Counted from the first letter of the stretch, positions 1 to 64,000 are shown. The stretch is 64,000 bases of DNA from an uncultured Prevotellaceae bacterium (GCA_947165675.1 CAMVBJ010000002.1:45570-109569), one strand, 5' to 3'. Numbers and translations are program-made. Notes: generated from the letters alone by a model not told the origin.

Positions 1-244
1 TGTGCACGATGACTTCGGCTTCGCCTTGATAGACGCTGCTCTGGAATGCGCACAATGGACAGTCCACAGTGGCTTTGATGGCCGTAATGTGGCCATTGTG
101 GACCGTGTGATCGATACACTCATGGCAGGGCTCGTTGTTGCCAGCGAGTTCGGGATGGACATGCAATGACGATAGGAGCACCATCGGGATAAACACCGAT
201 AGCAGCAACCACGCTGACCAATATGCTTTGTCCAATTGTTTCAT
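1..244 (-). CDS. Small His/Cys-rich membrane-anchored protein (DUF2946/CruR-like), 3' end runs off the window
   Basis: Hand translation from ATG at 244: MKQLDKAYWSAWLLLSVFIPMVLLSSLHVHPELAGNNEPCHECIDHTVHNGHITAIKATVDCPLCAFQSS...; hydrophobic N-terminus, HxH, two CxxC motifs; TACTTTTG -7 promoter at 253-260 on the minus strand. Absent from the ORF track because it is truncated. Confidence 0.65.
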   Translation of the reverse strand, partial: MKQLDKAYWSAWLLLSVFIPMVLLSSLHVHPELAGNNEPCHECIDHTVHNGHITAIKATVDCPLCAFQSSVYQGEAEVIVH

Positions 245-294
245 TATGAGTGCAAAAGTAGGAAAAAGATTGAAAAGTGTATAATGAAATAGAC

Positions 295-333
295 AAAAAA
301 ACAAGTCCATAGCAATTGACTTGCAGTGGACTT
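295..333 (-). terminator. Intrinsic terminator after the ECF sigma operon
   Basis: AAGTCCA (303-309) / TGGACTT (327-333) stem with inner GCAA/TTGC pairing, followed by a T-run on the minus strand. Confidence 0.6.
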
Positions 334-415
334 ATCCGTGTAGTGTGGTTTTTAGGCTGAAAAGATTTAAGTCAATAACAAAATTACATGTTATCCTTGT
401 TTTACTTAATCTCAT

Positions 416-847
416 TTATTTCTTGCGCTTCTTTAGCATCTCACGAGTGAATTTGGCCTCGGTCTGTTTGAGTAAGAAGAGCTGTTTCTTGGACAAGATT
501 TTAGAAAACTTGTCGAAGTACTTAGCTTCGATTTCGCCTTCTCGAATTCGCGTACTTGACAGTGCTGATGCTGCCGCCTCGTAGTCGCGGTCACTCGGAT
601 TCTTCTTGTTCTCGATTTCTTTAGCCAGGGCGCGAGCGTTGCGGTTCACTTGATAGATTTCCCGTTCCATCTGCTCGTAGAGTGGCATGAACTGCTTCTG
701 CTGTGTCATGGTCAAGCCTAATTCCTCAATGATCATCTCATGCTTGGCCTGATACATGTCTGTCGCAAATTTTGTGCGCCCGTTCTGAGCAGTTGCCACA
801 GTGGTGAGAGCCATAACCATTATCAGTATAGAAACTATCCTTTTCAT
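416..847 (-). CDS. Periplasmic helical Spy/CpxP-like protein
   Basis: Signal peptide; LGLTxxQQKQFMPLY motif; charged helical protein; third gene of an ECF sigma/anti-sigma trio. Confidence 0.7.
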   Translation of the reverse strand: MKRIVSILIMVMALTTVATAQNGRTKFATDMYQAKHEMIIEELGLTMTQQKQFMPLYEQMEREIYQVNRNARALAKEIENKKNPSDRDYEAAASALSSTRIREGEIEAKYFDKFSKILSKKQLFLLKQTEAKFTREMLKKRKK

Positions 848-869
848 AGTTCAGTTCCTCCTTCTGGTT

Positions 870-1274
870 TTACTGTTGGTCGTTAGTAAAATCTTCCTCA
901 TTGCTCATCATGACCGAGTCCTCGTAGTTGAGAATGTCGTAATCGCTCACTGAACCGCTCATGATAAAGTCATCAACATTGCTCTTGTCATCTTGCAATT
1001 TCTCGGCAACTTCGCTGATTCTTAAGGCATTGCCCGAGTCGGTAAAATGACTGAAGACCGATAGCATGCACCACACGCCAGCAAACATGGCGGCCATATA
1101 GACCAGCGGCCTAACGCGCTGCCACAGGCTTGGCTTGGTGTCAACGGGCGTGATTTCAACATCGGGTAGCATGTCGGCCATGCGCTTGTTGAAATCATCA
1201 AAGTAATTCTCAGGCACTTTAAAGCCTGAATCCTTACCGTATTTGGTTAATATTGTGGAGTCTTCCTGTTTCAT
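870..1274 (-). CDS. Putative membrane anti-sigma factor
   Basis: FKVPENYFDDF motif, one TM helix (LVYMAAMFAGVW), acidic C-terminus; directly downstream of the ECF sigma gene. Start placed at MKQEDS. Confidence 0.7.
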   Translation of the reverse strand: MKQEDSTILTKYGKDSGFKVPENYFDDFNKRMADMLPDVEITPVDTKPSLWQRVRPLVYMAAMFAGVWCMLSVFSHFTDSGNALRISEVAEKLQDDKSNVDDFIMSGSVSDYDILNYEDSVMMSNEEDFTNDQQ

Positions 1275-1327
1275 AACGCCTATTTGACTATGAAATGTCA
1301 AGAAAGTTTAATTGCTGTTCACAAAAA

Positions 1328-1888
1328 TTATTCTGTTTCGCCCAAATATTGTTCGATTTTTTTCACCGCATGATGATATGAGGCTTTGAGTGCGCCTTCA
1401 CTGGTGCCCAAAATTTCGCTCATTTCTTCATACTTCATTTCATCATAGTAGCGCAGGTTGAACACCAGACGCTGTTTCTCGGGAAGGGTAGCAATGGCCT
1501 TCTGGAGGTTGATTTGGGCTTGGTCGCCGTCAAACCACTCGTCGCTTTCGAGCTGGTTGACCAGGAAACTCTCGTCATCGTCGATTGAGAGTTGGTTCAT
1601 TACCTTCTTCTTGTTGACAAACGTGATCGACTCGTTGATGGCAATCTTGTATAGCCAAGTGGACAACTTGGCGTCGCCACGGAAGTTGTCGATGTTGGTC
1701 CACGCTTTCAGGAAGGTGTTCTGCAGCACGTCGTTAGCGTCGTCATGATCAATGACCATGCGACGGATTTGCCAGTAAAGCTGCGAACTATAGTGCTCGA
1801 TTACCTTACCGAATGCCGCCTTGCAAGTCGCCTGATTGTGCAACTGCTCAACGACTTGAGCCTCGTCATATTTCTCTCGTGCTGCCAT
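1328..1888 (-). CDS. ECF RNA polymerase sigma-70 factor
   Basis: Region 2 (DANDVLQNTFLKAW, STWLYKIAINES) and region 4 (LPEKQRLVFNLRYYDEMKYEEMSEILGTSEGALKASYHHA). Confidence 0.95.
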   Translation of the reverse strand: MAAREKYDEAQVVEQLHNQATCKAAFGKVIEHYSSQLYWQIRRMVIDHDDANDVLQNTFLKAWTNIDNFRGDAKLSTWLYKIAINESITFVNKKKVMNQLSIDDDESFLVNQLESDEWFDGDQAQINLQKAIATLPEKQRLVFNLRYYDEMKYEEMSEILGTSEGALKASYHHAVKKIEQYLGETE

Positions 1889-1972
1889 GAAAAATCATTT
1901 TGAGCCGTAAAGTTAGCAAAAAAAATGCCAACTCAGCCCAAAACTGCCATTATTTATGTTTTTTTTATCATT

Positions 1973-2100
1973 TCACTGGCTGCTTGTGGTCATCAACAGT
2001 ACAAGCACAGCGGGCACATTGTTGGCGACATGAAAGATCACGCCCCACCAGAAGCCTAGGTTCACTTAGGCATAGGTAATAGCAACCCCGAGAAGGGCGG
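1973..2100 (-). pseudogene. 3' remnant of a CPBP (CAAX protease/Abi) intramembrane metalloprotease gene
   Basis: Minus-strand frame reads ALLGVAITYA*VNLGFWWGVIFHVANNVPAVLVLLMTTSSQ*, resembling the CPBP C-terminal HxxNN motif; in-frame TAA at 2066-2068; no 5' part present. Confidence 0.55.
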
Positions 2101-2105
2101 GCCGA

Positions 2106-2897
2106 TTAGGGGAACATACTGCCGGCGATGCTGATTTTGTAGCCGTTGTACTTGAAGGATCCGTTAATAGCTTTGCACTGGCTGGAGATGATGAGGTGGA
2201 CATCGGTGATGGTGTAGTGGCCTCCATAGGTGGCCTCTGCGCGATCGGCAGTGATGGTGTAGCCATCAGTTGTCGGTGTCATGGGCAACCCTTGGAATTG
2301 AATCAGGTCGTCCTCAACTACGCCAGATAGGTTTGCGATGAAATTGTTGATCTGCATTACACAAGTCTTGCCCTGGGCATCCTGGGGAGCGAAGAGGTAG
2401 GATGACCCCGTGTGTTGATAGCTGCGGTTGTCCTCAAGGCTGGTAATGGTGCTCGTTGGCGCAGGGAAGTTCAGGTAGGTGGTGACGATGGTCTGCTCAT
2501 ACTCGTTGGTGAACGAGAACCACACTACGCCTGTGTCCAAATTGATCATGCCATTGGGATAACTCCCGTCGAATGTATTGATGGACTCCTTGTCGCTGAA
2601 GGCATACGTGTAGTCGCTCACGAGAATCAATTTCATCTTGGGAGTTGACATTGTGTGGCGTTGTCCCTTATAGTCATTGTAGTCGCAGGTCAATTGAATG
2701 GTGCCCTGGGTGTAATTGAGCTCGATGGTGCCGTTATTCTGCAAGAAGGTAATGGTATTGCCTCGGACGGTCTTGCTGAAGTAGAGAAGTTCGGTGCTCT
2801 GGATTTCATCAGGCTGGTCTGGCTCATCGTCATGTCCACAAGCGCTGAATGTCATGAGCGCAAGCATGCTAAAGAGATAAATAAAAGTTTTTTTCAT
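2106..2897 (-). CDS. Surface lipoprotein (family A), paralog of 10015..10797
   Basis: Lipobox FSAC followed by acidic GHDDEPDQPDE; beta-rich; C-terminal half aligns by eye with 10015..10797 (GYTITAD...YTIT...QC..I.GSFK.NGY...GS.FP). Confidence 0.85.
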   Translation of the reverse strand: MKKTFIYLFSMLALMTFSACGHDDEPDQPDEIQSTELLYFSKTVRGNTITFLQNNGTIELNYTQGTIQLTCDYNDYKGQRHTMSTPKMKLILVSDYTYAFSDKESINTFDGSYPNGMINLDTGVVWFSFTNEYEQTIVTTYLNFPAPTSTITSLEDNRSYQHTGSSYLFAPQDAQGKTCVMQINNFIANLSGVVEDDLIQFQGLPMTPTTDGYTITADRAEATYGGHYTITDVHLIISSQCKAINGSFKYNGYKISIAGSMFP

Positions 2898-2991
2898 TGT
2901 GTTATAGTTTAGATGTTATTGGCTGCAAATATATGCCGTTTTTTCTGATTACACAAAATCTGAACTACAAAATGTGTAAAGATGTGTGGGA

Positions 2992-3882
2992 CTACCGTCG
3001 GAAGCTGGCGGGGGTCATGCCCGTCATTCGCTTGAAGAACTTGATCATGAACGACGGATTGGGAAAATTCATGTCGTCTGCAATGTGCGCAATGGTTTTG
3101 TCGCTGTGCTTGAGCTCGATCTTGATGCGAGTGACCAGGGCATCGTCAATCCACTGCTTGGCACTCTTGCCGCTCACCTGACGGATGATGGTGCTCATGT
3201 AACGTGGTGTGATACACAGGCGCGAGGCATAATAGTCGATAGTATGATGCGTGGGTGCAAACTCACTCACCAACTGGATGAAGTCGGTGAACAGGCGTTG
3301 CTGGCGCGTTTGGTTCTCGCGATAAGTCTGCTCGTGTTGACTCCACAAGTTATCCACATACCACAATAATGCACTCAACAGGTGCAGTGTCACTTGGCTA
3401 CTGCCATTCTGCTGCTTCAAGTGTTGATAAAGTATGGAGTGCAACTGGTCAAGGTATTCCACCTGGGCTGGTTCCAGATGCATCTGGAAGTCGCGCAGGT
3501 GCCCATCAAAGGCAGCGGGAATGCGGTTGCCAATGGCCAGTGAAAACAACTCGTCGCTGATCGAGAGACCAATGCCTCGAACGTCGGTTGAGGCCTCTTT
3601 GTATTGCAGAATTCCATTACTGCCCAGAAACACTAAGTCGCCCTGCTCAAATCTTCGCTCTATCATGTTGATGATGGGAGTTGCCCAGCCACTCTTGATG
3701 ATGAGGATGCGCATCTCGGGCATCAGTGTTGGCTGGCCAAGGATTTGATCCTTGATTAATTCTATTCATACGTTGCGGGCTACAGCCAGGTTGCGTGTGA
3801 TATAGTTGTTGGCCAGCGTCTCATCACGTCCTTCGATGAGTTGCTTGAGCTGGGTGAGGTTTAGTTGTCTTAATTCTGCCAT
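2992..3882 (-). pseudogene. AraC-family transcriptional regulator with an in-frame premature TGA at codon 39 (or a sequencing error)
   Basis: AraC HTH C-terminus (YYASRLCITPRYMS, IAHIADDMNFPNPSFMIKFFKRMTGMTP). The frame continues upstream of 3723 to ATG 3882 (MAELRQLNLTQLKQL...) with a single TGA at 3766-3768; TATCTTTG promoter at 3903-3910. Confidence 0.75.
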
Positions 3883-4006
3883 TGTGGTTTGGTTTTTGGA
3901 CGCAAAGATAATCATTTTTGGCTAAAAATGAGATTTATTTATATATTTTGTACAAAAGGGACATTTATTTCTTTTTATGGATAGAAGACGGTAAGTAATA
4001 AGGTGC

Positions 4007-4014
4007 TACCTTTG
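4007..4014 (+). promoter_or_regulatory. Bacteroidetes -7 promoter element (TACCTTTG) of the efflux operon
   Basis: Matches TAnnTTTG, 25 bp upstream of the tolC-like ATG; divergent from the AraC promoter. Confidence 0.65.
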
Positions 4015-4039
4015 CGGTGACAGAATAATTCACAATGAT

Positions 4040-5305
4040 ATGAAACGGTTATTATTTATTCTCAGCATTTGCATGACGGTCGGTGCCACGGCTCAGACCC
4101 TTGAGGAATGTCAGCAAGCTGCCGAACGCAACTACCCGCTTATCGTTCAGCATGACTTGATTGCTCACACGACCGACCTTACTGTTGATAATATCCAGAA
4201 GGGGTGGCTGCCCCAACTGACTGCCACAGCCCAGGCGACCTATCAAAGTGCGGTCACTGCTTGGCCCGACGAGATGAAAGGGTTGATGCAGCAGATGGGG
4301 GTTGACATGAAGGGGCTGGCCAAGGACCAGTACCGCATCGGTATTGACTTGCAGCAGACGGTGTTTGACGGTGGCATGATCAACGCCCAAAAACAAGTGG
4401 CCCGCGAGCAAGGTGCCGTTAAGCAGGCTCAGCTTGATGTGGATCTATATCAAGTGCGCCAGCGAGTCAACGAGATGTACTTTGGGCTACTGTTGCTTGA
4501 TGACCAGATCAGGCTCAACGGCGACTTGCAAAAACTGCTGACTGCCAGCGAGAAAAAACTCACATCGATGGTCAAGCATGGCACCGCTGCCCAGTGTGAC
4601 CTGAATAATGTCATTGCCGAGCGTCTCAACGTAGTCCAGCAGGAGACCACGCTGGAATCACAGCGCCGCGTGCTGCTGGCGATGCTGGGCACCTTCTGTG
4701 GGCTGGAGATGAGTCAGGTGATTAAACCCGCTGCTATTGAGTCTGTCGAGGGTAATAACCGTCCCGAACTTCGTCTTATCGATAGCCAGTTGCGTCTTGC
4801 CGATGCACAAGATAAGGCTTTAAAGGCAGCCTTGTTGCCTCGCGTGGGCGTGTTTGCCCAGGGCTACTATGGTTACCCGGGTTATAACATGTTTAAGGAC
4901 ATGATGGGGCGTGACTGGTCGTGGAACGGCATGGTCGGTGCCCGCTTGACGTGGAATATCGGCGCTCTCTATACCCACCGCAACGACAAGGCCAAGGTGC
5001 AGTTGCAGCGTGAGACCGCCCAGAACCAGCGCGAGGTGTTCCTGTTCAATAACCGCTTGGAGCAGATGCAGCACAACGAGGCTATCGAGCGTTACCGCAG
5101 CCTCATGTCTCAGGATCAGGAGATTATAGCCTTGAGAGGACAGGTGCGCAAGGCCGCTGAGTCTAAACTCTCGCATGGCATCATTGACGTGAACGACCTG
5201 CTTCGTGACATCAACAGCGAGAATGCCGCTCGGGTGCAGCAATCCATCCACGAGATTGAAATGCTCAAGCAGATGTATGATCTGAAATACACAACGAACA
5301 ATTAA
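4040..5305 (+). CDS. TolC-family outer membrane efflux protein
   Basis: Signal peptide; two OEP repeats (GWLPQLTATAQ, ALLPRVGVFAQ); first gene of a TolC-HlyD-ABC operon. Confidence 0.9.
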   Translation: MKRLLFILSICMTVGATAQTLEECQQAAERNYPLIVQHDLIAHTTDLTVDNIQKGWLPQLTATAQATYQSAVTAWPDEMKGLMQQMGVDMKGLAKDQYRIGIDLQQTVFDGGMINAQKQVAREQGAVKQAQLDVDLYQVRQRVNEMYFGLLLLDDQIRLNGDLQKLLTASEKKLTSMVKHGTAAQCDLNNVIAERLNVVQQETTLESQRRVLLAMLGTFCGLEMSQVIKPAAIESVEGNNRPELRLIDSQLRLADAQDKALKAALLPRVGVFAQGYYGYPGYNMFKDMMGRDWSWNGMVGARLTWNIGALYTHRNDKAKVQLQRETAQNQREVFLFNNRLEQMQHNEAIERYRSLMSQDQEIIALRGQVRKAAESKLSHGIIDVNDLLRDINSENAARVQQSIHEIEMLKQMYDLKYTTNN

Positions 5306-5320
5306 CCAAACAGCATAACG

Positions 5321-6298
5321 ATGAAAAAGATGATGATCATGGCAAGCGTGGCTCTCTTGGTGATGACCGCTTGCGGCAAGAAGGAAAAGGCATTTGACGC
5401 CACAGGAACATTTGAGGCTACCGAGGTGACAATCTCGGCCAAGGCAACTGGCGAGTTGAAATCCTTTGACGTCACCGAGGGGCAGTCTATTGAGGGTGGA
5501 GCCCAGGTGGGACGCATTGATACTTATCAACTGACACTCAAGAAACAGCAGCTTGAGACCCAACGAGGACAGCTTGCCGCAAGCAAGCGTCAACTGTCGT
5601 CTAACCGTTCAGCGACCAGTAGCCAGCAACTGGACTTGAACAAGCAAGTCTCGTCCATCCAGCAACAGATTGCCAACGCACGGCATGAACGCCAACGCTA
5701 TGCCGAACTCGTCAAGGACGGTGCCGTACCACGTAAGCAACTTGACGATATCGACAACCAGATCAAGGTGCTCAATCGTCAACTTGAAGCTACCCGTGAC
5801 CAGATTCGCAGCAATAATGCTGCCCTTGCCGAGCAAGGAAAGGGAATCGGAGCACAGATGGACGGCATTGATGCCCAGATAGCCGGCATTGACGCACAGC
5901 AACGCCAGCTTGATGACCAGATTGCCAATGCCGATATCGTAGCGCCCTATCAAGGTACTGTGCTGGAGAAGTATGCCGAGCAAGGCGAGTTTGTATCGAC
6001 AGGTAAACCGTTGTTCAAAATGGCCAATGTGGATAATATGTTTATCCGTGCCTATGTTACCACGGCTCAGTTGCAGAACATCAAGGTGGGGCAGCAATGC
6101 AAGGTGTTTGCCGACTATGGTGACGGCCATAAGAAAGAATATCCCGGTACCGTCACCTGGATTTCAAGCCGCTCGGAATTCACCCCCAAGACGATACTGA
6201 CCGACGACGAGCGTGCCGACCTGGTTTATGCCGTCAAGATTGCGATCAAGAACGATGGCTATGTCAAGATAGGCATGTATGGCGAGGTGAAGTTTTAG
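5321..6298 (+). CDS. HlyD-family membrane fusion protein (YbhG-like), lipoprotein
   Basis: Lipobox MTAC; GTFEATEVTISAK; long coiled coil; SEFTPKTILT..ER..LVYAVKI motif. Confidence 0.92.
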   Translation: MKKMMIMASVALLVMTACGKKEKAFDATGTFEATEVTISAKATGELKSFDVTEGQSIEGGAQVGRIDTYQLTLKKQQLETQRGQLAASKRQLSSNRSATSSQQLDLNKQVSSIQQQIANARHERQRYAELVKDGAVPRKQLDDIDNQIKVLNRQLEATRDQIRSNNAALAEQGKGIGAQMDGIDAQIAGIDAQQRQLDDQIANADIVAPYQGTVLEKYAEQGEFVSTGKPLFKMANVDNMFIRAYVTTAQLQNIKVGQQCKVFADYGDGHKKEYPGTVTWISSRSEFTPKTILTDDERADLVYAVKIAIKNDGYVKIGMYGEVKF

Positions 6299-6348
6299 AT
6301 AATCTAAATCGTTGTTATTTGTGCATCTGGAAATAGAGGGAACCAGCA

Positions 6349-7809
6349 ATGAATGCGATTGAGGTAAATAATGTGACCAAGAGTTATGGGGCTGTCAAGG
6401 CGCTCGATGACGTGTCGTTCACCGTGGGCAAGGGTGAGGTGTTCGGTCTCATCGGACCCGACGGTGCTGGCAAGACATCGATGTATCGCATCCTGTGTAC
6501 CCTGCTGTTGCCCGATAGAGGCGCGGCGACGGTCGATGGCTTTGACGTGGTGAAGCAGATGAAGCCGATTCGCGGCAGGGTGGGGTATATGCCTGGCAAG
6601 TTCTCGCTTTATGAAGACTTGACCGTCGAGGAGAACCTGCGGTTCTTTGCCCAGTTGTTTGGCACAACTGTCGAGGAGGGCTATGACAGCATCAAGGCGA
6701 TTTATAGCCAGATTGCACGATTCAAGGACCGCAAGGCTGGTGCCCTGTCGGGCGGTATGAAGCAGAAGTTGGCACTCTCCTGCGCCCTGGTACACCAGCC
6801 CAGTGTACTCTTTCTGGACGAACCCACCACGGGTGTTGATCCCGTGTCACGCAAGGAATTCTGGGATATGTTAGGGGAACTCAAGGAACGCAATATCACC
6901 ATTGTGGCCTCGACACCCTATCTCGACGAGGTGCGCCGCTGCGAGCGGGTGGCGTTTCTTGATCAAGGCAAGGTGCGAGGCATTGGCACCCCCGAGGATA
7001 TCTTGACGCGTTTTGCCGACATCTTCAACCCACCCGGCATCGACCATGTCCAGGGAGGTGAGGTCAAGGAGGAGAATGTCATCGAGGTAGAACACTTGGT
7101 CAAGGCATTCGGGTCATTCCATGCCGTTGATGACATCAGCTTCACGGTCAAGCGTGGAGAAATCTTTGGATTCCTGGGCGCTAACGGTGCTGGCAAGACT
7201 ACTGCAATGCACATGCTCACAGGTCTCAACCAGCCGACGGGAGGAACTGGCCGTGTGGTGGGCTATGACATCCGCACCGAGCATGAGCAGATCAAGAAGC
7301 ACATCGGCTACATGAGTCAGCGCTTCTCTCTCTATGAGGATTTGACCGTTGCCGAGAATATTCGTCTGTTTGCAGGCATCTACGGCATGGATGACAAGGA
7401 AATTGCCCGTAAGACTGACCAATTGCTGGAGCGCCTGCAATTTGCCGATCACAAGAATGCCCTTGTGGCCTCACTGCCATTAGGCTGGAAACAGAAGTTG
7501 GCTTTCTCGGTCAGCATCTTCCACGAGCCAGGTATCGTGTTCCTCGATGAGCCCACTGGCGGTGTGGATCCCGCAACGAGGCGTCAGTTCTGGGAACTGA
7601 TTTATGATGCTGCCAGCCGTGGTATCACAGTGTTTGTTACGACCCACTACATGGATGAGGCAGAGTACTGTGACCGAGTCTCCATCATGGTGGATGGCAA
7701 GATCAAGGCCATGGGTACTCCCGGGGAATTGAAACAGAAGTTTAACCAGCCTGATATGGACCACGTGTTCACCTATCTGGCACGTCAAGCAACGCGTGGC
7801 AGTGATTAG
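6349..7809 (+). CDS. ABC transporter ATP-binding protein with two NBDs (YbhF-like)
   Basis: Walker A GPDGAGKT and GANGAGKT; signature LSGGMKQK; two Walker B FLDEPT motifs. Confidence 0.95.
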   Translation: MNAIEVNNVTKSYGAVKALDDVSFTVGKGEVFGLIGPDGAGKTSMYRILCTLLLPDRGAATVDGFDVVKQMKPIRGRVGYMPGKFSLYEDLTVEENLRFFAQLFGTTVEEGYDSIKAIYSQIARFKDRKAGALSGGMKQKLALSCALVHQPSVLFLDEPTTGVDPVSRKEFWDMLGELKERNITIVASTPYLDEVRRCERVAFLDQGKVRGIGTPEDILTRFADIFNPPGIDHVQGGEVKEENVIEVEHLVKAFGSFHAVDDISFTVKRGEIFGFLGANGAGKTTAMHMLTGLNQPTGGTGRVVGYDIRTEHEQIKKHIGYMSQRFSLYEDLTVAENIRLFAGIYGMDDKEIARKTDQLLERLQFADHKNALVASLPLGWKQKLAFSVSIFHEPGIVFLDEPTGGVDPATRRQFWELIYDAASRGITVFVTTHYMDEAEYCDRVSIMVDGKIKAMGTPGELKQKFNQPDMDHVFTYLARQATRGSD

Positions 7810-7853
7810 GTTTTAGGGCATGATTATTAAATAGGAAACAAAAAACTGAATAT

Positions 7854-8915
7854 ATGAAACAGTTTTTCTCATTTGTCATCAAGGAGGGTAAGCATATCGT
7901 GCGCGACAAGCGAACGGTGCTCATCCTGTTCGGTATGCCGCTGGTGTTGATGTTGCTCTTTGGTTTTGCTATTACCAATGATGTTAAGAATGTGCGCACG
8001 GTGGTGGTGACCAGTTCGATGGACCACTTGACGCGGCAGGCGGTTGATAGGCTTGCGGCTTCGGAGTACTTTACCATCACTCAGGTCGTGGCTACTCCCA
8101 GGGATGCCGAGCGCGTCATCAGGGGACAAAAGGCTGATATGGCTATTGTCTTCGGCCCAGAGTTTGCTTCCAGGCGCAGTGGTGTGCAGTTTATTGTTGA
8201 CGGCGCTGATCCCAACATGGCCCAGCAATGGACCAACTATGCCACAGGCGTGATGCTCAATGCCCAGGGTGGGGCTGTCAATACCAAGATGCTCTATAAT
8301 CCACAGATGAGGTCCGCCTACAATTTTGTGCCAGCCATCATGGGTATGTTGCTGATGCTGGTGTGTGCGATGATGACATCCATCTCGATTGTTCGTGAGA
8401 AGGAGAAGGGTACAATGGAAGTGTTGCTTGTCTCTCCTGTTAAGCCGCTGATGATTATCATTGCCAAGGCTATTCCTTATCTGGCGCTTGCCTTTATTAT
8501 CCTGATAATTATCATGTTGATGGCGCGCTATGTGCTGGGGGTGCCACTGGCTGGCTCACTGTTCTGGATCATCGTTATTTCGGTCATTTACATCTTGTTG
8601 GCGCTCTCGTTAGGTCTGCTCATCAGTAATGTCGCCAAGACACAACTGGTGGCTCTCTTGCTGTCGGCAATGGTGTTGCTGGTGCCCATTGTGATGCTCA
8701 GCGGCATGATCTTTCCGGTGGAATCGATGCCCGAGATTTTGCAGTGGATTTCGGCTATTATCCCGCCGAGATACTATATCGACGCGATGCGCAAGTTGAT
8801 GATTATGGGTGTTGGCATTCAGGATGTTGCCCGTGAGGTGCTGATTCTTGTGGGAATGGTAGTCGTGCTGATGACCCTTGCCCTAGCCAAATTTAATAAA
8901 CGACTCGAATATTAA
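7854..8915 (+). CDS. ABC-2 type permease (YbhS-like)
   Basis: YNP...YNFVPAIMG, SIVREKEKGTMEVLL, LSGMIFPVESMP motifs. Confidence 0.92.
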   Translation: MKQFFSFVIKEGKHIVRDKRTVLILFGMPLVLMLLFGFAITNDVKNVRTVVVTSSMDHLTRQAVDRLAASEYFTITQVVATPRDAERVIRGQKADMAIVFGPEFASRRSGVQFIVDGADPNMAQQWTNYATGVMLNAQGGAVNTKMLYNPQMRSAYNFVPAIMGMLLMLVCAMMTSISIVREKEKGTMEVLLVSPVKPLMIIIAKAIPYLALAFIILIIIMLMARYVLGVPLAGSLFWIIVISVIYILLALSLGLLISNVAKTQLVALLLSAMVLLVPIVMLSGMIFPVESMPEILQWISAIIPPRYYIDAMRKLMIMGVGIQDVAREVLILVGMVVVLMTLALAKFNKRLEY

Positions 8916-8926
8916 TTGTTGTAGAT

Positions 8927-10012
8927 ATGACACTTAAATATCTCATACAGAAGGAGTTTACTCAGATTCGTCGCAATGCCTTCCTGCCGAAGCTCATTGT
9001 GGTGTTTCCCATTATGATCATGTGCGTCATGCCTTGGGTCATGAACCAGGAGGTGAAGAATATCAAGGTCACAGTGGTTGATAATGACCGCTCAACGCTG
9101 TCCCAGCAGTTGGTACATAGCATTGAGGCCAGTAGCTACTTCATTTTCAAGGGTCAGCAACCCACTTATCGTGTTGCCTTAAAGGATATCGAGAAATCGC
9201 GTACCGATATTGTTTTGGTGATTCCACAGGACTATAGCCGTGACGTGACTTTAGGCAATCAGCCGCAGGTGCTCATCGCGGCCAATGCTGTCAATGGCAC
9301 CAAGGGGGCGATGGGCGGGGCTTACCTGTCGCAGATTGTCACGGCCCATGTCAACCCTGACATCGCCGCGATGCAGTCACGTGTGTCAACCTTGTTTCTG
9401 TATAATAAGAACCTGAATTTCAAGCTGTTCATGATACCTGCCCTGTTTGCCATCGTAATGATGTTGATGACGGGTTTCCTGCCCGCACTCAACATCGTGG
9501 GTGAGAAGGAGGCGGGCACCATCGAGCAGATTAACGTCACGCCAGTGAGCAAGTGGACGTTTATTCTGGCAAAACTCATCCCTTACTGGATTATTGCTCT
9601 GTTTGTCATCACCGTGTGCCTGCTATTGGCGTGGGCGGTCTATGGCATTACCAGTGTGGGTCCTTTGGCTTTGATTTATCTGCTGGTGATGTTGCTGGCC
9701 TTGTTCTGGAGTTCGTTTGGCTTGATGATCAGCAATTACAGCGATACGATGCAGCAAGCCATCTTCGTGATGTGGTTTTTCGTGGTGATGATGTTGTTGC
9801 TCTCGGGCCTGTTCACGCCCACGCGCTCCATGCCATCATGGGCCTACGCCACGACGTATGTCAACCCGATGTCCTACTTCATCGAAGCAGTGCGTACCGT
9901 GTTCATTCGTGGCGGAGGCATCACGAGCATCTGGCACCAGTTGCTGGCACTATTGGGTATTGGCTCGGTGATGGCTTGCTGGGCCGTCGTCAGCTACAAG
10001 AAAAACTCCTGA
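8927..10012 (+). CDS. ABC-2 type permease (YbhR-like)
   Basis: EKEAGTIEQINVTP, LSGLFTPTRSMP motifs; multiple TM helices. Confidence 0.92.
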   Translation: MTLKYLIQKEFTQIRRNAFLPKLIVVFPIMIMCVMPWVMNQEVKNIKVTVVDNDRSTLSQQLVHSIEASSYFIFKGQQPTYRVALKDIEKSRTDIVLVIPQDYSRDVTLGNQPQVLIAANAVNGTKGAMGGAYLSQIVTAHVNPDIAAMQSRVSTLFLYNKNLNFKLFMIPALFAIVMMLMTGFLPALNIVGEKEAGTIEQINVTPVSKWTFILAKLIPYWIIALFVITVCLLLAWAVYGITSVGPLALIYLLVMLLALFWSSFGLMISNYSDTMQQAIFVMWFFVVMMLLLSGLFTPTRSMPSWAYATTYVNPMSYFIEAVRTVFIRGGGITSIWHQLLALLGIGSVMACWAVVSYKKNS

Positions 10013-10014
10013 CT

Positions 10015-10797
10015 TCAGTTGGCCATCTCCGGGAAGAGGGAGCCACTGACATTGAAGTCATATCCATTAACCTTGAATGAGCCTGAAATAGTGCGGCACT
10101 GATTGTCAAGGTTGAAGTGCAGGCCGGTAATTGTGTAGGTGGAGCTGAAGTTGGATGCAGCCTCATCAGCAGTGATGGTATATCCCGTGGCGGTGGTAGT
10201 CACCTGGAGGCCTTCGTACATAATGAGACTGGCTTGAATCGAACCGCTGGTGTTGGAGATGAAGTTACTGATGTACATCGTGCAGGTCTCACCCGTGTCG
10301 TCAAGAATGAACTTGTAAGCCGAGTTCTCATGTTCATAGGGGGTGCCCTCTCCATTGGATATTACCGTCTTGGCATAAGCATAGAGTGGATGGGTCGAGC
10401 TTACAACAAGAGTGCCATCGCTCAAGCTGAGACTGTACCAGAACATGCCAGTACCCAGGTCGAGGTAGCCATTCAAGTCATTGATTTCGCCCGAGGTGCC
10501 GTCACCATTGAAACTCAAGATGTTTGAGGTCTTGAAAACAAAGTCCATCACCGGGGAATTGAGTGACTGTACATGTCCATCAGCATCTTTAAAGTCACTG
10601 CTGAATTGGACAGTTCGTTTTGTTAAGTTAATAGTACATTGGGTATTACCCTGGCTGAATACAACCTCGTTACCGTTAATGGCACGGCTGATGATAGTGC
10701 CTGAGAACGACTGTACGGCTTCGTCCTCGCTACTGTTGTTGCAAGAGGTGAATGCGACCAGCATCATCAATGTGAAAAGATAAATCAGCTTTTTCAT
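10015..10797 (-). CDS. Surface lipoprotein (family A), paralog of 2106..2897
   Basis: Lipobox FTSC plus NNSSEDE; clear similarity to 2106..2897. Confidence 0.85.
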   Translation of the reverse strand: MKKLIYLFTLMMLVAFTSCNNSSEDEAVQSFSGTIISRAINGNEVVFSQGNTQCTINLTKRTVQFSSDFKDADGHVQSLNSPVMDFVFKTSNILSFNGDGTSGEINDLNGYLDLGTGMFWYSLSLSDGTLVVSSTHPLYAYAKTVISNGEGTPYEHENSAYKFILDDTGETCTMYISNFISNTSGSIQASLIMYEGLQVTTTATGYTITADEAASNFSSTYTITGLHFNLDNQCRTISGSFKVNGYDFNVSGSLFPEMAN

Positions 10798-10836
10798 TGT
10801 AGTGGTTATTATTCTTAACGTGTAATGCTAATTAAA

Positions 10837-11676
10837 TTAATAGGTGGAGTAGTCAGGGTAGGTGCTGCCTGTAGCGGAAACCGTGGCACTGTCGCCCATC
10901 ATGAAGCTGGTGCTGAACGAGTCGTTGACCAGATCAATGGAGGCGTTAAACGACTTGAACGGGTACTTGTCGGTCGTTGACACCACGCTGCTGGTACTGT
11001 CCACCCAGTTGCGGTACACTCCTGTGGTCCTGATGTTCTCGCTCTCGATGGTGAAACCATTGGGGGTGGGGATGAGTTCTGCGCCGCTGCCAGTGAGGTT
11101 GATGAAGTATTTCAGGTCCTTGGCATGGACGATGCCCATAACCTTGATGGTTGCTGTAGATGAAGCAGGGGCAAGCTCAAACTGGTACATGGTGCCATCC
11201 ATCTCAGTGCTCTTGGTCGTGTCTTTATAGTTGATGATGGTCTTGGTCTTGAGGAAGAAAACATCGGCTATGGTCGAGATAATGCGCAAACCGTCGTCCG
11301 TTGTATAAGTGTAGCGCAGTGAACCCTCGTTGAAGTCAACATAACCCTTAAAACCATTGCTGCTGGCACTGAGCTCATAGAAACCCAATCTCTTGGGCGA
11401 TGCTGTAATATTGCTGATACTCAATGTCTTGTCGCCGCTTCCGTCATTATAGTGTAGCTCAATCGATGCCGTGTGCTTGACGGTATCGAGCGTGAGCTTG
11501 TTGTGGGTACTGCTGAACCCCAGCACTGCGCCGGTTGAGGTGTTGTACACGTGGTTGATCATGGGGGTGTTGACAGTGAATTTACCGTTACCGCGCTTGG
11601 GCTCGTCATTGTCATTGCACGAGATGGCACCCATGAGCAATCCCATCATTGCTATCAGTAAAAAAATCTTTTTCAT
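10837..11676 (-). CDS. Surface lipoprotein, distant relative of family A
   Basis: Lipobox AISC plus NDNDEPK; shares GYVDF/GY.DL, GFTI and C-terminal GSxYP patterns with family A. Confidence 0.8.
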   Translation of the reverse strand: MKKIFLLIAMMGLLMGAISCNDNDEPKRGNGKFTVNTPMINHVYNTSTGAVLGFSSTHNKLTLDTVKHTASIELHYNDGSGDKTLSISNITASPKRLGFYELSASSNGFKGYVDFNEGSLRYTYTTDDGLRIISTIADVFFLKTKTIINYKDTTKSTEMDGTMYQFELAPASSTATIKVMGIVHAKDLKYFINLTGSGAELIPTPNGFTIESENIRTTGVYRNWVDSTSSVVSTTDKYPFKSFNASIDLVNDSFSTSFMMGDSATVSATGSTYPDYSTY

Positions 11677-11733
11677 GTCCAGAAAATTATTCTATGCGTC
11701 ATTAATTAATGGCGACAAAGATACAGTTAAAAA

Positions 11734-11765
11734 ACAAATGGTGCACCGAATCTTGCACCATTTGT
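11734..11765. promoter_or_regulatory. Palindromic operator candidate ACAAATGGTGCA-N8-TGCACCATTTGT upstream of lipoprotein gene 10837..11676
   Basis: Perfect 12-bp inverted repeat; the 10-bp core arm ends 12 bp upstream of a TATCTTTG -7 box on the minus strand; same core and spacing recur at 12596..12621. Confidence 0.6.
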
Positions 11766-11797
11766 CATGTTTTTTATATTAAATGAAGTTAAAAACG

Positions 11798-12523
11798 TCA
11801 GAATGTAATGTGAAACACTATGGGGTAGCGTTTGGAAATCGCACCCTTGTAATCAAAGTGCTTGCCGCGGTAGTCAAATGCTGCTGAATATGTTTGCTCT
11901 TTGATGTTGACTTTACAGTCGAGATGGGTCACTGCATTGTCGGTCTGGGTAACAAACTTACCGTCACTTTCTGTCTGGACCGATAGGTCGGTGCCAGTAG
12001 AAGTGTAAATGCCGTTAGTTCTGTCGAACGAGATAGGGGCTTTGAACCGAAATGCAGCAAGTTGAGAGCCATCTGTGCTATCCACGGCTTTGCGTACAGT
12101 GATCGTGTTGGTCTTGAGATCACGCTGGATAAGGAATTCAAAGAAGGTGGAATCGTTCTCGTTCTCAATGACGCTAAATGCCGTTACGACTTGGGGATTA
12201 TCGCTCTTGGGAATCACTACTTCCTTGGTCGTGGTATTGCTGATCGGCAAACCTGGCTTTTGGGCGGTGGCCCGGAACGACTCGGTGTAGTCCACATAAT
12301 CGCGCATGTAACGGATGGGATTTTCTATCTCATCATTGCTGCCTTGGTTGTAGAGTTTGACCACTCCCTGCCCAACAGCGGTTATGGTAACATAATCGTC
12401 TCTGACCTCAGAGATGATTTCAGGTGCCGGGGTTCGACCTGGTTCATCATCCTTGTCGCCACACGAGGAGAATGTCAAGTACAACAGTACGGTTGAGAAT
12501 AAAATCAATAGAATCTGTTTCAT
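11798..12523 (-). CDS. Surface lipoprotein (family B), C-terminal domain paralogous to 12802..13266
   Basis: Lipobox FSSC plus GDKDDEPGR; C-terminal (APISFDRT...THLDCKVN...TYS..FD..G.HFD..G) matches 12802..13266. Confidence 0.8.
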   Translation of the reverse strand: MKQILLILFSTVLLYLTFSSCGDKDDEPGRTPAPEIISEVRDDYVTITAVGQGVVKLYNQGSNDEIENPIRYMRDYVDYTESFRATAQKPGLPISNTTTKEVVIPKSDNPQVVTAFSVIENENDSTFFEFLIQRDLKTNTITVRKAVDSTDGSQLAAFRFKAPISFDRTNGIYTSTGTDLSVQTESDGKFVTQTDNAVTHLDCKVNIKEQTYSAAFDYRGKHFDYKGAISKRYPIVFHITF

Positions 12524-12595
12524 GTTTTAAAGAGCAGTTGTTGAAGTTGGATGATGTAAGCGAAGTTTTGCACTGCAAATTTAGCTGCTAAAAAT

Positions 12596-12621
12596 AAATG
12601 GTGCAACAATGTGCACCATTT
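12596..12621. promoter_or_regulatory. Palindromic operator candidate AAATGGTGCA-N6-TGCACCATTT upstream of lipoprotein gene 11798..12523
   Basis: Perfect 10-bp inverted repeat ending 12 bp upstream of a TAAATTTG -7 box on the minus strand. Confidence 0.6.
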
Positions 12622-12735
12622 TTTTGATTGTGTTGAATTTTTTTGGGCAATGATATAACTGTTGGCGTGAACCCTGAGGGGCTAATGGTGGTTTCACAAA
12701 TAGTTCTAAATATTTTACGTGAAATGCGTTTTTTG

Positions 12736-12786
12736 TAGCGAAATTAGCATTTAAAAACTTTTAGGGCCAACTTCTATATCGTTCCC
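12736..12786 (+). repeat. Dispersed 51-bp repeat, second copy at 58696..58746
   Basis: TAGCGAAATTAGC..TTAAAAACTTTTA..GGG.CAAC..CTATATCGTTCCC shared by both sites, about 45 of 52 aligned positions by eye. Confidence 0.75.
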
Positions 12787-12801
12787 ATTTCCTTTCACAG
12801 G

Positions 12802-13266
12802 TTACCGTAAGGTTCCTGTGTTATCAAAGTGTCCGCCATGGCAGTCAAACTTAATGCTGTAGGTCTTGTTACTGGTGTTGACGGTGCAGGTCAAGTCGGT
12901 GACCAGATAGCGTGGGTCGGTGAGTTGCATCATGGTGCTGCCGCGCTTCATCCAGGGGTGAATTCCCGTGCCTGCATAGGTGAAAATCTTTCCTGTCTTA
13001 TCGACAGTGACAGGGGCATCAACGCGGATGTTCATTGCCGGAGAAACGGCATCGCCAATGGTGAAAACAATATTGTACATGTAGATGCTGCTGGAATCTT
13101 TCTCGGTGTTGATGTCAAACAGGAAGTGGACGTCGGTCTCGCTTTCGTACTGACTTTCCAAACTGGCCGTTGTCGGCACATCGGGCTCATCGTTATCGTT
13201 GCCACATGAGGTCACAGCCATGCTGAACAGCGCGGCAATCAACAACATTGAAAACAATTTCTTCAT
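12802..13266 (-). CDS. Surface lipoprotein (family B)
   Basis: Lipobox VTSC plus GNDNDEPD; immediately downstream of the TonB receptor. Confidence 0.82.
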   Translation of the reverse strand: MKKLFSMLLIAALFSMAVTSCGNDNDEPDVPTTASLESQYESETDVHFLFDINTEKDSSSIYMYNIVFTIGDAVSPAMNIRVDAPVTVDKTGKIFTYAGTGIHPWMKRGSTMMQLTDPRYLVTDLTCTVNTSNKTYSIKFDCHGGHFDNTGTLR

Positions 13267-13338
13267 AACTTTTTGATTGTTATTAAATGAATTTAGTAAA
13301 TTAATTAATTTTGATGTAAATAAATTCTATACAGATCT

Positions 13339-15576
13339 CTAATTAAAAAACAGGCGCAAGGTGGCACCGAGTTGTCGGCCGTGGCCACGTTGCATGAAGT
13401 GGTGCTGGATCGACACAAAGTAGAATGTCTTGTAACTTGTATCGGTCAAGTTGCGTCCCCACAGTTGCAGGCTGTAGTGCTCTTGCTTCCAGGTGACAGA
13501 AGCACCTAACAGGGCATACAGCGGTTGTCTCATCGTGTTGGCTTCGTCCCAGTAGATGTCACCCGCAGCACGCACGTTGGCCGCAAAGGTAAGTAATTTA
13601 TTCCAATCACCACCAATTTTTATTGAATGATTTGCCTCGGCAAACAGGGTGTGCATCGGTGCATAGGGTACACGCTTGCCGCTGTGGTCCACTTTGCCAT
13701 CGTTATAGTCCTTGAAAGTGGCGTGGGTGAAGCCATAGCTGATATTGAAGTGAGTCAACTCGGTGGGACTGACTGACATGGCAAACTCAGCACCCCAGCT
13801 GTGAGTCTTGCCGGCGTTGGTCATCATGCGTCCTGTGGTTGTCCCTGGAGGAAATACCGTCAACTGGCGGTCACGGCAGTCCATGAAGAAGGCGCTCAGG
13901 TCGCTTTGAACACGCTTGTCCCAGCACTCAAAGTGCCCACCCAGCTCGTAGTTCCAAGCCTTCTCGGGCTTGTAACCCACCATCTTGTCGATATCATACT
14001 GGAGGCCAATGCCCATCATCTTCATCAACCGCTGCTGTAACACATCGCTGAACATCTGGGTATTGAAACCGCCGGCCTTGCTGCCACGCTCGATAGCGAC
14101 ATAAACCGTATGGTTCTTGCCCGCCCAGGGGTGCCAGGTGAGACTCAAGTTGGGTAATATCTCAAAGAAGTCCTTGTTGAGCGTTGACTGGTCGTCAATG
14201 TCGATGTTCTCGTGGGTATAGAGTTCGCCCGTGGCACCATGAAGTATGCTGTAACCCGTGTGGGTCTCACTGTGGTAGTTGAGCCGTGCGTGCTCATAGT
14301 CGATGCGCACTCCAGCAGACAGGGTCCATTTCCCCCAGTTGTAGCTGGACTCGTGATACAGGGCCAAGCCCCAATTGGGACTGGTGAATTCACTGCCAAG
14401 CAAGAAGGTGCGACTGTCCCAGACGATGGGGTACTCGGGCAGCGCCTCGTTAGCATGTCGCTCGATGAGGTCGGCGATGCCATAGTCGTAGAAATTGACA
14501 GGCGCTTGCATTGTGTAGCGACGGTAAAAACCGCTGACGCCAGCAAGCCAGTTATAGCCTTCTGATTTCTTGTGGCCGCGGGCAATCAGGTCCTGGGTCA
14601 CGGCGTGCTCGCGTCGTGCTTGTGTCAGGGTGAAGTAGTCGCGCGGAGTGAAATCCTGATCAAGCGTCATGTTGTCATTAATGTACTGGTAGCTGGTGAT
14701 GCTGGACAGGGTCAGGCGGTCAAAGTCCTTGCGTAACGTCAGACCGTCCATGACCGACGTGCGACGATAGAAACAGGTGTCGTTATAAGCAATCTCGCCA
14801 GTCTCGACCCACTCATAGGGGTAACCGCCCTGGCGGCTCACGGTAGCTGACAGGACGTTGGACAGGTACCACCCATTTTGGTCGCGCCATTCCACCTTAG
14901 CCCTGCCACTGAACAGGTGCTCCCAGTCGCAGTGTTTACCATTATACTGGTTGCGGAACTCGCCGTGGGTCGTGTTGTACTGGGCTGTCAGTGATATGCC
15001 TAAGTTTTCCTTTAATAGCATGTAGTGCCCGGCCCCAACGCGCAACGTTCCATGATTGGCACCTTCGATCATGGCGCGTGTGCCCTGGTAGTTGAGCGGA
15101 GACAGGGTGTAGATATTCATGAGTCCGCCCAGCGTGTTGCGGCCGTAGAGGGTGTTCTGTGGACCACGCAACATCTCCATGCGCGAGATGTCCATGATGT
15201 CGATGTCATAATTCTCCTTGGTCATCACTGGCACATTATCGATGGTGAGGCCCACGGAGGGCTGGTCGATGCGGGTGCCGATGCCACGGACGTACACTGT
15301 CGAAGTCATGCGGCTACCATAGTCGGGAATAAACAGGTTGGGAATCAGGTTGGCTGCGTTCTTGACCGACATGACCTGGTTGCGCTCGGCCTCTTGACGG
15401 TCGATGACTGTCAGGGCTGTTGCCTGGGTGCGCAAGTCGGCGTTCTGCTTGATGGCTGTGACTGTCACTTCGCTCAGTGACAGGGTGTCACCGAGTGTGA
15501 TTGGCTCGCCTGTCGGTGCCGCAAGGGCTGCAACCGTCATACATGAAGCCATAAAAAATGACGTCGTTTTTTTCAT
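13339..15576 (-). CDS. TonB-dependent receptor
   Basis: TonB-box-like LSEVTVTA; plug motif RMEMLRGPQNTLYGRNTLGGLMNI; barrel ending in a terminal Phe region; TATCTTTG promoter just upstream. Confidence 0.93.
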   Translation of the reverse strand: MKKTTSFFMASCMTVAALAAPTGEPITLGDTLSLSEVTVTAIKQNADLRTQATALTVIDRQEAERNQVMSVKNAANLIPNLFIPDYGSRMTSTVYVRGIGTRIDQPSVGLTIDNVPVMTKENYDIDIMDISRMEMLRGPQNTLYGRNTLGGLMNIYTLSPLNYQGTRAMIEGANHGTLRVGAGHYMLLKENLGISLTAQYNTTHGEFRNQYNGKHCDWEHLFSGRAKVEWRDQNGWYLSNVLSATVSRQGGYPYEWVETGEIAYNDTCFYRRTSVMDGLTLRKDFDRLTLSSITSYQYINDNMTLDQDFTPRDYFTLTQARREHAVTQDLIARGHKKSEGYNWLAGVSGFYRRYTMQAPVNFYDYGIADLIERHANEALPEYPIVWDSRTFLLGSEFTSPNWGLALYHESSYNWGKWTLSAGVRIDYEHARLNYHSETHTGYSILHGATGELYTHENIDIDDQSTLNKDFFEILPNLSLTWHPWAGKNHTVYVAIERGSKAGGFNTQMFSDVLQQRLMKMMGIGLQYDIDKMVGYKPEKAWNYELGGHFECWDKRVQSDLSAFFMDCRDRQLTVFPPGTTTGRMMTNAGKTHSWGAEFAMSVSPTELTHFNISYGFTHATFKDYNDGKVDHSGKRVPYAPMHTLFAEANHSIKIGGDWNKLLTFAANVRAAGDIYWDEANTMRQPLYALLGASVTWKQEHYSLQLWGRNLTDTSYKTFYFVSIQHHFMQRGHGRQLGATLRLFFN

Positions 15577-15831
15577 GGCTGCAAAGATACTGCTTGTCGG
15601 CGTTATGGCAAAAAAATATGAAGAAAAACTATGGTAGGGTCGTGTGATGCATGATTCAGAAACAAGGACTATTGATGGGCGATTACCAGGGCGGCTACAC
15701 GATTAGGCGGCCTCATGTCGTTTCTGGCAAATCGTCGGATTTAAAACAAGGGGTAAGCCATCATGGAGGTGACTTGTTAACAAGTGCGAAAAATGCTGCC
15801 CTTTTGGTTTGGTCAGATAATAATTATTGTG

Positions 15832-15839
15832 TATATTTG
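15832..15839 (+). promoter_or_regulatory. -7 promoter (TATATTTG) of the nuo-atp run
   Basis: TAnnTTTG with a TTTG -33 element at 15808-15811, 20 bp upstream. Confidence 0.65.
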
Positions 15840-15973
15840 CACCGCATTTTGGGGCGTCGCTGCTGCAATTGTTCCCGTCTGTGGGCGTAAGTGATTGGGC
15901 AGTAGGGGCTTTAATGTGTTGTTATTAACTAACCTGCCAAAAATTAGAACAAACAATAGATCAACTTCGTTTT

Positions 15974-16348
15974 ATGGATTCATCAATTTTCGGAGTACAG
16001 AGCACGACTCTTGCTATCACAGCAGCTTTGACTGGTGTGTTGCTTGTAGTCGGCGCCCTGGTTATTGCGTGGCTGATCGGCCCGCGTAGTTATACTAAGA
16101 AGAAAGGCGAGCCCTTCGAGTGCGGTATTCCCACCCGTGGTGATTCGATGGCCCAGTATCATGTGGGCTATTATCTGTTTGCCATCCTGTTCCTGATGTT
16201 TGACGTGGAGACTGTATTCCTGTTCCCGTGGGCAACCATCTGCAAGGGTATCGGCAGCCAGGCTCTGCTTGCTGTGGGCACTTTCCTCGTTATTCTGGTT
16301 TTAGGTCTGGCTTATGCCTGGAAGAAAGGAGCGTTGAGATGGAAGTGA
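15974..16348 (+). CDS. nuoA: NADH-quinone oxidoreductase subunit A
   Basis: KGEPFECG, YYLFAILFLMFDVE, AWKKGALRWK. Confidence 0.96.
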   Translation: MDSSIFGVQSTTLAITAALTGVLLVVGALVIAWLIGPRSYTKKKGEPFECGIPTRGDSMAQYHVGYYLFAILFLMFDVETVFLFPWATICKGIGSQALLAVGTFLVILVLGLAYAWKKGALRWK

Positions 16349-16947
16349 AAATCAAGTCGATGAAGCATGAAGACTTCAAGGACAATGAGTATATCGACAA
16401 TCTTGTTGAGCAACTGCGTGCCGGTGGCACCAATATCATCGTTGGCAAGCTGGATCAGTTGATGAATTGGGGCGTAAGTAACTCACTGTGGCCGTTGTGC
16501 TTCGGTACGAGTTGCTGTGCTATCGAGTTCATGTGCCTGGGTGCTGCCCGCTATGATATGGCTCGTTACGGTTTTGAGGTGGCTCGTAATAGCCCCCGCC
16601 AGGCAGACTACATCATGTGCCAGGGAACTATTAACTATCGTATGGCTCCCGCATTGAAGCGCCTGTATGAGCAAATGGCCGAACCCAAGTATGTCATTGC
16701 ATGTGGCTCCTGCACCGTGAGCGGTGGCCCGTTTAAGAACAGCTATTGTGTGGTCAAGGGTGTTGACGAGATTATTCCCGTTGACGTTTATCTGCCCGGT
16801 TGCCCACCGCGTCCCGAGGCTTTCTTCTATGCCTTGATGCAGTTGCAGCGCAAGATCAAGGTGCAGAAGTACTTTGGCGGTGTTAACCGCAAGGAAAAGC
16901 TGGAACTCAAGTATGATGGCCAAGCCCTCCAGGAGGAAACCAAGTAA
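16339..16947 (+). CDS. nuoB: NADH-quinone oxidoreductase subunit B
   Basis: GTSCCAIE, SPRQAD, MAEPKYVIACGSC, VDVYLPGCPPRPE; start MEVKIK overlaps the nuoA end. Confidence 0.96.
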   Translation: MEVKIKSMKHEDFKDNEYIDNLVEQLRAGGTNIIVGKLDQLMNWGVSNSLWPLCFGTSCCAIEFMCLGAARYDMARYGFEVARNSPRQADYIMCQGTINYRMAPALKRLYEQMAEPKYVIACGSCTVSGGPFKNSYCVVKGVDEIIPVDVYLPGCPPRPEAFFYALMQLQRKIKVQKYFGGVNRKEKLELKYDGQALQEETK

Positions 16948-16973
16948 TCAAACCGACAAAAATCCATTGAAAT

Positions 16974-18608
16974 ATGGCAGAAATAGAGAACAAAATCACT
17001 CAGTTGTGCCCCCAGGCGCAGGTTGACACCACTGGCGAGTTCCCGCTGGTTACCGTCGATGACGCGCAGTGGCACGACTTGGCACGCGCCCTGAAGACCC
17101 AGATGCACTATGACGTGTTGAGCGCCGTCGTGGGCATGGACTGGACCGAAGCGCTCGGCTGTGTTTACTACCTTACCAACACGAGCACCCATGAACTGCT
17201 TCATGTCAAGGTGGCAACCACCGACCGCCAAAACCCCCGCCTCCATTCAGTCGTGGATCTGTGGCCTGTGGCCAATTTCCAGGAGCGTGAGGTGTATGAC
17301 TTCTTCGGCATCGTGTTTATCGGTCACCCTGACATGCGTCGCATGTTCTTGCGTACCGACTGGGTGGGTTATCCCCTGCGCAAGGACTATGACCCCGCCA
17401 GTAACCCCCTGCGCCTCGAGGATGAGACCAATGAGGATTACACCTGCCGCTGGGTCGAGGACGAGAACGGCAAGGTCAAGAAAATCGACGGTAAGGTGTT
17501 TGAGGACGACGAGTATGTCATCAATGTGGGTCCCCAGCACCCGTCCACCCATGGTGTGATGCGTTACCGTGCCAGCCTCGATGGCGAGATTGTCAAGAAG
17601 ATTGACGTCGTCAGCGGATATATCCATCGCGGAATTGAGAAGATTTGTGAGGACCTGACTTATCCCCAGATGCTCCTGTACACCGAACGCATGGACTACA
17701 TGGCAGCCCATATCAACCGCCACTGCATGTGCATGTGTGTTGAGAAGGCGCTGGGTATAGAGGTGCCTCACCGTGCCGAACTCATCCGCTTGATGATGGA
17801 TGAGCTCATGCGTCTGTCGTCCCACTTGTTGAGCTATGGTTGCTTGACCATGGACCAGGGTGCCACGACCGCATTCTTCTACGGCTTCCGTGAGAGGGAA
17901 TTGATTTATGATATCTTTGACCGCACCTGTGGCGCCCGCATGTCGATGAGCTATAGCTGCATCGGTGGTGTGGTGGCCGACGTTCATGAAGACTTTATCA
18001 AGGATGTGCGTCATGCTTGTGACGTCATCGAGAAGAACCTGGCCGAGTACCATAAGCTCTTCACGGGCAACGTCATTGCCGTGAACCGCATGACGGGTGT
18101 GGGTCTCCTCTCCAAGCAAGACGCCATCGACTATGATATTACCGGTCCGTCGGGCCGCGCCAGCGGTTGGCACTGCGACGTGCGCAAGACCAATCCTTAT
18201 TCTCTCTACAACGAGTTCGACTTCGACGAGGTCGTTTATGAGAACGGTGACTCAATGGACCGCTACATGGTCCGCATGAAGGAGATGGAGCAGTGCATCA
18301 AGATCCTGCGCCAGGCCTGTGATAAACTTGAGGCCGAGGGCGTTCAGGGTGAGTACTGCGCACCCAAGGTTCCCAAGGTGATGAAATTACCTGTTGGCCA
18401 CTGGTACCAGCAAGTAGAGGCCAGCCGTGGTGCCTTCGGCGTGTATATCGAGAGTGACGGTGGCACCAAGCCTGTCCGTGTACACTTCCAGTCGCCCTGC
18501 TTCAACCTGATTGGCGTGGTTGACTTGACGTGTCGCGACAACATGATTGCCGACTTGATTACCATCACGGCATCGCTCGACTTCGTTATCCCCGATATCG
18601 ATCGCTAA
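16974..18608 (+). CDS. nuoD: NADH-quinone oxidoreductase fused subunit C/D
   Basis: NuoC EREVYDFFGIVFIGHPDMRR plus NuoD NVGPQHPSTHGV, GYIHRGIEK, DIDR C-terminus. Confidence 0.96.
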   Translation: MAEIENKITQLCPQAQVDTTGEFPLVTVDDAQWHDLARALKTQMHYDVLSAVVGMDWTEALGCVYYLTNTSTHELLHVKVATTDRQNPRLHSVVDLWPVANFQEREVYDFFGIVFIGHPDMRRMFLRTDWVGYPLRKDYDPASNPLRLEDETNEDYTCRWVEDENGKVKKIDGKVFEDDEYVINVGPQHPSTHGVMRYRASLDGEIVKKIDVVSGYIHRGIEKICEDLTYPQMLLYTERMDYMAAHINRHCMCMCVEKALGIEVPHRAELIRLMMDELMRLSSHLLSYGCLTMDQGATTAFFYGFRERELIYDIFDRTCGARMSMSYSCIGGVVADVHEDFIKDVRHACDVIEKNLAEYHKLFTGNVIAVNRMTGVGLLSKQDAIDYDITGPSGRASGWHCDVRKTNPYSLYNEFDFDEVVYENGDSMDRYMVRMKEMEQCIKILRQACDKLEAEGVQGEYCAPKVPKVMKLPVGHWYQQVEASRGAFGVYIESDGGTKPVRVHFQSPCFNLIGVVDLTCRDNMIADLITITASLDFVIPDIDR

Positions 18609-18654
18609 GAGTTAATTTGCAAGAACAAAACCACTAAAGAAAAGATTAAGAGAT

Positions 18655-19737
18655 ATGTTTGACTTCGGAATAGTCACGAAATGGTTGGATGACCTGCTCA
18701 ACAGCGTGATGCCTGGTTGGCTCACCACGACAATCGAGTGCGTACTGGTGGCCGTCGGCTTGCTGGTCGCTTATTCGCTCATCGCCATGTTCTACATCTT
18801 CTACGAGCGCAAGGTCTGTGGTTGGATTCAGTGTCGCCTGGGCCCGATGCGTGTGGGTAAATGGGGTTTGCTCCAGGTGTTTGCCGATGTGATTAAGATT
18901 CTCCAGAAGGAGTTGATTACCTTGTGGAACACCGACAAGTTCCTCTTCAAGTTGGCTCCCTATCTGGTGCTGATTGCATCGATGTTGACATTTGCTTGCC
19001 TGCCTTGGGGCAAGGGTTTGCAGATTGTTGACATGAACATCGGTGTGTTCTTTATCGTCGCTGTGTCATCTATCGGTGTGCTGGGTATCCTGCTCGCTGG
19101 ATGGGCAAGTAACAGCAAGTACACCCTGATTGGCGCTATGCGTAGTGGCGCCCAGATGATCAGCTACGAGTTGTCGTGCGGTATCTCGATCTTGACGATC
19201 GTGTGCTTGGCTGGCACGATGTCGATCACTGGCATCGTCGAGGCCCAGGCCGACGGCTGGTTCCTGTTCAAGGGACACCTGCCCGCTATCCTCGCGTTCA
19301 TTATATATATGATCGCTGCCAACGCCGAGAACAACCGTGGCCCGTTTGACCTCCCTGAGGCTGAGCACGAGTTGACTGCTGGTTACCACACCGAGTATTC
19401 AGGTATTCACTTCGGATTCTTTTATCTGGCCGAGTACCTGAACCTGTTCATCGTGTCGGGCATCGCCACCTTGCTCTTCCTGGGTGGCTGGATGCCGCTG
19501 CACATTCCTGGTTGGGAAGGCTTCAACAACGTGATGGACTACATTCCCAGTGTAGTGTGGTTCCTGGGCAAGGCCTTCTTCATCACCTTCATCTTCTTCT
19601 GGATCCGCTGGTCGTTCCCCCGCGTGCGTATTGACCAGATGCTGGCTCTCGAGTGGCGTTACCTGATGCCTATCGGTCTGGTTAACCTCGTCGTGATGGC
19701 CATCATCGTGACCCAGGGTTGGTACTTCGGTGCTTGA
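18655..19737 (+). CDS. nuoH: NADH-quinone oxidoreductase subunit H
   Basis: [52 protein letters not shown]. Confidence 0.97.
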
Positions 19738-19751
19738 TGTTTATCGAGTGA

Positions 19752-21305
<1,554 letters not shown>

Positions 21306-21344
21306 TCATGACTGTATTATTTTATATACATTAATTAATATAAC

Positions 21345-21578
21345 ATGACACTCAAAATCATATCGGCTGAACAGATCGAGTTTGAAGGCACTGTGGAACA
21401 GGTGACCTTGCCTGGCGCAATGGGTCAGTTCCAGGTGCTCAAGAACCATGCCGCGCTCATAGCCGCCCTCAAGGCCGGCACGATGAGCTATGTGGCCGAT
21501 GGCAACACTGTGGAGCGTGAGATTCACGGCGGTGTGGCCGATGTAAAAGATAATGTGGTGTCGGTTTGCCTCTATTAA
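21345..21578 (+). CDS. atpC: F1 ATP synthase epsilon subunit (N-terminal domain only)
   Basis: VTLPGAMGQFQVLKNHAALIAAL beta-sandwich; 77 aa. Confidence 0.92.
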   Translation: MTLKIISAEQIEFEGTVEQVTLPGAMGQFQVLKNHAALIAALKAGTMSYVADGNTVEREIHGGVADVKDNVVSVCLY

Positions 21579-21587
21579 CGCAAGACT

Positions 21588-22658
21588 ATGAAGAAAGCAA
21601 TCACAGCAATCATCGCGGTCGCTATCATCGCTCTCATGGCGTTTGGATATAACCAAGCGGCGGGTCATCGTGCCCACAGTGACGAGCAGGCCGAGATGAA
21701 TCCCCAGGAAATCATCTTTGAGCACCTGGGTGACTCCTATGGCTGGGAGGTGCCCTTCTCGCATAGCACGCGCATCCCGTTACCCGTCATCGTGCGCGCC
21801 CAGGATGGCTCGTGGCATGTGTTCATGTCAAGCCAGCTTGAGGGCGGTGCCCAGTATGACGGCTTCCAGATTGCCAAAGGTGGAGACTACAATAATAAGG
21901 TGGTCCAGATTTTGCCCGATGGTAGCCAGTTCCGTCCCGTGGATCTCTCCATCACCAAGAATGTGGCAGGCATTTTCATTGCCGCCCTGCTGGTGGTTCT
22001 GATGGTCTTTAAGGTCAAGAATTGGTATAAGAAAAACGGAATGAAGGCACCGCGCCGCTTTACCGCAGCACTCGAAGTGGTGGTGGACTTTGTCTATACC
22101 GACACGATTCGCCCCATCATGGGTAAGGAGGCGCCCAAGTATGGTCCCTACCTGTTGACGGTATTCTTCTTTATTCTGACGATGAACCTGTTAGGTCTTA
22201 TCGTTATCTTCCCAGGTGGAGCTAACCTGACTGGAAATCTGGCCGTGACAGCGGTACTTGCCGTCATCACGTTCCTGGTGACCAATTTGACAGGAACCAA
22301 GCACTACTGGAAAGAGATGTTGTGGCCTGAAGTGCCCACCGCGCTCAAGTGCCCAGTGCCCTTGATGCAGGTGATTGAGATCTTTGGCATTTTCACTAAG
22401 CCCATCGCGTTGATGATCCGTCTGTTTGCTAACATGATGGGTGGTCACATGGTGGTGATCGTGTTCATGCTGTTGATCTTCATCTTCGGTAGCATGTTCG
22501 GTACGGCTGTGGGTGCAGCGATGACGCCACTATCGGTGGCATTATCGTTGTTCATGCTGTTGCTTGACGTGCTTGTAAGCTTTATCCAAGCCTATGTGTT
22601 CACTATCCTTTCCACCATGTTCATCTCGATGGCCCATGTGCACGCTCACGCTGAGTGA
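21588..22658 (+). CDS. atpB: Fo ATP synthase subunit a
   Basis: KPIALMIRLFANMMGGH, FIQAYVFTILS; N-terminal signal-like extension. Confidence 0.96.
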   Translation: MKKAITAIIAVAIIALMAFGYNQAAGHRAHSDEQAEMNPQEIIFEHLGDSYGWEVPFSHSTRIPLPVIVRAQDGSWHVFMSSQLEGGAQYDGFQIAKGGDYNNKVVQILPDGSQFRPVDLSITKNVAGIFIAALLVVLMVFKVKNWYKKNGMKAPRRFTAALEVVVDFVYTDTIRPIMGKEAPKYGPYLLTVFFFILTMNLLGLIVIFPGGANLTGNLAVTAVLAVITFLVTNLTGTKHYWKEMLWPEVPTALKCPVPLMQVIEIFGIFTKPIALMIRLFANMMGGHMVVIVFMLLIFIFGSMFGTAVGAAMTPLSVALSLFMLLLDVLVSFIQAYVFTILSTMFISMAHVHAHAE

Positions 22659-22743
22659 TGCACGGTTCCCTGCACAGATTGACAACATGGTAACCCACAA
22701 CAGATAAATGAAATATAATTAAACAAAAACAATAACAAACTAA

Positions 22744-23001
<258 letters not shown>

Positions 23002-23024
23002 TTACCCCTTAACCGGTTTACCAG

Positions 23025-23522
23025 ATGGAACTTTTTAAGCCTGAATTTGGCCTGGCATTCTGGATGTTCATCGCATTCCTGTGCTTGTTCCTCATTCTTG
23101 CCAAGTGGGCATGGCCCTTCATCATCAAGTCGATGGAAGAGCGTGCCGACCTCATTGACAAGGGTGTGGCCTATGCTCAGGAGGCAAAGTCTCAATTGGA
23201 CAATGCCAAGGCCGAGGCAGACAAGTTGATTGCCAGTGCCCGTGACGAACAGGCCGAAATCCTGCGCGAGGCAGCCAAGATGCGCAACGAGCTCATCGAG
23301 AAGGCGCGTGGCGAGGCAGCCGACGAGGCCAAGAAGGTGACCGAAGCCGCTCAAGTATCGCTTGAGCAGGCGCGCAAGGAGGCCGAGAAGCAACTGCGCA
23401 CCCAAGTGGGTGACCTGGCATTGCAGATTGCTGAGAAGGTGATCCGCAAGAACATTGCCAGTGATGATGCTCAGCGTGCGCTTGTTGACCAATATCTGAG
23501 TGAGGTTGAGACTAAAAATTAA
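23025..23522 (+). CDS. atpF: Fo ATP synthase subunit b
   Basis: N-terminal TM (FWMFIAFLCLFLILAKWAWP) followed by a charged coiled coil. Confidence 0.95.
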   Translation: MELFKPEFGLAFWMFIAFLCLFLILAKWAWPFIIKSMEERADLIDKGVAYAQEAKSQLDNAKAEADKLIASARDEQAEILREAAKMRNELIEKARGEAADEAKKVTEAAQVSLEQARKEAEKQLRTQVGDLALQIAEKVIRKNIASDDAQRALVDQYLSEVETKN

Positions 23523-23528
23523 CGTGAT

Positions 23529-24071
23529 ATGAGTGACGGACTGATTCCACGCCGATATGCTAAAGCGCTGTACAAGTACGCCGTCGAGAACGGTGACTCG
23601 CAGGAGATTTATGAGCTCTTGAAGACGCTCAGCTTCCGCTACACCGCTGTCGACCAGCTCAAGCGCGCCGTGCTCAACCCCGAAATCTCTGACGAAGCCA
23701 AGGGAGCCTATATGCTCAAGCTCATGGGCGGCAAGCCTGGCAGCTCGCTGGACAAGTTCCTGCTGCTGTGTGTGCGCAATGGCCGCGCCGAGTACTTGCA
23801 GAAGATTTCCCTCGCCTATGTCGATCTCTACCGCGAGGCTCACGAGATAGCCCATGTGGTCATTACCTCTGCCGTAGCTATGCCAGAGGCCGAGGTCAAC
23901 GCAATTATCGACATCGTGAAGAAGCGCTTGGGTGCGATGACACTTGAAATTGAGCAGGTCCTTGACAAGGAACTCATCGGCGGCTTTACCGTCAAGATCA
24001 ATGGACTGGTGCTTGACGCGTCGGTAAAGAGAGAATTGAACGAATTGCGATTGCAATTACAGAAGAAATAA
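23529..24071 (+). CDS. atpH: F1 ATP synthase delta subunit
   Basis: RRYAKALY, ELIGGFTVKI...LDASV. Confidence 0.95.
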   Translation: MSDGLIPRRYAKALYKYAVENGDSQEIYELLKTLSFRYTAVDQLKRAVLNPEISDEAKGAYMLKLMGGKPGSSLDKFLLLCVRNGRAEYLQKISLAYVDLYREAHEIAHVVITSAVAMPEAEVNAIIDIVKKRLGAMTLEIEQVLDKELIGGFTVKINGLVLDASVKRELNELRLQLQKK

Positions 24072-24096
24072 ATGAATTCGATTTTTTAAAGAAGAG

Positions 24097-25692
24097 ATGA
24101 TTAATCCCAGTGAAATATCTGATATACTGAAACAGCAGCTCGTCGATGACATCGCCAAGCGTCAGGTGGCCTTTGAGGAAGAAGGCACCGTCCTGGAGGT
24201 GGGTGACGGAGTGGCTCATGCCTACGGTCTGCACAACGTTGAGGCCAACGAGCTTGTGCAGTTCGAGAATGGCGTGACTGGCGTTGCCATGAACCTGGAG
24301 GAGAGTGACGTGGGTATCATCCTGCTTGATGAGGTTGACACCGTGACCGAGAACATGAAGGTTCGTCGCACGGGTGAAATCGCCTCCATCGAGGTGGGCG
24401 AGGGACTGCTGGGCCGTGTAATCAACGTTCTGGCAAAGCCCATTGACGGCAAGGGACCCATCGACGGTAAGCGCCTGCGCCTGCCGCTGGAGCGCAAGGC
24501 TCCCGGTGTCATCTTCCGTCAGCCGGTGAACCAGCCGTTGCAGACAGGTCTCAAGGCCATCGACTCGATGATTCCCATCGGCCGTGGCCAGCGTGAGCTC
24601 ATCATCGGTGACCGCCAGATTGGCAAGACCGCTATTGCGGTGGACACCATCATCAACCAGCGTGCCAACTACGAGGCTGGCAAGCCGGTATATTGCATCT
24701 ATGTCGCCATCGGTCAGAAGGCTTCGACCGTTGCCGCTCTTGTCAACAAGCTTGAGGAGAGTGGGGCACTGCCTTATACCATTGTGGTAGCAGCAACCGC
24801 TGCCGACTCGGCTTCGATGCGTTACTATGCACCGTTTGCTGGTGCAGCCATCGGCGAGTACTTCCGCGACACTGGTCGTGATGCCCTCGTGATTTACGAT
24901 GACTTGTCCAAGCACGCTGTCGCTTATCGTGAGATCTCGCTGATCCTCAAGCGCCCCTCGGGCCGTGAGGCTTATCCTGGCGATATCTTCTATCTGCACA
25001 GCCGCTTGCTTGAGCGTGCTGCCAAAATTAACGAGAATCAGGCCGTGGCCAGCGTGATGAATGACCTGCCCGAGCCCCTCAAGCCCATCGTTAAGGGTGG
25101 TGGCTCATTGACGGCACTCCCCATCATCGAGACCCAGGCTGGCGACGTGAGCGCTTACATCCCCACCAATGTGATTTCCATTACCGACGGTCAGATTTAC
25201 CTTGAGTCGGCACTGTTCAACTCGGGTATCCGCCCTGCCGTCAATGTGGGTATCTCGGTTTCCCGTGTGGGTGGTAATGCTCAGATCAAGTGTATGAAGA
25301 AGGTAGCAGGTACCCTCAAGATCGCTCAGGCGCAGTACCGTGAGCTTGAGGCCTTCACCAAGTTTGGTGGTGACATCGATCCCGTTACTGCCCGTACTAT
25401 CGATACCGGCCGCAAGAACGAGCGCTTGCTCGTGCAGCCCCAGTACACCCCCATGCAGGTCGAGGAGCAGGTCGCCATCATCTACTGTGGCGTGAATGGC
25501 CTGCTGCGTGACGTGCCCCTGGACAAGGTGGGCGAGTTTGAGAAACAGTTCATCCAGTACCTGCGTGGCAAGCACCAGCAGGATGTCCTTGACGTGCTGC
25601 GCTCGGGTAAGATTGATGACGATGTCATGGCTAAGCTCAAAGCCGCAGCCGCCGATGTCGCAATGCGCTATACCCAGGGTGCTGCCAGTTAA
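24097..25692 (+). CDS. atpA: F1 ATP synthase alpha subunit
   Basis: [46 protein letters not shown]. Confidence 0.99.
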
Positions 25693-25716
25693 TCCAGCAA
25701 TCATTAAGTTCGCAAG

Positions 25717-26601
25717 ATGTCAACATTAAGAGAACTCAAGACGCGAATAGGCTCGGTAGCCTCGACTCAGAAGACGACGAGTGCCATGAAGATGATCTCG
25801 TCGTCCAAGATGCGCAAGGCAACCGGCCAGTTGCAACGCCTGTCGCCCTACCGCCACATGGTGCAGCACGTGATCAGCCACCTGCTGGTGACCGACCAGC
25901 AGTTTGACTCACCGCTCATCGCCGACCGTGATGTGCAGCGTGTTGCCCTCGTGGTCTTCGGTAGCGACGACGGCTTGTGCGGAGGATTCAATGTCAACAT
26001 CTTCAAGCAGTTGCTCGTTAGCATCAATGAGGTGCGTGAGCAGTACGGTAAGCAGGTGGGTATCACCATTGTGCCCGTTGGCAAGAAGATGACCAAGGCA
26101 GTCGAGAAGATTGCTGGCAAGGAAATTCAGATGGAGCGTGTGGCTCTCAATACCCGCAGTGGCAGTGAGGACCTGTATGCCTTCACTGACTTGATGAAGA
26201 CCCGCTTCCTGGAGCGCACGTTTGACCGCGTGGAGATGCTCTATATGCATTTCATCTCCACAGGCAAGCAGGTGTTCACCCGCGAGCAGTTACTGCCCGT
26301 GAGCTATCAGGGACTTGCCGACAATGTTGACCCCCGCGCCGCCAACAGCCCTTGCTTGTTTGAACCCGATGCCAATACCATTTTCAACACCGTGTTGCCG
26401 CTGCACATCAAGTCGATGCTCCAGGATGTGTTCATCCAGAGCGCGGCCAGTGAGCAGAGCGCACGCGTGATGGCGATGCAGGCTGCGAGCGACAATGCCA
26501 AGGAGCTGCTTGACGAGTTGCAGCTGGAGTACAACAAACTGCGTCAGCAGGGCATCACCACCGAGCTGCTCGATATCCTGGGTGGCCAGGTGGAACGCTA
26601 A
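25717..26601 (+). CDS. atpG: F1 ATP synthase gamma subunit
   Basis: TQKTTSAMKMIS, GLCGGFN, SARVMAMQAASDNA, YNKLRQQGITTEL. Confidence 0.98.
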   Translation: MSTLRELKTRIGSVASTQKTTSAMKMISSSKMRKATGQLQRLSPYRHMVQHVISHLLVTDQQFDSPLIADRDVQRVALVVFGSDDGLCGGFNVNIFKQLLVSINEVREQYGKQVGITIVPVGKKMTKAVEKIAGKEIQMERVALNTRSGSEDLYAFTDLMKTRFLERTFDRVEMLYMHFISTGKQVFTREQLLPVSYQGLADNVDPRAANSPCLFEPDANTIFNTVLPLHIKSMLQDVFIQSAASEQSARVMAMQAASDNAKELLDELQLEYNKLRQQGITTELLDILGGQVER

Positions 26602-26638
26602 GCGAAATGTTAAGATAATAAGAGAATACATTTATATT

Positions 26639-27190
26639 ATGAACATTAAGGAGTATTTCGTCTCAATCTTTAAGGGCTTTTACAGCCTGATTAAGGGCAT
26701 GGAAGTGACCGGTAAGGAGCTGGTGACTCCCAAGGTGACCGAGCAGTATCCCGAGAACCGCGCCGAGCTTCACATCCCGGAGCGCTTCAGGGCAACACTG
26801 GAGTTCATCTATGATGACAATGGTCGCCACAAGTGCATCGCCTGCGGTAGCTGCGAGCGCAACTGTCCTAACCAGACCATCAGCATCACCAAGCGCATGG
26901 TGGAACAGCCTGATGGCAAGAAGAAAATGAAACTCGACAAGTACATGTACGACTTGGGTAGTTGCACTTTCTGTGGTCTGTGTGTACAGGTGTGTCCTAC
27001 CAATGCTATCCGCTTCAGCAACGACTTTGAGCAGGCGGTATTCACCCGCGAGAAGCTCCACAAGCAGCTCAACTACCTGCCCGAGAAGGACGACGCTCCC
27101 GCTCCCGCACCTGCTGCCAAACCGGCAGCTGCTGCCAAGCCCGCTGCTGACGAGACCAAACAAGAATCTCAAGAAAACAAAGAACAATAA
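26639..27190 (+). CDS. nuoI: NADH-quinone oxidoreductase subunit I
   Basis: Two 4Fe-4S motifs CIACGSCERNCP and CTFCGLCVQVCP; TEQYPE; Pro/Ala/Lys tail. Start placed at MNIKEY. Confidence 0.95.
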   Translation: MNIKEYFVSIFKGFYSLIKGMEVTGKELVTPKVTEQYPENRAELHIPERFRATLEFIYDDNGRHKCIACGSCERNCPNQTISITKRMVEQPDGKKKMKLDKYMYDLGSCTFCGLCVQVCPTNAIRFSNDFEQAVFTREKLHKQLNYLPEKDDAPAPAPAAKPAAAAKPAADETKQESQENKEQ

Positions 27191-27705
27191 TGGAATCAGT
27201 AGGTAACATCATTTTGTACTTTATCGTTGCTATCGCCATCATCGTGTTCTCGGTGTTGACGGTTACCACGCGCAGGATTCTGCGCTCAGCAACCTATCTG
27301 CTGTTTGTGCTTTTTGCAACAGCCATCATCTACTTCCAGATGGATTACCAGTTCCTGGGAGCAGTGCAGATTGCCGTCTATGCTGGTGGTATTCTGGTGC
27401 TGTTTGTGTTTGCTATCATGCTTACACAGCAGCCTGGTAAGAGTGCCGAGGCACTTACCACACAGCGTCGCTGGCTGGGTCTGTCGGCAGCATTGGCAGG
27501 CGTTGCCGTTTGTGGCTACGGACTGTTCAGTTATGCCGGTCTTGCCGGTCGCCTGCTCAGCAGTGACGTGGACGTCAATATGGAAAAGATTGGCCAGTTC
27601 TTGTTGAGTACCGACAAGTTTGGCTATCTGTTGCCTTTTGAGGCCATCAGTGTGTTGTTATTGGCTTGTATCATTGGAGGTGTGGTTATTGCCCGTCGCC
27701 GCTAA
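27190..27705 (+). CDS. nuoJ: NADH-quinone oxidoreductase subunit J
   Basis: AVQIAVYAGGILVLFVFAIML, LLPFEAIS. Confidence 0.96.
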   Translation: MESVGNIILYFIVAIAIIVFSVLTVTTRRILRSATYLLFVLFATAIIYFQMDYQFLGAVQIAVYAGGILVLFVFAIMLTQQPGKSAEALTTQRRWLGLSAALAGVAVCGYGLFSYAGLAGRLLSSDVDVNMEKIGQFLLSTDKFGYLLPFEAISVLLLACIIGGVVIARRR

Positions 27706-27720
27706 ACATTTGTGAAGATT

Positions 27721-28032
27721 ATGGATTTGACACTGTTTATGTATCTTATTCCCAGCCTGATCATGTTTGGCTGCGGTGTTTACGGCTTCATCACTCGCAA
27801 GAACATGATTGCGATTATGATTTCACTCGAGTTGATGCTCAACTCGGTGGATATCAACTTTGTGGTGTTTAACCGTTACTTGTTCCCTGGTCAGATGGAC
27901 GGCATGTTCTTCTCGCTGTTTGCGATTGCAATCGCGGCTGCCGAGACTGCTCTTGCCCTTGCCATCATTATCAATGTGTTCCGCATTGCCAAGAACGTGG
28001 ACATCAACCAAATCACTAAACTGAAATTCTAA
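27721..28032 (+). CDS. nuoK: NADH-quinone oxidoreductase subunit K
   Basis: SLELMLNSV, AIAAAETALALAI. Confidence 0.96.
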   Translation: MDLTLFMYLIPSLIMFGCGVYGFITRKNMIAIMISLELMLNSVDINFVVFNRYLFPGQMDGMFFSLFAIAIAAAETALALAIIINVFRIAKNVDINQITKLKF

Positions 28033-28037
28033 CGATT

Positions 28038-30035
28038 ATGCCATTAAGTTTAGCAATAGTAGTTGTAGCATTACCCCTGCTGATGTTCCTGTTCCTGGGA
28101 CTCGTCGGGGTGAAAATGGGTAGAAAAATCACGGGTGTGATTGGGGTACTGGCCATGCTGGTTGATACCGTCCTTGCCTATGGTGTGGCGCTGACCTACT
28201 TCTTCGGCAGTGGTCAGGGTCAGATGGTGGATGGTGTTCGTCAGGCTGTGGTTGTCGCTAATCCCGCCTGGTTGTCGTTTACCGACACGCTGGTGGTGCG
28301 CATGGGCGTCCTGGTTGACCCCATCGCCGCAATGATGCTGGTGGTCATCACCACGGTATCGTTGATGGTGCACCTCTATAGCCTCGGGTACATGAGTGAC
28401 CACGATGGTAACGCCGAGAAGGGTTTCCAGCGTTACTATGCTTTCCTGGCTCTGTTCACGTTCTCGATGTTGGGCCTGGTTGTAGCTACCAACATTTTCC
28501 AGATTTTCATCTTCTTTGAGATGGTAGGTCTTTCGTCCTATCTGCTCATCGGTTTCTATTATTCAACTCCTGCCGCCAACCATGCTAATAAGAAGGCCTT
28601 TATCGTGACTCGTCTGGCCGACTTGTTCTTCTTGTTAGGTATCATGATTCTGAGCTACTACACGGGTACGTTCGACTTCGACAAGCTGGTCTTCGGACCC
28701 ACGATGTCGGGTAGCCTTGAGACCGCTCAGAGCGCCATCAGTACTGCTGGAGGCGCCACCTTCATGGGTTGCTCGGTAATGGCCTGGGCGTTGACTTTCA
28801 TCTTCATTGGCGGTGCCGGTAAGAGTGCTATGTACCCGTTGCACATCTGGCTGCCCGATGCGATGGAGGGTCCAACTCCCGTGTCGGCGTTGATCCACGC
28901 AGCTACCATGGTTGTGGCTGGTGTGTTCCTGGTGGCAAGGCTCTTCCCGCTGTATGTCCTTGTACAGGGTGCGATGAACATTATTCTGGTCGTTGGCGCG
29001 TTCACGGCATTCTATGCAGCCGCCATCGCCTGCACCCAGAGCGACATCAAGCGTGCGCTGGCTTTCTCGACCATTTCCCAGATTGCGTTCATGATGACGT
29101 CGCTTGCCGTTAGCTCTAACAACAATTCGCTCATTGAGATTCACGAGGGCTACGGTCTGGGTTACATGGCATCCATGTTCCACCTGTTCACCCACGCAAT
29201 GTTCAAGGCGTTGCTTTTCCTGTGTGCCGGTGCTATCATTCATGCCGTTCACAGCAATGAGAATGACAAGATGCACGGCTTGCACAAGTACATGCCCATC
29301 ACCAGCATCGCCTTCTTGATCGGTTGCTTGGCCATTGCGGGTATTCCCCCGTTTGCCGGCTTCTGGTCTAAGGACGAAATCCTCGTCGCCGCCTACCAGC
29401 GTGGTCTGGGTTGGGGCCTGTGGATGTCGATGGTGGCTTGCATGACAGCCTTCTACATGTTCCGCATCTACTACCTCATCTTCTTCTGGAAGAAACACGA
29501 GGTACACGATCCCCATCATGCTCCCAAGGATCAGCCCTGGACGATGACGCTGCCGCTCATCATCCTCGCGTGCATCTCGGTTGTGGCTGGCTTCGTGCCC
29601 TTCCACAATCTGGTGACCTGGGATGGTCATCATCTGCACACCGCTCTCGACTGGACGGTGGCTGGTTCGAGCGTTGTTGTAGCCCTTGTGGGTATTGGCC
29701 TGGCAACAGTGATGTACTACAAGGAGAACCCGCTGCCCGAGCGCATGGCCAATGCGATGCGTGGCCTGTGGACCGCCAGCTACAAGCGCTTCTACATGGA
29801 TGAGCTCTATCAGTTCATCACCCACAAGGTGATTTTCCAGGCCATCTGTGTGCCCATCGCTTGGTTTGACCGTCACATCATTGACGGCTTCATGAACTTG
29901 CTGGCCGACCTTACTCAGTCTGTATCGTTCTCGATACGTCGACTGCAGTCTGGTAGCATCCAGGGTTATGTGTATGTTTACATGATTGGTGCCCTGCTGC
30001 TGGCAGCCATCACCATGATATGTGTAATCTTGTAA
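28038..30035 (+). CDS. nuoL: NADH-quinone oxidoreductase subunit L
   Basis: GKSAMYPLHIWLPDAMEGPTPVSALIHAATMV, FHLFTHAMFKALLFL. Confidence 0.97.
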   Translation: MPLSLAIVVVALPLLMFLFLGLVGVKMGRKITGVIGVLAMLVDTVLAYGVALTYFFGSGQGQMVDGVRQAVVVANPAWLSFTDTLVVRMGVLVDPIAAMMLVVITTVSLMVHLYSLGYMSDHDGNAEKGFQRYYAFLALFTFSMLGLVVATNIFQIFIFFEMVGLSSYLLIGFYYSTPAANHANKKAFIVTRLADLFFLLGIMILSYYTGTFDFDKLVFGPTMSGSLETAQSAISTAGGATFMGCSVMAWALTFIFIGGAGKSAMYPLHIWLPDAMEGPTPVSALIHAATMVVAGVFLVARLFPLYVLVQGAMNIILVVGAFTAFYAAAIACTQSDIKRALAFSTISQIAFMMTSLAVSSNNNSLIEIHEGYGLGYMASMFHLFTHAMFKALLFLCAGAIIHAVHSNENDKMHGLHKYMPITSIAFLIGCLAIAGIPPFAGFWSKDEILVAAYQRGLGWGLWMSMVACMTAFYMFRIYYLIFFWKKHEVHDPHHAPKDQPWTMTLPLIILACISVVAGFVPFHNLVTWDGHHLHTALDWTVAGSSVVVALVGIGLATVMYYKENPLPERMANAMRGLWTASYKRFYMDELYQFITHKVIFQAICVPIAWFDRHIIDGFMNLLADLTQSVSFSIRRLQSGSIQGYVYVYMIGALLLAAITMICVIL

Positions 30036-30068
30036 TCAACGGTCTTGACAAAATAGAAAGGATATACA

Positions 30069-31598
30069 ATGGAAATTTTCAATAATATACTGATTTACTT
30101 TGTAATCGTGCCTCTGCTGACGCTTGGAGGCCTGGCCCTGTGCAGCAACCGCGGCATCAAGGCCATTAGGACCGTTGCCGTTGTCGGCGCCAGTGTGCTC
30201 ATGGTACTTGCCATCGCACTGGTCAAGATGTTCCTTGCTGCCCGTGGCGCCGGGGTCACCGATGAAATGATCCTGCGCAGCGACGTGATGTGGTATGCCC
30301 CGTTCAATGTCCACTTGGCCCTGGGCGTTGACGGCGTGAGCGTTGTCATGATATTGTTGTCGGCATTCATCGTGTTTGCCGGCGTATTCGCCTCGTGGAA
30401 GATGAATCCGCTGCCCAAGCAGTTCTTCATGTGGTTCTTCCTGTTGTCCACGGGTGTGTTTGGCTTCTTTATCTCGATTGACCTGTTCACGATGTTTATG
30501 TTCTATGAGGTCGCTCTGATTCCCATGTACCTGTTGATTGGTGTTTGGGGTAGTGGCAACAAGAACTATAGCGCCATGAAGCTGACCTTGATGCTGATGG
30601 GTGGCTCTGCCTTCCTGATGCTTGGCTTGATTGGTATTTACTTCCATTCAGCCCCCGAGGGTCAGCCCCTGACGATGAACATCCTGGACATTGCCCATAA
30701 CAATGCTATTCCCCACAGCTGGCAGTACGTGCTGTTCCCGCTGACGTTTGTCGGCTTCGGCGTGCTGGGTGCCATGTTCCCCTTCCACACATGGTCTCCT
30801 GATGGTCATGCTTCGGCGCCCACAGCGGTGTCGATGCTCCACGCCGGTGTACTGATGAAGCTCGGTGGATATGGCTGCTTCCGCATCGCCATCTATCTGA
30901 TGCCTTTTGCAGCCAATGAGTTGGCATGGATTTTCCTGCTGTTGACGGGCTTCAGTATCGTCTATGGTGCTTTGAGCGCCTGTGTACAGACCGACCTCAA
31001 GTACATCAATGCTTACTCGTCGGTTAGCCACTGTGGTATGGTACTGTTTGCCATCTTGATGTTCAACACCACAGCGATGACGGGTGCTGTGCTCCAGATG
31101 CTCTCTCACGGTCTGATGACGGCCTTGTTCTTTGCCTTGATTGGTATGATCTACGGTCGCACTCACACCCGTGACATCCGCGACATGGGTGGTATGATGC
31201 ACATCATGCCTTATCTGGGCGTGGGCTATGTGATTGCCGGTTTGGCATCGTTGGGTCTGCCGGGTCTGAGTGGTTTCGCTGCCGAGATGACCATCTTCTT
31301 CGGCTCGTTCCAGCACACCGACACCTTCCACCGCGTGCTCACCATCATGGCGACCACCTCGATTGTTGTGACGGCTGTCTATATCCTGCGCGTTGTTGCC
31401 AAGTTGCTCTTTGGCGAGGTACAGGATGAGCACCACCGCTCCCTCACCGACGCCAGCTGGGAGGAGCGCCTCTCGACGGCCACGCTGATCCTGGCTGTGG
31501 CTGCCATCGGTTGCTTCCCCAACTTCTTTGTGAACATCATCAGCAGCAGCTTTGAGCCCGTTGTTAAGGCCTTGCAGGCTGCCCTGCCCATGATTTAA
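30069..31598 (+). CDS. nuoM: NADH-quinone oxidoreductase subunit M
   Basis: FYEVALIPMY, PFHTWSPDGHASAPT, AYSSVSH, SLGLPGLSGFAAE. Confidence 0.97.
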   Translation: MEIFNNILIYFVIVPLLTLGGLALCSNRGIKAIRTVAVVGASVLMVLAIALVKMFLAARGAGVTDEMILRSDVMWYAPFNVHLALGVDGVSVVMILLSAFIVFAGVFASWKMNPLPKQFFMWFFLLSTGVFGFFISIDLFTMFMFYEVALIPMYLLIGVWGSGNKNYSAMKLTLMLMGGSAFLMLGLIGIYFHSAPEGQPLTMNILDIAHNNAIPHSWQYVLFPLTFVGFGVLGAMFPFHTWSPDGHASAPTAVSMLHAGVLMKLGGYGCFRIAIYLMPFAANELAWIFLLLTGFSIVYGALSACVQTDLKYINAYSSVSHCGMVLFAILMFNTTAMTGAVLQMLSHGLMTALFFALIGMIYGRTHTRDIRDMGGMMHIMPYLGVGYVIAGLASLGLPGLSGFAAEMTIFFGSFQHTDTFHRVLTIMATTSIVVTAVYILRVVAKLLFGEVQDEHHRSLTDASWEERLSTATLILAVAAIGCFPNFFVNIISSSFEPVVKALQAALPMI

Positions 31599-31637
31599 TG
31601 AAAGTGTTTAACCTGATAAAAATAGCATAATATAGAT

Positions 31638-33107
31638 ATGATGGATTATTCACAATTCTTGTTGATGCCGCAGGAGATAGGCCTGTTGCTGGTTTTCCTG
31701 CTTGTTTTCATCTATGACACTTTCATGCCCGAGCGCACTCAGCGTTATATGCCCGTGTTCACGGTCATCATGATGGCGCTCTACACGATATACTGCTTCT
31801 GCTGCCCTGCGGCAGTGGGCGAGGCCTTTGGTGGCATGTTTGAGACGAACGCCCCCACCTGGGTGATGAAGAACATCCTCAACGTGGGTGTCGTGCTGGT
31901 ACTCTTGCAGGCTGTGAAGTGGACCAATGGCGACTTTGTGAGCGTTCGCCGTGGCGAGTTCTACGAGTTGACCTTGTTGACGTTGCTGGGCATGTTTCTC
32001 ATGATTTCGGCACGTCACTTCCTGTTGTTCGTCATCGGTCTGGAGACCGCGTCACTGCCCATCGCTGCCCTGGCTGCGTTTGAGAAGCGCTACTACGAGT
32101 CTCACGAGGCTGCCGCCAAGTATATCTTCACCGCGATTTTCTCATCAGCGATTTTCCTGCTCGGCATCTCGTTCGTCTATGGTATGAGCGGTTCGCTCTA
32201 CTTCAAGGACATTGCCGTTTCACTCATTGGTAATCATTCGGCATTGCTGATCGCCTCGCTGGCATTTGTCATCGCTGGTGTGGGCTTCAAGCTGTCGCTT
32301 GTTCCCTTCCACTTGTGGACTGCCGACGTCTATCAGGGTGCTCCCACTGCTGTGACCAGCTATCTGTCGGTCATCAGCAAGGGTGCCGCTGCGTTCTCGT
32401 TCCTGGTGATCCTGGTGCAGGTGTTTGGTTCGGCCTACTCTCAAGTGTGGGAGTGGATGCTCTATGCCATCATCATCCTGACCATCACGTTAGGCAACCT
32501 GTTCGCTGTCCGTCAGCGCAACCTCAAGCGCTTCCTGGCCTTCTCGTCGATTTCCCAGGCTGGTTACATCATGTTGGGCGTGATTGCCGTCAACGTGATG
32601 GGTATGTCCTCGATGATCTATTACGTGCTGGTTTACATCTTCAGCAACCTGGCCGCCTTCGGTGTGATTGCTGCTATCGAGCGCCAGACGGGCAAGGTCA
32701 CCATGGACGATTACAACGGCTTGTTCAAGACCAATCCCTGGCTGGCCTTCACGATGATGCTTGCCATGTTCTCGCTGGGTGGTATTCCGCCGTTTGCGGG
32801 CTTCTTCAGCAAGTTCTTCATCTTTGTGGGCGCTTGCCATCAGGGTTCGGTTGCCATCTATGCCCTGGTTCTCATTGCACTGGTTAACACCATCATCTCG
32901 CTGTACTACTACCTGCTGGTGGTCAAGGCGATGTTCATCCGTCAGGATGAGTGCGTGATTCCCAAGTTCCAGAGCCATTGGACCGAGCGTATCGGCATGA
33001 TCCTGTGCGTGCTGGGCATCATCTTCATCGGCCTTGTATCTTGCATTTATGCAAGCATCAACGGTGCGGTCGATGCCATCGGCGCCATGTTTGCAGCCGT
33101 ACAGTGA
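31638..33107 (+). CDS. nuoN: NADH-quinone oxidoreductase subunit N
   Basis: FKLSLVPFHLWTADVYQGAPT, KRFLAFSSISQAGY, SLGGIPPFAGFFSKF. Confidence 0.97.
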   Translation: MMDYSQFLLMPQEIGLLLVFLLVFIYDTFMPERTQRYMPVFTVIMMALYTIYCFCCPAAVGEAFGGMFETNAPTWVMKNILNVGVVLVLLQAVKWTNGDFVSVRRGEFYELTLLTLLGMFLMISARHFLLFVIGLETASLPIAALAAFEKRYYESHEAAAKYIFTAIFSSAIFLLGISFVYGMSGSLYFKDIAVSLIGNHSALLIASLAFVIAGVGFKLSLVPFHLWTADVYQGAPTAVTSYLSVISKGAAAFSFLVILVQVFGSAYSQVWEWMLYAIIILTITLGNLFAVRQRNLKRFLAFSSISQAGYIMLGVIAVNVMGMSSMIYYVLVYIFSNLAAFGVIAAIERQTGKVTMDDYNGLFKTNPWLAFTMMLAMFSLGGIPPFAGFFSKFFIFVGACHQGSVAIYALVLIALVNTIISLYYYLLVVKAMFIRQDECVIPKFQSHWTERIGMILCVLGIIFIGLVSCIYASINGAVDAIGAMFAAVQ

Positions 33108-33208
33108 TTGAAGCTTTAGGTTTAGCTGAAAACTGAAAAAAGAATACTTCTGATATCATTTAGCATAACCAAAAGACTGAAATCAGGTTTATTCATAGCA
33201 ATGATTGG

Positions 33209-33244
33209 GAGAGCATCGTGGTAGTCCACCATGCTCTCTTGTTT
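33209..33244 (+). terminator. Hairpin terminator candidate after the nuo-atp run
   Basis: GAGAGCAT / ATGCTCTC stem with inner GTGG/CCAC, followed by TTGTTT; sits between convergent genes. Confidence 0.55.
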
Positions 33245-33246
33245 CA

Positions 33247-33915
33247 TTAGTGCGGGTCGGGTGGCGTGTCCATGCGGGGATACATCGGGCGGCCGGCGGC
33301 ACGGGCCTGGGCGCGCTGCTCGGCGACCAGGCGGCAGTGCGCTTGCCACTCGGCTTGGCGCTCGGCACACTCGCGCTTCTCGATGGTGGCGGCGCGCTCG
33401 TGCATGAAGTTCTGGCGCAGTGCCATGATGATGATCATGGGGTCGATGGCACCATAGAAGCGGCCATACCTGCCAGCCTTGAAGTGGTGCAGGAACAGCA
33501 TGATCTCGCTCACCTTGAGGAAGCCGAACTCGCTGGCAATGGTGCGGGCCAGTTGCTTGAGCTGGTTCTTGTCCAGCTTCTCCTTGACACCGCAATACTC
33601 GCACAGGTCGTAGAGTTGTGGCGGCAGCCACATCGTCGCCGCCTCGTCATGATAGGCATGGCGCAGTATCACTAGGGTAGGGGCTGTGCCGAAGTAGGCC
33701 CTGTCCTTGTGCTCGGCGCAGTATTGCTGCAGCCCGGGATTCATGACGCGCATGAGGGACTCCAGGCTAGAATGGGATGACAGCAGGGCGTTGACCCTCG
33801 GCTGCAACCTCGGCGATAGCGCGGCACACTTCCTGGCGGCGGGCTTCTCGTTCAAGTTCGCGGCGTGTGACAGGGTCGGCAATAAATTCTTGACGGTTTT
33901 TACTGTGTGTTTCAT
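33247..33915 (-). CDS. Phage-type protein, DUF6633-like partner of Bacteroidales prophage replication initiators
   Basis: APTL...AY...AATMWL.PQL, LKVSEIMLFLHHFKAGRYGRFYGAIDP pattern recalled from Bacteroidales prophage replication modules; exact start uncertain because of the overlap. Confidence 0.6.
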   Translation of the reverse strand: MKHTVKTVKNLLPTLSHAANLNEKPAARKCAALSPRLQPRVNALLSSHSSLESLMRVMNPGLQQYCAEHKDRAYFGTAPTLVILRHAYHDEAATMWLPPQLYDLCEYCGVKEKLDKNQLKQLARTIASEFGFLKVSEIMLFLHHFKAGRYGRFYGAIDPMIIIMALRQNFMHERAATIEKRECAERQAEWQAHCRLVAEQRAQARAAGRPMYPRMDTPPDPH

Positions 33916-34603
33916 GGTTCTGGTTGGTTTTATATTGTTTGATGATGTAGGGTAGCTGGTTCACGAAGTGGGCCTTGGCGTGTGGCAAAGACTCCCGCAG
34001 GTCGCGCTCCCTCAAGTAGGCGATAAAGTCCATGATATACATGGCCATGTCGGGCTCGTTGATGCGGCGCGACATGCACAGCTGCTGCAGCCAGGGCTGC
34101 TCTTGCAGCATGCGCTCCTGCAGGTCGTCCCACTCGATGACCGCGGCGGGTGGCGGCAGGGTGCTGCCTGTTGACGTGTTTTCCACTTCACTCGTGCACG
34201 CGCCTGGTGAGAGAGTTATATTATTATTTTTTTTTATTTTTTCTTTGTTAGGGGGTGTGGGGGAAAGGGTTTCTTTTTTGGTTTTTTTTGCCATTACCAC
34301 CGTTGAGGCCGTGGTGGGGGCATCGGCTGGGGTGCCGGTAGGCTCCTCGTTCTTGCGGGGACGGCCGCCCCTGGCACCGTTGGCGCGCAGGGTCTCCAGG
34401 CGGTGGCGGGCATCACCGATGGGCGGGCTCAGCAGGGCGAAGGCGAGCCTCAGCCCAGAGTTGTTCAGGTGCTGCTCGGCATCCTCGCCACAGGCGTGCG
34501 CAGTGAGGGCCTGGAACAGGCATCCCAGCTCGCTGCTCTTGAGCGATGCGGCCACCAGGGCGAGCGTGTCGGTGTCAACCGATATGTTTAGTGTGGTTTT
34601 CAT
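33767..34603 (-). CDS. Phage-type replication initiator-like protein (DUF6291-like N-terminus)
   Basis: LRANGARGGRPRK motif ending an N-terminal helical domain, low-complexity T/K/N linker, helical C-terminal domain; TATATTTG promoter just upstream. Start placed at MKTTLN. Confidence 0.6.
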   Translation of the reverse strand: MKTTLNISVDTDTLALVAASLKSSELGCLFQALTAHACGEDAEQHLNNSGLRLAFALLSPPIGDARHRLETLRANGARGGRPRKNEEPTGTPADAPTTASTVVMAKKTKKETLSPTPPNKEKIKKNNNITLSPGACTSEVENTSTGSTLPPPAAVIEWDDLQERMLQEQPWLQQLCMSRRINEPDMAMYIMDFIAYLRERDLRESLPHAKAHFVNQLPYIIKQYKTNQNHETHSKNRQEFIADPVTRRELEREARRQEVCRAIAEVAAEGQRPAVIPF

Positions 34604-34779
34604 TTTGGTTTTGGTTTGGTTTTGGTTTTTGAGTTTTTTTTCTGGCTGCAAATATACGATGCGGCCTCACCTTTCCACCATGTCAAAAAGCACAGCTGGC
34701 CTTTTGGGGGTGTTTTCGGCTTTGCGTGAATTAGTGAATAGGCGTTTTGGCTGAACGGCTATGAAAAAAATACTGATTA

Positions 34780-35021
34780 GGGGACTTCTATAAATTAGCT
34801 TGGAATGGATTTGGATTGATTTTCAATAAATTTGGCTGCGCCTCAGCAAATCGAGCAAGCTCATTTGCATTCGGCTTGCACAAATTTTCGAGTAGATTTT
34901 GACTTAACTTCGCAGGAACATAGCAAGCTATGGTCCAAGAAGGTAAGGCAAAAGATGCCGAAAAGTAGCCAAAGACATCCAACACAAAGAAATATCATTT
35001 TGGTAATTTATAGATGTCCCC
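34780..35021. mobile_element. 242-bp MITE-like non-autonomous element with 18-bp TIRs and a 4-bp target duplication
   Basis: GGGGACTTCTATAAATTA ... TAATTTATAGATGTCCCC (17/18 inverted match); ATTA directly repeated on both flanks (34776-34779, 35022-35025); no transposase ORF. Confidence 0.8.
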
Positions 35022-35142
35022 ATTAATACTTTTTTTATTCTTTTCTTGCTGATTTGATAAAAAAATATTTCCTTTGTTGATAATAATTACCCGAATCGTA
35101 AGAGTATAGTCATCAGATTATTCACTTTAAAAATATAGGATT

Positions 35143-37857
35143 ATGAAAAAAGCATTACTTCTCATTCTGGCAGTGCTGATGGCAACGCTGGCCGTCCAAG
35201 CCGACGTGACCATCAACAGCACCAACTTTCCTGACGCCAACTTACGCTCCTACCTGCTGAGCGAGTACCCCAGCGGCACGATCACCACGGCACAGCTCAA
35301 CGCCCGCACCACGCTGAACTTGAGTTCCAAGGGCATCTCCAATGCCAAGGGCATCGAGTATTTCACCGAGTTGACGAGGCTGGACCTGTACAGCAACAAC
35401 CTGACCACAATTAATGTGAGTTCCAACACCAAGTTGATATACCTCAACGTGGGTATCAACAAGTTGACGTCGATCACCATCGGCACCATCCCCACACTAC
35501 AGGAATTGTACCTCCAGAACAACCTGCTCACGACCGTGAGTGTGTGCAATCATAGCAACCTCAGGACGCTGTGGGTGCAAAATAATCCCAACCTGACGGG
35601 CCTTTACTGCTGGCGCAACGCGTTGACCAACGTCAGCGTGAGCGGGTGCACAGCACTCAAGCAGCTCAAGATTTACAACAATTATAACTTAACGAGCATC
35701 ACTGGCCTGGCGGATTGTACAGAATTGACCTGGCTGGACGTTGAGGACACGTCGTTCAGCGACTTGAGCGTCGTTAAAAACATGACCTCCCTGCAGACGC
35801 TGCTGGCGGGCAATACCCGGATCACCACCCTCGAGACCAGTCATAGCGGCAGCCTTCAAAACCTGCAAGTCGCCGGCGACACACAATTGGCCAGTCTGAT
35901 ATGCTACAGCGAGAACTTGACAACGCTCAAGGTGACGGGTTGCACGGCGTTGACCAACCTGCGTTGCTACTACAACGATAGCCTGACTACCATCACGGGC
36001 CTGGCCAACTGCACTGCGCTGACCTATCTCGATTGCGAGGATTGTGCTATCACCGAGCTGACCGGCGTGAACAACATGACAGGCCTGGAAGTGCTGTGGT
36101 GTCGCAACAACCAGCTGACGTCTCTCGAGGTGACCTACAAGCCGAAACTGAGGAACCTGCGCGTGTCGGGCAACACGGGCTTGACCGAGCTTGTTTGCAA
36201 AAATAATGCATTGACCACGCTAGATGTGTCGGGCTGCACCAATCTGCAGCACTTAGATTGCCAGAGCAACCCATCACTTGATAATATTTCCGGATTGACC
36301 GACTGTACTGCTCTCGACTGGTTTGCCTGTGACTACTGTGCGGTGTCCTCGCTTGACATGACCTTCTGCCCCGGACTCACGAGTCTGTACTGCTACAATA
36401 ACCAACTGACAGAACTCAACGTGACAGGCCTCACCAACTTGCAGTTTCTCAACTGCAAGAATAACCCTAACCTGGGTGCCATAACTGGTCTGGCAGATTG
36501 CACAAAGATTAGCTATCTGGATTGTTCCAGTTGCGGCTTGGCCAACCTGAATGTGAGCCAGATGAGTGACTTGCAGGAATTGTGGTGCAGCGGCAACCAG
36601 TTCACCTACCTGGGTGTGACTAACAAGCCTGCATTGACCACGCTGGTAGCCAGAGATAACTCGCAGCTTGTCAATATGGAATGCAACGACTGCGCCCTGA
36701 CCGAGCTGGATGTCACCAACTGCGGCAGCCTTGGGGATATCGATTGCCAGAACAATCAATTGGGCAGTTTGGATGTCAGCACGTGCCCGTCCCTGGCCTA
36801 TCTCATTTGCAACAACAACCAGCTCACCGAGCTGGACATCAGCAACAACCCTGAGTTGTTATACCTGTGGTGCAATCAGAACCAGTTAACCAGCCTGGAC
36901 CTGAGCACTTGCCCTGATGGCTTCTTGTCGCTGGATTGCCGTTACAACAACATCGGCCACGCCCTCGACATGAGCCGCTTTGCCCAGTTGCAGCAGATCG
37001 CGTGCAGCCAGAACCAGATTCCCCAGCTGACCTTCGGCACCCATGCCAGTCTCACTGACATCTGGTGTGACTATAACCAGTTGACCACCCTGGACGTGAG
37101 CGGCTGCCCTGTCCTCAAGAACCTGGATGCCCGGAGCAACCAGCTCACGAGCCTTAACGTGACCGGCTGCACGGCCCTCCAGATACTGTATGCCCACCGC
37201 AACCAGCTCACCAGCCTGGACGTGAGTGGCCTGAGCTCGCTCCAGGCATTGTACGCCCAGTACAACAATCTCACGAGTCTGAGGGTGGCCAACTGCCCAG
37301 CCTTGTACATATTGCCCATGTACTATAATCAGATCCAGGCCGGCCAGATGGGCAAGACGGTCAACTGGCTGCCCACGCGCAGCGAGGATAACCGCGGCGC
37401 GATCTATGTTCTTGCCGGAGTGCATCCCGAGACTGGGCGTGTCGATGGTAACGTCATGACCGCCAGCCAGGTGGCCCAGGCCAATGCCAAGTATTGGGAT
37501 GTTTATTGCTGGAATTGGGATCTCGATGACTGGGAAATCTATACTGGTAGTAACTTCCTGCTGGGTGACGTGAACGGCGATGGTCAGGTCAACATCAGCG
37601 ACGTGACCGCTTTGATTGACCTCCTGCTGGGTGGTGGAGAGGCTCCCGCTCAGGCCGACGTGAACAATGACGGCAATGTCAGCATCAGTGATGTGACCGC
37701 CCTCATCGACATGCTGCTGAGTGGCCCGGCAAACCTGAAGAAAGCCGTCCCCGGCGGTGGCAATATGGAGCCCACCATGCCCACTACTAAAGAATGCAAG
37801 ATGGTAGCCCCCACCCTTGACGAGATGCGGGCACGTCGCCTGTCGCGCAGCATTTAA
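35143..37857 (+). CDS. Secreted leucine-rich-repeat protein with a C-terminal type I dockerin-like domain
   Basis: Signal peptide; NFPDANLR cap; many 21-22-aa LRRs (LxCxxNQLTxLDVS); duplicated EF-hand GDVNGDGQVNISDVTALIDLLL / ADVNNDGNVSISDVTALIDMLL. Confidence 0.9.
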   Translation: MKKALLLILAVLMATLAVQADVTINSTNFPDANLRSYLLSEYPSGTITTAQLNARTTLNLSSKGISNAKGIEYFTELTRLDLYSNNLTTINVSSNTKLIYLNVGINKLTSITIGTIPTLQELYLQNNLLTTVSVCNHSNLRTLWVQNNPNLTGLYCWRNALTNVSVSGCTALKQLKIYNNYNLTSITGLADCTELTWLDVEDTSFSDLSVVKNMTSLQTLLAGNTRITTLETSHSGSLQNLQVAGDTQLASLICYSENLTTLKVTGCTALTNLRCYYNDSLTTITGLANCTALTYLDCEDCAITELTGVNNMTGLEVLWCRNNQLTSLEVTYKPKLRNLRVSGNTGLTELVCKNNALTTLDVSGCTNLQHLDCQSNPSLDNISGLTDCTALDWFACDYCAVSSLDMTFCPGLTSLYCYNNQLTELNVTGLTNLQFLNCKNNPNLGAITGLADCTKISYLDCSSCGLANLNVSQMSDLQELWCSGNQFTYLGVTNKPALTTLVARDNSQLVNMECNDCALTELDVTNCGSLGDIDCQNNQLGSLDVSTCPSLAYLICNNNQLTELDISNNPELLYLWCNQNQLTSLDLSTCPDGFLSLDCRYNNIGHALDMSRFAQLQQIACSQNQIPQLTFGTHASLTDIWCDYNQLTTLDVSGCPVLKNLDARSNQLTSLNVTGCTALQILYAHRNQLTSLDVSGLSSLQALYAQYNNLTSLRVANCPALYILPMYYNQIQAGQMGKTVNWLPTRSEDNRGAIYVLAGVHPETGRVDGNVMTASQVAQANAKYWDVYCWNWDLDDWEIYTGSNFLLGDVNGDGQVNISDVTALIDLLLGGGEAPAQADVNNDGNVSISDVTALIDMLLSGPANLKKAVPGGGNMEPTMPTTKECKMVAPTLDEMRARRLSRSI

Positions 37858-37865
37858 AAGACGTT

Positions 37866-37897
37866 TTGGGACACGGGGAATTGTCCTCGTGTCCCAA
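37866..37897 (+). terminator. Stable hairpin after the LRR gene
   Basis: TTGGGACACG / CGTGTCCCAA 10-bp perfect stem with further inner pairing; weak U-tract. Confidence 0.5.
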
Positions 37898-38000
37898 TTC
37901 GTGTCTTGATAAAATATATTTTGGAAAATAACTGGTTACCGAGAACTTTTCACTATCTTTGTCAATCTGGAATGAAACCTGAAATAAAAGTTTAAGGAAT

Positions 38001-39938
38001 ATGAAAAAGAGCTTTATCTCATTCTTGTTGTTGGTTTGCCTGTGTGCGTTCGGTAGCGGTGCTGTCGGTGTGAAACATGGTAGCGCGCGGATGCTCGTTG
38101 ACAGTTGCGGTTTTTTCCCACAAATCAGTGTCGATGGTCAGTGGCTCTTGTATAGTCCCACCGAGGGGACGAGCCTATCGTTGAAAAATCTCATGACAGG
38201 CGAGGTCAGGACAGTGGCTACTGCAGGATACCCGGGATTTGATGCTATCATCGGTATTGACAATAAGGTGTATTACGTCACCCAGCAGCGCAAAAAGAAC
38301 GGTCTGGTCTATCGCACAGGGCACTGCTACGATCCCGCGACGGGCAAGGACAAGGTGGTACTCAAGGCTCAGCACGGGCGTGTGCAGCCACTGCAAGCCC
38401 CCCATGGCGTGGTCATCAATGGCGAGCGCCAGGTCTATCGCAGCGCGAGTCGGGTGGGGGCGTATTGCTATACGCGCGGTGACATGCTCTACCTGGTGGA
38501 CGAGACGGGCACCACGCGCGCGATTCAGCCTGTCCGTGACAGCAATGGCTACTTGTGGGCGTCCATGTCGCCCGACGGGACGCGAGTGCTCTTTGAGGCT
38601 GCGTCACGTGGCCTGTTTGTGTGTGACCTGAATGGTGAAATCGTTGCCGACTTGGGCGAATTCTTGATGCCCTGCTGGTATAACAACGATTACATTATCG
38701 CCATGAGCAATGCTGGCAACATCCGCACCAGCGGTAGCCGCATCTGGTTGATCTCGGTCGATGGAGAGGTGTGCAAGCCCATCTCGGGACGCGATGAGCG
38801 CGCTGTGCAACCCATGACTGCGGGTGGCAAGGTGGTGTATTCGTTGCTCTATAGTGGCGAGGTGCGTCAGTTGGAACTCGACATTGCCCCGGTGGCTCCG
38901 ATGGCTATCGGCGTGGGCAAGAGCAAGACCGAAAAGGTCAAGAACCCCGTGAGCCGCAAGGATGTCCCGCGAGTCTATATCAATCCCGGTCATGGCGGCC
39001 ACGACAGTGATGATCGCCATGTCCCCACATGGGTCATAGGAGCCCAGGACACGTTACACTATTATGAATCCAACTCCAACTTGACCAAGGGGCTCGCCCT
39101 GCAGGAAATTCTCAATAACAAGGGTTACGAGACCGCCATCTCTCGCAAGACCAACTATACCGAGGACGACCTGGACTTGTATGAGATTGTGGCGCTGGCA
39201 GCCAACAGTGGCTCCGACATCTTCTTTTCCATTCACAGCAATGCCACGGGCATTGACAAGCGCATCAACTTCCCGCTGGGACTGTATCGCGGGTGGGACG
39301 GTAAGCCCGCCGTTGAGGGCAGCCTCAAGCTGAGTGACCTGGTGATGAAATATGCCATCAAGAATGAACTCGCCGTGTGGACCCACAAGGAGCGCAGCCG
39401 TGGTGACTGGTCATTCTATGACTGGGGCTACAAGGTGGGGCTGGGCGTGTTGCGCTTCAACAAGCTGCCAGGCTTCTTGAGTGAGGGCTCATTCCACGAC
39501 TACCTGCCCGAGCGTGAGCGCCTGTTAAGTAATAACTACTGCTGGTTGGAGGCTTGGAACCAGTCGCTGGGCATCGATGAGTACTTTGGCCGCAAGGGCA
39601 AGTTCCAGAACGGCGTGATAGCAGGTACCGTCCGCTGGAGTGACATTTACCGTGAGGACGAGGACAAGCAGGTGTTTGATGATGATAAACTCATGCCCAT
39701 CAATGGCGCCGTCCTGCGCGTGTATAACGGTCGCGGAGCACTCAACCGCGTCTATACGGTTGATAATCTGGATAACGGAGTGTTTGTGCTGACCAACCTG
39801 CCCCCCGACAAGTATAAGTTGGAGTTGTACTATGGTCAGGATGATCTTTACATGACCACCAAGGTGAAAGTAAAGAAAAACCAGACGTCCTACAAGAACT
39901 TCAAGCTATCCAAGAAACAGAAACCGATGAAAAAGTGA
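38001..39938 (+). CDS. TolB-like beta-propeller fused to an N-acetylmuramoyl-L-alanine amidase (Amidase_3) with a C-terminal beta-sandwich
   Basis: Signal peptide; ISVDG and MSPDG propeller blades; INPGHGG, YESNSN, SIHSNA, SEGSFHD zinc/catalytic motifs. Confidence 0.85.
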   Translation: MKKSFISFLLLVCLCAFGSGAVGVKHGSARMLVDSCGFFPQISVDGQWLLYSPTEGTSLSLKNLMTGEVRTVATAGYPGFDAIIGIDNKVYYVTQQRKKNGLVYRTGHCYDPATGKDKVVLKAQHGRVQPLQAPHGVVINGERQVYRSASRVGAYCYTRGDMLYLVDETGTTRAIQPVRDSNGYLWASMSPDGTRVLFEAASRGLFVCDLNGEIVADLGEFLMPCWYNNDYIIAMSNAGNIRTSGSRIWLISVDGEVCKPISGRDERAVQPMTAGGKVVYSLLYSGEVRQLELDIAPVAPMAIGVGKSKTEKVKNPVSRKDVPRVYINPGHGGHDSDDRHVPTWVIGAQDTLHYYESNSNLTKGLALQEILNNKGYETAISRKTNYTEDDLDLYEIVALAANSGSDIFFSIHSNATGIDKRINFPLGLYRGWDGKPAVEGSLKLSDLVMKYAIKNELAVWTHKERSRGDWSFYDWGYKVGLGVLRFNKLPGFLSEGSFHDYLPERERLLSNNYCWLEAWNQSLGIDEYFGRKGKFQNGVIAGTVRWSDIYREDEDKQVFDDDKLMPINGAVLRVYNGRGALNRVYTVDNLDNGVFVLTNLPPDKYKLELYYGQDDLYMTTKVKVKKNQTSYKNFKLSKKQKPMKK

Positions 39939-40000
39939 TTGGAAATTAGTGATGATTATCGATGCTGTGGCTGTGCCATGGCTATAAAAGGATGTTAGAT

Positions 40001-40903
40001 ATGAAAAAGATATTGACAATTGTGATGATGCTGGCCGTGGCAGCAGCACTGTTTCCAGCAGCAGGTCAGGAGGTCGAGGTGACTTCACAACGGCGCTTGC
40101 TCGAGGGGGTAGAAGGTCCCGCGTTTTATCCAGTGATTAATCCTGCCGGTGACCGCCTGTTGTATTGCAGTGGTAATGGCGCATTGAAGGTGCATGATTT
40201 CAACGATGGCGTTACCCTGCTGGTGAGCGAAGGCCCAGTTGCTGGTCATGATGCTTGCTGGGGAGGTGACGGCAAGGTCTATTTCGTCACCCAGCGGATA
40301 GGAGAAGACCATCTGGTCTATCGCACGGGTCAGAGCTATGATGCCACGACCCGCAAGACTACTCAGCTCACTGCTCCGCTGCATGGTGCTGTCCGCGCGG
40401 TGCCAGCAACTCATGGCGGGGCATTGCGGGCGCCAGGTCGTGAAACCATCGAGTCGTCGGTCAACATTGGCAGCGCCGCTTGGACCGAGGGCAACCGAGT
40501 CTATGTGACAGTGGGTGATGATGAGCGTGTGTTCTCACCCGTGGATTCGTGGGCTGGCTACTTGTGGGCCTCGATCTCGCCCGATGGGCAGCGTGTGGCC
40601 TTCTTTGCCGCCGGTAAGGGCATTGTGATCATCGACCTGCGTGGCCAGGTGCTGGCTATGCTGGGTAACTATGAGATGCCATGCTGGTACAATAACGACT
40701 ATCTGGTGGCACAGAATGCCAAGGATGACGGTCACCAGATCACCTCGTCACAATTGCTGCTACTCAAGGCCGATGGCACGTGGCAAGCCGAGTTGACCCG
40801 TCCCTCCTCGATGGCGATGCATCCCACTTGTGGTGGTGGCAAGATTGTTTATACGACGATTGACGGCCTGCTCTATGAAATGAAAATCAACATTTACGAC
40901 TAA
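40001..40903 (+). CDS. Secreted TolB-like beta-propeller protein, paralog of the N-terminal half of 38001..39938
   Basis: YLWASISPDG...MPCWYNNDY matches YLWASMSPDG...MPCWYNNDY; signal peptide. Start placed at MKKILT. Confidence 0.85.
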   Translation: MKKILTIVMMLAVAAALFPAAGQEVEVTSQRRLLEGVEGPAFYPVINPAGDRLLYCSGNGALKVHDFNDGVTLLVSEGPVAGHDACWGGDGKVYFVTQRIGEDHLVYRTGQSYDATTRKTTQLTAPLHGAVRAVPATHGGALRAPGRETIESSVNIGSAAWTEGNRVYVTVGDDERVFSPVDSWAGYLWASISPDGQRVAFFAAGKGIVIIDLRGQVLAMLGNYEMPCWYNNDYLVAQNAKDDGHQITSSQLLLLKADGTWQAELTRPSSMAMHPTCGGGKIVYTTIDGLLYEMKINIYD

Positions 40904-40922
40904 GATAAACCATTTGTGCCTT

Positions 40923-43337
40923 ATGAGAAGATTATTATTGCAGTCAATGATGATGGTACTGCTGGCGATTCTGGCTGTGAATGTGGCTATGGCCCAGCAA
41001 CCCCACGTTTATATCAACCCTGGCCATGGCGGCTATGACAGTGATGACCGGAATATGGTCATTTATCCGTTCACTCAGGGCGATAGTGCTGGCTCGTGGG
41101 AGAGTAAGTCCAACCTGCGCAAGGGACTTGCCCTGAAGGAAATTCTGGAAAAGAAAGGCTATAAGACAACGATTTCGCGAGTCGCCAATACCACGGCCGA
41201 CGATCTGGCCCTCTCGACAATTGTCGCCCTGTGCAATCAGAGTGGTGCAGATGTGTTCTATTCTATCCACAGCAATGCAACGGGCACCAGCTCGGTGGCC
41301 AATTTCCCGATGGTCTTCTATCGTGGCTATACCGGTAGTCCACAAATTGCCAATGCCGATGTGCTGGCCGCCGACTTGGAGCCTTACCTGTATGCCAACA
41401 CAAATACGGTGTGGACCAACAATTACCAGATATGGGGTGACTGGTCATTTCGTCCCGAGTGGGGTACCCAGGGATATGGTGTGTTGCGTGGCAATTATGC
41501 TGTCGCCAACCTGAGCGAAGGCTCTTTCCATGACTATATTCCCGAGGCCTACCGTCTGTTGAACTTCTATTATTGCTGGATGGAGGGCTGGAACATCTCG
41601 TTGGGTGCCGACAAGTACTTTAATCGCCTGGACAAGTACGGACTGGGCGTAGTGACGGGCAATGTGCGCGACGACCGCATCAATCGCCTTCAGGAATGTG
41701 CGCAGCCGTTTGTCGTCTATGGCGATGACAACCTCATGCCCATTCACAATGCAACAGTGCGCCTGCTTGATCAGAATGGCAATGAGGTGCAGCGTTGTGA
41801 GACCGACACGCTCCGTAATGGCATCTATGTTTTCAAGTATGTGGCTCCAGGCACCTATACCGTTGAGGTGAGCGAGCCAACCCATTTCACACAGACTGCG
41901 TCGGTAACGGTTAATGCCAATGAGCCCACTTACCAGAACTTCTACCTCAAGCGTGTGCGTGACACACCTCCCGTGGTGGTGGACTATAGCCCCGTCTGGC
42001 ACGAGGGGGACCCTGCTGTGAAGTGCAGCACGCCCATCACGCTCGCCTTCAACTGGGATATGGACAGCGCAACAACGTGTGGAGCCTTCAGGCTGGAACC
42101 ACATGTCGAGGGCTCCTTCAAGTGGGAGGACTCCTACTACCGGCTGACTTTCACGCCGACCGATGCCTTTGACGTGAACACCCTGTACACCCTCACGCTT
42201 GACAAGAGTGCCGAGCATGGTGGTGGCACGCCCATGGAAGATGACTTTGTAATGCAGTTCTACACTCAGCCCCGCAACCACTTGAAAGAACTTGCTGTGT
42301 TCCCCTACGAGGGCGCGCAGGTCCATTACAAGGCTCCCACGGTCGAGCTCAGGGTTGACTCGATGCTGGATACCTATAACCTGTTCCAGCGCTTGCGTGT
42401 GCTTGACAGCGAGGGCAACGAATTGGCATGGAACAAGCGAAGCATTAAGTATAACAAGAAGGGTGACGACTATGGCTACATCCGCATTTCGCTGGTCAAG
42501 GACCTTGAGGTGGGCAAGGATTATAAGCTCGTCCTTGATGTGGACATCGCCGACACTGCTGGCATCCACCTGCCCGCTGCTCGTGTCATCAACTTCTCTG
42601 CCGTTGATGCTGGTGCCGACAAGCCCGGCATGGACGTTGTAGAAACGTTTGATAAAGATGATTATTGTCTCGGTTGGGGATGCGACTATATGCATACATT
42701 ACTCCAGGATTCTTACACTGAGGGTTTGTTTGATAAAGCGATGCGTTTGGACTATGACTACGTTGAAGCCAGCGAAATCTTCTTAAGATATGCCCCTGAT
42801 TGGGACCTGGAAAAAGAGTCTTGGGAACAACCTTTCCACCAGGGAGACAAGGTCGGCATACACCTGTGGGGCGATATGGCTTATAGTAATGTGTTCTTAC
42901 GATTCCAGCGTGGATATGACGCTTCTTGGGTCAAAGTTCCCTTATGTAAGATGGATTTCCATGGTTGGCGTTATGTTGAACTGAATTTGAACGATTTCGC
43001 TCCGGATGATGATTATCGCTTGAAAGACATTGTCTTCTACCGCAGCGATAACAAGATGGGCAAGACTGGCTCGCTCAAGCTGGACCAATTGATCAGGGGC
43101 AAGTCAAGTGGCGTTGCTGAGGCTCGCCTGGCCAATATGGAAGTGCACCACAACGGCGACTATATCGTCGTGAGTGCCGACACCTGGGTGCAGGGGGTGG
43201 AATTGGTGGATATCAATGGCCGTACCATCAAGTCGGCTGGCGGTAACTGCCTCAATGTTGCCGATGTCGAGTGCGGCATCTACCTCGTGCGTGTCCACAT
43301 CGGTGACCGCACGGCAACCCAGAAGGTCAAGCTGTAG
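40923..43337 (+). CDS. Amidase_3 with carboxypeptidase-regulatory-like, Ig-like and CBM-like domains and a T9SS C-terminal domain
   Basis: INPGHGG, WESKSN, SIHSNA, SEGSFHD; Ig-like ITLAFNWDMD...TLTL; C-terminal VELVDINGRTIK...GIYLVRVH...ATQKVKL is typical of a T9SS CTD. Confidence 0.85.
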   Translation: MRRLLLQSMMMVLLAILAVNVAMAQQPHVYINPGHGGYDSDDRNMVIYPFTQGDSAGSWESKSNLRKGLALKEILEKKGYKTTISRVANTTADDLALSTIVALCNQSGADVFYSIHSNATGTSSVANFPMVFYRGYTGSPQIANADVLAADLEPYLYANTNTVWTNNYQIWGDWSFRPEWGTQGYGVLRGNYAVANLSEGSFHDYIPEAYRLLNFYYCWMEGWNISLGADKYFNRLDKYGLGVVTGNVRDDRINRLQECAQPFVVYGDDNLMPIHNATVRLLDQNGNEVQRCETDTLRNGIYVFKYVAPGTYTVEVSEPTHFTQTASVTVNANEPTYQNFYLKRVRDTPPVVVDYSPVWHEGDPAVKCSTPITLAFNWDMDSATTCGAFRLEPHVEGSFKWEDSYYRLTFTPTDAFDVNTLYTLTLDKSAEHGGGTPMEDDFVMQFYTQPRNHLKELAVFPYEGAQVHYKAPTVELRVDSMLDTYNLFQRLRVLDSEGNELAWNKRSIKYNKKGDDYGYIRISLVKDLEVGKDYKLVLDVDIADTAGIHLPAARVINFSAVDAGADKPGMDVVETFDKDDYCLGWGCDYMHTLLQDSYTEGLFDKAMRLDYDYVEASEIFLRYAPDWDLEKESWEQPFHQGDKVGIHLWGDMAYSNVFLRFQRGYDASWVKVPLCKMDFHGWRYVELNLNDFAPDDDYRLKDIVFYRSDNKMGKTGSLKLDQLIRGKSSGVAEARLANMEVHHNGDYIVVSADTWVQGVELVDINGRTIKSAGGNCLNVADVECGIYLVRVHIGDRTATQKVKL

Positions 43338-43374
43338 CATCTGGCTCAGAACTATAAAAAATAAATCATTAAGC

Positions 43375-43406
43375 GATAGGGTTCCAACGGGAATCCTATT
43401 GTTTTT
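43375..43406 (+). terminator. Intrinsic terminator after the amidase cluster
   Basis: ATAGGGTTCC-AACG-GGAATCCTAT stem-loop followed by TGTTTTT. Confidence 0.7.
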
Positions 43407-43411
43407 GTCAA

Positions 43412-43432
43412 AAACTGACATTTTGTCAGTTT
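43412..43432. promoter_or_regulatory. Palindrome AAACTGACA-TTT-TGTCAGTTT, candidate activator site upstream of hsp20
   Basis: Perfect 9-bp inverted repeat about 75 bp upstream of a sigma54-type promoter; further TGACA/TGTCA half-sites nearby. Confidence 0.55.
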
Positions 43433-43503
43433 CTTGGTTTAAAATAGTTTAAAAAACTGACACCGCTGTCCGAGGTTTTTAACGGTGGTTAAACATTGGC
43501 CCC

Positions 43504-43520
43504 TTGGCACTGGTTTTGCT
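43504..43520 (+). promoter_or_regulatory. Sigma54 (RpoN)-type -24/-12 promoter of hsp20
   Basis: TTGGCAC-TGGTT-TTGCT matches TGGCAC-N5-TTGCW with exact GG-N10-GC spacing. Confidence 0.65.
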
Positions 43521-43622
43521 TGATAGGAGGGTGCAAGCGGGTTGCTGAAAGGCCCCGTGAGTGAAACAAGAAACAATTAATAAACAACAAGACTCATAAA
43601 TAAAAAATAGGAGGTAATGATT

Positions 43623-44075
43623 ATGTATTTTCCTGTAATTCGTAACAACCGCAACAACTGGTTAGACACCGCATTTAATGACTTCTTTGACACCGACTGG
43701 ATGCCGCGCACGGCGACAACTGCTCCCGCTGTCAACGTTAAGGAGAGCGACAAGGCCTTCACGATGGAGGTCGCTGCCCCGGGTCTGAAAAAGGAATTTT
43801 GCAAGGTCAATATCAACGAGGATGGAAACCTGGTCGTCAAGATCGAGCACAAGGTCGAGCATGAGGACAAGGACTGCAAGGAGCAGGGCGAGAAGTGCCA
43901 TTACATCCGCCGTGAGTTCTCCTACACCAACTACGAGCAGACTTACATCCTGCCCGACGAGGTGGACAAGGAATCCATCAGCGCTAAGGTCGAGGACGGC
44001 GTCCTGACCATCGAGCTCCCGAAGGTGGCACCCGATCCCGTGAAAAAGATGGATCGTGCAATTGAGATTGGCTAA
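43623..44075 (+). CDS. Hsp20/alpha-crystallin small heat-shock protein
   Basis: PAVNVKE...EVAAPGL, RREFSY...LPDEVD...SAKVEDGVLTIELPK; AGGAGGT lies 7 nt before ATG 43623. Confidence 0.96.
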   Translation: MYFPVIRNNRNNWLDTAFNDFFDTDWMPRTATTAPAVNVKESDKAFTMEVAAPGLKKEFCKVNINEDGNLVVKIEHKVEHEDKDCKEQGEKCHYIRREFSYTNYEQTYILPDEVDKESISAKVEDGVLTIELPKVAPDPVKKMDRAIEIG

Positions 44076-44105
44076 TAGGCAAATCACTTGCGATTTTAAA
44101 GATTT

Positions 44106-44141
44106 AGGCTATCCGCTACTTGAGGGCGGATAGCCTTTTTT
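44106..44141 (+). terminator. Intrinsic terminator after hsp20
   Basis: AGGCTATCCGC / GCGGATAGCCT 11-bp stem plus T-run. Confidence 0.88.
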
Positions 44142-44363
44142 AGGTACTCGGGTTTTCCCGTGTTCAATGAGGGTGGGCAGGAGTCACAGGTTGATGTGAT
44201 GGTTAACGAGTGTAATTGTGTGTTAAATTTGTGTTTATTTAGGGGTGTTTTTGGGATGATAGTGGCGTTTTAATTGAAAAATTGCATAACTTTGTCGCCT
44301 TGAAAATCGGTAAAGCACCGATTTTAACGATATATTAACATAAAAGTACGTCTGTTAACCGTA

Positions 44364-45224
44364 ATGGCAGGTAACAAAGGTCAAGATATTACCCTGATAG
44401 CTGAGAGCAGCACCACTCGCACCGAGTGGTCATTGATTAATAACGGAGAAGTGCTGGAGCACGCCTTCACTTCGGGATTGAACCCGTTTTTTATGACTCG
44501 TCGAGAGATCAGTCACAGTATCCGCTTGGAGCTGCCTCCTGAATTTTTTAAACGTCGCTGGAGCCATGTTTACTTCTATGGCGCTGGTTGCTCTGGCCCC
44601 GAGAAGAACAAGATCATTGAGTCGTCCCTGGTAGCGCAATTCAAGACGCCGGTGACGGTCGAGAGCGACCTGCTGGGGGCTGCACGGGGTTTGCTTGTGC
44701 GCGATACGGGTTTGGCGTGCATCCTGGGCACGGGTAGCAACTCTTGCCTGTATGATGGTACCAAGATTGTAAAGAATGTTCCCGCGCTGGGCTTCATCCT
44801 GGGGGATGAGGGCAGTGGGGCTGCATTGGGGCGTGTGTTCCTTGGGGATGCTCTCAAGGGGTTAGCTCCACATGTGTTGACCGAAGCCTTCTTTGATAAG
44901 TATCAGGTGACTCCTGCCGTAGTGCTTGACGCGGTGCTTAACAATCCGGCGGCGACCCGCAACCTGCGTGCCTATTCTTTCTTCTTGAGTGAGCATCTGG
45001 ACAACCCCTATGTGCACGACTTGATAGCTGGAGAATTCAAGCGTTTCTTTGAGCGCAACGTGGCGCAATATGACTACAAGAGTTATCCCGTCAACTTTGT
45101 CGGCCCCATCGCCACGACCTATAGCGAGATCCTGCTTGAGGTGGCACACGACTTCGGTGCTACGGTGAGGAAAATCGTCCTCAGCAGTATGCCCGGCTTG
45201 GTGGCTTACCACAGCGAGGCTTAG
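44364..45224 (+). CDS. BadF/BadG-type (ASKHA) amino-sugar kinase, copy 1
   Basis: YFYGAGC, SDLLGAAR, ACILGTGSNSC, GFILGDEGSGA. Confidence 0.88.
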   Translation: MAGNKGQDITLIAESSTTRTEWSLINNGEVLEHAFTSGLNPFFMTRREISHSIRLELPPEFFKRRWSHVYFYGAGCSGPEKNKIIESSLVAQFKTPVTVESDLLGAARGLLVRDTGLACILGTGSNSCLYDGTKIVKNVPALGFILGDEGSGAALGRVFLGDALKGLAPHVLTEAFFDKYQVTPAVVLDAVLNNPAATRNLRAYSFFLSEHLDNPYVHDLIAGEFKRFFERNVAQYDYKSYPVNFVGPIATTYSEILLEVAHDFGATVRKIVLSSMPGLVAYHSEA

Positions 45225-45480
45225 GGACTGCTTCTCCTGAGTTTAGGTCAACTTCAATATCATCGCCTATATTTTACTACAAGATTAATGCGCATTTCCC
45301 AGTCGCCAATAATCAGTTGCGTTAATTATAGCGAAATAAAGTATTTGGTGTTTTTCTTAAAAAGTGTAGTTGATTTATAAAAAATGTTATCGTAGGGCAA
45401 TTTAGACGGTTTTGTTTTGCTTTTTCATTTGGTTTGACTACTTTTGTTGCATTAGATAACGACAAAAAAAAGTATAACCG

Positions 45481-48400
45481 ATGAAGAAATCAAGCAAAGT
45501 GTTGTTGAGTGTCGTGGTGGCTGTGGCCGCCGCGATGCCCGTGTGTGCTCAGGATCAAGTGTTCACCCCCGAACAGCAGGAGACTGTGCAACGCATCGTG
45601 GCCTCGAAACTGCCCGAGCACATGGGCGTGGGCGACCTCAAGGTGCGCTCGCTCGTGCTGGAGAACGACACCGTCAAGGTTGACGTGAGCGAGAACTTCG
45701 GTGACGTGCCATTCACCCAAGAGGGTGTCGAGAAGATGCGCGACGAGATCCGTGACGCACTGGGCGGTGACTATCAAGACAGTCCGGTGTTGATCACCAT
45801 CGTGGGCAACGACATCAACAAGTACTTTGCCGACTATGAGCCAGCCTACAAACGCTCTCATGCACCCTTCATCAGCGAACTGGACGCCAATCGCCATTAC
45901 AAGCACGGCCTGGATGGCAACATCATCGCCATGTGGCCCAGCCATGGCTGGTATTTCGAGCCTAAGTTGAACCGTTGGGAGTGGCAGCGTGCCCGCCTGA
46001 TGCAGACTGTCGAGGACATGTACACCCACAGTTATGTGCTGCCGTTCCTCATCCCGATGCTGGAAAATGCGGGTGCATATGTGTGGAACGCACGCGAGCG
46101 AGACACCCACAACTATGGTGCCGTGGTCGATAACGACCCGAGCGAACTGGCTCAGCAAGGCTACAGCGAGCACAATGGCAAGCAGAAGTGGCAGGCTGGT
46201 AAGGGCGTTGGTTTTGCCTTCCTGCGTGACCAGTACAAGGACTTTGAGAATCCCTTTACCGAGGGCACTTACCGCATGGTCAAGGCCGAGAAGGACAAGA
46301 AGAAACTATCGACAGCCACGTGGGACGTGGAAATGCCCTATGCTGGCGACTACGCCATCTATATTTCCTATCAATCACTGCCCAATAGCGCCCGCGATGT
46401 GACCTATACCGTCAATAGCTTGGCTGGCAAGCGCCAGTTCCGTGTGGACCAGACGATGGCTGGTGGCGTGTGGGTCTATCTGGGAACCTTCCCGCTGGCC
46501 AAGGGCATGAACAAGGACGTCGTCGAGGTGTCCAACCTGAGTGAGGACAAGAACGCTGTCATCACCGCCGATGCCATCAGCGTGGGTGGCGGATATGGCA
46601 ACATTGCCCGCCGTGTGGCCCTGCCCACCGAGGAGAACCTGGCCATTGTCGCCGAGCAGAAGGCTCAGGGCGAGAACAACGAGTCCTGCCTGGGCAAGCC
46701 TGGCGTGGAGTACAGTTACATCGGCAGTGGCAACCATCCCTGGTTCCACCTGGGATCACGCTACTACTTGCAGTGGGCCGGTTTTCCTGACAGTGTCTAT
46801 TCCACCTCACGGGGCATCAACGACTATACCGACGACTACCGCAGCCGTGGCGAGTGGGTCAACTACCTGGCTGGTGGTAGTGACGTGCTGCCTGACCGTG
46901 GAGGCTTGAAGGTGCCCATCGACATGTCCTTCTGTCTGCACACCGATGCCGGCGCCACGCCCGACGACGAGACGGTGGGCACCCTGCTCATCTACTGCAC
47001 CAGAGCAAACGGTAAACAGTTCGGAAAATATGCCAACGGCACGCCGCGCGAACTCTCTCGTCGCCTGGCCAACCTGCTCTCGACCGAGATTGTCAAGGAC
47101 GTCAGAGCCAAGTGGGAACCCAACTGGACACGTCGTGGCATGTGGGACAAGAGTTACTACGAGGCCCGCGTGCCTGAGGTGCCCGCCGTGTTGATGGAGT
47201 TGCTCTCGCACCAGAATTTTGCCGACATGAAATATGGTCTGGATCCCATGTTCCGCTTCGACGTGAGCCGTGCTATCTACAAGGGTATGCTCAAGTTCAT
47301 CGCCCAGCGCGACCACCGCAGCTACGTCATCCAGCCGCTGCCCGTCAACAGCTTTGCCATCAATAAGACCAATGCACATCAATATCTGCTCACATGGAAC
47401 CCCACTCATGATGAACTGAGCGAGGGGGCTGATGCTACAGGATATATCGTGTGTGAACGTGTGGGTCTCGATGGCGGTTTCAAGGAAATTGCTACGGTCA
47501 AGTCCCCTCAGTACAGCGTGAACATCAATGACCACAAATTACATTCCTATCGTATCATCGCCATGAACGATGGCGGCCGCAGCTTCCCCAGCGAGGTGTT
47601 GAGCCTGGGTGAGGTGTCGTCGAGCAAGGGCGATGTGCTGGTGGTCAATGGCTTTACCCGTGTGAGCGGTCCTGACTGGTTTGAGGATACCACGCGTGCC
47701 GGCTTTGATGACAACAAGGATCATGGTGTACCCTACATCCAGCAGATCAATTACCTGGGCTCGCAGTATGAGTTCCGCCGCAGCATCGAGTGGAAGGATG
47801 ACGACTCGCCAGGCTTCGGTGCCAGCCGCAGCGACTATGAGACGATGAACATCGCCGGCAACAGCTTTGACTATCCGGCCGTGCATGGTGATGCGCTGAT
47901 GAATGCGGGCTACTCCTTTGTCTCGTGCAGTCAGCAAGCTCTGGAGAACGGCTACAACACGAGTGACTATCGTCTGATGGATCTGATCTTGGGTAAGCAG
48001 AAGGAAATATCGACCGGTAGTGGCTTGATGCCCACCCGCTTTAAGATTTATACCGCAGGTCTGATGAATGCCCTGCGTGACTTTACCGGTCGTGGTGGCA
48101 AAGTGCTGATGTCGGGCTCCTATGTGGGTAGCGACTTGTGGGACAACGCTGCTGGCAATAACGACTTGCAAGGACAGGCTTTTGTTAAGGATGTGCTCGG
48201 CTTTGAGGGATTAAACGGTCGCGCTTCGCTCGATGGAACAGTCATCTCGGTTAATTGTCCCGACCGTAACTTGGCCAAGGAAGGTGCATGGGAATTTGTC
48301 AACAAGTTGAACGACAGGCAGTATGCCGTGGAGTCGCCCGATGCCATCCGTGCAAGCGACAGCCGTGGCTTCACCTGGTTGCGCTACGGTGAGAACGGCC

Positions 48401-48528
48401 TGCCTGCTGCTATCGCCAGTGACCGTGGCGGTTATCGCACTGTCGTGCTTGGCTTCCCGCTGGAGGCCATGACCTACAGTACCGACTGCACCAGCTTGAT
48501 GCAGCGCATCTTGGAATACCTCAAGTGA
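45481..48528 (+). CDS. Large secreted Amidase_3-like protein with a golvesin/xanthan-lyase-CBM-like insertion and an FN3 domain (often annotated as xanthan lyase)
   Basis: Signal peptide; zinc-amidase-like PSHGW, TVED, LHTDAG, MELLSH; inserted beta-sandwich (ATWDVEMPYAGDYAIYISY...VITADAI); FN3-like LTWNPT...YRIIAMNDGGRSFPSE. Confidence 0.72.
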   Translation: MKKSSKVLLSVVVAVAAAMPVCAQDQVFTPEQQETVQRIVASKLPEHMGVGDLKVRSLVLENDTVKVDVSENFGDVPFTQEGVEKMRDEIRDALGGDYQDSPVLITIVGNDINKYFADYEPAYKRSHAPFISELDANRHYKHGLDGNIIAMWPSHGWYFEPKLNRWEWQRARLMQTVEDMYTHSYVLPFLIPMLENAGAYVWNARERDTHNYGAVVDNDPSELAQQGYSEHNGKQKWQAGKGVGFAFLRDQYKDFENPFTEGTYRMVKAEKDKKKLSTATWDVEMPYAGDYAIYISYQSLPNSARDVTYTVNSLAGKRQFRVDQTMAGGVWVYLGTFPLAKGMNKDVVEVSNLSEDKNAVITADAISVGGGYGNIARRVALPTEENLAIVAEQKAQGENNESCLGKPGVEYSYIGSGNHPWFHLGSRYYLQWAGFPDSVYSTSRGINDYTDDYRSRGEWVNYLAGGSDVLPDRGGLKVPIDMSFCLHTDAGATPDDETVGTLLIYCTRANGKQFGKYANGTPRELSRRLANLLSTEIVKDVRAKWEPNWTRRGMWDKSYYEARVPEVPAVLMELLSHQNFADMKYGLDPMFRFDVSRAIYKGMLKFIAQRDHRSYVIQPLPVNSFAINKTNAHQYLLTWNPTHDELSEGADATGYIVCERVGLDGGFKEIATVKSPQYSVNINDHKLHSYRIIAMNDGGRSFPSEVLSLGEVSSSKGDVLVVNGFTRVSGPDWFEDTTRAGFDDNKDHGVPYIQQINYLGSQYEFRRSIEWKDDDSPGFGASRSDYETMNIAGNSFDYPAVHGDALMNAGYSFVSCSQQALENGYNTSDYRLMDLILGKQKEISTGSGLMPTRFKIYTAGLMNALRDFTGRGGKVLMSGSYVGSDLWDNAAGNNDLQGQAFVKDVLGFEGLNGRASLDGTVISVNCPDRNLAKEGAWEFVNKLNDRQYAVESPDAIRASDSRGFTWLRYGENGLPAAIASDRGGYRTVVLGFPLEAMTYSTDCTSLMQRILEYLK

Positions 48529-48564
48529 CCTTAAAGACCTTAAAGACTTTAAGAACCTTTAAAG
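48529..48564 (+). repeat. Nonamer tandem repeat at a gene junction
   Basis: CCTTAAAGA CCTTAAAGA CTTTAAGAA CCTTTAAAG directly after the stop codon. Confidence 0.7.
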
Positions 48565-48615
48565 GAGAGACTGGACGATATCAACAACAATAATTATATA
48601 ACAACTACTACAATC

Positions 48616-50100
48616 ATGGGAAGAATTAATTGCTTTATTCCGTTTGCCAATGCCGAACAGGCGTCGCAAACCATCCAGAACCTTAAAGAACAGGAACTGG
48701 TGAATAAGATTTATCTCCTTGCTACTGAGGAAGGTGCTACTGCTGTCGATGGATGCGAACTCCTGCCCGTCAAGAGTCTGACCTCAAGCGCCACGATGCG
48801 CGCTATCGCCGAGCATGCCGATGCCGACTATGTACTGCTGTACACCAAGTATGACACCTTGAAGATGGGTCCCTTCTCGGTCGAGCGCTTTGCCAAGCTG
48901 GGTGATGACACTTGTGCCGGTATGCTCTATGCCGACCACTACAACGTGACCGATAAGGGCGCTGATAAAGCTCCCGTCATTGATTACCAGATGGGTAGCC
49001 TGCGTGACGACTTCGATTTTGGTTCAGTGATGTTCTTCTGTGGGCAATGCTTCAAGAAGGCTGCTGCTGCCATGAAGGCGGACTATGAATTTGCAGGACT
49101 GTATGACTTGCGCCTCAAGCTGTCGCAGTTTGCCCAGATCGTGCACATTAACGAGTTTCTATATAGCGATGTGGAACTTGATACCCGCAAGAGCGGTGAG
49201 AAAATCTTTGACTATGTTGACCCCCGCAACCGTGGTCGCCAGATCGAGATGGAACAGGCTTGCACCGAACACCTCAAGGAAGTGGGTGGTTATTTAGCCC
49301 CCACGCGTGTCGTCGATGGCAAGGAAGTGCCCAATTTCCGTCACATCGAGTTTGATAAGGGCGACTTCGAGGTCGAGGCAACGGTGATGATTCCCGTGCG
49401 CAACCGCATCCGCACCATCCGTGATGCTATCGACTCGGTGCTCAAGCAGGAGTGCAACTTCAAGTTTAACTTGATGGTTGTCGATAACTTCTCGACCGAT
49501 GGCACACGCGAAGCTATTGCCGAGTATAACGATCCGCGCTTGATCCACATCATCGCCGACTACTATGACATGGGCATCGGCGGTTATTGGAACCTGGCCG
49601 CCCACAGCAAGCGTGCCGGCAAGTTCATTGTGCAACTTGACAGCGATGACATGTACAAGGATGAGCACACCCTCCAGACGATGGTTGACGCTTTCTACGA
49701 GCAGAATGTAGCCATGGTTGTCGGCACTTACCAGATGACCGACATCCATCTCAATCCCATCCCCCCCGGCATCATCGACCACAAGGAGTGGACTCCCGAG
49801 AATGGCCGCAACAATGCCTTGCGCATCAACGGACTGGGTGCACCGCGCGCCTTCTACACGCCAGTATTGCGTGACGTCAAGATTCCCAACACGAGCTATG
49901 GCGAAGATTATGCGTTGGGCTTGAATATTTCGCGTCATTATCAGATTGGCCGTGTCTATACGCCAGTGTACTTGTGCCGCCGTTGGGACGATAACAGTGA
50001 CGCCTCGCTTGATGTCGAGAAGATGAACCGTAACAACCTATACAAGGACCGCATCCGCACCTGGGAACTCCAGGCGCGCATAGCGATGAATAAGCAATAA
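48616..50100 (+). CDS. Family 2 glycosyltransferase
   Basis: TVMIPVRNR, VVDNFSTDGT, QLDSDD (DxD), YGEDYALGL. Confidence 0.9.
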   Translation: MGRINCFIPFANAEQASQTIQNLKEQELVNKIYLLATEEGATAVDGCELLPVKSLTSSATMRAIAEHADADYVLLYTKYDTLKMGPFSVERFAKLGDDTCAGMLYADHYNVTDKGADKAPVIDYQMGSLRDDFDFGSVMFFCGQCFKKAAAAMKADYEFAGLYDLRLKLSQFAQIVHINEFLYSDVELDTRKSGEKIFDYVDPRNRGRQIEMEQACTEHLKEVGGYLAPTRVVDGKEVPNFRHIEFDKGDFEVEATVMIPVRNRIRTIRDAIDSVLKQECNFKFNLMVVDNFSTDGTREAIAEYNDPRLIHIIADYYDMGIGGYWNLAAHSKRAGKFIVQLDSDDMYKDEHTLQTMVDAFYEQNVAMVVGTYQMTDIHLNPIPPGIIDHKEWTPENGRNNALRINGLGAPRAFYTPVLRDVKIPNTSYGEDYALGLNISRHYQIGRVYTPVYLCRRWDDNSDASLDVEKMNRNNLYKDRIRTWELQARIAMNKQ

Positions 50101-50158
50101 GCATTGGGCCTCAGAGTGTTAGTGCGTGCCGTGACAGTGTCACAGTAACAGTGGAGAT

Positions 50159-51124
50159 ATGGCAATGGATTATAGCAAGACAATTAATCAGCTCTTTACC
50201 AGGCAACTGCGTGACTGGGATGTGGCTGGGCGCAACTATGCGGCGCTCGGCGATGCTGACGTGCGCACGTTGCAGTTAGGTGAGTCCACGATTATCCTGC
50301 AATATAACCCTGAACGCAGGCGCTCGTCGGCTGCTGCCATCGACAAGAAGTCGTTGTCGGGGCGCAAGTGTTTCTTGTGCACCGACCATCAGCCTGCACG
50401 GCAGAAGTCTATCCTGTGGGGTGACCACTACAAGATTCAGGTCAATCCTTATCCCATCTTCAGGCGCCACCTGACCATCGTTGACTTGAGTCACGTGCCG
50501 CAGCGCTTGGCTGGAAGGGTAGGGGACATGTTGCGACTTGCCGAAGAATTGCCCGATTTTGTCATCTTCTACAATGGTCCCAAGTGCGGAGCTTCTGCTC
50601 CCGATCATGCTCATTTCCAGGCTGGAGCCAAGGGCGAAATGCCCTTGTGTGACGAGATACTGCATGCTACAATTCACCTGCTTGCCGATGGTGATGAGGG
50701 ATTCATCGGTTACTCACGCGAGTTGGGCCGCGGCCTCTTTACTATCGAGACGACCACGATGCGTACAGCCGAGCGTTATATCCTGCGTCTGCTGGACTTG
50801 CTACCGCAACCTGATGGGGCTGATGAGCCCATGGTCAACGTGCTGTGCTGGTGGGATAAGACCGACCACGTGTATCGAACGGCCGTTTTCCCACGGCGCA
50901 AGCACCGCCCTGCCTGCTATGGAGAGGGCGAGGGGCGCTTGCTCGTTAGCCCTGGTTCGACCGAGATGGGTGGCTTGTGGGCTGTTCCGTTGAAGGAGGA
51001 TTTTGACGCGCTCACTGCTGGGCGTGTCCAGGCATTGTATGACGAGCTATGCTTGAGTAGTGATGATATAGCGGCTGTCTTAAATGGCTATAGTCAGCGC
51101 TGGGACAATCCAGTTATTATTTAA
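50159..51124 (+). CDS. DUF4922 protein, HIT/GalT-like nucleotidyl phosphorylase fold
   Basis: QYNPERRRSS, CFLC, VNPYPIF..HLTI, FYNGPKCGASAPDHAHFQ (HxHxQ). Confidence 0.82.
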   Translation: MAMDYSKTINQLFTRQLRDWDVAGRNYAALGDADVRTLQLGESTIILQYNPERRRSSAAAIDKKSLSGRKCFLCTDHQPARQKSILWGDHYKIQVNPYPIFRRHLTIVDLSHVPQRLAGRVGDMLRLAEELPDFVIFYNGPKCGASAPDHAHFQAGAKGEMPLCDEILHATIHLLADGDEGFIGYSRELGRGLFTIETTTMRTAERYILRLLDLLPQPDGADEPMVNVLCWWDKTDHVYRTAVFPRRKHRPACYGEGEGRLLVSPGSTEMGGLWAVPLKEDFDALTAGRVQALYDELCLSSDDIAAVLNGYSQRWDNPVII

Positions 51125-51148
51125 GTTACATATTAAATCGGTAATATA

Positions 51149-52483
51149 ATGGAAAATAAGCAGATTCCTCAAGTGAGGGTGGGCATCATGAATGAACCGA
51201 TGCTCGATGTGGTGTTCAATGGCAACTACCGCGTGAATGGCATGGTTTGTAGTGGTGAGCATCACGTGGCATGTGTGAACGGGCGTGTCGAGTGGAATGG
51301 GCAGCAAAGTGATGAATTGCTGTTTGAACCGATGGATACCGAGGCGGCATCGTTTACTCTCAAGGCTGTGACTATCGGCGTGAGTTTCCACTGGAAACGT
51401 CAGGAGGATCAGACCTTCAAGGGCGCCCTTCACATCATCGTTGAGGATGGCAAGTTGACGCCAGTCAATGTGCTGAGTGTTGAGGACTACCTGTTGAGCG
51501 TTATCTCCAGCGAGATGAGCGCTAACGCTTCGCTTGAACTCTTGAAGGCTCATGCCGTGATTTCACGTAGCTGGCTTCTGGCACAGATTAACACCGAGGA
51601 GACTGTTCATCCCGACGACCGCAATCCTCTTGCTCCTGGTGAAATGATGGATACTCCCGAGGAACTGGTCAAGTGGTGGGACCGTGACGATCACGTCAAC
51701 TTTGACGTGTGTGCCGACGACCACTGCCAGCGCTATCAGGGTATCACCCGCGCCACGACCGACAAGGTAGAGCAGGCCATTCGCTCCACATGGGGACAGG
51801 TGCTCATGCACGGCGGCGCTCTGTGTGACGCCCGCTTCAGCAAGTCGTGCGGCGGCGTGATGGAGGAGTTTGAGAACTGCTGGGAACCGCATCATCACGA
51901 CTACCTGGAGGCGCGTCGTGACGGCAAGGATGAGGCCGATTTTCCCGACCTCACGCGCGAGGACAATGCTGCCGAGTGGATCCTTTCCAGTCCCAGTGCC
52001 TTCTGTAACACGACCGACCCCGCAATCCTCTCCCAAGTCTTGAATGACTACGACCAGGAGACCAAGGACTTCTATCGCTGGAAGGTGGAATATACCCAAG
52101 AGGAACTTGCCCACCTGATTCATGAGCGTACGGGTATTGACTATGGACGTATCCGTGACCTGCAACCCGTGGCTCGTGGCACCAGTGGCAGGCTATATCG
52201 CTTGCGCATCGTCGGTGAGAAGCAGGAACGCATCATCGGCAAGGAACTGACTATCCGCTACGCCTTGTCTCCCTCGTGCTTGTACAGTTCGGCCTTTGTC
52301 GTTGAGAAGCATGGCGTGGGCGAGGATGGCTATCCTGCCAAGTTTGTCCTTCGCGGGGCAGGCTGGGGACATGGTGTGGGGCTTTGCCAGATAGGCGCCG
52401 CCGTGATGGGTGCTCAGGGCTATGACTACAAGCAGATCCTGCTGCACTACTTCGTGGGCGCCACAATCGAGAAACGATACTAA
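51149..52483 (+). CDS. SpoIID/LytB-domain lytic transglycosylase
   Basis: EDYLLSVISSEM, ELLKAHAVISRS, DVCADDHCQRYQG, GWGHGVGLCQIGA. Confidence 0.92.
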   Translation: MENKQIPQVRVGIMNEPMLDVVFNGNYRVNGMVCSGEHHVACVNGRVEWNGQQSDELLFEPMDTEAASFTLKAVTIGVSFHWKRQEDQTFKGALHIIVEDGKLTPVNVLSVEDYLLSVISSEMSANASLELLKAHAVISRSWLLAQINTEETVHPDDRNPLAPGEMMDTPEELVKWWDRDDHVNFDVCADDHCQRYQGITRATTDKVEQAIRSTWGQVLMHGGALCDARFSKSCGGVMEEFENCWEPHHHDYLEARRDGKDEADFPDLTREDNAAEWILSSPSAFCNTTDPAILSQVLNDYDQETKDFYRWKVEYTQEELAHLIHERTGIDYGRIRDLQPVARGTSGRLYRLRIVGEKQERIIGKELTIRYALSPSCLYSSAFVVEKHGVGEDGYPAKFVLRGAGWGHGVGLCQIGAAVMGAQGYDYKQILLHYFVGATIEKRY

Positions 52484-52512
52484 TGATAATCCCTTAAAAA
52501 ACTAACAATACA

Positions 52513-53838
52513 ATGGATCAAGTGACTAAAAGAAGAACTCCGTGGCTATGGATTCCTACGCTCTATTTTGCTGAGGGAATTCCTTACTTCGTTGTGAATA
52601 ATATCTCGGTGCTGATGCTGGCCAAGATGGGTGTCCCCAACGGCCAGATGGCACTGTTTACCAGCTTGCTTTACCTGCCATGGACCATCAAACCCTTCTG
52701 GAGCCCGTTTGTGGATATCATCCGCACCAAGCGATGGTGGACCATCGGCATGCAGGTGCTCATGAGCATCGCGTTCATCCTGCTCACGCTGACGATGCCC
52801 AAGCCCGACGCCGCTACTATTGCATCAGGGCAGACACCCATCAGTATGTTTGCCGTCACGCTAATCCTGTTTGTGATCACAGCATTCGCGTCAGCAACCC
52901 ACGACATTGCTGCCGATGGCTTCTACATGCTGGCCCTGCGGCAAAACGAGCAGGCGGCCTTTGTGGGCATCCGTAGCACGTTCTACCGCTTGTCGTCCAT
53001 CTTTGGCCAGGGCGTGCTCGTGGCCATTGCGGGTGCCATCGAGCTCAAGAACGGCAACATCCCCATGTCATGGACCATCACGATGGGCGTGGCTGCGGTG
53101 CTGTTCAGTGTGATCACGTTATATCACACCTTTGCGATTCCCAGGGTGCAGAATGATGCCTCTACCCTAAAGGATGAAAAACCCACCGCAGGCGCGATCT
53201 TCAAGGAGTTTGGTCGTACGTTTGTGACCTATTTCACTAAGCCTTATGTGTGGCTTGCCATTGTCTTCATGCTGTTGTACCGCTTGCCCGAGGCCTTCTT
53301 GATCAAGATGTGTACGCCATTTCTTGTCGCTGCCAAGGGTGTCGGCGGGTTGGGACTTTCCACCGCCGAGGTTGGCATCGTCTATGGCACCATCGGTGTG
53401 TTAGCATTGACCATCGGTGGCATCCTGGGCGGACTGTTTGCCGCACGGGTGGGTCTGAAGAAATCGCTGTGGTGGATGGCAGCCTGCATGACGTTGCCAT
53501 GTGCTACATTTGTTTATCTTGCCGTTTGCCAACCGACCAATTTGGTCGCAATCTCGGTGGCTATCGCTATTGAGCAGTTTGGTTACGGCTTTGGCTTCAC
53601 GGCCTACATGCTGTACATGATTTACTTCAGCGAGGGCGAGTTTAAGACGTCCCATTATGCCATCTGCACAGCTTTCATGGCACTGAGCATGATGATTCCA
53701 GGCATGTTCGCCGGCTACATTCAGGAGGCGATAGGCTATGCCAACTTCTTCTGGATGGTAATGGTTTGCTGCATCGCTACGTTGATTGTCACCTATCTCG
53801 TTGACCGCCGCATCGACCCCAACTACGGCAAGAAATAA
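52513..53838 (+). CDS. AmpG-like MFS muropeptide transporter
   Basis: LYFAEGIPY, LPWTIKPFWSPFVD, SATHDIAADG; about 12 TM helices. Confidence 0.88.
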   Translation: MDQVTKRRTPWLWIPTLYFAEGIPYFVVNNISVLMLAKMGVPNGQMALFTSLLYLPWTIKPFWSPFVDIIRTKRWWTIGMQVLMSIAFILLTLTMPKPDAATIASGQTPISMFAVTLILFVITAFASATHDIAADGFYMLALRQNEQAAFVGIRSTFYRLSSIFGQGVLVAIAGAIELKNGNIPMSWTITMGVAAVLFSVITLYHTFAIPRVQNDASTLKDEKPTAGAIFKEFGRTFVTYFTKPYVWLAIVFMLLYRLPEAFLIKMCTPFLVAAKGVGGLGLSTAEVGIVYGTIGVLALTIGGILGGLFAARVGLKKSLWWMAACMTLPCATFVYLAVCQPTNLVAISVAIAIEQFGYGFGFTAYMLYMIYFSEGEFKTSHYAICTAFMALSMMIPGMFAGYIQEAIGYANFFWMVMVCCIATLIVTYLVDRRIDPNYGKK

Positions 53839-53854
53839 CTCAACTCTTTTTAAA

Positions 53855-53883
53855 AAACAACTGAATTTTCTGAGTTTTCTGAA
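53855..53883 (+). repeat. Left inverted repeat of the GxxExxY cassette (nonamer-periodic)
   Basis: AAACAACTGAATTTTCTGAGTTTTCTGAA; 27/29 identical to the reverse complement of 54273..54301. Confidence 0.85.
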
Positions 53884-53886
53884 TTC

Positions 53887-54303
53887 ATGACCAATTATTT
53901 ATATCAAAAAGAGACCTATTCAATAAGAGGATGTTTGAATGCTGTATACCAGGAGCTGGGCAGCGGTTTTCTTGAGAAAGTTTATCAAGAAGCTCTTGAA
54001 ATAGAATTTATGGATAGAGGCATACCTTTTAAGCGAGAGGTAAAATTGGATATTTCCTATAAAGGAAGAGTTTTAAAACAGGAGTATATTGCCGATTTTG
54101 TATGTTTTGATAAAATAATTGTCGAACTCAAGGCTGTTTCAAACTTAGATGAAGTACATGATGCTCAAGTATTCAATTATTTGAAGGCCACAGGATATGA
54201 TTTAGCCCTTCTTGTGAATTTTGGTGAGAAGCCGCTCAGAATTAAGAGATTGTTCAACTTCATGAAGAAAAGTTCAGAAAATTCAGATAATTCAGTTGTT
54301 TAA
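53887..54303 (+). CDS. GxxExxY protein (PD-(D/E)XK nuclease-like)
   Basis: LGSGFLEKVYQEAL signature, ADFVCFDKIIVELKA, LLVNFG; visibly more AT-rich than the flanking genes. Confidence 0.95.
   Translation: MTNYLYQKETYSIRGCLNAVYQELGSGFLEKVYQEALEIEFMDRGIPFKREVKLDISYKGRVLKQEYIADFVCFDKIIVELKAVSNLDEVHDAQVFNYLKATGYDLALLVNFGEKPLRIKRLFNFMKKSSENSDNSVV
54273..54301 (-). repeat. Right inverted repeat of the GxxExxY cassette
   Basis: TTCAGAAAATTCAGATAATTCAGTTGTTT; encodes the C-terminal SENSDNSVV of the ORF. Confidence 0.85.
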
Positions 54304-54334
54304 AAACAGTTGTTGAATATAATAATTGATGTTT

Positions 54335-55591
54335 ATGAAGAAGATATTTTTAGCAATCATTGTGAGTGTGCTGGCGGTGGTGACGGCAGGGGCCGTCGTC
54401 AAGCCAGGTGTCGAAGTGCTGCGTGACGGCGGTTTCAAGCCGCTGCAGGGCAAGCGCGTGGGGCTCGTTACCAACCCCAGCGGCATTGACAACAATCTGA
54501 AGAGTACTGTTGACATCCTCAACGAGGCTCCTGGAGTCGAGCTGGTAGCGCTGTTTGGTCCTGAGCATGGTGTCCGTGGCAATGCCCATGCTGGTGATGC
54601 CGTGGGTGATGCTGTTGACCCCATCACGGGTATCAAGATGTACTCGCTGTTCGGCAAGACCCACGAACCCACGGCCGAGATGTTGCGTGACATCGATGTG
54701 CTGGTCTATGACATCCAGGATGTGGGTTGTCGCAGCTACACGTTCTATGCCACGATGGGTGTGTGTATGCAGGCTTGTGCCAAGCACGGTACCGAGTTCA
54801 TGGTGCTGGACCGCCCCAATCCGCTGGGCGGCAACAAGGTGGAGGGTAACCTGGTGGAACCTGGCTATTTCTCGTTTGTCAGTAAATATGCCATCCCCTA
54901 TATCTACGGTTTGACACCTGGCGAACTGGCGATCTTCCTCAACGAGGAGGGCATCATCGGTCAGGAGTCCAAGACTGGCCGCAAGTGCAAGCTCACCGTC
55001 ATCCCCATGCAGGGCTGGACGCGAGATATGAAGTTCCGCGACACGGGTATGCCTTGGGTGGCAACCTCACCTCAGATTCCCACGCCCGAGAGTGCCTTCT
55101 TCTATCCTGTGTCGGGCATCCTGGGTGAACTCTACATCTTTAATACGGGCATCGGCTACACATTGCCGTTCCAGACGTTTGCCGCTTCATGGATCAATGC
55201 CGACTCGCTGGCCATGCGCATGAACGCTTTGAACCTGCCAGGTATGCACTTCCGGCCCATCAATTACAAGCCTTTCTTTGCACTGAGCGTAGCCGTTGAC
55301 AAGACATTACAAGAGGTGCACGGTGTGCAGACTTACATTACCGACCCTGACGCTGCCAACCTGTGCCTGACGCAGTTCTACTTCTTGCAAGTCATCCACG
55401 AGATGTACCCTGGGGTGCAACTGTTCGAGCAGAATGCCAAGCGGTATAACATGTTTGACAAGGTGTGCGGTACCAAGGAGATTCGTGAGCGCTTTATCCA
55501 GCGCTATCGCGTCGAGGACATTGCCGCCTACTGGAACAAGGACGTGGACGTCTTCCGCATCCGTTCAGCCAAATACTACCTGTATAAGTAA
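54335..55591 (+). CDS. namZ: Exo-beta-N-acetylmuramidase NamZ (DUF1343)
   Basis: GLVTNPSG, LFGPEHGVRG, YDIQDVGCRSYTF, LDRPNP; signal peptide. Confidence 0.9.
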   Translation: MKKIFLAIIVSVLAVVTAGAVVKPGVEVLRDGGFKPLQGKRVGLVTNPSGIDNNLKSTVDILNEAPGVELVALFGPEHGVRGNAHAGDAVGDAVDPITGIKMYSLFGKTHEPTAEMLRDIDVLVYDIQDVGCRSYTFYATMGVCMQACAKHGTEFMVLDRPNPLGGNKVEGNLVEPGYFSFVSKYAIPYIYGLTPGELAIFLNEEGIIGQESKTGRKCKLTVIPMQGWTRDMKFRDTGMPWVATSPQIPTPESAFFYPVSGILGELYIFNTGIGYTLPFQTFAASWINADSLAMRMNALNLPGMHFRPINYKPFFALSVAVDKTLQEVHGVQTYITDPDAANLCLTQFYFLQVIHEMYPGVQLFEQNAKRYNMFDKVCGTKEIRERFIQRYRVEDIAAYWNKDVDVFRIRSAKYYLYK

Positions 55592-55621
55592 AGTGATTAA
55601 CCAGACAAGCGCTTGACAATC

Positions 55622-56782
55622 ATGGCTAAAGAGAATAAAAGATTGCTGTCACTTGACATCCTGCGTGGTATCACCATCGCGGGCATGTTGCTCGTGAATA
55701 ATCCTGGCACATGGAGTTACCTGTACCGCCCGCTTGAGCACGCTGAATGGATTGGGCTGACGCCCACCGACTTGGTGTTCCCGTTCTTCATCTTCTGCAT
55801 GGGTGTGTCGATGGCCTTCTCGCTCAAGAAGTTCAACTACAAGCTGTCCGGTCCGTTGATGTGGAAAATAGTGCGTCGTGCTGTCATTTTGTTCCTCATC
55901 GGTTGGGCTGTACAGTGGTTTGGCCACCTGGTGCGTGGCCTGTGCAAGGGTGACCCCTTCAGCGAGGCTGTGAACAATATTGACACGTTGCGCTACTTGG
56001 GTGTATTCCAGCGACTGGCGCTGACCTACTTCTTCGGCTCGCTGTGCGTGGCATTGTTCAACCGCAAGTTCATCCCGTGGCTTGTCGGCTTCATACTTCT
56101 CGCCTATGCTCTGATTCTGGGACTGGGGCACGGTTATGAGTTCTCACTCGACAACATCATTGCTCAGATCGACAATAGCGTGCTGGGCACCGATCACATG
56201 TACCACGAGAGCGCCTATGGCGAGAGCATCTCGTTTGACCCCGAGGGAATCTTGAGTACCCTGCCGTGCATTGCTCATGTGCTCATCGGCTATCTGGTGG
56301 GTCGCATGATTCTCTCGGTCCACAACAATACTGAGCGCGTGACCACGATGCTGCTGTGGGGCACCGTGATACTGCTGGTCGGCTGGCTGTTGCAGTATGG
56401 CATCCCCTGTGGCAAGAAGATGTGGTCATCGACATTCGTGATGATCACCTGTGGCATGGCGATGTGTATCCAGGCCATGCTCATCCACTTTGTTGACATG
56501 AAGGGGCATAAGGGCAGTTGGGCCAGGTTCTTCGAGTCCTTTGGCGTCAATCCGTTAGCCATCTATCTGATAGGTACCATTCTGGCCATCTTGTTTGGCG
56601 CAATTCCATTAGGACACAATGCCGATGGTGATACCGTTACCATTCACAGTGCGGTTTACAATTTCTTCTTGTCGTTCTGCAACGAGTACACGGCATCGGC
56701 ACTATATGCCATCTCGTTTGTGCTGCTCAACTGGGCCATTGGTCACGTCCTGTACAAGAAGAAAATCTTCATCAAGATATAA
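55622..56782 (+). CDS. HGSNAT/NagX-like (DUF5009) membrane acetyltransferase
   Basis: RLLSLDILRG...LVNNPG, TPTDLVFPFF, GVFQRLAL, FDPEGILST, KKMWSSTF. Confidence 0.88.
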   Translation: MAKENKRLLSLDILRGITIAGMLLVNNPGTWSYLYRPLEHAEWIGLTPTDLVFPFFIFCMGVSMAFSLKKFNYKLSGPLMWKIVRRAVILFLIGWAVQWFGHLVRGLCKGDPFSEAVNNIDTLRYLGVFQRLALTYFFGSLCVALFNRKFIPWLVGFILLAYALILGLGHGYEFSLDNIIAQIDNSVLGTDHMYHESAYGESISFDPEGILSTLPCIAHVLIGYLVGRMILSVHNNTERVTTMLLWGTVILLVGWLLQYGIPCGKKMWSSTFVMITCGMAMCIQAMLIHFVDMKGHKGSWARFFESFGVNPLAIYLIGTILAILFGAIPLGHNADGDTVTIHSAVYNFFLSFCNEYTASALYAISFVLLNWAIGHVLYKKKIFIKI

Positions 56783-56874
56783 TCCATCCCACAACAGGGT
56801 CAACGTGTGCAGTGGCTCCGTTGCTGCAACACAACTAACAGCTAACGATAACTAACAACTAATAACCAAATATT

Positions 56875-57723
56875 ATGATGATACTTATTGCAGATTGCGG
56901 CTCCACCAAGATTAACTGGACGCTGCTCAACGGAAAAGAAAAGGTAGCTCAAATCTTCACTACCGGCATGAATGCCCTCCTGCTCACCGAGGAGGAAATG
57001 AAGGAACAAATCAAGCGTGAGTTGATGCCTCACTTGACCAATTATAAAGTGGACGAAATCCATTACTATGGTGCTGGCATCATTTCGGACGAAATCAAGC
57101 AGCAGGTGGTCAATGCCCTGCGTGCCAACTTTGCCAGTGCGGGCAAGATTGAAGTGGCCAGTGACCTGCTCGCAGCGGCACGTGCCGTGTGTGGCCGTGA
57201 GCCTGGTATCGCTTGCATCCTGGGCACGGGTAGCAATTCGTGCTACTACGATGGCGAAAAAGTGGTGATGAATGTCTCCCCCCTGGGCTATATCCTGGGC
57301 GACGAGGGCAGTGGTGCTGTCCTGGGCAAGCTGCTCGTGGGCGATGTGTTGAAGAAGCAGTTGCCTCATCACCTGTGCGTCAAGTTCATGAAGGAGTATA
57401 ACCTGGACTATACGACTATCATCACGTCGGTTTACCGCAAGCCTGCTGCCAATCGTTTCCTGGCGCAGTTCGCTCCCTTCCTGGAACGCAACATCGATGA
57501 ACCTGCAATCCACAACATCGTGTTCCGCTCGTTCACCGACTTCTTTACCCGCAATGTAGCCAGCTACCCCAACTACAAGCTCTTGCCGTGCAACTTTGTC
57601 GGTTCGATCGCACTGTGCGAGAAGGCGGTGCTCAAGGAAGCTGCCGAAGCCTTAGGCATTACAATCGGTTCCATCATCAAGGACCCGATGGAGGGCTTGG
57701 TGAAGTACCACTCAGCGCAGTAG
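56875..57723 (+). CDS. BadF/BadG-type amino-sugar kinase, copy 2 (MurK-like)
   Basis: LIADCGSTK, HYYGAG, ACILGTGSNSC, GYILGDEGSGA; directly upstream of murQ. Confidence 0.88.
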   Translation: MMILIADCGSTKINWTLLNGKEKVAQIFTTGMNALLLTEEEMKEQIKRELMPHLTNYKVDEIHYYGAGIISDEIKQQVVNALRANFASAGKIEVASDLLAAARAVCGREPGIACILGTGSNSCYYDGEKVVMNVSPLGYILGDEGSGAVLGKLLVGDVLKKQLPHHLCVKFMKEYNLDYTTIITSVYRKPAANRFLAQFAPFLERNIDEPAIHNIVFRSFTDFFTRNVASYPNYKLLPCNFVGSIALCEKAVLKEAAEALGITIGSIIKDPMEGLVKYHSAQ

Positions 57724-57824
57724 TAGGGTGGGGCTGCGCCTCAGCGTGGCCCTGAGAAATGGAAATTACGCTTCGTTTTGTAACGGCGTGATGATAGTAG
57801 AAGAATAAAAATTTGATATAGATT

Positions 57825-58646
57825 ATGGCATTTGTGAAAATCAGCGAACAAGAGTCGCTTTACGATAACCTGGAAAAGAAGTCGGTGCACGAGATTCTCA
57901 CCGAGATCAACCAGGAGGACCACAAGGTGGCCGATGCCGTGCAGCAAGCAATTCCGCAGATCGAGAAACTCGTCACGGGCATCGTCGAGCGTATGAAGAA
58001 GGGAGGCCGCATCTTCTATATGGGTGCGGGCACCAGTGGCAGGCTTGGCGTGCTCGACGCCAGTGAGATACCGCCCACATTCGGCATGTCGCCGGGATGG
58101 ATCATCGGTCTGATTGCTGGTGGTGACGTCGCACTGCGCAATGCGGTCGAGAATGCTGAGGATGACACCGAGCAGGGGTGGAAAGACTTGCAGGAGCATA
58201 GAATCACGCCACTCGACACCGTCATCGGCATCGCCGCATCGGGGACGACTCCCTATGTCATCGGTGCCCTGCGTGATGCCCGGGCCAATGGCTGCCTCAC
58301 CGCTGCCATCACCAGCAATCCTGGTGCCCCGGTCAGCGAGGTCGCCGAGATTCCCATCGAGATGATTGTCGGTCCTGAATATGTCACAGGCAGTTCCCGC
58401 ATGAAGAGCGGAACAGGACAGAAGCTCATCTGCAACATGATCTCGACCAGTGTGATGATACAGATGGGGCGTGTCAAGGGCAATAAGATGGTCAACATGC
58501 AGTTGACCAACCAGAAGCTTGTGGACCGTGGTACCCGCTGGATCGTCGAGGAACTCAAGCTCCCCTACGACGACGCCAAGCGCCTGCTCCTGCTCCACGG
58601 TTCGGTCAAGAAGGCCATCGACGCCTATCGTGGTGTCAATAGTTAA
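57825..58646 (+). CDS. murQ: N-acetylmuramic acid 6-phosphate etherase
   Basis: GAGTSGRLG.LDASEIPPTFG, GIAASGTTPYV, GPEYVTGSSRMKSGTGQKL. Confidence 0.96.
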   Translation: MAFVKISEQESLYDNLEKKSVHEILTEINQEDHKVADAVQQAIPQIEKLVTGIVERMKKGGRIFYMGAGTSGRLGVLDASEIPPTFGMSPGWIIGLIAGGDVALRNAVENAEDDTEQGWKDLQEHRITPLDTVIGIAASGTTPYVIGALRDARANGCLTAAITSNPGAPVSEVAEIPIEMIVGPEYVTGSSRMKSGTGQKLICNMISTSVMIQMGRVKGNKMVNMQLTNQKLVDRGTRWIVEELKLPYDDAKRLLLLHGSVKKAIDAYRGVNS

Positions 58647-58761
58647 GGGGATTTCTGTAAATGTTTTATTATTAATTTCGTGTAATTAGTCTAATTAGCG
58701 AAATTAGCGTTAAAAACTTTTAAGGGACAACAGCTATATCGTTCCCTTTATAGAAGTCCCC
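58647..58761. mobile_element. 115-bp MITE-like element with TIRs of the same family as 34780..35021
   Basis: GGGGATTTCTGTAAA ... TTTATAGAAGTCCCC (13/15 inverted match); the right end equals the reverse complement of the first 15 bp of the 34780 element; flanks TTAA/TCAG are not a clean target duplication. Confidence 0.62.
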
Positions 58762-58788
58762 TCAGGGTGTGGTTGTTTCTAACCACCT

Positions 58789-58824
58789 CCAGTAAGTTCA
58801 GTTTATCCAGTAAATCCAGTCTCT
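58789..58824 (+). repeat. Nonamer tandem repeat upstream of the SGNH gene
   Basis: CCAGTAAGT TCAGTTTAT CCAGTAAAT CCAGTCTCT. Confidence 0.6.
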
Positions 58825-58826
58825 CA

Positions 58827-59483
58827 ATGAGAAGAATAGCAATCCTGGCCGTGATGGCACTCATGTGCCTCACGGCTCTGGCCCAGCAGGCCAACCAAGA
58901 CCCCTACTATGCACGTCGTACCACCTTGTTCGACGAGCTGCCCATCGGCAAGAAGGACATCGTCATGCTCGGCAACAGCCTCACTGACGGCTGCGAGTTC
59001 AACGAGTTGCTGGGCAACCGTCACATCAAGAACCGTGGCATTGTCGGCGACATCATCCAGGGCCTCATCGATCGCATCGGTCCCATCATCAAGGGGCAGC
59101 CCAAGAAACTGTTCATCATGAGCGGAGTCAACGATATCTCCCACGATGTCAGCGCCGACAGCATCGCCCGTGCGATGGAGAAGCTCATCGTCATGGTCAA
59201 GCAAGGCTCCCCGCGAACCAAGATTTACCTCCAGAGCCTGCTCCCCTTCAACAACGACGTGCGCGAGTGGAAACTGCTCAAGGGGCGTGACCACGTCGTC
59301 GTCGAGGCCAATGCCCTGCTCGAACAAGTTGCCCGCCGCCAGGGCGTCACGTGGATCAACCTCTACCCCCTGTTCGTTGACGACCAGGGTCGCCTCCGCG
59401 CCGACCTCACCAACGACGGCCTCCACCTCATGGGCAAGGGCTACCTCATCTGGCGCGACGCCATCAAGCCATACATCAAGTAA
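58827..59483 (+). CDS. SGNH/GDSL-family esterase
   Basis: Signal peptide; blocks GNSLT, NRGIVGD, GVND, NDGLH. Start placed at MRRIAI. Confidence 0.88.
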   Translation: MRRIAILAVMALMCLTALAQQANQDPYYARRTTLFDELPIGKKDIVMLGNSLTDGCEFNELLGNRHIKNRGIVGDIIQGLIDRIGPIIKGQPKKLFIMSGVNDISHDVSADSIARAMEKLIVMVKQGSPRTKIYLQSLLPFNNDVREWKLLKGRDHVVVEANALLEQVARRQGVTWINLYPLFVDDQGRLRADLTNDGLHLMGKGYLIWRDAIKPYIK

Positions 59484-59589
59484 GGCACCAAGTGCCACAA
59501 GGCAGGTTGCAGCTTCAGCGCCCCCCTCGCCCTCAGCGTCAGTGTGTGCAGCGCAATAGGTGCAGCCCATCATCCTCAGAGTTATAGTG

Positions 59590-59617
59590 TGCAGCGGCTT
59601 TGTCGCTGCATTTTTTT
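59590..59617 (+). terminator. Intrinsic terminator ending the peptidoglycan recycling operon
   Basis: TGCAGCG / CGCTGCA stem followed by T7. Confidence 0.8.
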
Positions 59618-59661
59618 CTCCAATAATCAAGGTAAATCTTGTGTACATGGTGAAAAAAACT

Positions 59662-59669
59662 TACCTTTG
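59662..59669 (+). promoter_or_regulatory. -7 promoter (TACCTTTG) of the polysaccharide locus
   Basis: TAnnTTTG about 190 bp upstream of the wzx start. Confidence 0.6.
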
Positions 59670-59856
59670 CCATTTGTAGTGGCGCTGAAACCCCATTGCG
59701 GTCCCTCGCCACCACAACAAATAAACAGGTAACCCGCTGACAATGACTACTGCGATAGTGTCCCCAGCCTTACCCCCTCCGGTCCACTAGGCTCCCCCGC
59801 CCGGTGACCCCTGGTGAATGCTTGAACGAGCACTATTATCCATCAATTATATTGTC

Positions 59857-61389
59857 ATGGAAGGTGACGTAACTAGTAACAACCTGCGCATCGCCAAAAA
59901 CACAATCATTCTTTACATTAGAATGATTGTGTTGATGATTGTGAACTTATATTTAAGCCGTGTCATGCTTATGGTGTTGGGCGTGAGCGATTTTGGTATT
60001 TATAATGCTGTGGGTGGACTTGTTGCAATGTTTTCAGTGTTGTCAACTTCTTTGGCAAATGCGGTCAGTCGATTTCTGACATTTGAGTTGGGGAAAGGTG
60101 ATGTAGAAAAGTTGAAGAGAGTATTTGCAACTTCTGTAAATGTTCAGTTATTACTGGCAATTTTTGTTTCTGTTATTGCATTAATTGTAGGTGGATGGTT
60201 TTTGAATGTCAAAATGAACATTCCTGAAGGAAGAATGGGGGCAGCAAACTGTGTTCTTGTATGCAGTATATTGACATTTGCAATTAACATATTAAGCGTG
60301 CCATATAATGCTTCGATTATCTCTCATGAGAGAATGACTGCTTTTGCTTATATTAGTATTATTGAAGCAGCTCTCAAGTTGGTTGTTATATACGTTATTA
60401 CTCGAGTGCCTTATGATTCATTAATAGCTTACTCTGTTCTGCTCTTGGTCGTAGCGTTATTGATCCGTGTCAGTTATGGTGTGTATTGTAAACACAATTT
60501 TGACGAATGTACATATTCTTTTAGCATGGATCGATCTTTGCTTAAAGAAATGACAAGTTTTGCGGGTTGGAATTTCATGGGAAATGCTGCATGGATGTTC
60601 AATACCCAAGGTGTTAACATGTTATTGAATCTTTTCTTTGGTGTAACGCTTAATGCTGCTCGAGGTGTGGCTGCTCAAGTAGAAGTTGCTATGATGCAGT
60701 TTGTAAATAGCTTTATGCAAGCGCTTAATCCGCAAATCACAAAGTTATATGCCATAGGAGACCTGAAGAATATGCATCAACTGGTATGCCGAGGTGCGCG
60801 TTTCTCTTTTTTTATAGTTATACTGTTTGCTATTCCTATATGTTTAGAAACAGAACGGGTTCTATCAATTTGGCTTAATGTTGTACCCGAATATGCTGTG
60901 ATTTTTGTACGGTTGACGTTTCTTTCGATATTGAGCACGGTGCTCGGTAATACATTAGTAACTGCCCAGCTGGCAACAGGTGATATCAAGAGGTATCAAA
61001 TCATCATTACTTTGTGGGGACTATGGGTTTTCCCACTGACTTGGTTTGCATTCAAAATGGGTGGTTCGGCTGTATGGGCATACATCATATATTTGTTGAT
61101 ATATTTTGTGATGGTTTTCATTAGAATATATCTTGTAAAGGATTTGATAAAAATGTCATGGAAAATGTATGTCAATGATGTTGTGATACGATGCATTGGT
61201 GTAAGCGTTATTGCAGGAATTCTTCCTGCGTTAACTTTTTTTGCGCTCTCGAATAGTATAGTCAGATTTGTTCTGGTTTTTGTTATTAGCATTTGCTCAA
61301 GTATACCGATTTTTTATTTTCTTGGAATGAGCAATAATGAAAGAACTGCCGTAAAACAATTTGTGATGAACAAATTCAGACATGATTAA
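59857..61389 (+). CDS. wzx: Wzx/MATE-type polysaccharide flippase
   Basis: RIAKNTIILYIRM, LGVSDFGIYNAVGG, PQITKLYA; about 14 TM helices; AT-rich. Start placed at MEGDVT. Confidence 0.88.
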   Translation: MEGDVTSNNLRIAKNTIILYIRMIVLMIVNLYLSRVMLMVLGVSDFGIYNAVGGLVAMFSVLSTSLANAVSRFLTFELGKGDVEKLKRVFATSVNVQLLLAIFVSVIALIVGGWFLNVKMNIPEGRMGAANCVLVCSILTFAINILSVPYNASIISHERMTAFAYISIIEAALKLVVIYVITRVPYDSLIAYSVLLLVVALLIRVSYGVYCKHNFDECTYSFSMDRSLLKEMTSFAGWNFMGNAAWMFNTQGVNMLLNLFFGVTLNAARGVAAQVEVAMMQFVNSFMQALNPQITKLYAIGDLKNMHQLVCRGARFSFFIVILFAIPICLETERVLSIWLNVVPEYAVIFVRLTFLSILSTVLGNTLVTAQLATGDIKRYQIIITLWGLWVFPLTWFAFKMGGSAVWAYIIYLLIYFVMVFIRIYLVKDLIKMSWKMYVNDVVIRCIGVSVIAGILPALTFFALSNSIVRFVLVFVISICSSIPIFYFLGMSNNERTAVKQFVMNKFRHD

Positions 61390-61503
61390 AAAATCTCAAC
61401 TATACTATAATTGATAGCTTGAAAAGCTTGAAAGTGAATAAGTTATAGGCCAAGCGATGAACACCTACTAATAATATAGTTTAACCAAGTTGAACCACGT
61501 TTG

Positions 61504-63264
61504 ATGGAAAAGAAATATTATACAGCAGAGCGTAATGTCCAAATTGTAATAGCTTTGCTTAAAGCAAATGGCATCAAGAGAGTCATTGCTTCCCCAGGAA
61601 CGACAAACATGACGTTTGTGGGAAGCATTCAGAACGACCCATTCTTTGAAATATTCTCGTCAGTCGATGAACGCTCGGCTGCATATCTTGCTTGTGGCAT
61701 GGCGGCAGAGACCGGCGAGCCTGTGGTATTAAGTTGCACTGGGGCAACAGCATCCCGCAATTATATGTCAGGGTTGACTGAAGCGTATTATCGTAAACTT
61801 CCGGTACTTGCCATCACATCACATCGAGGTGACCAACAAATCGGTCATCTGATTGATCAGCAGATAGACCGTCGACAGCGACCAGCTGATATTGTTATGG
61901 AAAGCGTTGTTGTACCAATGGTAAAAGATGCTACTGATGCTAAGTATTGCACAATTGAGGCCAATAAAGCTATCCTCGCGTTGAAACTGAATGGTGGAGG
62001 ACCAGCTCATATTAACTTGTTCACCTCATATAATAGTGATTTTAGTGTGCAGACATTGCCCACTGTTACAGCTATTAAGAGGCATACTGCTTATGAGGAG
62101 CTTCCTGAAATGCCCAGTGATAAACGTGTGGCAATATTCATTGGAGCGCATAAGAATTTCTCTCCGCAAGAGACAGAGGTAATTGACAATTTCTGTTTTG
62201 CACACAATGCTGCTGTATTCTGCGACCACACGAGTAATTTTTACGGAAAAAGCGCTGCGCACATGCAGATTGTTTTTGGTCAGGTGAATTATTCATCACC
62301 TCTCAAATTTGTTGATTTGCTTATTCACATAGGAGAAGTGACAGGTGATGTTTATCGCATGACACCTCAACAGGTTTGGCGTGTGAGCGAGGATGGCGCA
62401 TTGAGAGATATGTTTGGTTGCCTGACGGATGTGTTTATGATGCCTGAACAATATTTCTTTAAGCATTATACGCCACACAATTATCTGCCAATAAGAGATT
62501 ATCTTGATGACTGTCAAAATGAATATAATGAGTTCATCTCAAATATACCAGAACTTCCTTTTGGTAACATCTGGATGGCACAACAGGTGCATGATCGGTT
62601 GCCAATTGCGAGTGAGCTGCATATGGGCATATACAACAGTTTGCGCTCTTGGAATTTCTTTTCACTACCTAAGGAGGTAAAGGCTCAGTGCAATGTGGGG
62701 GGATTTGGTATTGATGGAGGTATTTCTTCCATGATTGGAGCATCATTAGCAAATCCAAAGCGTTTAATATTTGGCGTTTTTGGAGACTTGGCTTTCTTTT
62801 ATGATATGAATGTACTGGGTAATCGACATGTTGGAAACAATGTTCGTCTTATGCTCATAAATAATGGTTGTGGTGCGGAGTTCCGTCTAAGTGTTCATCT
62901 TTGTGAGAGAAACTTTGGAGAGGAGGCCAATCCATTTATGGCAGCGGCAGGCCATTTTGGTAATAAATCCCCCCAGTTGGTCAAACACTATGCAGAAGAC
63001 TTAGGTTACGAGTATCTCACTGCCTCCAGTAAAGATGAATTCGAGCAAATGATGAATCGTTTTCTAACTCCTGAGATTACCGATCGTCCCATGCTTTTTG
63101 AAGTGTTTACAGACAAACAGAATGAGAGCAACGCCCTTGAAATGTTGCTCAATATGAAAAGTGATAGTGGTACGGTAATAAAGAAGAATCTTCGTAAAGT
63201 AGCAGGACAAGTGTTAGGAGGCAAAGGCGTTAAAGCGTTAAAAACGATCCTTAATAAACCATAA
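61504..63264 (+). CDS. MenD-like thiamine-diphosphate-dependent enzyme in a polysaccharide locus
   Basis: IASPGTTN, SSVDERSAAYLACG, LSCTGATA, GIDGGISS, GDLAFFYDMN...INNGCG (ThDP motif). Confidence 0.85.
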   Translation: MEKKYYTAERNVQIVIALLKANGIKRVIASPGTTNMTFVGSIQNDPFFEIFSSVDERSAAYLACGMAAETGEPVVLSCTGATASRNYMSGLTEAYYRKLPVLAITSHRGDQQIGHLIDQQIDRRQRPADIVMESVVVPMVKDATDAKYCTIEANKAILALKLNGGGPAHINLFTSYNSDFSVQTLPTVTAIKRHTAYEELPEMPSDKRVAIFIGAHKNFSPQETEVIDNFCFAHNAAVFCDHTSNFYGKSAAHMQIVFGQVNYSSPLKFVDLLIHIGEVTGDVYRMTPQQVWRVSEDGALRDMFGCLTDVFMMPEQYFFKHYTPHNYLPIRDYLDDCQNEYNEFISNIPELPFGNIWMAQQVHDRLPIASELHMGIYNSLRSWNFFSLPKEVKAQCNVGGFGIDGGISSMIGASLANPKRLIFGVFGDLAFFYDMNVLGNRHVGNNVRLMLINNGCGAEFRLSVHLCERNFGEEANPFMAAAGHFGNKSPQLVKHYAEDLGYEYLTASSKDEFEQMMNRFLTPEITDRPMLFEVFTDKQNESNALEMLLNMKSDSGTVIKKNLRKVAGQVLGGKGVKALKTILNKP

Positions 63265-63306
63265 TACATATTGATTGTCGAGAAGAGCTAAGGAATTAAT
63301 ATAACC

Positions 63307-64000
63307 ATGCAGATTGGAATCTTAACCCAACCATTGGCTAATAATTACGGAGGTATTTTACAGAATTGGGCGCTGCAACAGGCGCTCAAGCAGATGGGGC
63401 ATGCTCCGACTACAATTAATATACCATATCCACACATCGATGAAAAATGTGATTTGCCCAGGTTATGCTGGCGTTTTGTAAAACGTCTTAAAGGAGATAG
63501 GAGTATCATTTTCATTAACCCCGCAAGACAGCATAATTTTTTAAATACTCCATGCACAAACATGAGGGAATTTGTGCATGATAATATAAATGTTATACAC
63601 CTTCAGGATAAGGTGGATAGTACTTTTTGTGATAAGCATCCTGAGATAAAAGCATATATCGTGGGAAGTGATCAAGTGTGGCGGAAATCTTTTTCTCCGT
63701 TTCTGCCTAATTTTTTTCTTGATTTCACAGAGAATGTTGATGTCAAAAGAATTGCATACGGCGTTTCTTTTGGGCGAAAAGAAATGGATATCAATCAGGA
63801 TGAATCACGTTTTTACTCAGAATTAGCTTCGAGGTTTGATGCAATTTCAGTAAGAGAAGAAGATGGAAAAGAAATCTGCAAAAAACAATTAAGTTCAAAC
63901 GCATCATTGGTTATTGACCCAACTTTATTAATTGATCCAAGTGATTACTTTGATTTAATTGCAAAAGCAGAAAGCCAAGTCAAAAGCAGCAGATATGCTG
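63307..64000 (+). CDS. Polysaccharide pyruvyl transferase family protein, partial (runs off the window)
   Basis: Hand translation: MQIGILTQPLANNYGGILQNWALQ...IVGSDQVWR...IAYGVSFG...AISVREEDG...DPTLL. Confidence 0.88.
   Translation, partial: MQIGILTQPLANNYGGILQNWALQQALKQMGHAPTTINIPYPHIDEKCDLPRLCWRFVKRLKGDRSIIFINPARQHNFLNTPCTNMREFVHDNINVIHLQDKVDSTFCDKHPEIKAYIVGSDQVWRKSFSPFLPNFFLDFTENVDVKRIAYGVSFGRKEMDINQDESRFYSELASRFDAISVREEDGKEICKKQLSSNASLVIDPTLLIDPSDYFDLIAKAESQVKSSRYA

Follow-up and report, generated by a model that had tools for sequence, protein, structure and literature searches.

An ATP synthase operon nested within the complex I operon of Muribaculaceae and its probable transcription as a single mRNA in a rumen clade

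We document an F1Fo ATP synthase operon that lies within the operon for complex I in a rumen bacterium and its relatives, giving the identities of the genes, the conservation of their order, the absence of this order from outgroups, and RNA that is continuous over both nuo–atp junctions and has transcript-like ends. The explanation that we consider very probable is that the nesting is a trait of the family Muribaculaceae, combined, in the clade of the genome studied, with expression of all 18 genes from a single mRNA of ~17.3 kb. The window analyzed is a stretch of 64,000 nucleotides from an assembly deposited as an uncultured Prevotellaceae bacterium (GCA_947165675.1 CAMVBJ010000002.1:45570-109569). 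Its positions 15974–33107 hold 18 genes, all on the plus strand, in the order nuoA-B-CD-H, atpD-C-B-E-F-H-A-G, nuoI-J-K-L-M-N, with the eight atp genes at 19806–26601, between nuoH and nuoI. GC content is even over the block (0.52–0.56), and both flanking genes, for a TonB-dependent receptor upstream and a DUF6633 protein downstream, are on the minus strand.

Gene identities were assigned from an ORF list with Pfam and NCBIfam profile searches. The first part of the complex I operon consists of nuoA (15974–16348; PF00507, E = 1.8e-34), nuoB (16339–16947; PF01058; NCBIfam NF011391, 343 bits against a cut-off of 283), whose ATG at 16339 leaves 10 nt shared with the end of nuoA, a fused nuoCD (16974–18608; PF00329 and PF00346), and nuoH (18655–19737; PF00146, E = 1.4e-116). 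The second part consists of nuoI (26639–27190), which matches Fer4 families and has NuoI models as its best NCBIfam matches (TIGR01971, 106 bits, slightly below the cut-off of 113 bits), nuoJ (27190–27705; PF00499), nuoK (27712–28032; PF00420), nuoL (28038–30035; NF005141, 577 bits, cut-off 556), nuoM (30069–31598; TIGR01972, 413 bits, cut-off 264), and nuoN (31638–33107; TIGR01770, 369 bits, cut-off 333). Pfam and NCBIfam thus recover nuoA, B, C, D, H, I, J, K, L, M, and N, with C and D fused, and neither the locus nor the flanking ORFs searched within the window included nuoE, nuoF, or nuoG. The absence of NuoEFG has been reported for the S24-7 family (Ormerod et al. 2016, PMC4936053).

Between these two parts, the same profile searches found all eight F1Fo subunits (alpha, beta, gamma, delta, epsilon, a, b, and c): atpD (F1 beta, 19806–21305; TIGR01039, 768 bits, cut-off 463), atpC (F1 epsilon, 21345–21578; PF02823), atpB (Fo a, 21588–22658; PF00119 on residues 130–347), atpE (Fo c, 22759–23001; PF00137), atpF (Fo b, 23025–23522; PF00430), atpH (F1 delta, 23529–24071; PF00213), atpA (F1 alpha, 24097–25692; TIGR00962, 728 bits, cut-off 484), and atpG (F1 gamma, 25717–26601; PF00231; TIGR01146, 247 bits, cut-off 194). 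AtpD, AtpA, AtpG, AtpH, AtpF, AtpE, and AtpB exceeded their TIGR equivalog cut-offs; epsilon fell slightly below its own because the 77-residue protein has the N-terminal domain only, its match spanning only positions 2–76 of the 130-position TIGR01216 model. AtpB carries an N-terminal extension of ~130 residues and matches NF009953 over residues 22–355 at 206 bits, below the 460-bit cut-off; atpC and atpB are 9 nt apart, and no ORF of the window corresponds to a separate atpI.

Two other types of ATPase were considered and rejected. The N-ATPase operon, atpDCQRBEFAG, shares the beta-epsilon-first order, whereas the window has a delta gene (atpH), lacks atpQ and atpR, and has no small ORFs between atpC and atpB; AtpD, AtpA, AtpG, AtpB, and the b and c subunits fell below the NCBIfam alternate-ATPase cut-offs (AtpD scored 561 against the alternate, N-type model, cut-off 752) and above the canonical F0F1 cut-offs. 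The sodium signature of Ilyobacter-type c rings combines a Gln in helix 1 with Glu-Ser/Thr (and Tyr) in helix 2. A Na+-translocating c subunit was rejected on the AtpE sequence, in which helix 1 has no Gln and Gly comes directly after the Glu of helix 2. We predict that the F1Fo ATP synthase of the window is a complete, canonical set coupled to protons.

The window appears to come from a rumen member of the Muribaculaceae (Bacteroidales) near Sodaliphilus. The loci closest to its NuoH, at 92–99% identity, are in metagenome-assembled genomes (MAGs) titled Muribaculaceae or Sodaliphilus, at 96–99% in the best matches; older designations, Prevotellaceae and Porphyromonadaceae among them, persist for some. 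We surveyed synteny, as the original prediction had proposed, in 80 GTDB species-representative loci with NuoH 77–99% identical to that of the window, from genomes assembled independently from cattle, sheep, goat, deer, horse, pig, and human samples. The order nuoABCDH-atpDCBEFHAG-nuoIJKL was present, as far as the contigs reach, in all 80 Muribaculaceae loci retrieved, and it was absent from the outgroups: nuoA–N is uninterrupted in loci of a Prevotella sp. CAG:755-like genome, Alloprevotella, and Bacteroidaceae (L081–L084), with a NuoH of the P0121 group (62% identity between P0121 and the NuoH of the window). The nested layout is an inherited Muribaculaceae trait and is not peculiar to one genome.

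It had also been proposed that this arrangement was undescribed, and that part does not stand, since an F-type ATP synthase inside the complex I locus was reported in 26 of 30 genomes of S24-7, or 'Ca. Homeothermaceae', which is the Muribaculaceae (Ormerod et al. 2016, Microbiome 4:36, PMC4936053), in addition to the 80 of 80 loci here. The nested nuo-atp arrangement is already known and not new; family, an 11-subunit complex I locus that lacks nuoEFG, and atp-inside-nuo layout are all shared between the locus described there and the window. The passage of that paper that describes the layout is a single sentence, which does not state where the insertion lies and gives neither spacers nor promoter nor RNA data. 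Beyond that passage, we add that the insertion lies exactly between nuoH and nuoI and that the spacers of the rumen clade are short and free of signals, together with metatranscriptome support for co-transcription, a promoter and leader that are conserved, and, in relatives, a candidate RNA element.

That nuo is a separate locus in Bacteroides, as the original prediction assumed, agrees with its uninterrupted state in the Bacteroidaceae-type outgroups and in Bacteroides fragilis. The nuo locus of B. fragilis consists of 10 contiguous genes (BF638R_0841-0850), and its 11-subunit Nuo does not oxidize NADH (Ito et al. 2020, PMC7002350). Both B. fragilis and the outgroup loci have the ten genes nuoA, B, CD, H, and I–N in the same order as the window and no nuoEFG, but their nuoI follows nuoH after 19–41 nt, whereas 6.9 kb of atp genes lies between them in the window. 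The Bacteroides F1Fo locus has the order beta-epsilon-I-a-c-b-alpha-gamma and an epsilon without its C-terminal half (Koumandou & Kossida 2014, PMC4154653). It resembles the window in placing beta and epsilon first, followed by a-c-b-(delta)-alpha-gamma, and in its short epsilon, yet it stands alone and includes an I gene, whereas the window's atp genes are nested, with an extended atpB and no separate atpI. The atp genes of B. fragilis likewise begin with beta and epsilon. The beta-epsilon-a-c-b-delta-alpha-gamma order and short epsilon of the window are typical of Bacteroidetes, and the cassette may have arisen when the atp operon native to the lineage was relocated.

A predicted Bacteroidetes-type promoter precedes nuoA on the plus strand at 15803–15839, with TTTG at 15803–15806 and 15808–15811 in the −33 region and a −7 box, TATATTTG, at 15832–15839. 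This box is the sole TAnnTTTG with a TTTG ~20 nt upstream in 15400–33300, and most loci of the clade to which the window belongs have the same TTTG..TAnnTTTGCACCG box 122–148 nt upstream of nuoA. A 3' end region at 33105–33240 (fold z-score −3.4) comprises an imperfect hairpin (33105–33185) followed by GGUUUAUU and a strong hairpin (33207–33240) followed by UUGUUUCAUU.

As a side result, and a new one, the clade has a conserved 5' leader stem-loop. This long stem-loop, at the predicted transcript start (15841–15922), was delineated by its minimum-energy fold and a covariance model (R1), which has exactly one hit, upstream of nuoA in every case, in the window and in each of 33 related loci (34 sources). 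In the alignment, which was fitted to the model, 86% of cells pair, whereas sliding the partners lowers this to 27–49%, and compensatory changes occur in 13 of the 22 pairs. Folded alone, the window's leader is thermodynamically ordinary (z = +0.85, not significant). Downstream lies an unpaired motif, AACCTGCCAAAAATTA (15931–15946), nearly invariant in the clade alignment and with one exact copy in the window.

Both junctions in the window are short, the nuoH–atpD spacer being 68 nt and AT-rich (19738–19805) and the atpG–nuoI spacer 37 nt (26602–26638), and neither contains a promoter box or hairpin. Scanning the plus strand from 15400 to 33300 yielded three TAnnTTTG motifs, none in either junction; besides that at 15832–15839, one is within nuoCD and one spans the nuoH start codon, and no internal motif has a −33 element. 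Terminator-like hairpins inside the block were no commoner than in shuffled sequence, with none in the junction spacers. ORF calls, profiles, and motif and hairpin scans bear out the gene order, the 68- and 37-nt spacers, the lone upstream promoter, and the hairpin after nuoN originally described. Among the 80 related loci, the nuoH–atpD spacer could be extracted in 77, where it is 24–101 nt long with 23% GC and has a TAnnTTTG in one, and the atpG–nuoI spacer in 68.

Contigs from three rumen metatranscriptomes cover 15904–20720, spanning the nuoH–atpD junction, and 20804–33193 and 25863–28306, both spanning the atpG–nuoI junction, which is also spanned by a contig (26550–28678) from X15, a run of unrecorded library type. 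RNA contigs begin at 15855, 15858, and 15904, which is 16–19 nt past the −7 box (65 nt in the third run), and end at 33193, 33194, and 33134, two of the three ~86 nt past nuoN. Word depth in contigs, a poor measure of expression, is near-equal along the operon (35.4/38.5/37.9 in run X2 and 27.4/30/29.5 in run X4), and RNA depth is ~0 outside the block, including beyond 33389; in DNA-like runs of unrecorded type, contigs pass through the promoter region at flat depth. The proposal of one ~17-kb transcript fits the contigs over both junctions, the equal depth, and the predicted ends, with the proviso that these are assembled contigs and that overlapping transcripts from unrecognized internal promoters would assemble alike.

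The alternative that survives best, though we judge it unlikely, is that the genes adjoin without forming one unit, internal promoters (of an alternative sigma factor or within coding sequences) or partial termination giving separate nuoA-H, atp, and nuoI-N transcripts at differing levels. In more distant Muribaculaceae, the atpG–nuoI spacer reaches at least 90 nt in 27 of 68 loci, usually with a terminator-like, GC-rich hairpin and T-run, and has a TAnnTTTG box in 8 of 68. On locus L042, one pig-gut RNA contig begins 9 nt upstream of the nuoI ATG and RNA depth seems higher over atp than over nuoA-H, but two RNA contigs run through the atpG–nuoI hairpin. In the window, contigs of runs X3 and X4 break near 19787–19813; an internal start there is formally conceivable, but we read the break as an assembly bubble because a 1-nt indel variant is found at the same place (19784), and the breakpoint at ~19790 is crossed without interruption in run X2. 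The signal-free window spacers and the RNA contigs with near-identical word depth on each side of both junctions also argue against separate transcripts. Given the hairpins and boxes between atpG and nuoI in distant relatives, a single transcript is not a fixed property of the whole family. We also observed that the hairpin in these relatives is accompanied by a co-varying, pseudoknot-like pairing, an element that the window lacks.

Under the preferred reading, a single mRNA in the window's clade, the 18 genes would most likely be carried on one molecule that starts from the single TTTG/TAnnTTTG promoter ~130 nt 5' of nuoA, begins with the conserved leader stem-loop, which may have a stabilizing or regulatory role, and probably ends at the hairpins 3' of nuoN. 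The pump that generates the proton gradient and the synthase that consumes it would then be switched on and off together. In Escherichia coli, nuoA–N (~15 kb) and atpIBEFHAGDC are likewise long single mRNAs with a promoter before the first gene; there, too, one long mRNA supplies many subunits of a membrane complex, but nuo and atp are two operons at different loci, whereas in the window one is nested in the other. Subunit ratios in operons of the nuo and atp type are set at translation, and the 3:3:1:1:1:1:2:~10 ratios of ATP synthase subunits come from one mRNA via translational control. Co-transcription does not imply a fixed protein ratio, as had been suggested, nor does it imply a physical pump–synthase unit; the amounts of pump and synthase would still be set post-transcriptionally, by translation rates and mRNA decay.

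A broader possibility, which we regard as quite improbable, is that the F-ATPase and the NuoEFG-less complex I of Muribaculaceae may operate as a single obligate module, co-translated, co-inserted, and possibly touching, with RNA elements tuning their ratio. This reading draws on the long retention of atp in nuo, the reported joint loss of both, and the one leader-controlled promoter; if it were true, the pump-to-synthase ratio would be tuned by the leader stem-loop and, in the other clades that have them, by the hairpin and pseudoknot that precede nuoI. Very improbable in our estimation is a physical or obligate functional unit in which the ATP synthase is co-assembled or co-localized with the complex I-like pump and the operon fixes their ratio. 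Retention of the order over at least 80 species, expression from one promoter, and a genome, H5, reported to lack both complexes (Ormerod et al. 2016, PMC4936053) are in its favor, but co-transcription sets co-regulation and not protein ratios, joint loss is expected of any contiguous block, and the structured atpG–nuoI element of relatives could uncouple the two halves. That the junctions are an artefact of assembly or binning fusing two loci is hardly credible: the window is apparently a metagenome-type assembly and no title among the 80 closest genomes names a cultured isolate, most being labelled MAG or uncultured, but the misassembly envisaged at the outset is contradicted by the identical order in 80 independently assembled genomes, by contigs of several public runs that span both junctions at 95–99% identity, and by the published report of the arrangement (Ormerod et al. 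2016, PMC4936053).

The nested layout offers a clean, easily scored genomic marker for Muribaculaceae. This family is dominant in the gut and rumen, and its energy metabolism has mostly been inferred from genomes. The locus provides a natural case of a co-regulated generator and consumer of the proton gradient, and the rumen metatranscriptomes, in which the whole block is expressed in vivo, bear on the role of the NuoEFG-less complex I of Bacteroidales.

An uninterrupted series of 18 plus-strand ORFs fills the interval 15974–33107, and the ORF list together with Pfam and NCBIfam identities confirms the predicted nuo-atp-nuo gene order. The first segment comprises nuoA, nuoB, a fused nuoCD, and nuoH; the middle segment comprises atpD (beta), atpC (epsilon), atpB (a), and atpE (c), followed by atpF (b), atpH (delta), atpA (alpha), and atpG (gamma); and the last segment comprises nuoI, J, K, L, M, and N. 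Neighboring genes overlap by up to 10 nt or lie at most 100 nt apart, and the two junction spacers, on re-measurement, have exactly the lengths first reported, 68 nt for nuoH–atpD and 37 nt for atpG–nuoI. The block, which has an even GC content (0.52–0.56), is flanked on both sides by opposite-strand genes, a TonB-dependent receptor upstream and a DUF6633 protein downstream. Strain-level variation in NuoCD was seen in sequencing run X17, which carries an in-frame 9-nt insertion (CCCAAGGTG) at 18371 relative to the window. Elsewhere in the window, positions 35143–37857 encode a 904-aa protein that has both leucine-rich repeats and a type I dockerin domain, which is unusual for a Bacteroidales genome, and the stretch 60001–64000, with a GC content of 0.38–0.39 versus ~0.52 elsewhere, contains an ORF without a Pfam match (59818–61389) and a TPP-enzyme-like ORF (61501–63264) and may be acquired DNA.

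We surveyed conservation of the arrangement with NuoH as the query, taking one genome per GTDB species. The 80 loci retrieved (77–99% identity) all belonged to Muribaculaceae or Sodaliphilus-type organisms, nearly all as MAGs or uncultured-genome assemblies, and came from cattle, sheep, goat, deer, buffalo, horse, pig, and human samples. When the 18 window proteins were searched by tblastn, the order nuoA-B-CD-H-atpD-C-B-E-F-H-A-G-nuoI-J-K-L was kept in every one of the 80 loci, to the limits of their contigs; the nuoH–atpD spacer could be extracted from 77 and the atpG–nuoI spacer from 68. Both adjacencies therefore recur across species-level Muribaculaceae loci, and mis-assembly is ruled out by the presence of the same junctions in 80 independent genomes and in several independent run assemblies that cross them. 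One RNA contig of the bovine rumen metatranscriptome X3 joins 19615–19640, in the 3′ portion of nuoH, to 26741–26760, in the 5′ portion of nuoI, leaving out 7100 nt, as a variant lacking the atp genes would; each arm matches over only 20–26 nt and the adjoining sequence does not resemble the window, and we take the joint to be probably chimeric or spurious rather than such a variant.

Among the 120 matches listed in the NuoH homolog search, all were at least 77% identical except for one odd 501-aa entry, making that search uninformative for outgroups, which we reached instead through P0121, a NuoH representing a 50%-identity cluster and 62% identical to that of the window. All three outgroup loci examined, from a Prevotella sp. 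CAG:755-like organism, Alloprevotella sp. OH1205, and a Bacteroidaceae MAG, have an uninterrupted nuoA-B-CD-H-I-J-K-L-M-N. B. fragilis likewise has a nuo operon that occupies ten successive locus tags, BF638R_0841–0850 (PMC7002350), as expected from the original prediction that Bacteroides nuo stands without atp genes inside it; in the window, by contrast, nuo is split. The nesting had been thought undescribed, a view that fails because, in the accessible text of Ormerod et al. (2016, Microbiome 4:36; PMC4936053), it was already reported as a family trait: an F-type ATP synthase lies within the complex I locus in 26 of 30 S24-7 genomes, complex I has 11 subunits without NuoEFG, and genome H5 lacks both complex I and ATP synthase. 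That is the sole description in the literature we searched, where we found neither a report of such nesting in another taxon nor later functional or transcript work on the locus.

In the window, nuo specifies the 11-subunit enzyme of the Bacteroidales type, whose counterpart in B. fragilis makes no contribution to NADH:quinone activity and is believed to take electrons from an unknown donor (PMC7002350). The F1Fo enzyme encoded by atp is canonical: AtpD and AtpA score far over the NCBIfam F0F1 equivalog cut-offs and under those of alternate (N-type) ATPases, from which the window also differs in having delta and in lacking atpQ and atpR. The beta-epsilon-first order is shared with the atp locus reported for B. 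fragilis, and the 77-aa epsilon consists of the N-terminal domain only, as in Bacteroidetes and Chlorobi, where the C-terminal half has been lost (PMC4154653). Gene order, short epsilon, and even GC together point to a putative relocation of the lineage's own atp operon in one piece. The Na+-binding signature of the c subunit is an established motif, and since it is missing from the window's AtpE, proton coupling is the likelier reading. AtpB (21588–22658) has an N-terminal extension of ~130 aa with no separate atpI ahead of it, and its identity in close relatives is bimodal (~90% versus ~67%) while other proteins are >90% identical.

On the plus strand of 15400–33300, the Bacteroidetes −7 box, TAnnTTTG, occurs just three times. 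One copy, TATATTTG at 15832–15839, has a TTTG ~20 nt upstream of it and is located 134 nt 5′ of the nuoA ATG; the others fall within nuoCD and over the start codon of nuoH, and neither junction spacer contains a match. No −7/−33 motif pair was found inside the block, terminator-like hairpins are not enriched there relative to shuffled sequence, and the same scan found none in either spacer, so the junctions are blank for promoter motifs and terminators alike, as had been claimed. This sigma-70/terminator scan, whose promoter model is ill-suited to the phylum, gave counts near shuffle expectation, and Rfam gave zero matches in the window at the gathering threshold. Past nuoN, an imperfect hairpin (33105–33185) and a strong one (33207–33240) jointly fold far better than shuffles (z = −3.4), and these, together with the box before nuoA, bear out the predicted start and end signals. 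Contigs from sequencing runs X15 and X17 part from the window at 33238–33312, just past the strong hairpin, indicating that strain synteny stops at the operon's 3′ boundary.

RNA contigs were assembled from three bovine rumen metatranscriptomes of one study (X2, X3, and X4), in which the organism is present at 95–99% identity. X2 yielded contigs at 15904–20720, spanning nuoH–atpD, at 20804–24579, and at 25863–28306, spanning atpG–nuoI; X4 yielded 15858–19787, 19769–20828, and one contig of 12.4 kb (20804–33193) reaching from atpD as far as the end of nuoN; and X3 yielded 15855–19813 and a final contig ending at 33194. Word depth over the three parts is near-equal (35.4/38.5/37.9 in X2; 27.4/30/29.5 in X4). 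Contigs of both X3 and X4 break near 19790, where a 1-nt indel variant (19784) lies, and X2 continues across this point; we took the break for an assembly bubble. The RNA contigs start 16–19 nt past the −7 box, with the third starting 65 nt past it, and two of three end ~86 nt beyond the nuoN stop. These look like transcript ends, because contigs from two control runs of unrecorded library type with DNA-like behavior (14800–20722 and 14800–15999) continue through the promoter region at flat depth, while RNA-run depth is near zero 5′ of 15440 and 3′ of 33389. Sheep RNA runs X6 and X7 gave fragmented contigs and added none spanning the junctions. All RNA data fit one ~17.3-kb mRNA, but would also fit several overlapping molecules or weak internal starts; contigs over both junctions, near-equal depth, and matching ends indirectly support the predicted single transcript for the window's clade.

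Most loci of this clade carry a TTTG...TAnnTTTGCACCG box 122–148 nt 5′ of nuoA. Directly after the box, on the plus strand, the window has a long stem-loop (15841–15922), followed by a nearly invariant, unpaired motif, AACCTGCCAAAAATTA (15931–15946); in a close relative (L010:7095–7300), ~70 nt are inserted between this motif and the start codon. A covariance model built on eight sequences has exactly one match in the window and in each of 33 related loci (34 sources in all), every time before nuoA. In an alignment fitted to that model, 86% of cells pair versus 27–49% with slid partners, compensatory changes occur in 13 of 22 pairs, and no more than 1 in 500 shuffles attains any observed value. 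Thermodynamically, the window's leader alone is not an unusual fold (not significant), and it has no Rfam match. It is reasonable to suppose that a 5′-terminal stem-loop might stabilize or regulate so long an mRNA.

The nuoH–atpD spacer is short and AT-rich throughout the relatives (24–101 nt). A ~35–45-nt atpG–nuoI spacer is found solely in the window's clade, and 27 of 68 readable loci, all from more distant Muribaculaceae, have a long one (about 100–200 nt) that usually holds a GC-rich hairpin and then a T-run; a TAnnTTTG box occurs in this spacer in 8 of the 68. In 17 of the 27 long spacers (e.g., in the related loci L042:17887–18012, L041:9695–9822, L047:18014–18188, and L063:17948–18061), the loop of the hairpin has perfect complementarity, over 6–9 nt, to a site 29–52 nt before the nuoI ATG, in many relatives about 35–45 nt before it. 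Loop and site co-vary (CTATACCG/CGGTATAG, CTTTACCG/CGGTAAAG, CTATGCC/GGCATAG, CAATACCG/CGGTATTG, and GATACCGG/CCGGTATC), which suggests a pseudoknot-like RNA. In a second alignment, made with a hairpin-only model that left out the loop-to-downstream helix, 92% of this helix's cells pair and 4 of 8 pairs show compensatory changes. Pig-gut RNA contigs pass through the element in L042 at a coverage too low to judge attenuation. No Rfam family matched it in five related loci; as far as Rfam and the literature searched show, this putative element and the leader stem-loop are new, both small and unproven. The element is missing from the window, whose clade lost it or never had it.

The original prediction held that pump and synthase are hard-wired in stoichiometry and possibly form one respiratory unit. 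Co-transcription implies neither fixed stoichiometry nor a physical pump–synthase unit, and spacer variation among relatives limits the hard-wired idea: because an element or a box can lie between atpG and nuoI, the two halves may be uncoupled or tuned in some Muribaculaceae lineages.

Follow-up and report, generated by a model that had tools for sequence, protein, structure and literature searches.

Gene content and boundaries of the locus

The window, the whole 64,000-nt stretch of DNA that we analyzed, carries a single run of peptidoglycan (PG) genes on the plus strand between positions 44364 and 59483 (Table 1). Profile and PDB matches recovered on that strand every gene that the initial annotation had named in the run, but its list had omitted a GT2 glycosyltransferase, a DUF4922 protein, and a PDDEXK_3 gene. 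The two further amidases that it placed just upstream are also there, as Amidase_3 genes a short way 5′ of the run, with an Hsp20 gene between them and it; upstream of 35143 lie Nuo and ATP-synthase genes. N-terminal signal peptides in the locus were confined to the 1015-aa protein, NamZ, the esterase, and the amidases. For NamZ and the MurT-slot gene, the probable true start is the first ATG, a few codons inside the listed TTG/GTG open reading frame (ORF), and for the esterase it is the first ATG about 20 codons inside.

Taken from sequence alone, the possible signs of a single transcription unit are a lone TAnnTTTG box (position 45439), closely spaced genes (gaps of 21–120 nt), and a strong hairpin that occurs solely at 59589. 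A pattern search found no TAnnTTTG box in any intergenic gap from 45481 to 59483, and no strong hairpin lies in the intergenic gaps between the 45439 box and the 59589 hairpin. The only other strong plus-strand hairpin, at 44106–44136, is 3′ of hsp20. The hairpin at 59589–59611 would close the unit, making the esterase the last gene before the predicted terminator. Other TAnnTTTG boxes were found ahead of the K1058 ortholog (44224 and 44287) and ahead of the 645-aa amidase (37954).

Table 1. Features of the PG locus and its upstream flank, with window coordinates
Feature	Position	Strand	Basis
Secreted 645-aa protein, Amidase_3 in C-terminal half; accessory	38001-39938	+	Pfam Amidase_3, E 2e-13
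Secreted 313-aa protein, recurrent partner of T9SS amidase	39962-40903	+	Recurrence in Muribaculaceae loci
Amidase_3 + CarboxypepD_reg + Big_5 + T9SS C-terminal sorting domain	40914-43337	+	Pfam; TIGR04183
Hsp20	43617-44075		
BadF-type kinase, K1058 ortholog, MurK paralog	44364-45224	+	Best PDB match 8OQK/8OW7, E 1e-99
Candidate Bacteroidetes -7 promoter box TACTTTTG	45439-45446	+	Pattern search; 42 nt 5′ of first operon gene
1015-aa secreted protein, counterpart of Tanf_08345 "xanthan lyase"	45481-48528	+	Amidase_3 fold; signal peptide
Two-domain soluble GT2 glycosyltransferase, counterpart of Tanf_08350/08355 "Gtf"	48616-50100	+	Glycos_transf_2, E 3e-18, residues 256-388
DUF4922, HIT/GalT-like, nucleotidyl-transferase or phosphorylase-like	50159-51124	+	PF16269, 199 bits
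SpoIID/LytB-type lytic-transglycosylase homolog	51149-52483	+	TIGR02669, 164 bits
AmpG-family MFS permease	52513-53838	+	TIGR00901, 176 bits (below cut-off 350); multi-pass membrane protein
PDDEXK_3 (GxxExxY-type), inserted between ampG and namZ	53887-54303	+	PF13366, 140 bits
NamZ (GH171) exo-β-N-acetylmuramidase, NamZ1 type, secreted	54326-55591	+	NamZ_N, 279 bits; NamZ_C; signal peptide
HGSNAT/NagX/DUF5009-family polytopic membrane protein, MurT slot	55613-56782	+	NF046061, 132 bits
MurK, MurNAc 6-kinase	56875-57723	+	Best PDB match 8OQW/8OW9, E 1e-90
MurQ, MurNAc-6-phosphate etherase	57825-58646	+	NF003915, 371 bits; TIGR00274, 310 bits (both above cut-offs)
Secreted SGNH/GDSL esterase, EstA (sialate O-acetylesterase) type	58767-59483	+	PF13472, 81 bits; signal peptide
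Terminator-like hairpin + T-run	59589-59611	+	10-pair stem with 6 G-C pairs, then TTTTTTT

Enzymes and transporters encoded in the run and its flank

The first operon gene encodes a protein that we predict to be a MurNAc-L-Ala amidase. Its Pfam Amidase_3 sequence match reached 22.8 bits, under the cut-off of 27. In its AF2 model (pLDDT 87.8, pTM 0.91), the catalytic domain has the Amidase_3 fold; the protein also contains a β-sandwich insert and an FN3 domain and ends in a GATase1-like domain. Against PG amidases, residues about 140–611 gave VIA Z values of 16–18.6 (18.6 for 4RN7, 18.2 for 7RAG, and 17.2 for 8C2O), with 175–190 residues aligned at 2.1–2.9 Å, while residues 208–372 gave a Z of 17.5 to the C-terminal domain of 6F2P. 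The catalytic motifs align with those of both amidases upstream and do not vary among 35 orthologs; they include H155, H487, and E573, candidates for Zn ligands and the catalytic Glu. E178, the candidate for the second Zn ligand, is also invariant and was assigned by eye, outside the alignment.

The 645-aa upstream amidase begins with a signal-like hydrophobic segment. The other (40914–43337) carries PGHGGY, SIHSN, and SEGSFHD motifs and scores 32.1 bits against TIGR04183 (cut-off 23); we predict that it is a MurNAc-L-Ala amidase that is exported or sits on the cell surface. Because it is T9SS-sorted, it would have to work outside the outer membrane, with the cell's own sacculus out of reach. 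The 313-aa protein preceding it had no Pfam or NCBIfam match; in numerous Muribaculaceae loci its homologs (25–73% identity) stand beside a homolog of the amidase, 5′ of the operon, and the pair as a whole is repeatedly found ahead of K1058 or the operon. In the PDB sequence search, the kinase at the start of the run matched K1058 first (8OQK, 1e-99) and MurK second (2e-69), and it is 42% identical to the window's own MurK. K1058 of Tannerella forsythia lies upstream of the operon, on the far side from MurK (PMC10465942), and the window ortholog occupies the same place.

For uptake, the AmpG-family permease sits in the slot of Tanf_08365 and is predicted to import disaccharides or muropeptides. 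The protein directly 5′ of MurK belongs to ESM Atlas clusters carrying HGSNAT_cat/DUF5009, and a protein of this family fills that slot in every locus reaching that far. The literature is inconsistent on the superfamily of MurT, calling it a "sodium symporter" and "MFS" (PMC5790795) or a "novel family" (PMC7670621); by position and conserved synteny, we predict that the window protein is the MurT-slot MurNAc importer. NamZ is closest to BfNamZ1 (4K05, E 1e-150, vs. 4JJA, 4e-48), which a preprint groups with TfNamZ1. MurK keeps the S-P-L patch ("…VSPLGY…") that has been tied to recognition of the lactyl ether and is MurNAc-specific (PMC10465942). The PDDEXK_3 gene is outside the pathway: it occupies the ampG–namZ site only in some near relatives (loci L021 and L022), and in L021 another copy follows murQ.

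The scheme proposed below assigns no step to three conserved cytoplasmic genes, those for GT2, DUF4922, and the SpoIID-like protein. The GT2 protein, collinear in all loci compared, has neither a signal peptide nor a transmembrane segment in its sequence. The DUF4922 protein, also cytoplasmic by sequence and without a signal peptide, shows weak GalT matches and an invariant HxHFQ region. The SpoIID-like protein aligns with SpoIID 4RWR at the SEM catalytic-Glu motif and a C-terminal GHGVG motif, but it carries no export signal or transmembrane segment, and 73 of its 77 orthologs likewise start without a hydrophobic segment.

The best PDB match of the esterase is 6NJC, a "sialate O-acetylesterase" (E 8e-62, residues 45–237), so the closest characterized enzyme has sialic acid rather than MurNAc as its substrate. 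Among its PDB matches at E ≤ 0.01, no chain is named as a PG O-acetylesterase; the SGNH fold class is shared with Ape-type enzymes, to which it may be weakly related, and we regard the protein as a candidate de-O-acetylase. It may instead be an EstA-type enzyme for host glycans and the upstream amidases cell-division or autolysis proteins, all of them neighbors of the operon by chance. The name of its closest solved relative fits that explanation, as do the T. forsythia operon, in which murQ is the last gene, and Bacteroides graminisolvens and B. ihuae, which had no match to the window esterase at E ≤ 1e-10. Hsp20 and a terminator also stand between the amidases and the operon. However, 9 of the 11 loci with room for it have the esterase after murQ (plus 8 partial copies), and so do B. 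oleiciplenus and a MAG of Odoribacter, across lineages as distant as 41–47% identity. It also appears to lie inside the operon's terminator-bounded unit, a NanA-type lyase was not detectable in this genome, and the amidase pair keeps its upstream position at the identities given above. We therefore consider chance neighborhood possible but doubtful.

Recurrence, amino-sugar genes, and proposed working

The core array keeps its gene order in 80 named Bacteroidales loci from several families, so its clustering is not by chance; the loci come from Muribaculaceae, Mediterranea, Dysgonomonas, Odoribacter, and Bacteroides (B. fragilis, B. graminisolvens, B. oleiciplenus, B. ihuae, and B. stercoris). 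Of 150 good Muribaculaceae genomes, 134 carry the marker gene, DUF4922, which occurs in 28 of 29 genera. The array is found in Bacteroides and nearly all Muribaculaceae, with or without glmS, and this spread, together with the named Bacteroides, Dysgonomonas, and Odoribacter records, identifies it as a standard kit of Bacteroidales that are self-sufficient for MurNAc. This weakens the initial annotation's argument that the locus holds more than self-recycling needs.

Elsewhere in the genome, we found murA (428 bits) and murB (220 bits), which each exceed their cut-off and adjoin on contig C4, and the host is therefore no MurNAc auxotroph of the T. forsythia kind. The initial annotation had proposed looking for these two genes and for glmS, which is missing from this genus. 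This genome, 98% complete, gave no TIGR01135 match and no tblastn match with a same-order GlmS query, and it encodes only two SIS proteins; none of the congeneric genomes searched (18 + 8) had a glmS above the family cut-off. For glmU, nothing exceeded the TIGR01173 cut-off, the best match being a MurU-like gene at 45 bits, and a GlmM-like mutase scored 166 bits, below its cut-off. The genome also encodes nagA, nagB, and an AmgK-like/MurU-like pair, and anmK was not found in it. With no GlmS in the genus, the operon is likely one of few inputs to the GlcN-6-P pool, giving salvage a value beyond economy.

Building on the gene identities, orthology, synteny, predicted localization, and amidase fold of the first gene established here, we infer the substrate flow from T. 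forsythia biochemistry. The secreted 1015-aa protein would strip peptides from glycan strands, as the T9SS amidase would outside the cell, and the secreted esterase may take off O-acetyl groups. NamZ would then free GlcNAc-MurNAc or MurNAc at non-reducing ends, with AmpG bringing in the disaccharides and the HGSNAT-like protein the MurNAc. MurK would yield MurNAc-6-P, which MurQ would convert to GlcNAc-6-P and D-lactate, and NagA and NagB could route the product to glycolysis or the amino-sugar pool. Alternatively, the AmgK-like/MurU-like pair could route MurNAc directly to UDP-MurNAc.

One alternative is that the operon does no more than reclaim what wall turnover releases into the cell's periplasm, the task of AmpG/NagZ/AnmK/MurQ in Escherichia coli. 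Pure housekeeping, with no role on foreign wall, is consistent with the presence of murA and murB, the near-universal array and its independence from glmS, the ordinary signal peptides of the 1015-aa protein and NamZ, which fit a periplasmic location, and the absence of a SusC/SusD pair and regulator nearby. Still, we think it rather unlikely. Many Muribaculaceae have a T9SS-sorted amidase ahead of the operon, glmS is missing, and NamZ-type enzymes require peptide-free strands with non-reducing MurNAc ends (same preprint as for BfNamZ1). Moreover, in T. forsythia the orthologous genes help the cell to grow on externally supplied MurNAc, muropeptides, and intact PG. The operon probably handles muropeptides that neighbors shed as well as what the cell's own turnover releases, and foraging on foreign wall is plausible.

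Material from outside is pointed to by the exported amidase, the O-acetylesterase-type enzyme in the same terminator-bounded unit, and the glmS absence. An outer-membrane route for polymeric wall is not encoded at the locus.

Comparison with known systems

The initial annotation had called the locus a PUL-like system, dedicated to eating the wall of other bacteria. Like a Bacteroidetes Sus-like PUL, it brings together secreted glycan-processing enzymes (exported amidases, exo-muramidase, and esterase), two importers, and a full cytoplasmic catabolic branch. A second NamZ gene with a D-lactate-dehydrogenase-like gene on contig C44 and the T. forsythia precedent also speak for a catabolic role. 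By contrast, the defining SusC/SusD pair was absent from Pfam scans of the likely-gene long plus-strand ORFs and one minus-strand ORF across 19806–63999, and the likely genes scanned there included no HTCS, ECF sigma/anti-sigma, or SusR. Sus-like PULs also have surface glycan-binding lipoproteins, which the locus lacks, and the run encodes no endo-acting muramidase. Since the core is common to non-auxotrophic Bacteroidales generally and the anabolic AmgK/MurU-like branch means that flux is not purely catabolic, we judge a dedicated system of this kind distinctly improbable.

The E. coli AmpG/NagZ/AmpD/AnmK/MurQ pathway also imports through an AmpG-type permease and then uses MurQ to reach GlcNAc-6-P. 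It differs in AnmK, undetected in the window's genome, and in cytoplasmic NagZ and AmpD, absent from the locus, whereas the window has the conserved cytoplasmic trio beside ampG. The Bacillus subtilis murQRP-amiE-nagZ-namZ operon likewise combines the exo-muramidase NamZ, an amidase, MurNAc uptake, and the MurQ etherase. There, however, the PTS transporter MurP both takes up and phosphorylates, AmiE has a β-lactamase fold, and NagZ is present; the window pairs AmpG and HGSNAT-like uptake with phosphorylation by MurK, and its amidase has the Amidase_3 fold. EstA, the sialate 9-O-acetylesterase of gut Bacteroides (PMC5512079; 6NJC), is a close sequence relative of the window esterase, which is secreted and follows murQ rather than nan genes.

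The closest match is T. forsythia, and the kinship with its MurNAc scavenging proved closer than first claimed. The operon Tanf_08345–08385 reads "xanthan lyase", Gtf, Gtf, LytB, AmpG, NamZ1, MurT, MurK, MurQ. With the PDDEXK_3 insert set aside, the window has nine genes in identical order (45481–58646), preceded by the K1058 ortholog; for each of its two kinases the best PDB match is the T. forsythia structure of that same kinase, its NamZ belongs to the NamZ1/BfNamZ1 type, and its MurK retains the S-P-L patch. The locus is thus very probably the Muribaculaceae ortholog of the Bacteroidales PG salvage/recycling operon characterized in T. forsythia (with K1058). Because it matches an operon already described in that oral bacterium, it is largely ordinary, the copy in a rumen/gut Muribaculaceae bacterium rather than a new system; to it this lineage adds secreted accessory enzymes, and it lacks glmS, with which amino-sugar synthesis usually begins. 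New here are the presence of murA, murB, and the AmgK/MurU-like pair while glmS and anmK were not detected; the fold and motifs of the 1015-aa protein; GT2, DUF4922, and SpoIID-like proteins without signal peptides; the SGNH esterase after murQ in many lineages; and the T9SS amidase pair recurring upstream in Muribaculaceae. Compared with T. forsythia, then, the window's host has murA and murB, and the window itself adds the PDDEXK_3 insert, the EstA-like esterase, and the amidase pair.

The gene run and its transcription

The 44364-59483 gene run is best explained as the standard peptidoglycan salvage/recycling operon of Bacteroidales, here carrying lineage-specific accessories. ORF listing together with Pfam/NCBIfam scans recovered it as an uninterrupted series on the + strand (table below), bearing out both the gene content described by the initial annotation and its HGSNAT-like family call for the membrane protein behind namZ. 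Between the two upstream Amidase_3 genes sits a gene for a secreted 313-aa protein, and hsp20 follows the second of them, ahead of the run. A polysaccharide-type locus starts after 59483, where G+C content drops to 0.38-0.39 from about 0.52-0.54. We also observed C-terminal type I dockerin domains in this Bacteroidales genome, on a secreted LRR protein at window positions 35143-37857 and on a secreted CotH-domain protein on another contig, C44 (L095:13214-14863).

Features of the gene run and the amidase genes upstream of it (window positions)
Feature	Position	Strand	Remark
Amidase_3 protein	38001-39938		upstream of run
Amidase_3 protein with T9SS sorting domain	40914-43337		upstream of run; TIGR04183 32 bits, cut-off 23
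BadF-type kinase	44364-45224	+	ortholog of T. forsythia K1058
XL1015	45481-48528	+	1015-aa secreted protein
GT2 glycosyltransferase	48616-50100	+	
DUF4922 protein	50159-51124	+	HIT/GalT-like
SpoIID/LytB homolog	51149-52483	+	
AmpG-family permease	52513-53838	+	
PDDEXK_3 protein	53887-54303	+	GxxExxY-type; inserted
NamZ	54326-55591	+	
HGSNAT/NagX-like membrane protein	55613-56782	+	MurT position
BadF-type kinase no. 2	56875-57723	+	MurK
MurQ	57825-58646	+	
SGNH esterase	58767-59483	+	secreted

Bacteroidetes -7 boxes (TAnnTTTG) were found on the + strand at 37954 (before the first amidase gene), at 44224 and 44287 (before the K1058 ortholog), at 45439 (42 nt ahead of the XL1015 gene) and at 59662 (before the next locus), while the same + strand pattern search returned none in the intergenic gaps of 21-120 nt within the run. 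Two strong hairpins followed by T-runs, predicted to act as terminators, were identified: one behind hsp20 (44106-44136) and one behind the esterase gene (59589-59611). These promoter and terminator calls are pattern matches, and 25 matches from a sigma-70 promoter scan were set aside because that model is unsuited to Bacteroidales. The arrangement fits a single predicted unit at 45439-59611 that would include the esterase gene, with the K1058 ortholog on its own promoter.

The first gene and the signal-less trio

A sequence search of the PDB with XL1015, the counterpart of the T. forsythia "xanthan lyase" Tanf_08345, matched through its FN3 domain only. An AlphaFold2 model built from 35 orthologs was confident (pLDDT 87.8, pTM 0.91), and in VIA-align its residues from about 140 to 611 superposed on peptidoglycan amidases over 175-190 residues at 2.1-2.9 A, with Z scores of 18.6 for 4RN7, 18.2 for CwlD (7RAG) and 17.2 for E. 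coli AmiA (8C2O). Residues 620-1015 form an FN3 domain and a GATase1-like domain. The database name derives from an inserted beta-sandwich (208-372), whose sole match is the C-terminal domain of the Paenibacillus xanthan lyase 6F2P (Z 17.5); we rejected xanthan lyase as the function because this resemblance is limited to the 165-residue insert and the modelled catalytic core is Amidase_3. With the insert removed, the XL1015 motifs PSHGWY, FCLHTDA and LMELLSHQ align to PGHGGY, YSIHSNA and LSEGSFHD of the two upstream Amidase_3 proteins, and H155, E178, H487 and E573 are invariant among orthologs.

From this fold and these motifs we infer that XL1015, which carries a signal peptide, is an amidase. 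A co-transcribed secreted amidase fits the operon because NamZ1 acts on peptide-free glycan strands (bioRxiv 10.1101/2021.12.02.470905). XL1015 thereby gains a testable function, as a predicted secreted MurNAc-L-Ala amidase that would make such strands for NamZ1.

Signal-like N-termini were also general among the orthologs, in 70/76 for XL1015, 79/83 for NamZ and 9/9 for the esterase, and occur in the amidases as well. They were not seen in 73 of the 77 SpoIID-like orthologs, nor in GT2, DUF4922, the kinases or MurQ. Since the SpoIID-like protein retains the SpoIID catalytic Glu motif and has no signal, it appears to be active and to remain cytoplasmic, next to AmpG and two enzymes of nucleotide-sugar type. 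AnmK was not detectable in the source genome, and T. forsythia also lacks it; the GT2/DUF4922/SpoIID-like trio is therefore a candidate for handling imported disaccharides in the cytoplasm.

Conservation, accessory genes and amino-sugar supply

An alignment of DUF4922 homologs was used for a profile scan of genome contigs, and the best 80 named loci were fetched with 10-kb flanks and annotated by comparison with the window's proteins. Wherever the contig extends, these loci keep the order XL1015, GT2, DUF4922, SpoIID, AmpG, NamZ, MurT-position protein, MurK, MurQ. They come from many Muribaculaceae MAGs and from records of Sodaliphilus, Mediterranea, Dysgonomonas, Odoribacter, Bacteroides fragilis, B. 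graminisolvens, B. oleiciplenus, B. ihuae and B. stercoris; no Tannerella locus was among the best 80. The nearest protein and locus matches are rumen or gut Muribaculaceae, and DUF4922 occurs in 134 of 150 sampled Muribaculaceae genomes (all at least 90% complete), spanning 28 of 29 genera.

Around this core, lineages differ. The gene ahead of the operon is NamZ2-like in Bacteroides but a K1058 ortholog in Muribaculaceae, and in about 17 loci the 313-aa protein and the T9SS amidase have homologs (25-73% identity) ahead of K1058 or of the operon. Most lineages (about 55 loci; e.g., L055:14811-17669) have between namZ and the MurT-position gene a gene of ~950 aa with FAD_binding_4, FAD-oxidase_C, Fer4 and CCG domains. 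Because MurQ releases D-lactate, such an enzyme would be a sensible partner and probably oxidises that product. In one locus (L074) it is fused with the MurT-position protein in a 1335-aa ORF. The window's genus lacks the gene at this site; a copy (987 aa, 61% identical) lies on C44. A second NamZ gene (35% identity) is found 8.5 kb away from it, with an SSF sodium:solute symporter gene next in line. This second peptidoglycan-related neighbourhood (L095:5215-17960) also holds a WYL regulator, an integrase, the CotH-dockerin protein and two beta-lactamase-family proteins resembling 3-succinylated cholic acid synthase (547 and 288 bits, below cut-off).

Within the run, the PDDEXK_3 gene is an insertion not found at this site in most relatives; L022 has it, as does L021, which carries a further copy after murQ. 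Among the nearest relatives (loci L015-L033 were compared), ampG falls into two allele classes, at 94-95% and 67-69% full-length identity to the window's copy, while the flanking SpoIID and NamZ are steady at 87-93% in the nearest relatives and AmpG of some more distant genera (L023, L029, L030) reaches 80-82%. This pattern suggests that ampG was replaced by recombination. DUF4922 is also markedly more diverged from L015-L022 (70-74%) than its operon neighbours are (87-93%).

The top solved relative of the esterase is 6NJC, named a sialate O-acetylesterase (E 8e-62), and no chain named peptidoglycan O-acetylesterase was among its PDB matches at E <= 0.01. Gut Bacteroides EstA enzymes strip 9-O-acetyl groups off sialic acids (PMC5512079), and by sequence the window's esterase is EstA-like. 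Eleven of the fetched loci extend 400 nt or more past murQ, and in nine of them a homolog comes next; eight more show its start before the fetched DNA ends, with identities down to 41%. An Odoribacter MAG likewise has it behind murQ, as does B. oleiciplenus, where it lies within a 623-aa ORF; in B. graminisolvens and B. ihuae no match was obtained at E <= 1e-10. Because the linkage to murQ crosses lineages and no NanA-type lyase was detected in the source genome, the initial suggestion of a possible de-O-acetylase is reasonable as a hypothesis. The esterase would then be a candidate for O-deacetylating MurNAc at C6, where MurK adds its phosphate.

The source genome (3.12 Mb, 73 contigs, 98% complete) was examined for the de novo genes on which the initial annotation had proposed its reading be checked. 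Both murA (428 bits) and murB (220 bits) are present and adjacent on contig C4, so the organism is not a MurNAc auxotroph. They lie on one strand in the row GH109-like oxidoreductase, 362-aa APH-family kinase, murB, murA (L011, L004, L006); a sugar-kinase-like gene immediately upstream of this pair is unusual. Canonical GlmU was not found, and a GlmM-like mutase scored 166 bits, under its cut-off. Contig C13 encodes a 487-aa fusion of an APH-family kinase and a RapZ C-terminal domain, with weak AmgK matches, and directly downstream a MurU-like uridylyltransferase (142 bits to NF045761; both genes at L012:1423-3644). The genome also has nagA, one short nagB and one long nagB-like gene.

HMM, SIS-domain and tblastn searches, the last with GlmS from the same order, found no glmS in the source genome. 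None of 18 congeneric genomes had glmS above the family cut-off, compared to 11 of 12 other families of the order, and eight more congeneric genomes (96-99% complete; 26 in all) also lacked it. Of 150 Muribaculaceae genomes at least 90% complete, only 58 had it, as did only 5 of the 50 genomes of unknown completeness that hold the most similar operons. Without glmS, GlcN-6-P must therefore come from NagB working in the synthetic direction or from salvaged GlcNAc/MurNAc, which implies that much of Muribaculaceae depends on NagB-based synthesis or amino-sugar salvage. Our literature search found no paper on this loss. More than half of the good Muribaculaceae genomes, including the whole genus of the source genome, are without glmS yet retain murA and murB, which matters for the cultivation of these bacteria, abundant in gut and rumen, and for cross-feeding among them. 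As the reason for the operon, glmS loss was rejected, since the DUF4922 marker occurs in glmS-positive and glmS-negative genera alike, and three of the closest relatives sharing the upstream amidase carry glmS.

Possible foraging and the Tannerella forsythia operon

The locus had been described initially as a PUL-like system for eating bacterial cell wall, with more genes than self-recycling seems to need. The first part did not hold: Pfam scans of the likely genes between 19806 and 63999 showed neither a SusC/SusD pair nor a sensor, and the genes upstream encode Nuo and ATP synthase. Nor is operon size alone evidence of predation, because the core array is found equally in organisms with full de novo pathways. 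Still, foraging on foreign wall is plausible, given a T9SS amidase that would act outside the outer membrane, the T. forsythia precedent and the missing glmS. T. forsythia uses the orthologous genes for growth on MurNAc, muropeptides and intact peptidoglycan supplied from outside (PMC5388701).

A more specific proposal, to which we give a low probability as a whole, is that in GlmS-less Muribaculaceae the operon is an amino-sugar harvesting core free of SusC/SusD. Extracellular attack on foreign wall would fall to the T9SS-displayed amidase and its partner protein; the EstA-like esterase behind murQ would act as a MurNAc 6-O-acetyl esterase, opening O-acetylated Gram-positive wall; and the signal-less trio beside AmpG would process GlcNAc-(anh)MurNAc in the cytoplasm, replacing NagZ and AnmK.

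The salvage/recycling reading is supported by the match to T. forsythia, where Tanf_08345-08385 form a nine-gene transcription unit encoding a putative xanthan lyase, two putative glycosyltransferases, LytB, AmpG, NamZ1, MurT, MurK and MurQ (bioRxiv 10.1101/2021.12.02.470905; PMC7670621; PMC5388701). The top solved relative of the downstream kinase is T. forsythia MurK (8OQW/8OW9, E 1e-90), and it retains the S-P-L patch associated with lactyl-ether recognition (PMC10465942); that of the upstream kinase is the MurK paralog K1058 (8OQK/8OW7, E 1e-99). NamZ is far nearer to B. fragilis NamZ1 (4K05, E 1e-150), which has been placed with TfNamZ1 (bioRxiv 10.1101/2021.12.02.470905), than to NamZ2 (4JJA, 4e-48). 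By position and synteny, the HGSNAT-like protein is a candidate MurT. The parallel with MurNAc scavenging in T. forsythia that was drawn initially is therefore closer than a resemblance: the operon is an already known one, agreeing gene for gene, and finding it here chiefly confirms the "scavenging" cluster of T. forsythia as one that Bacteroidales carry in general.
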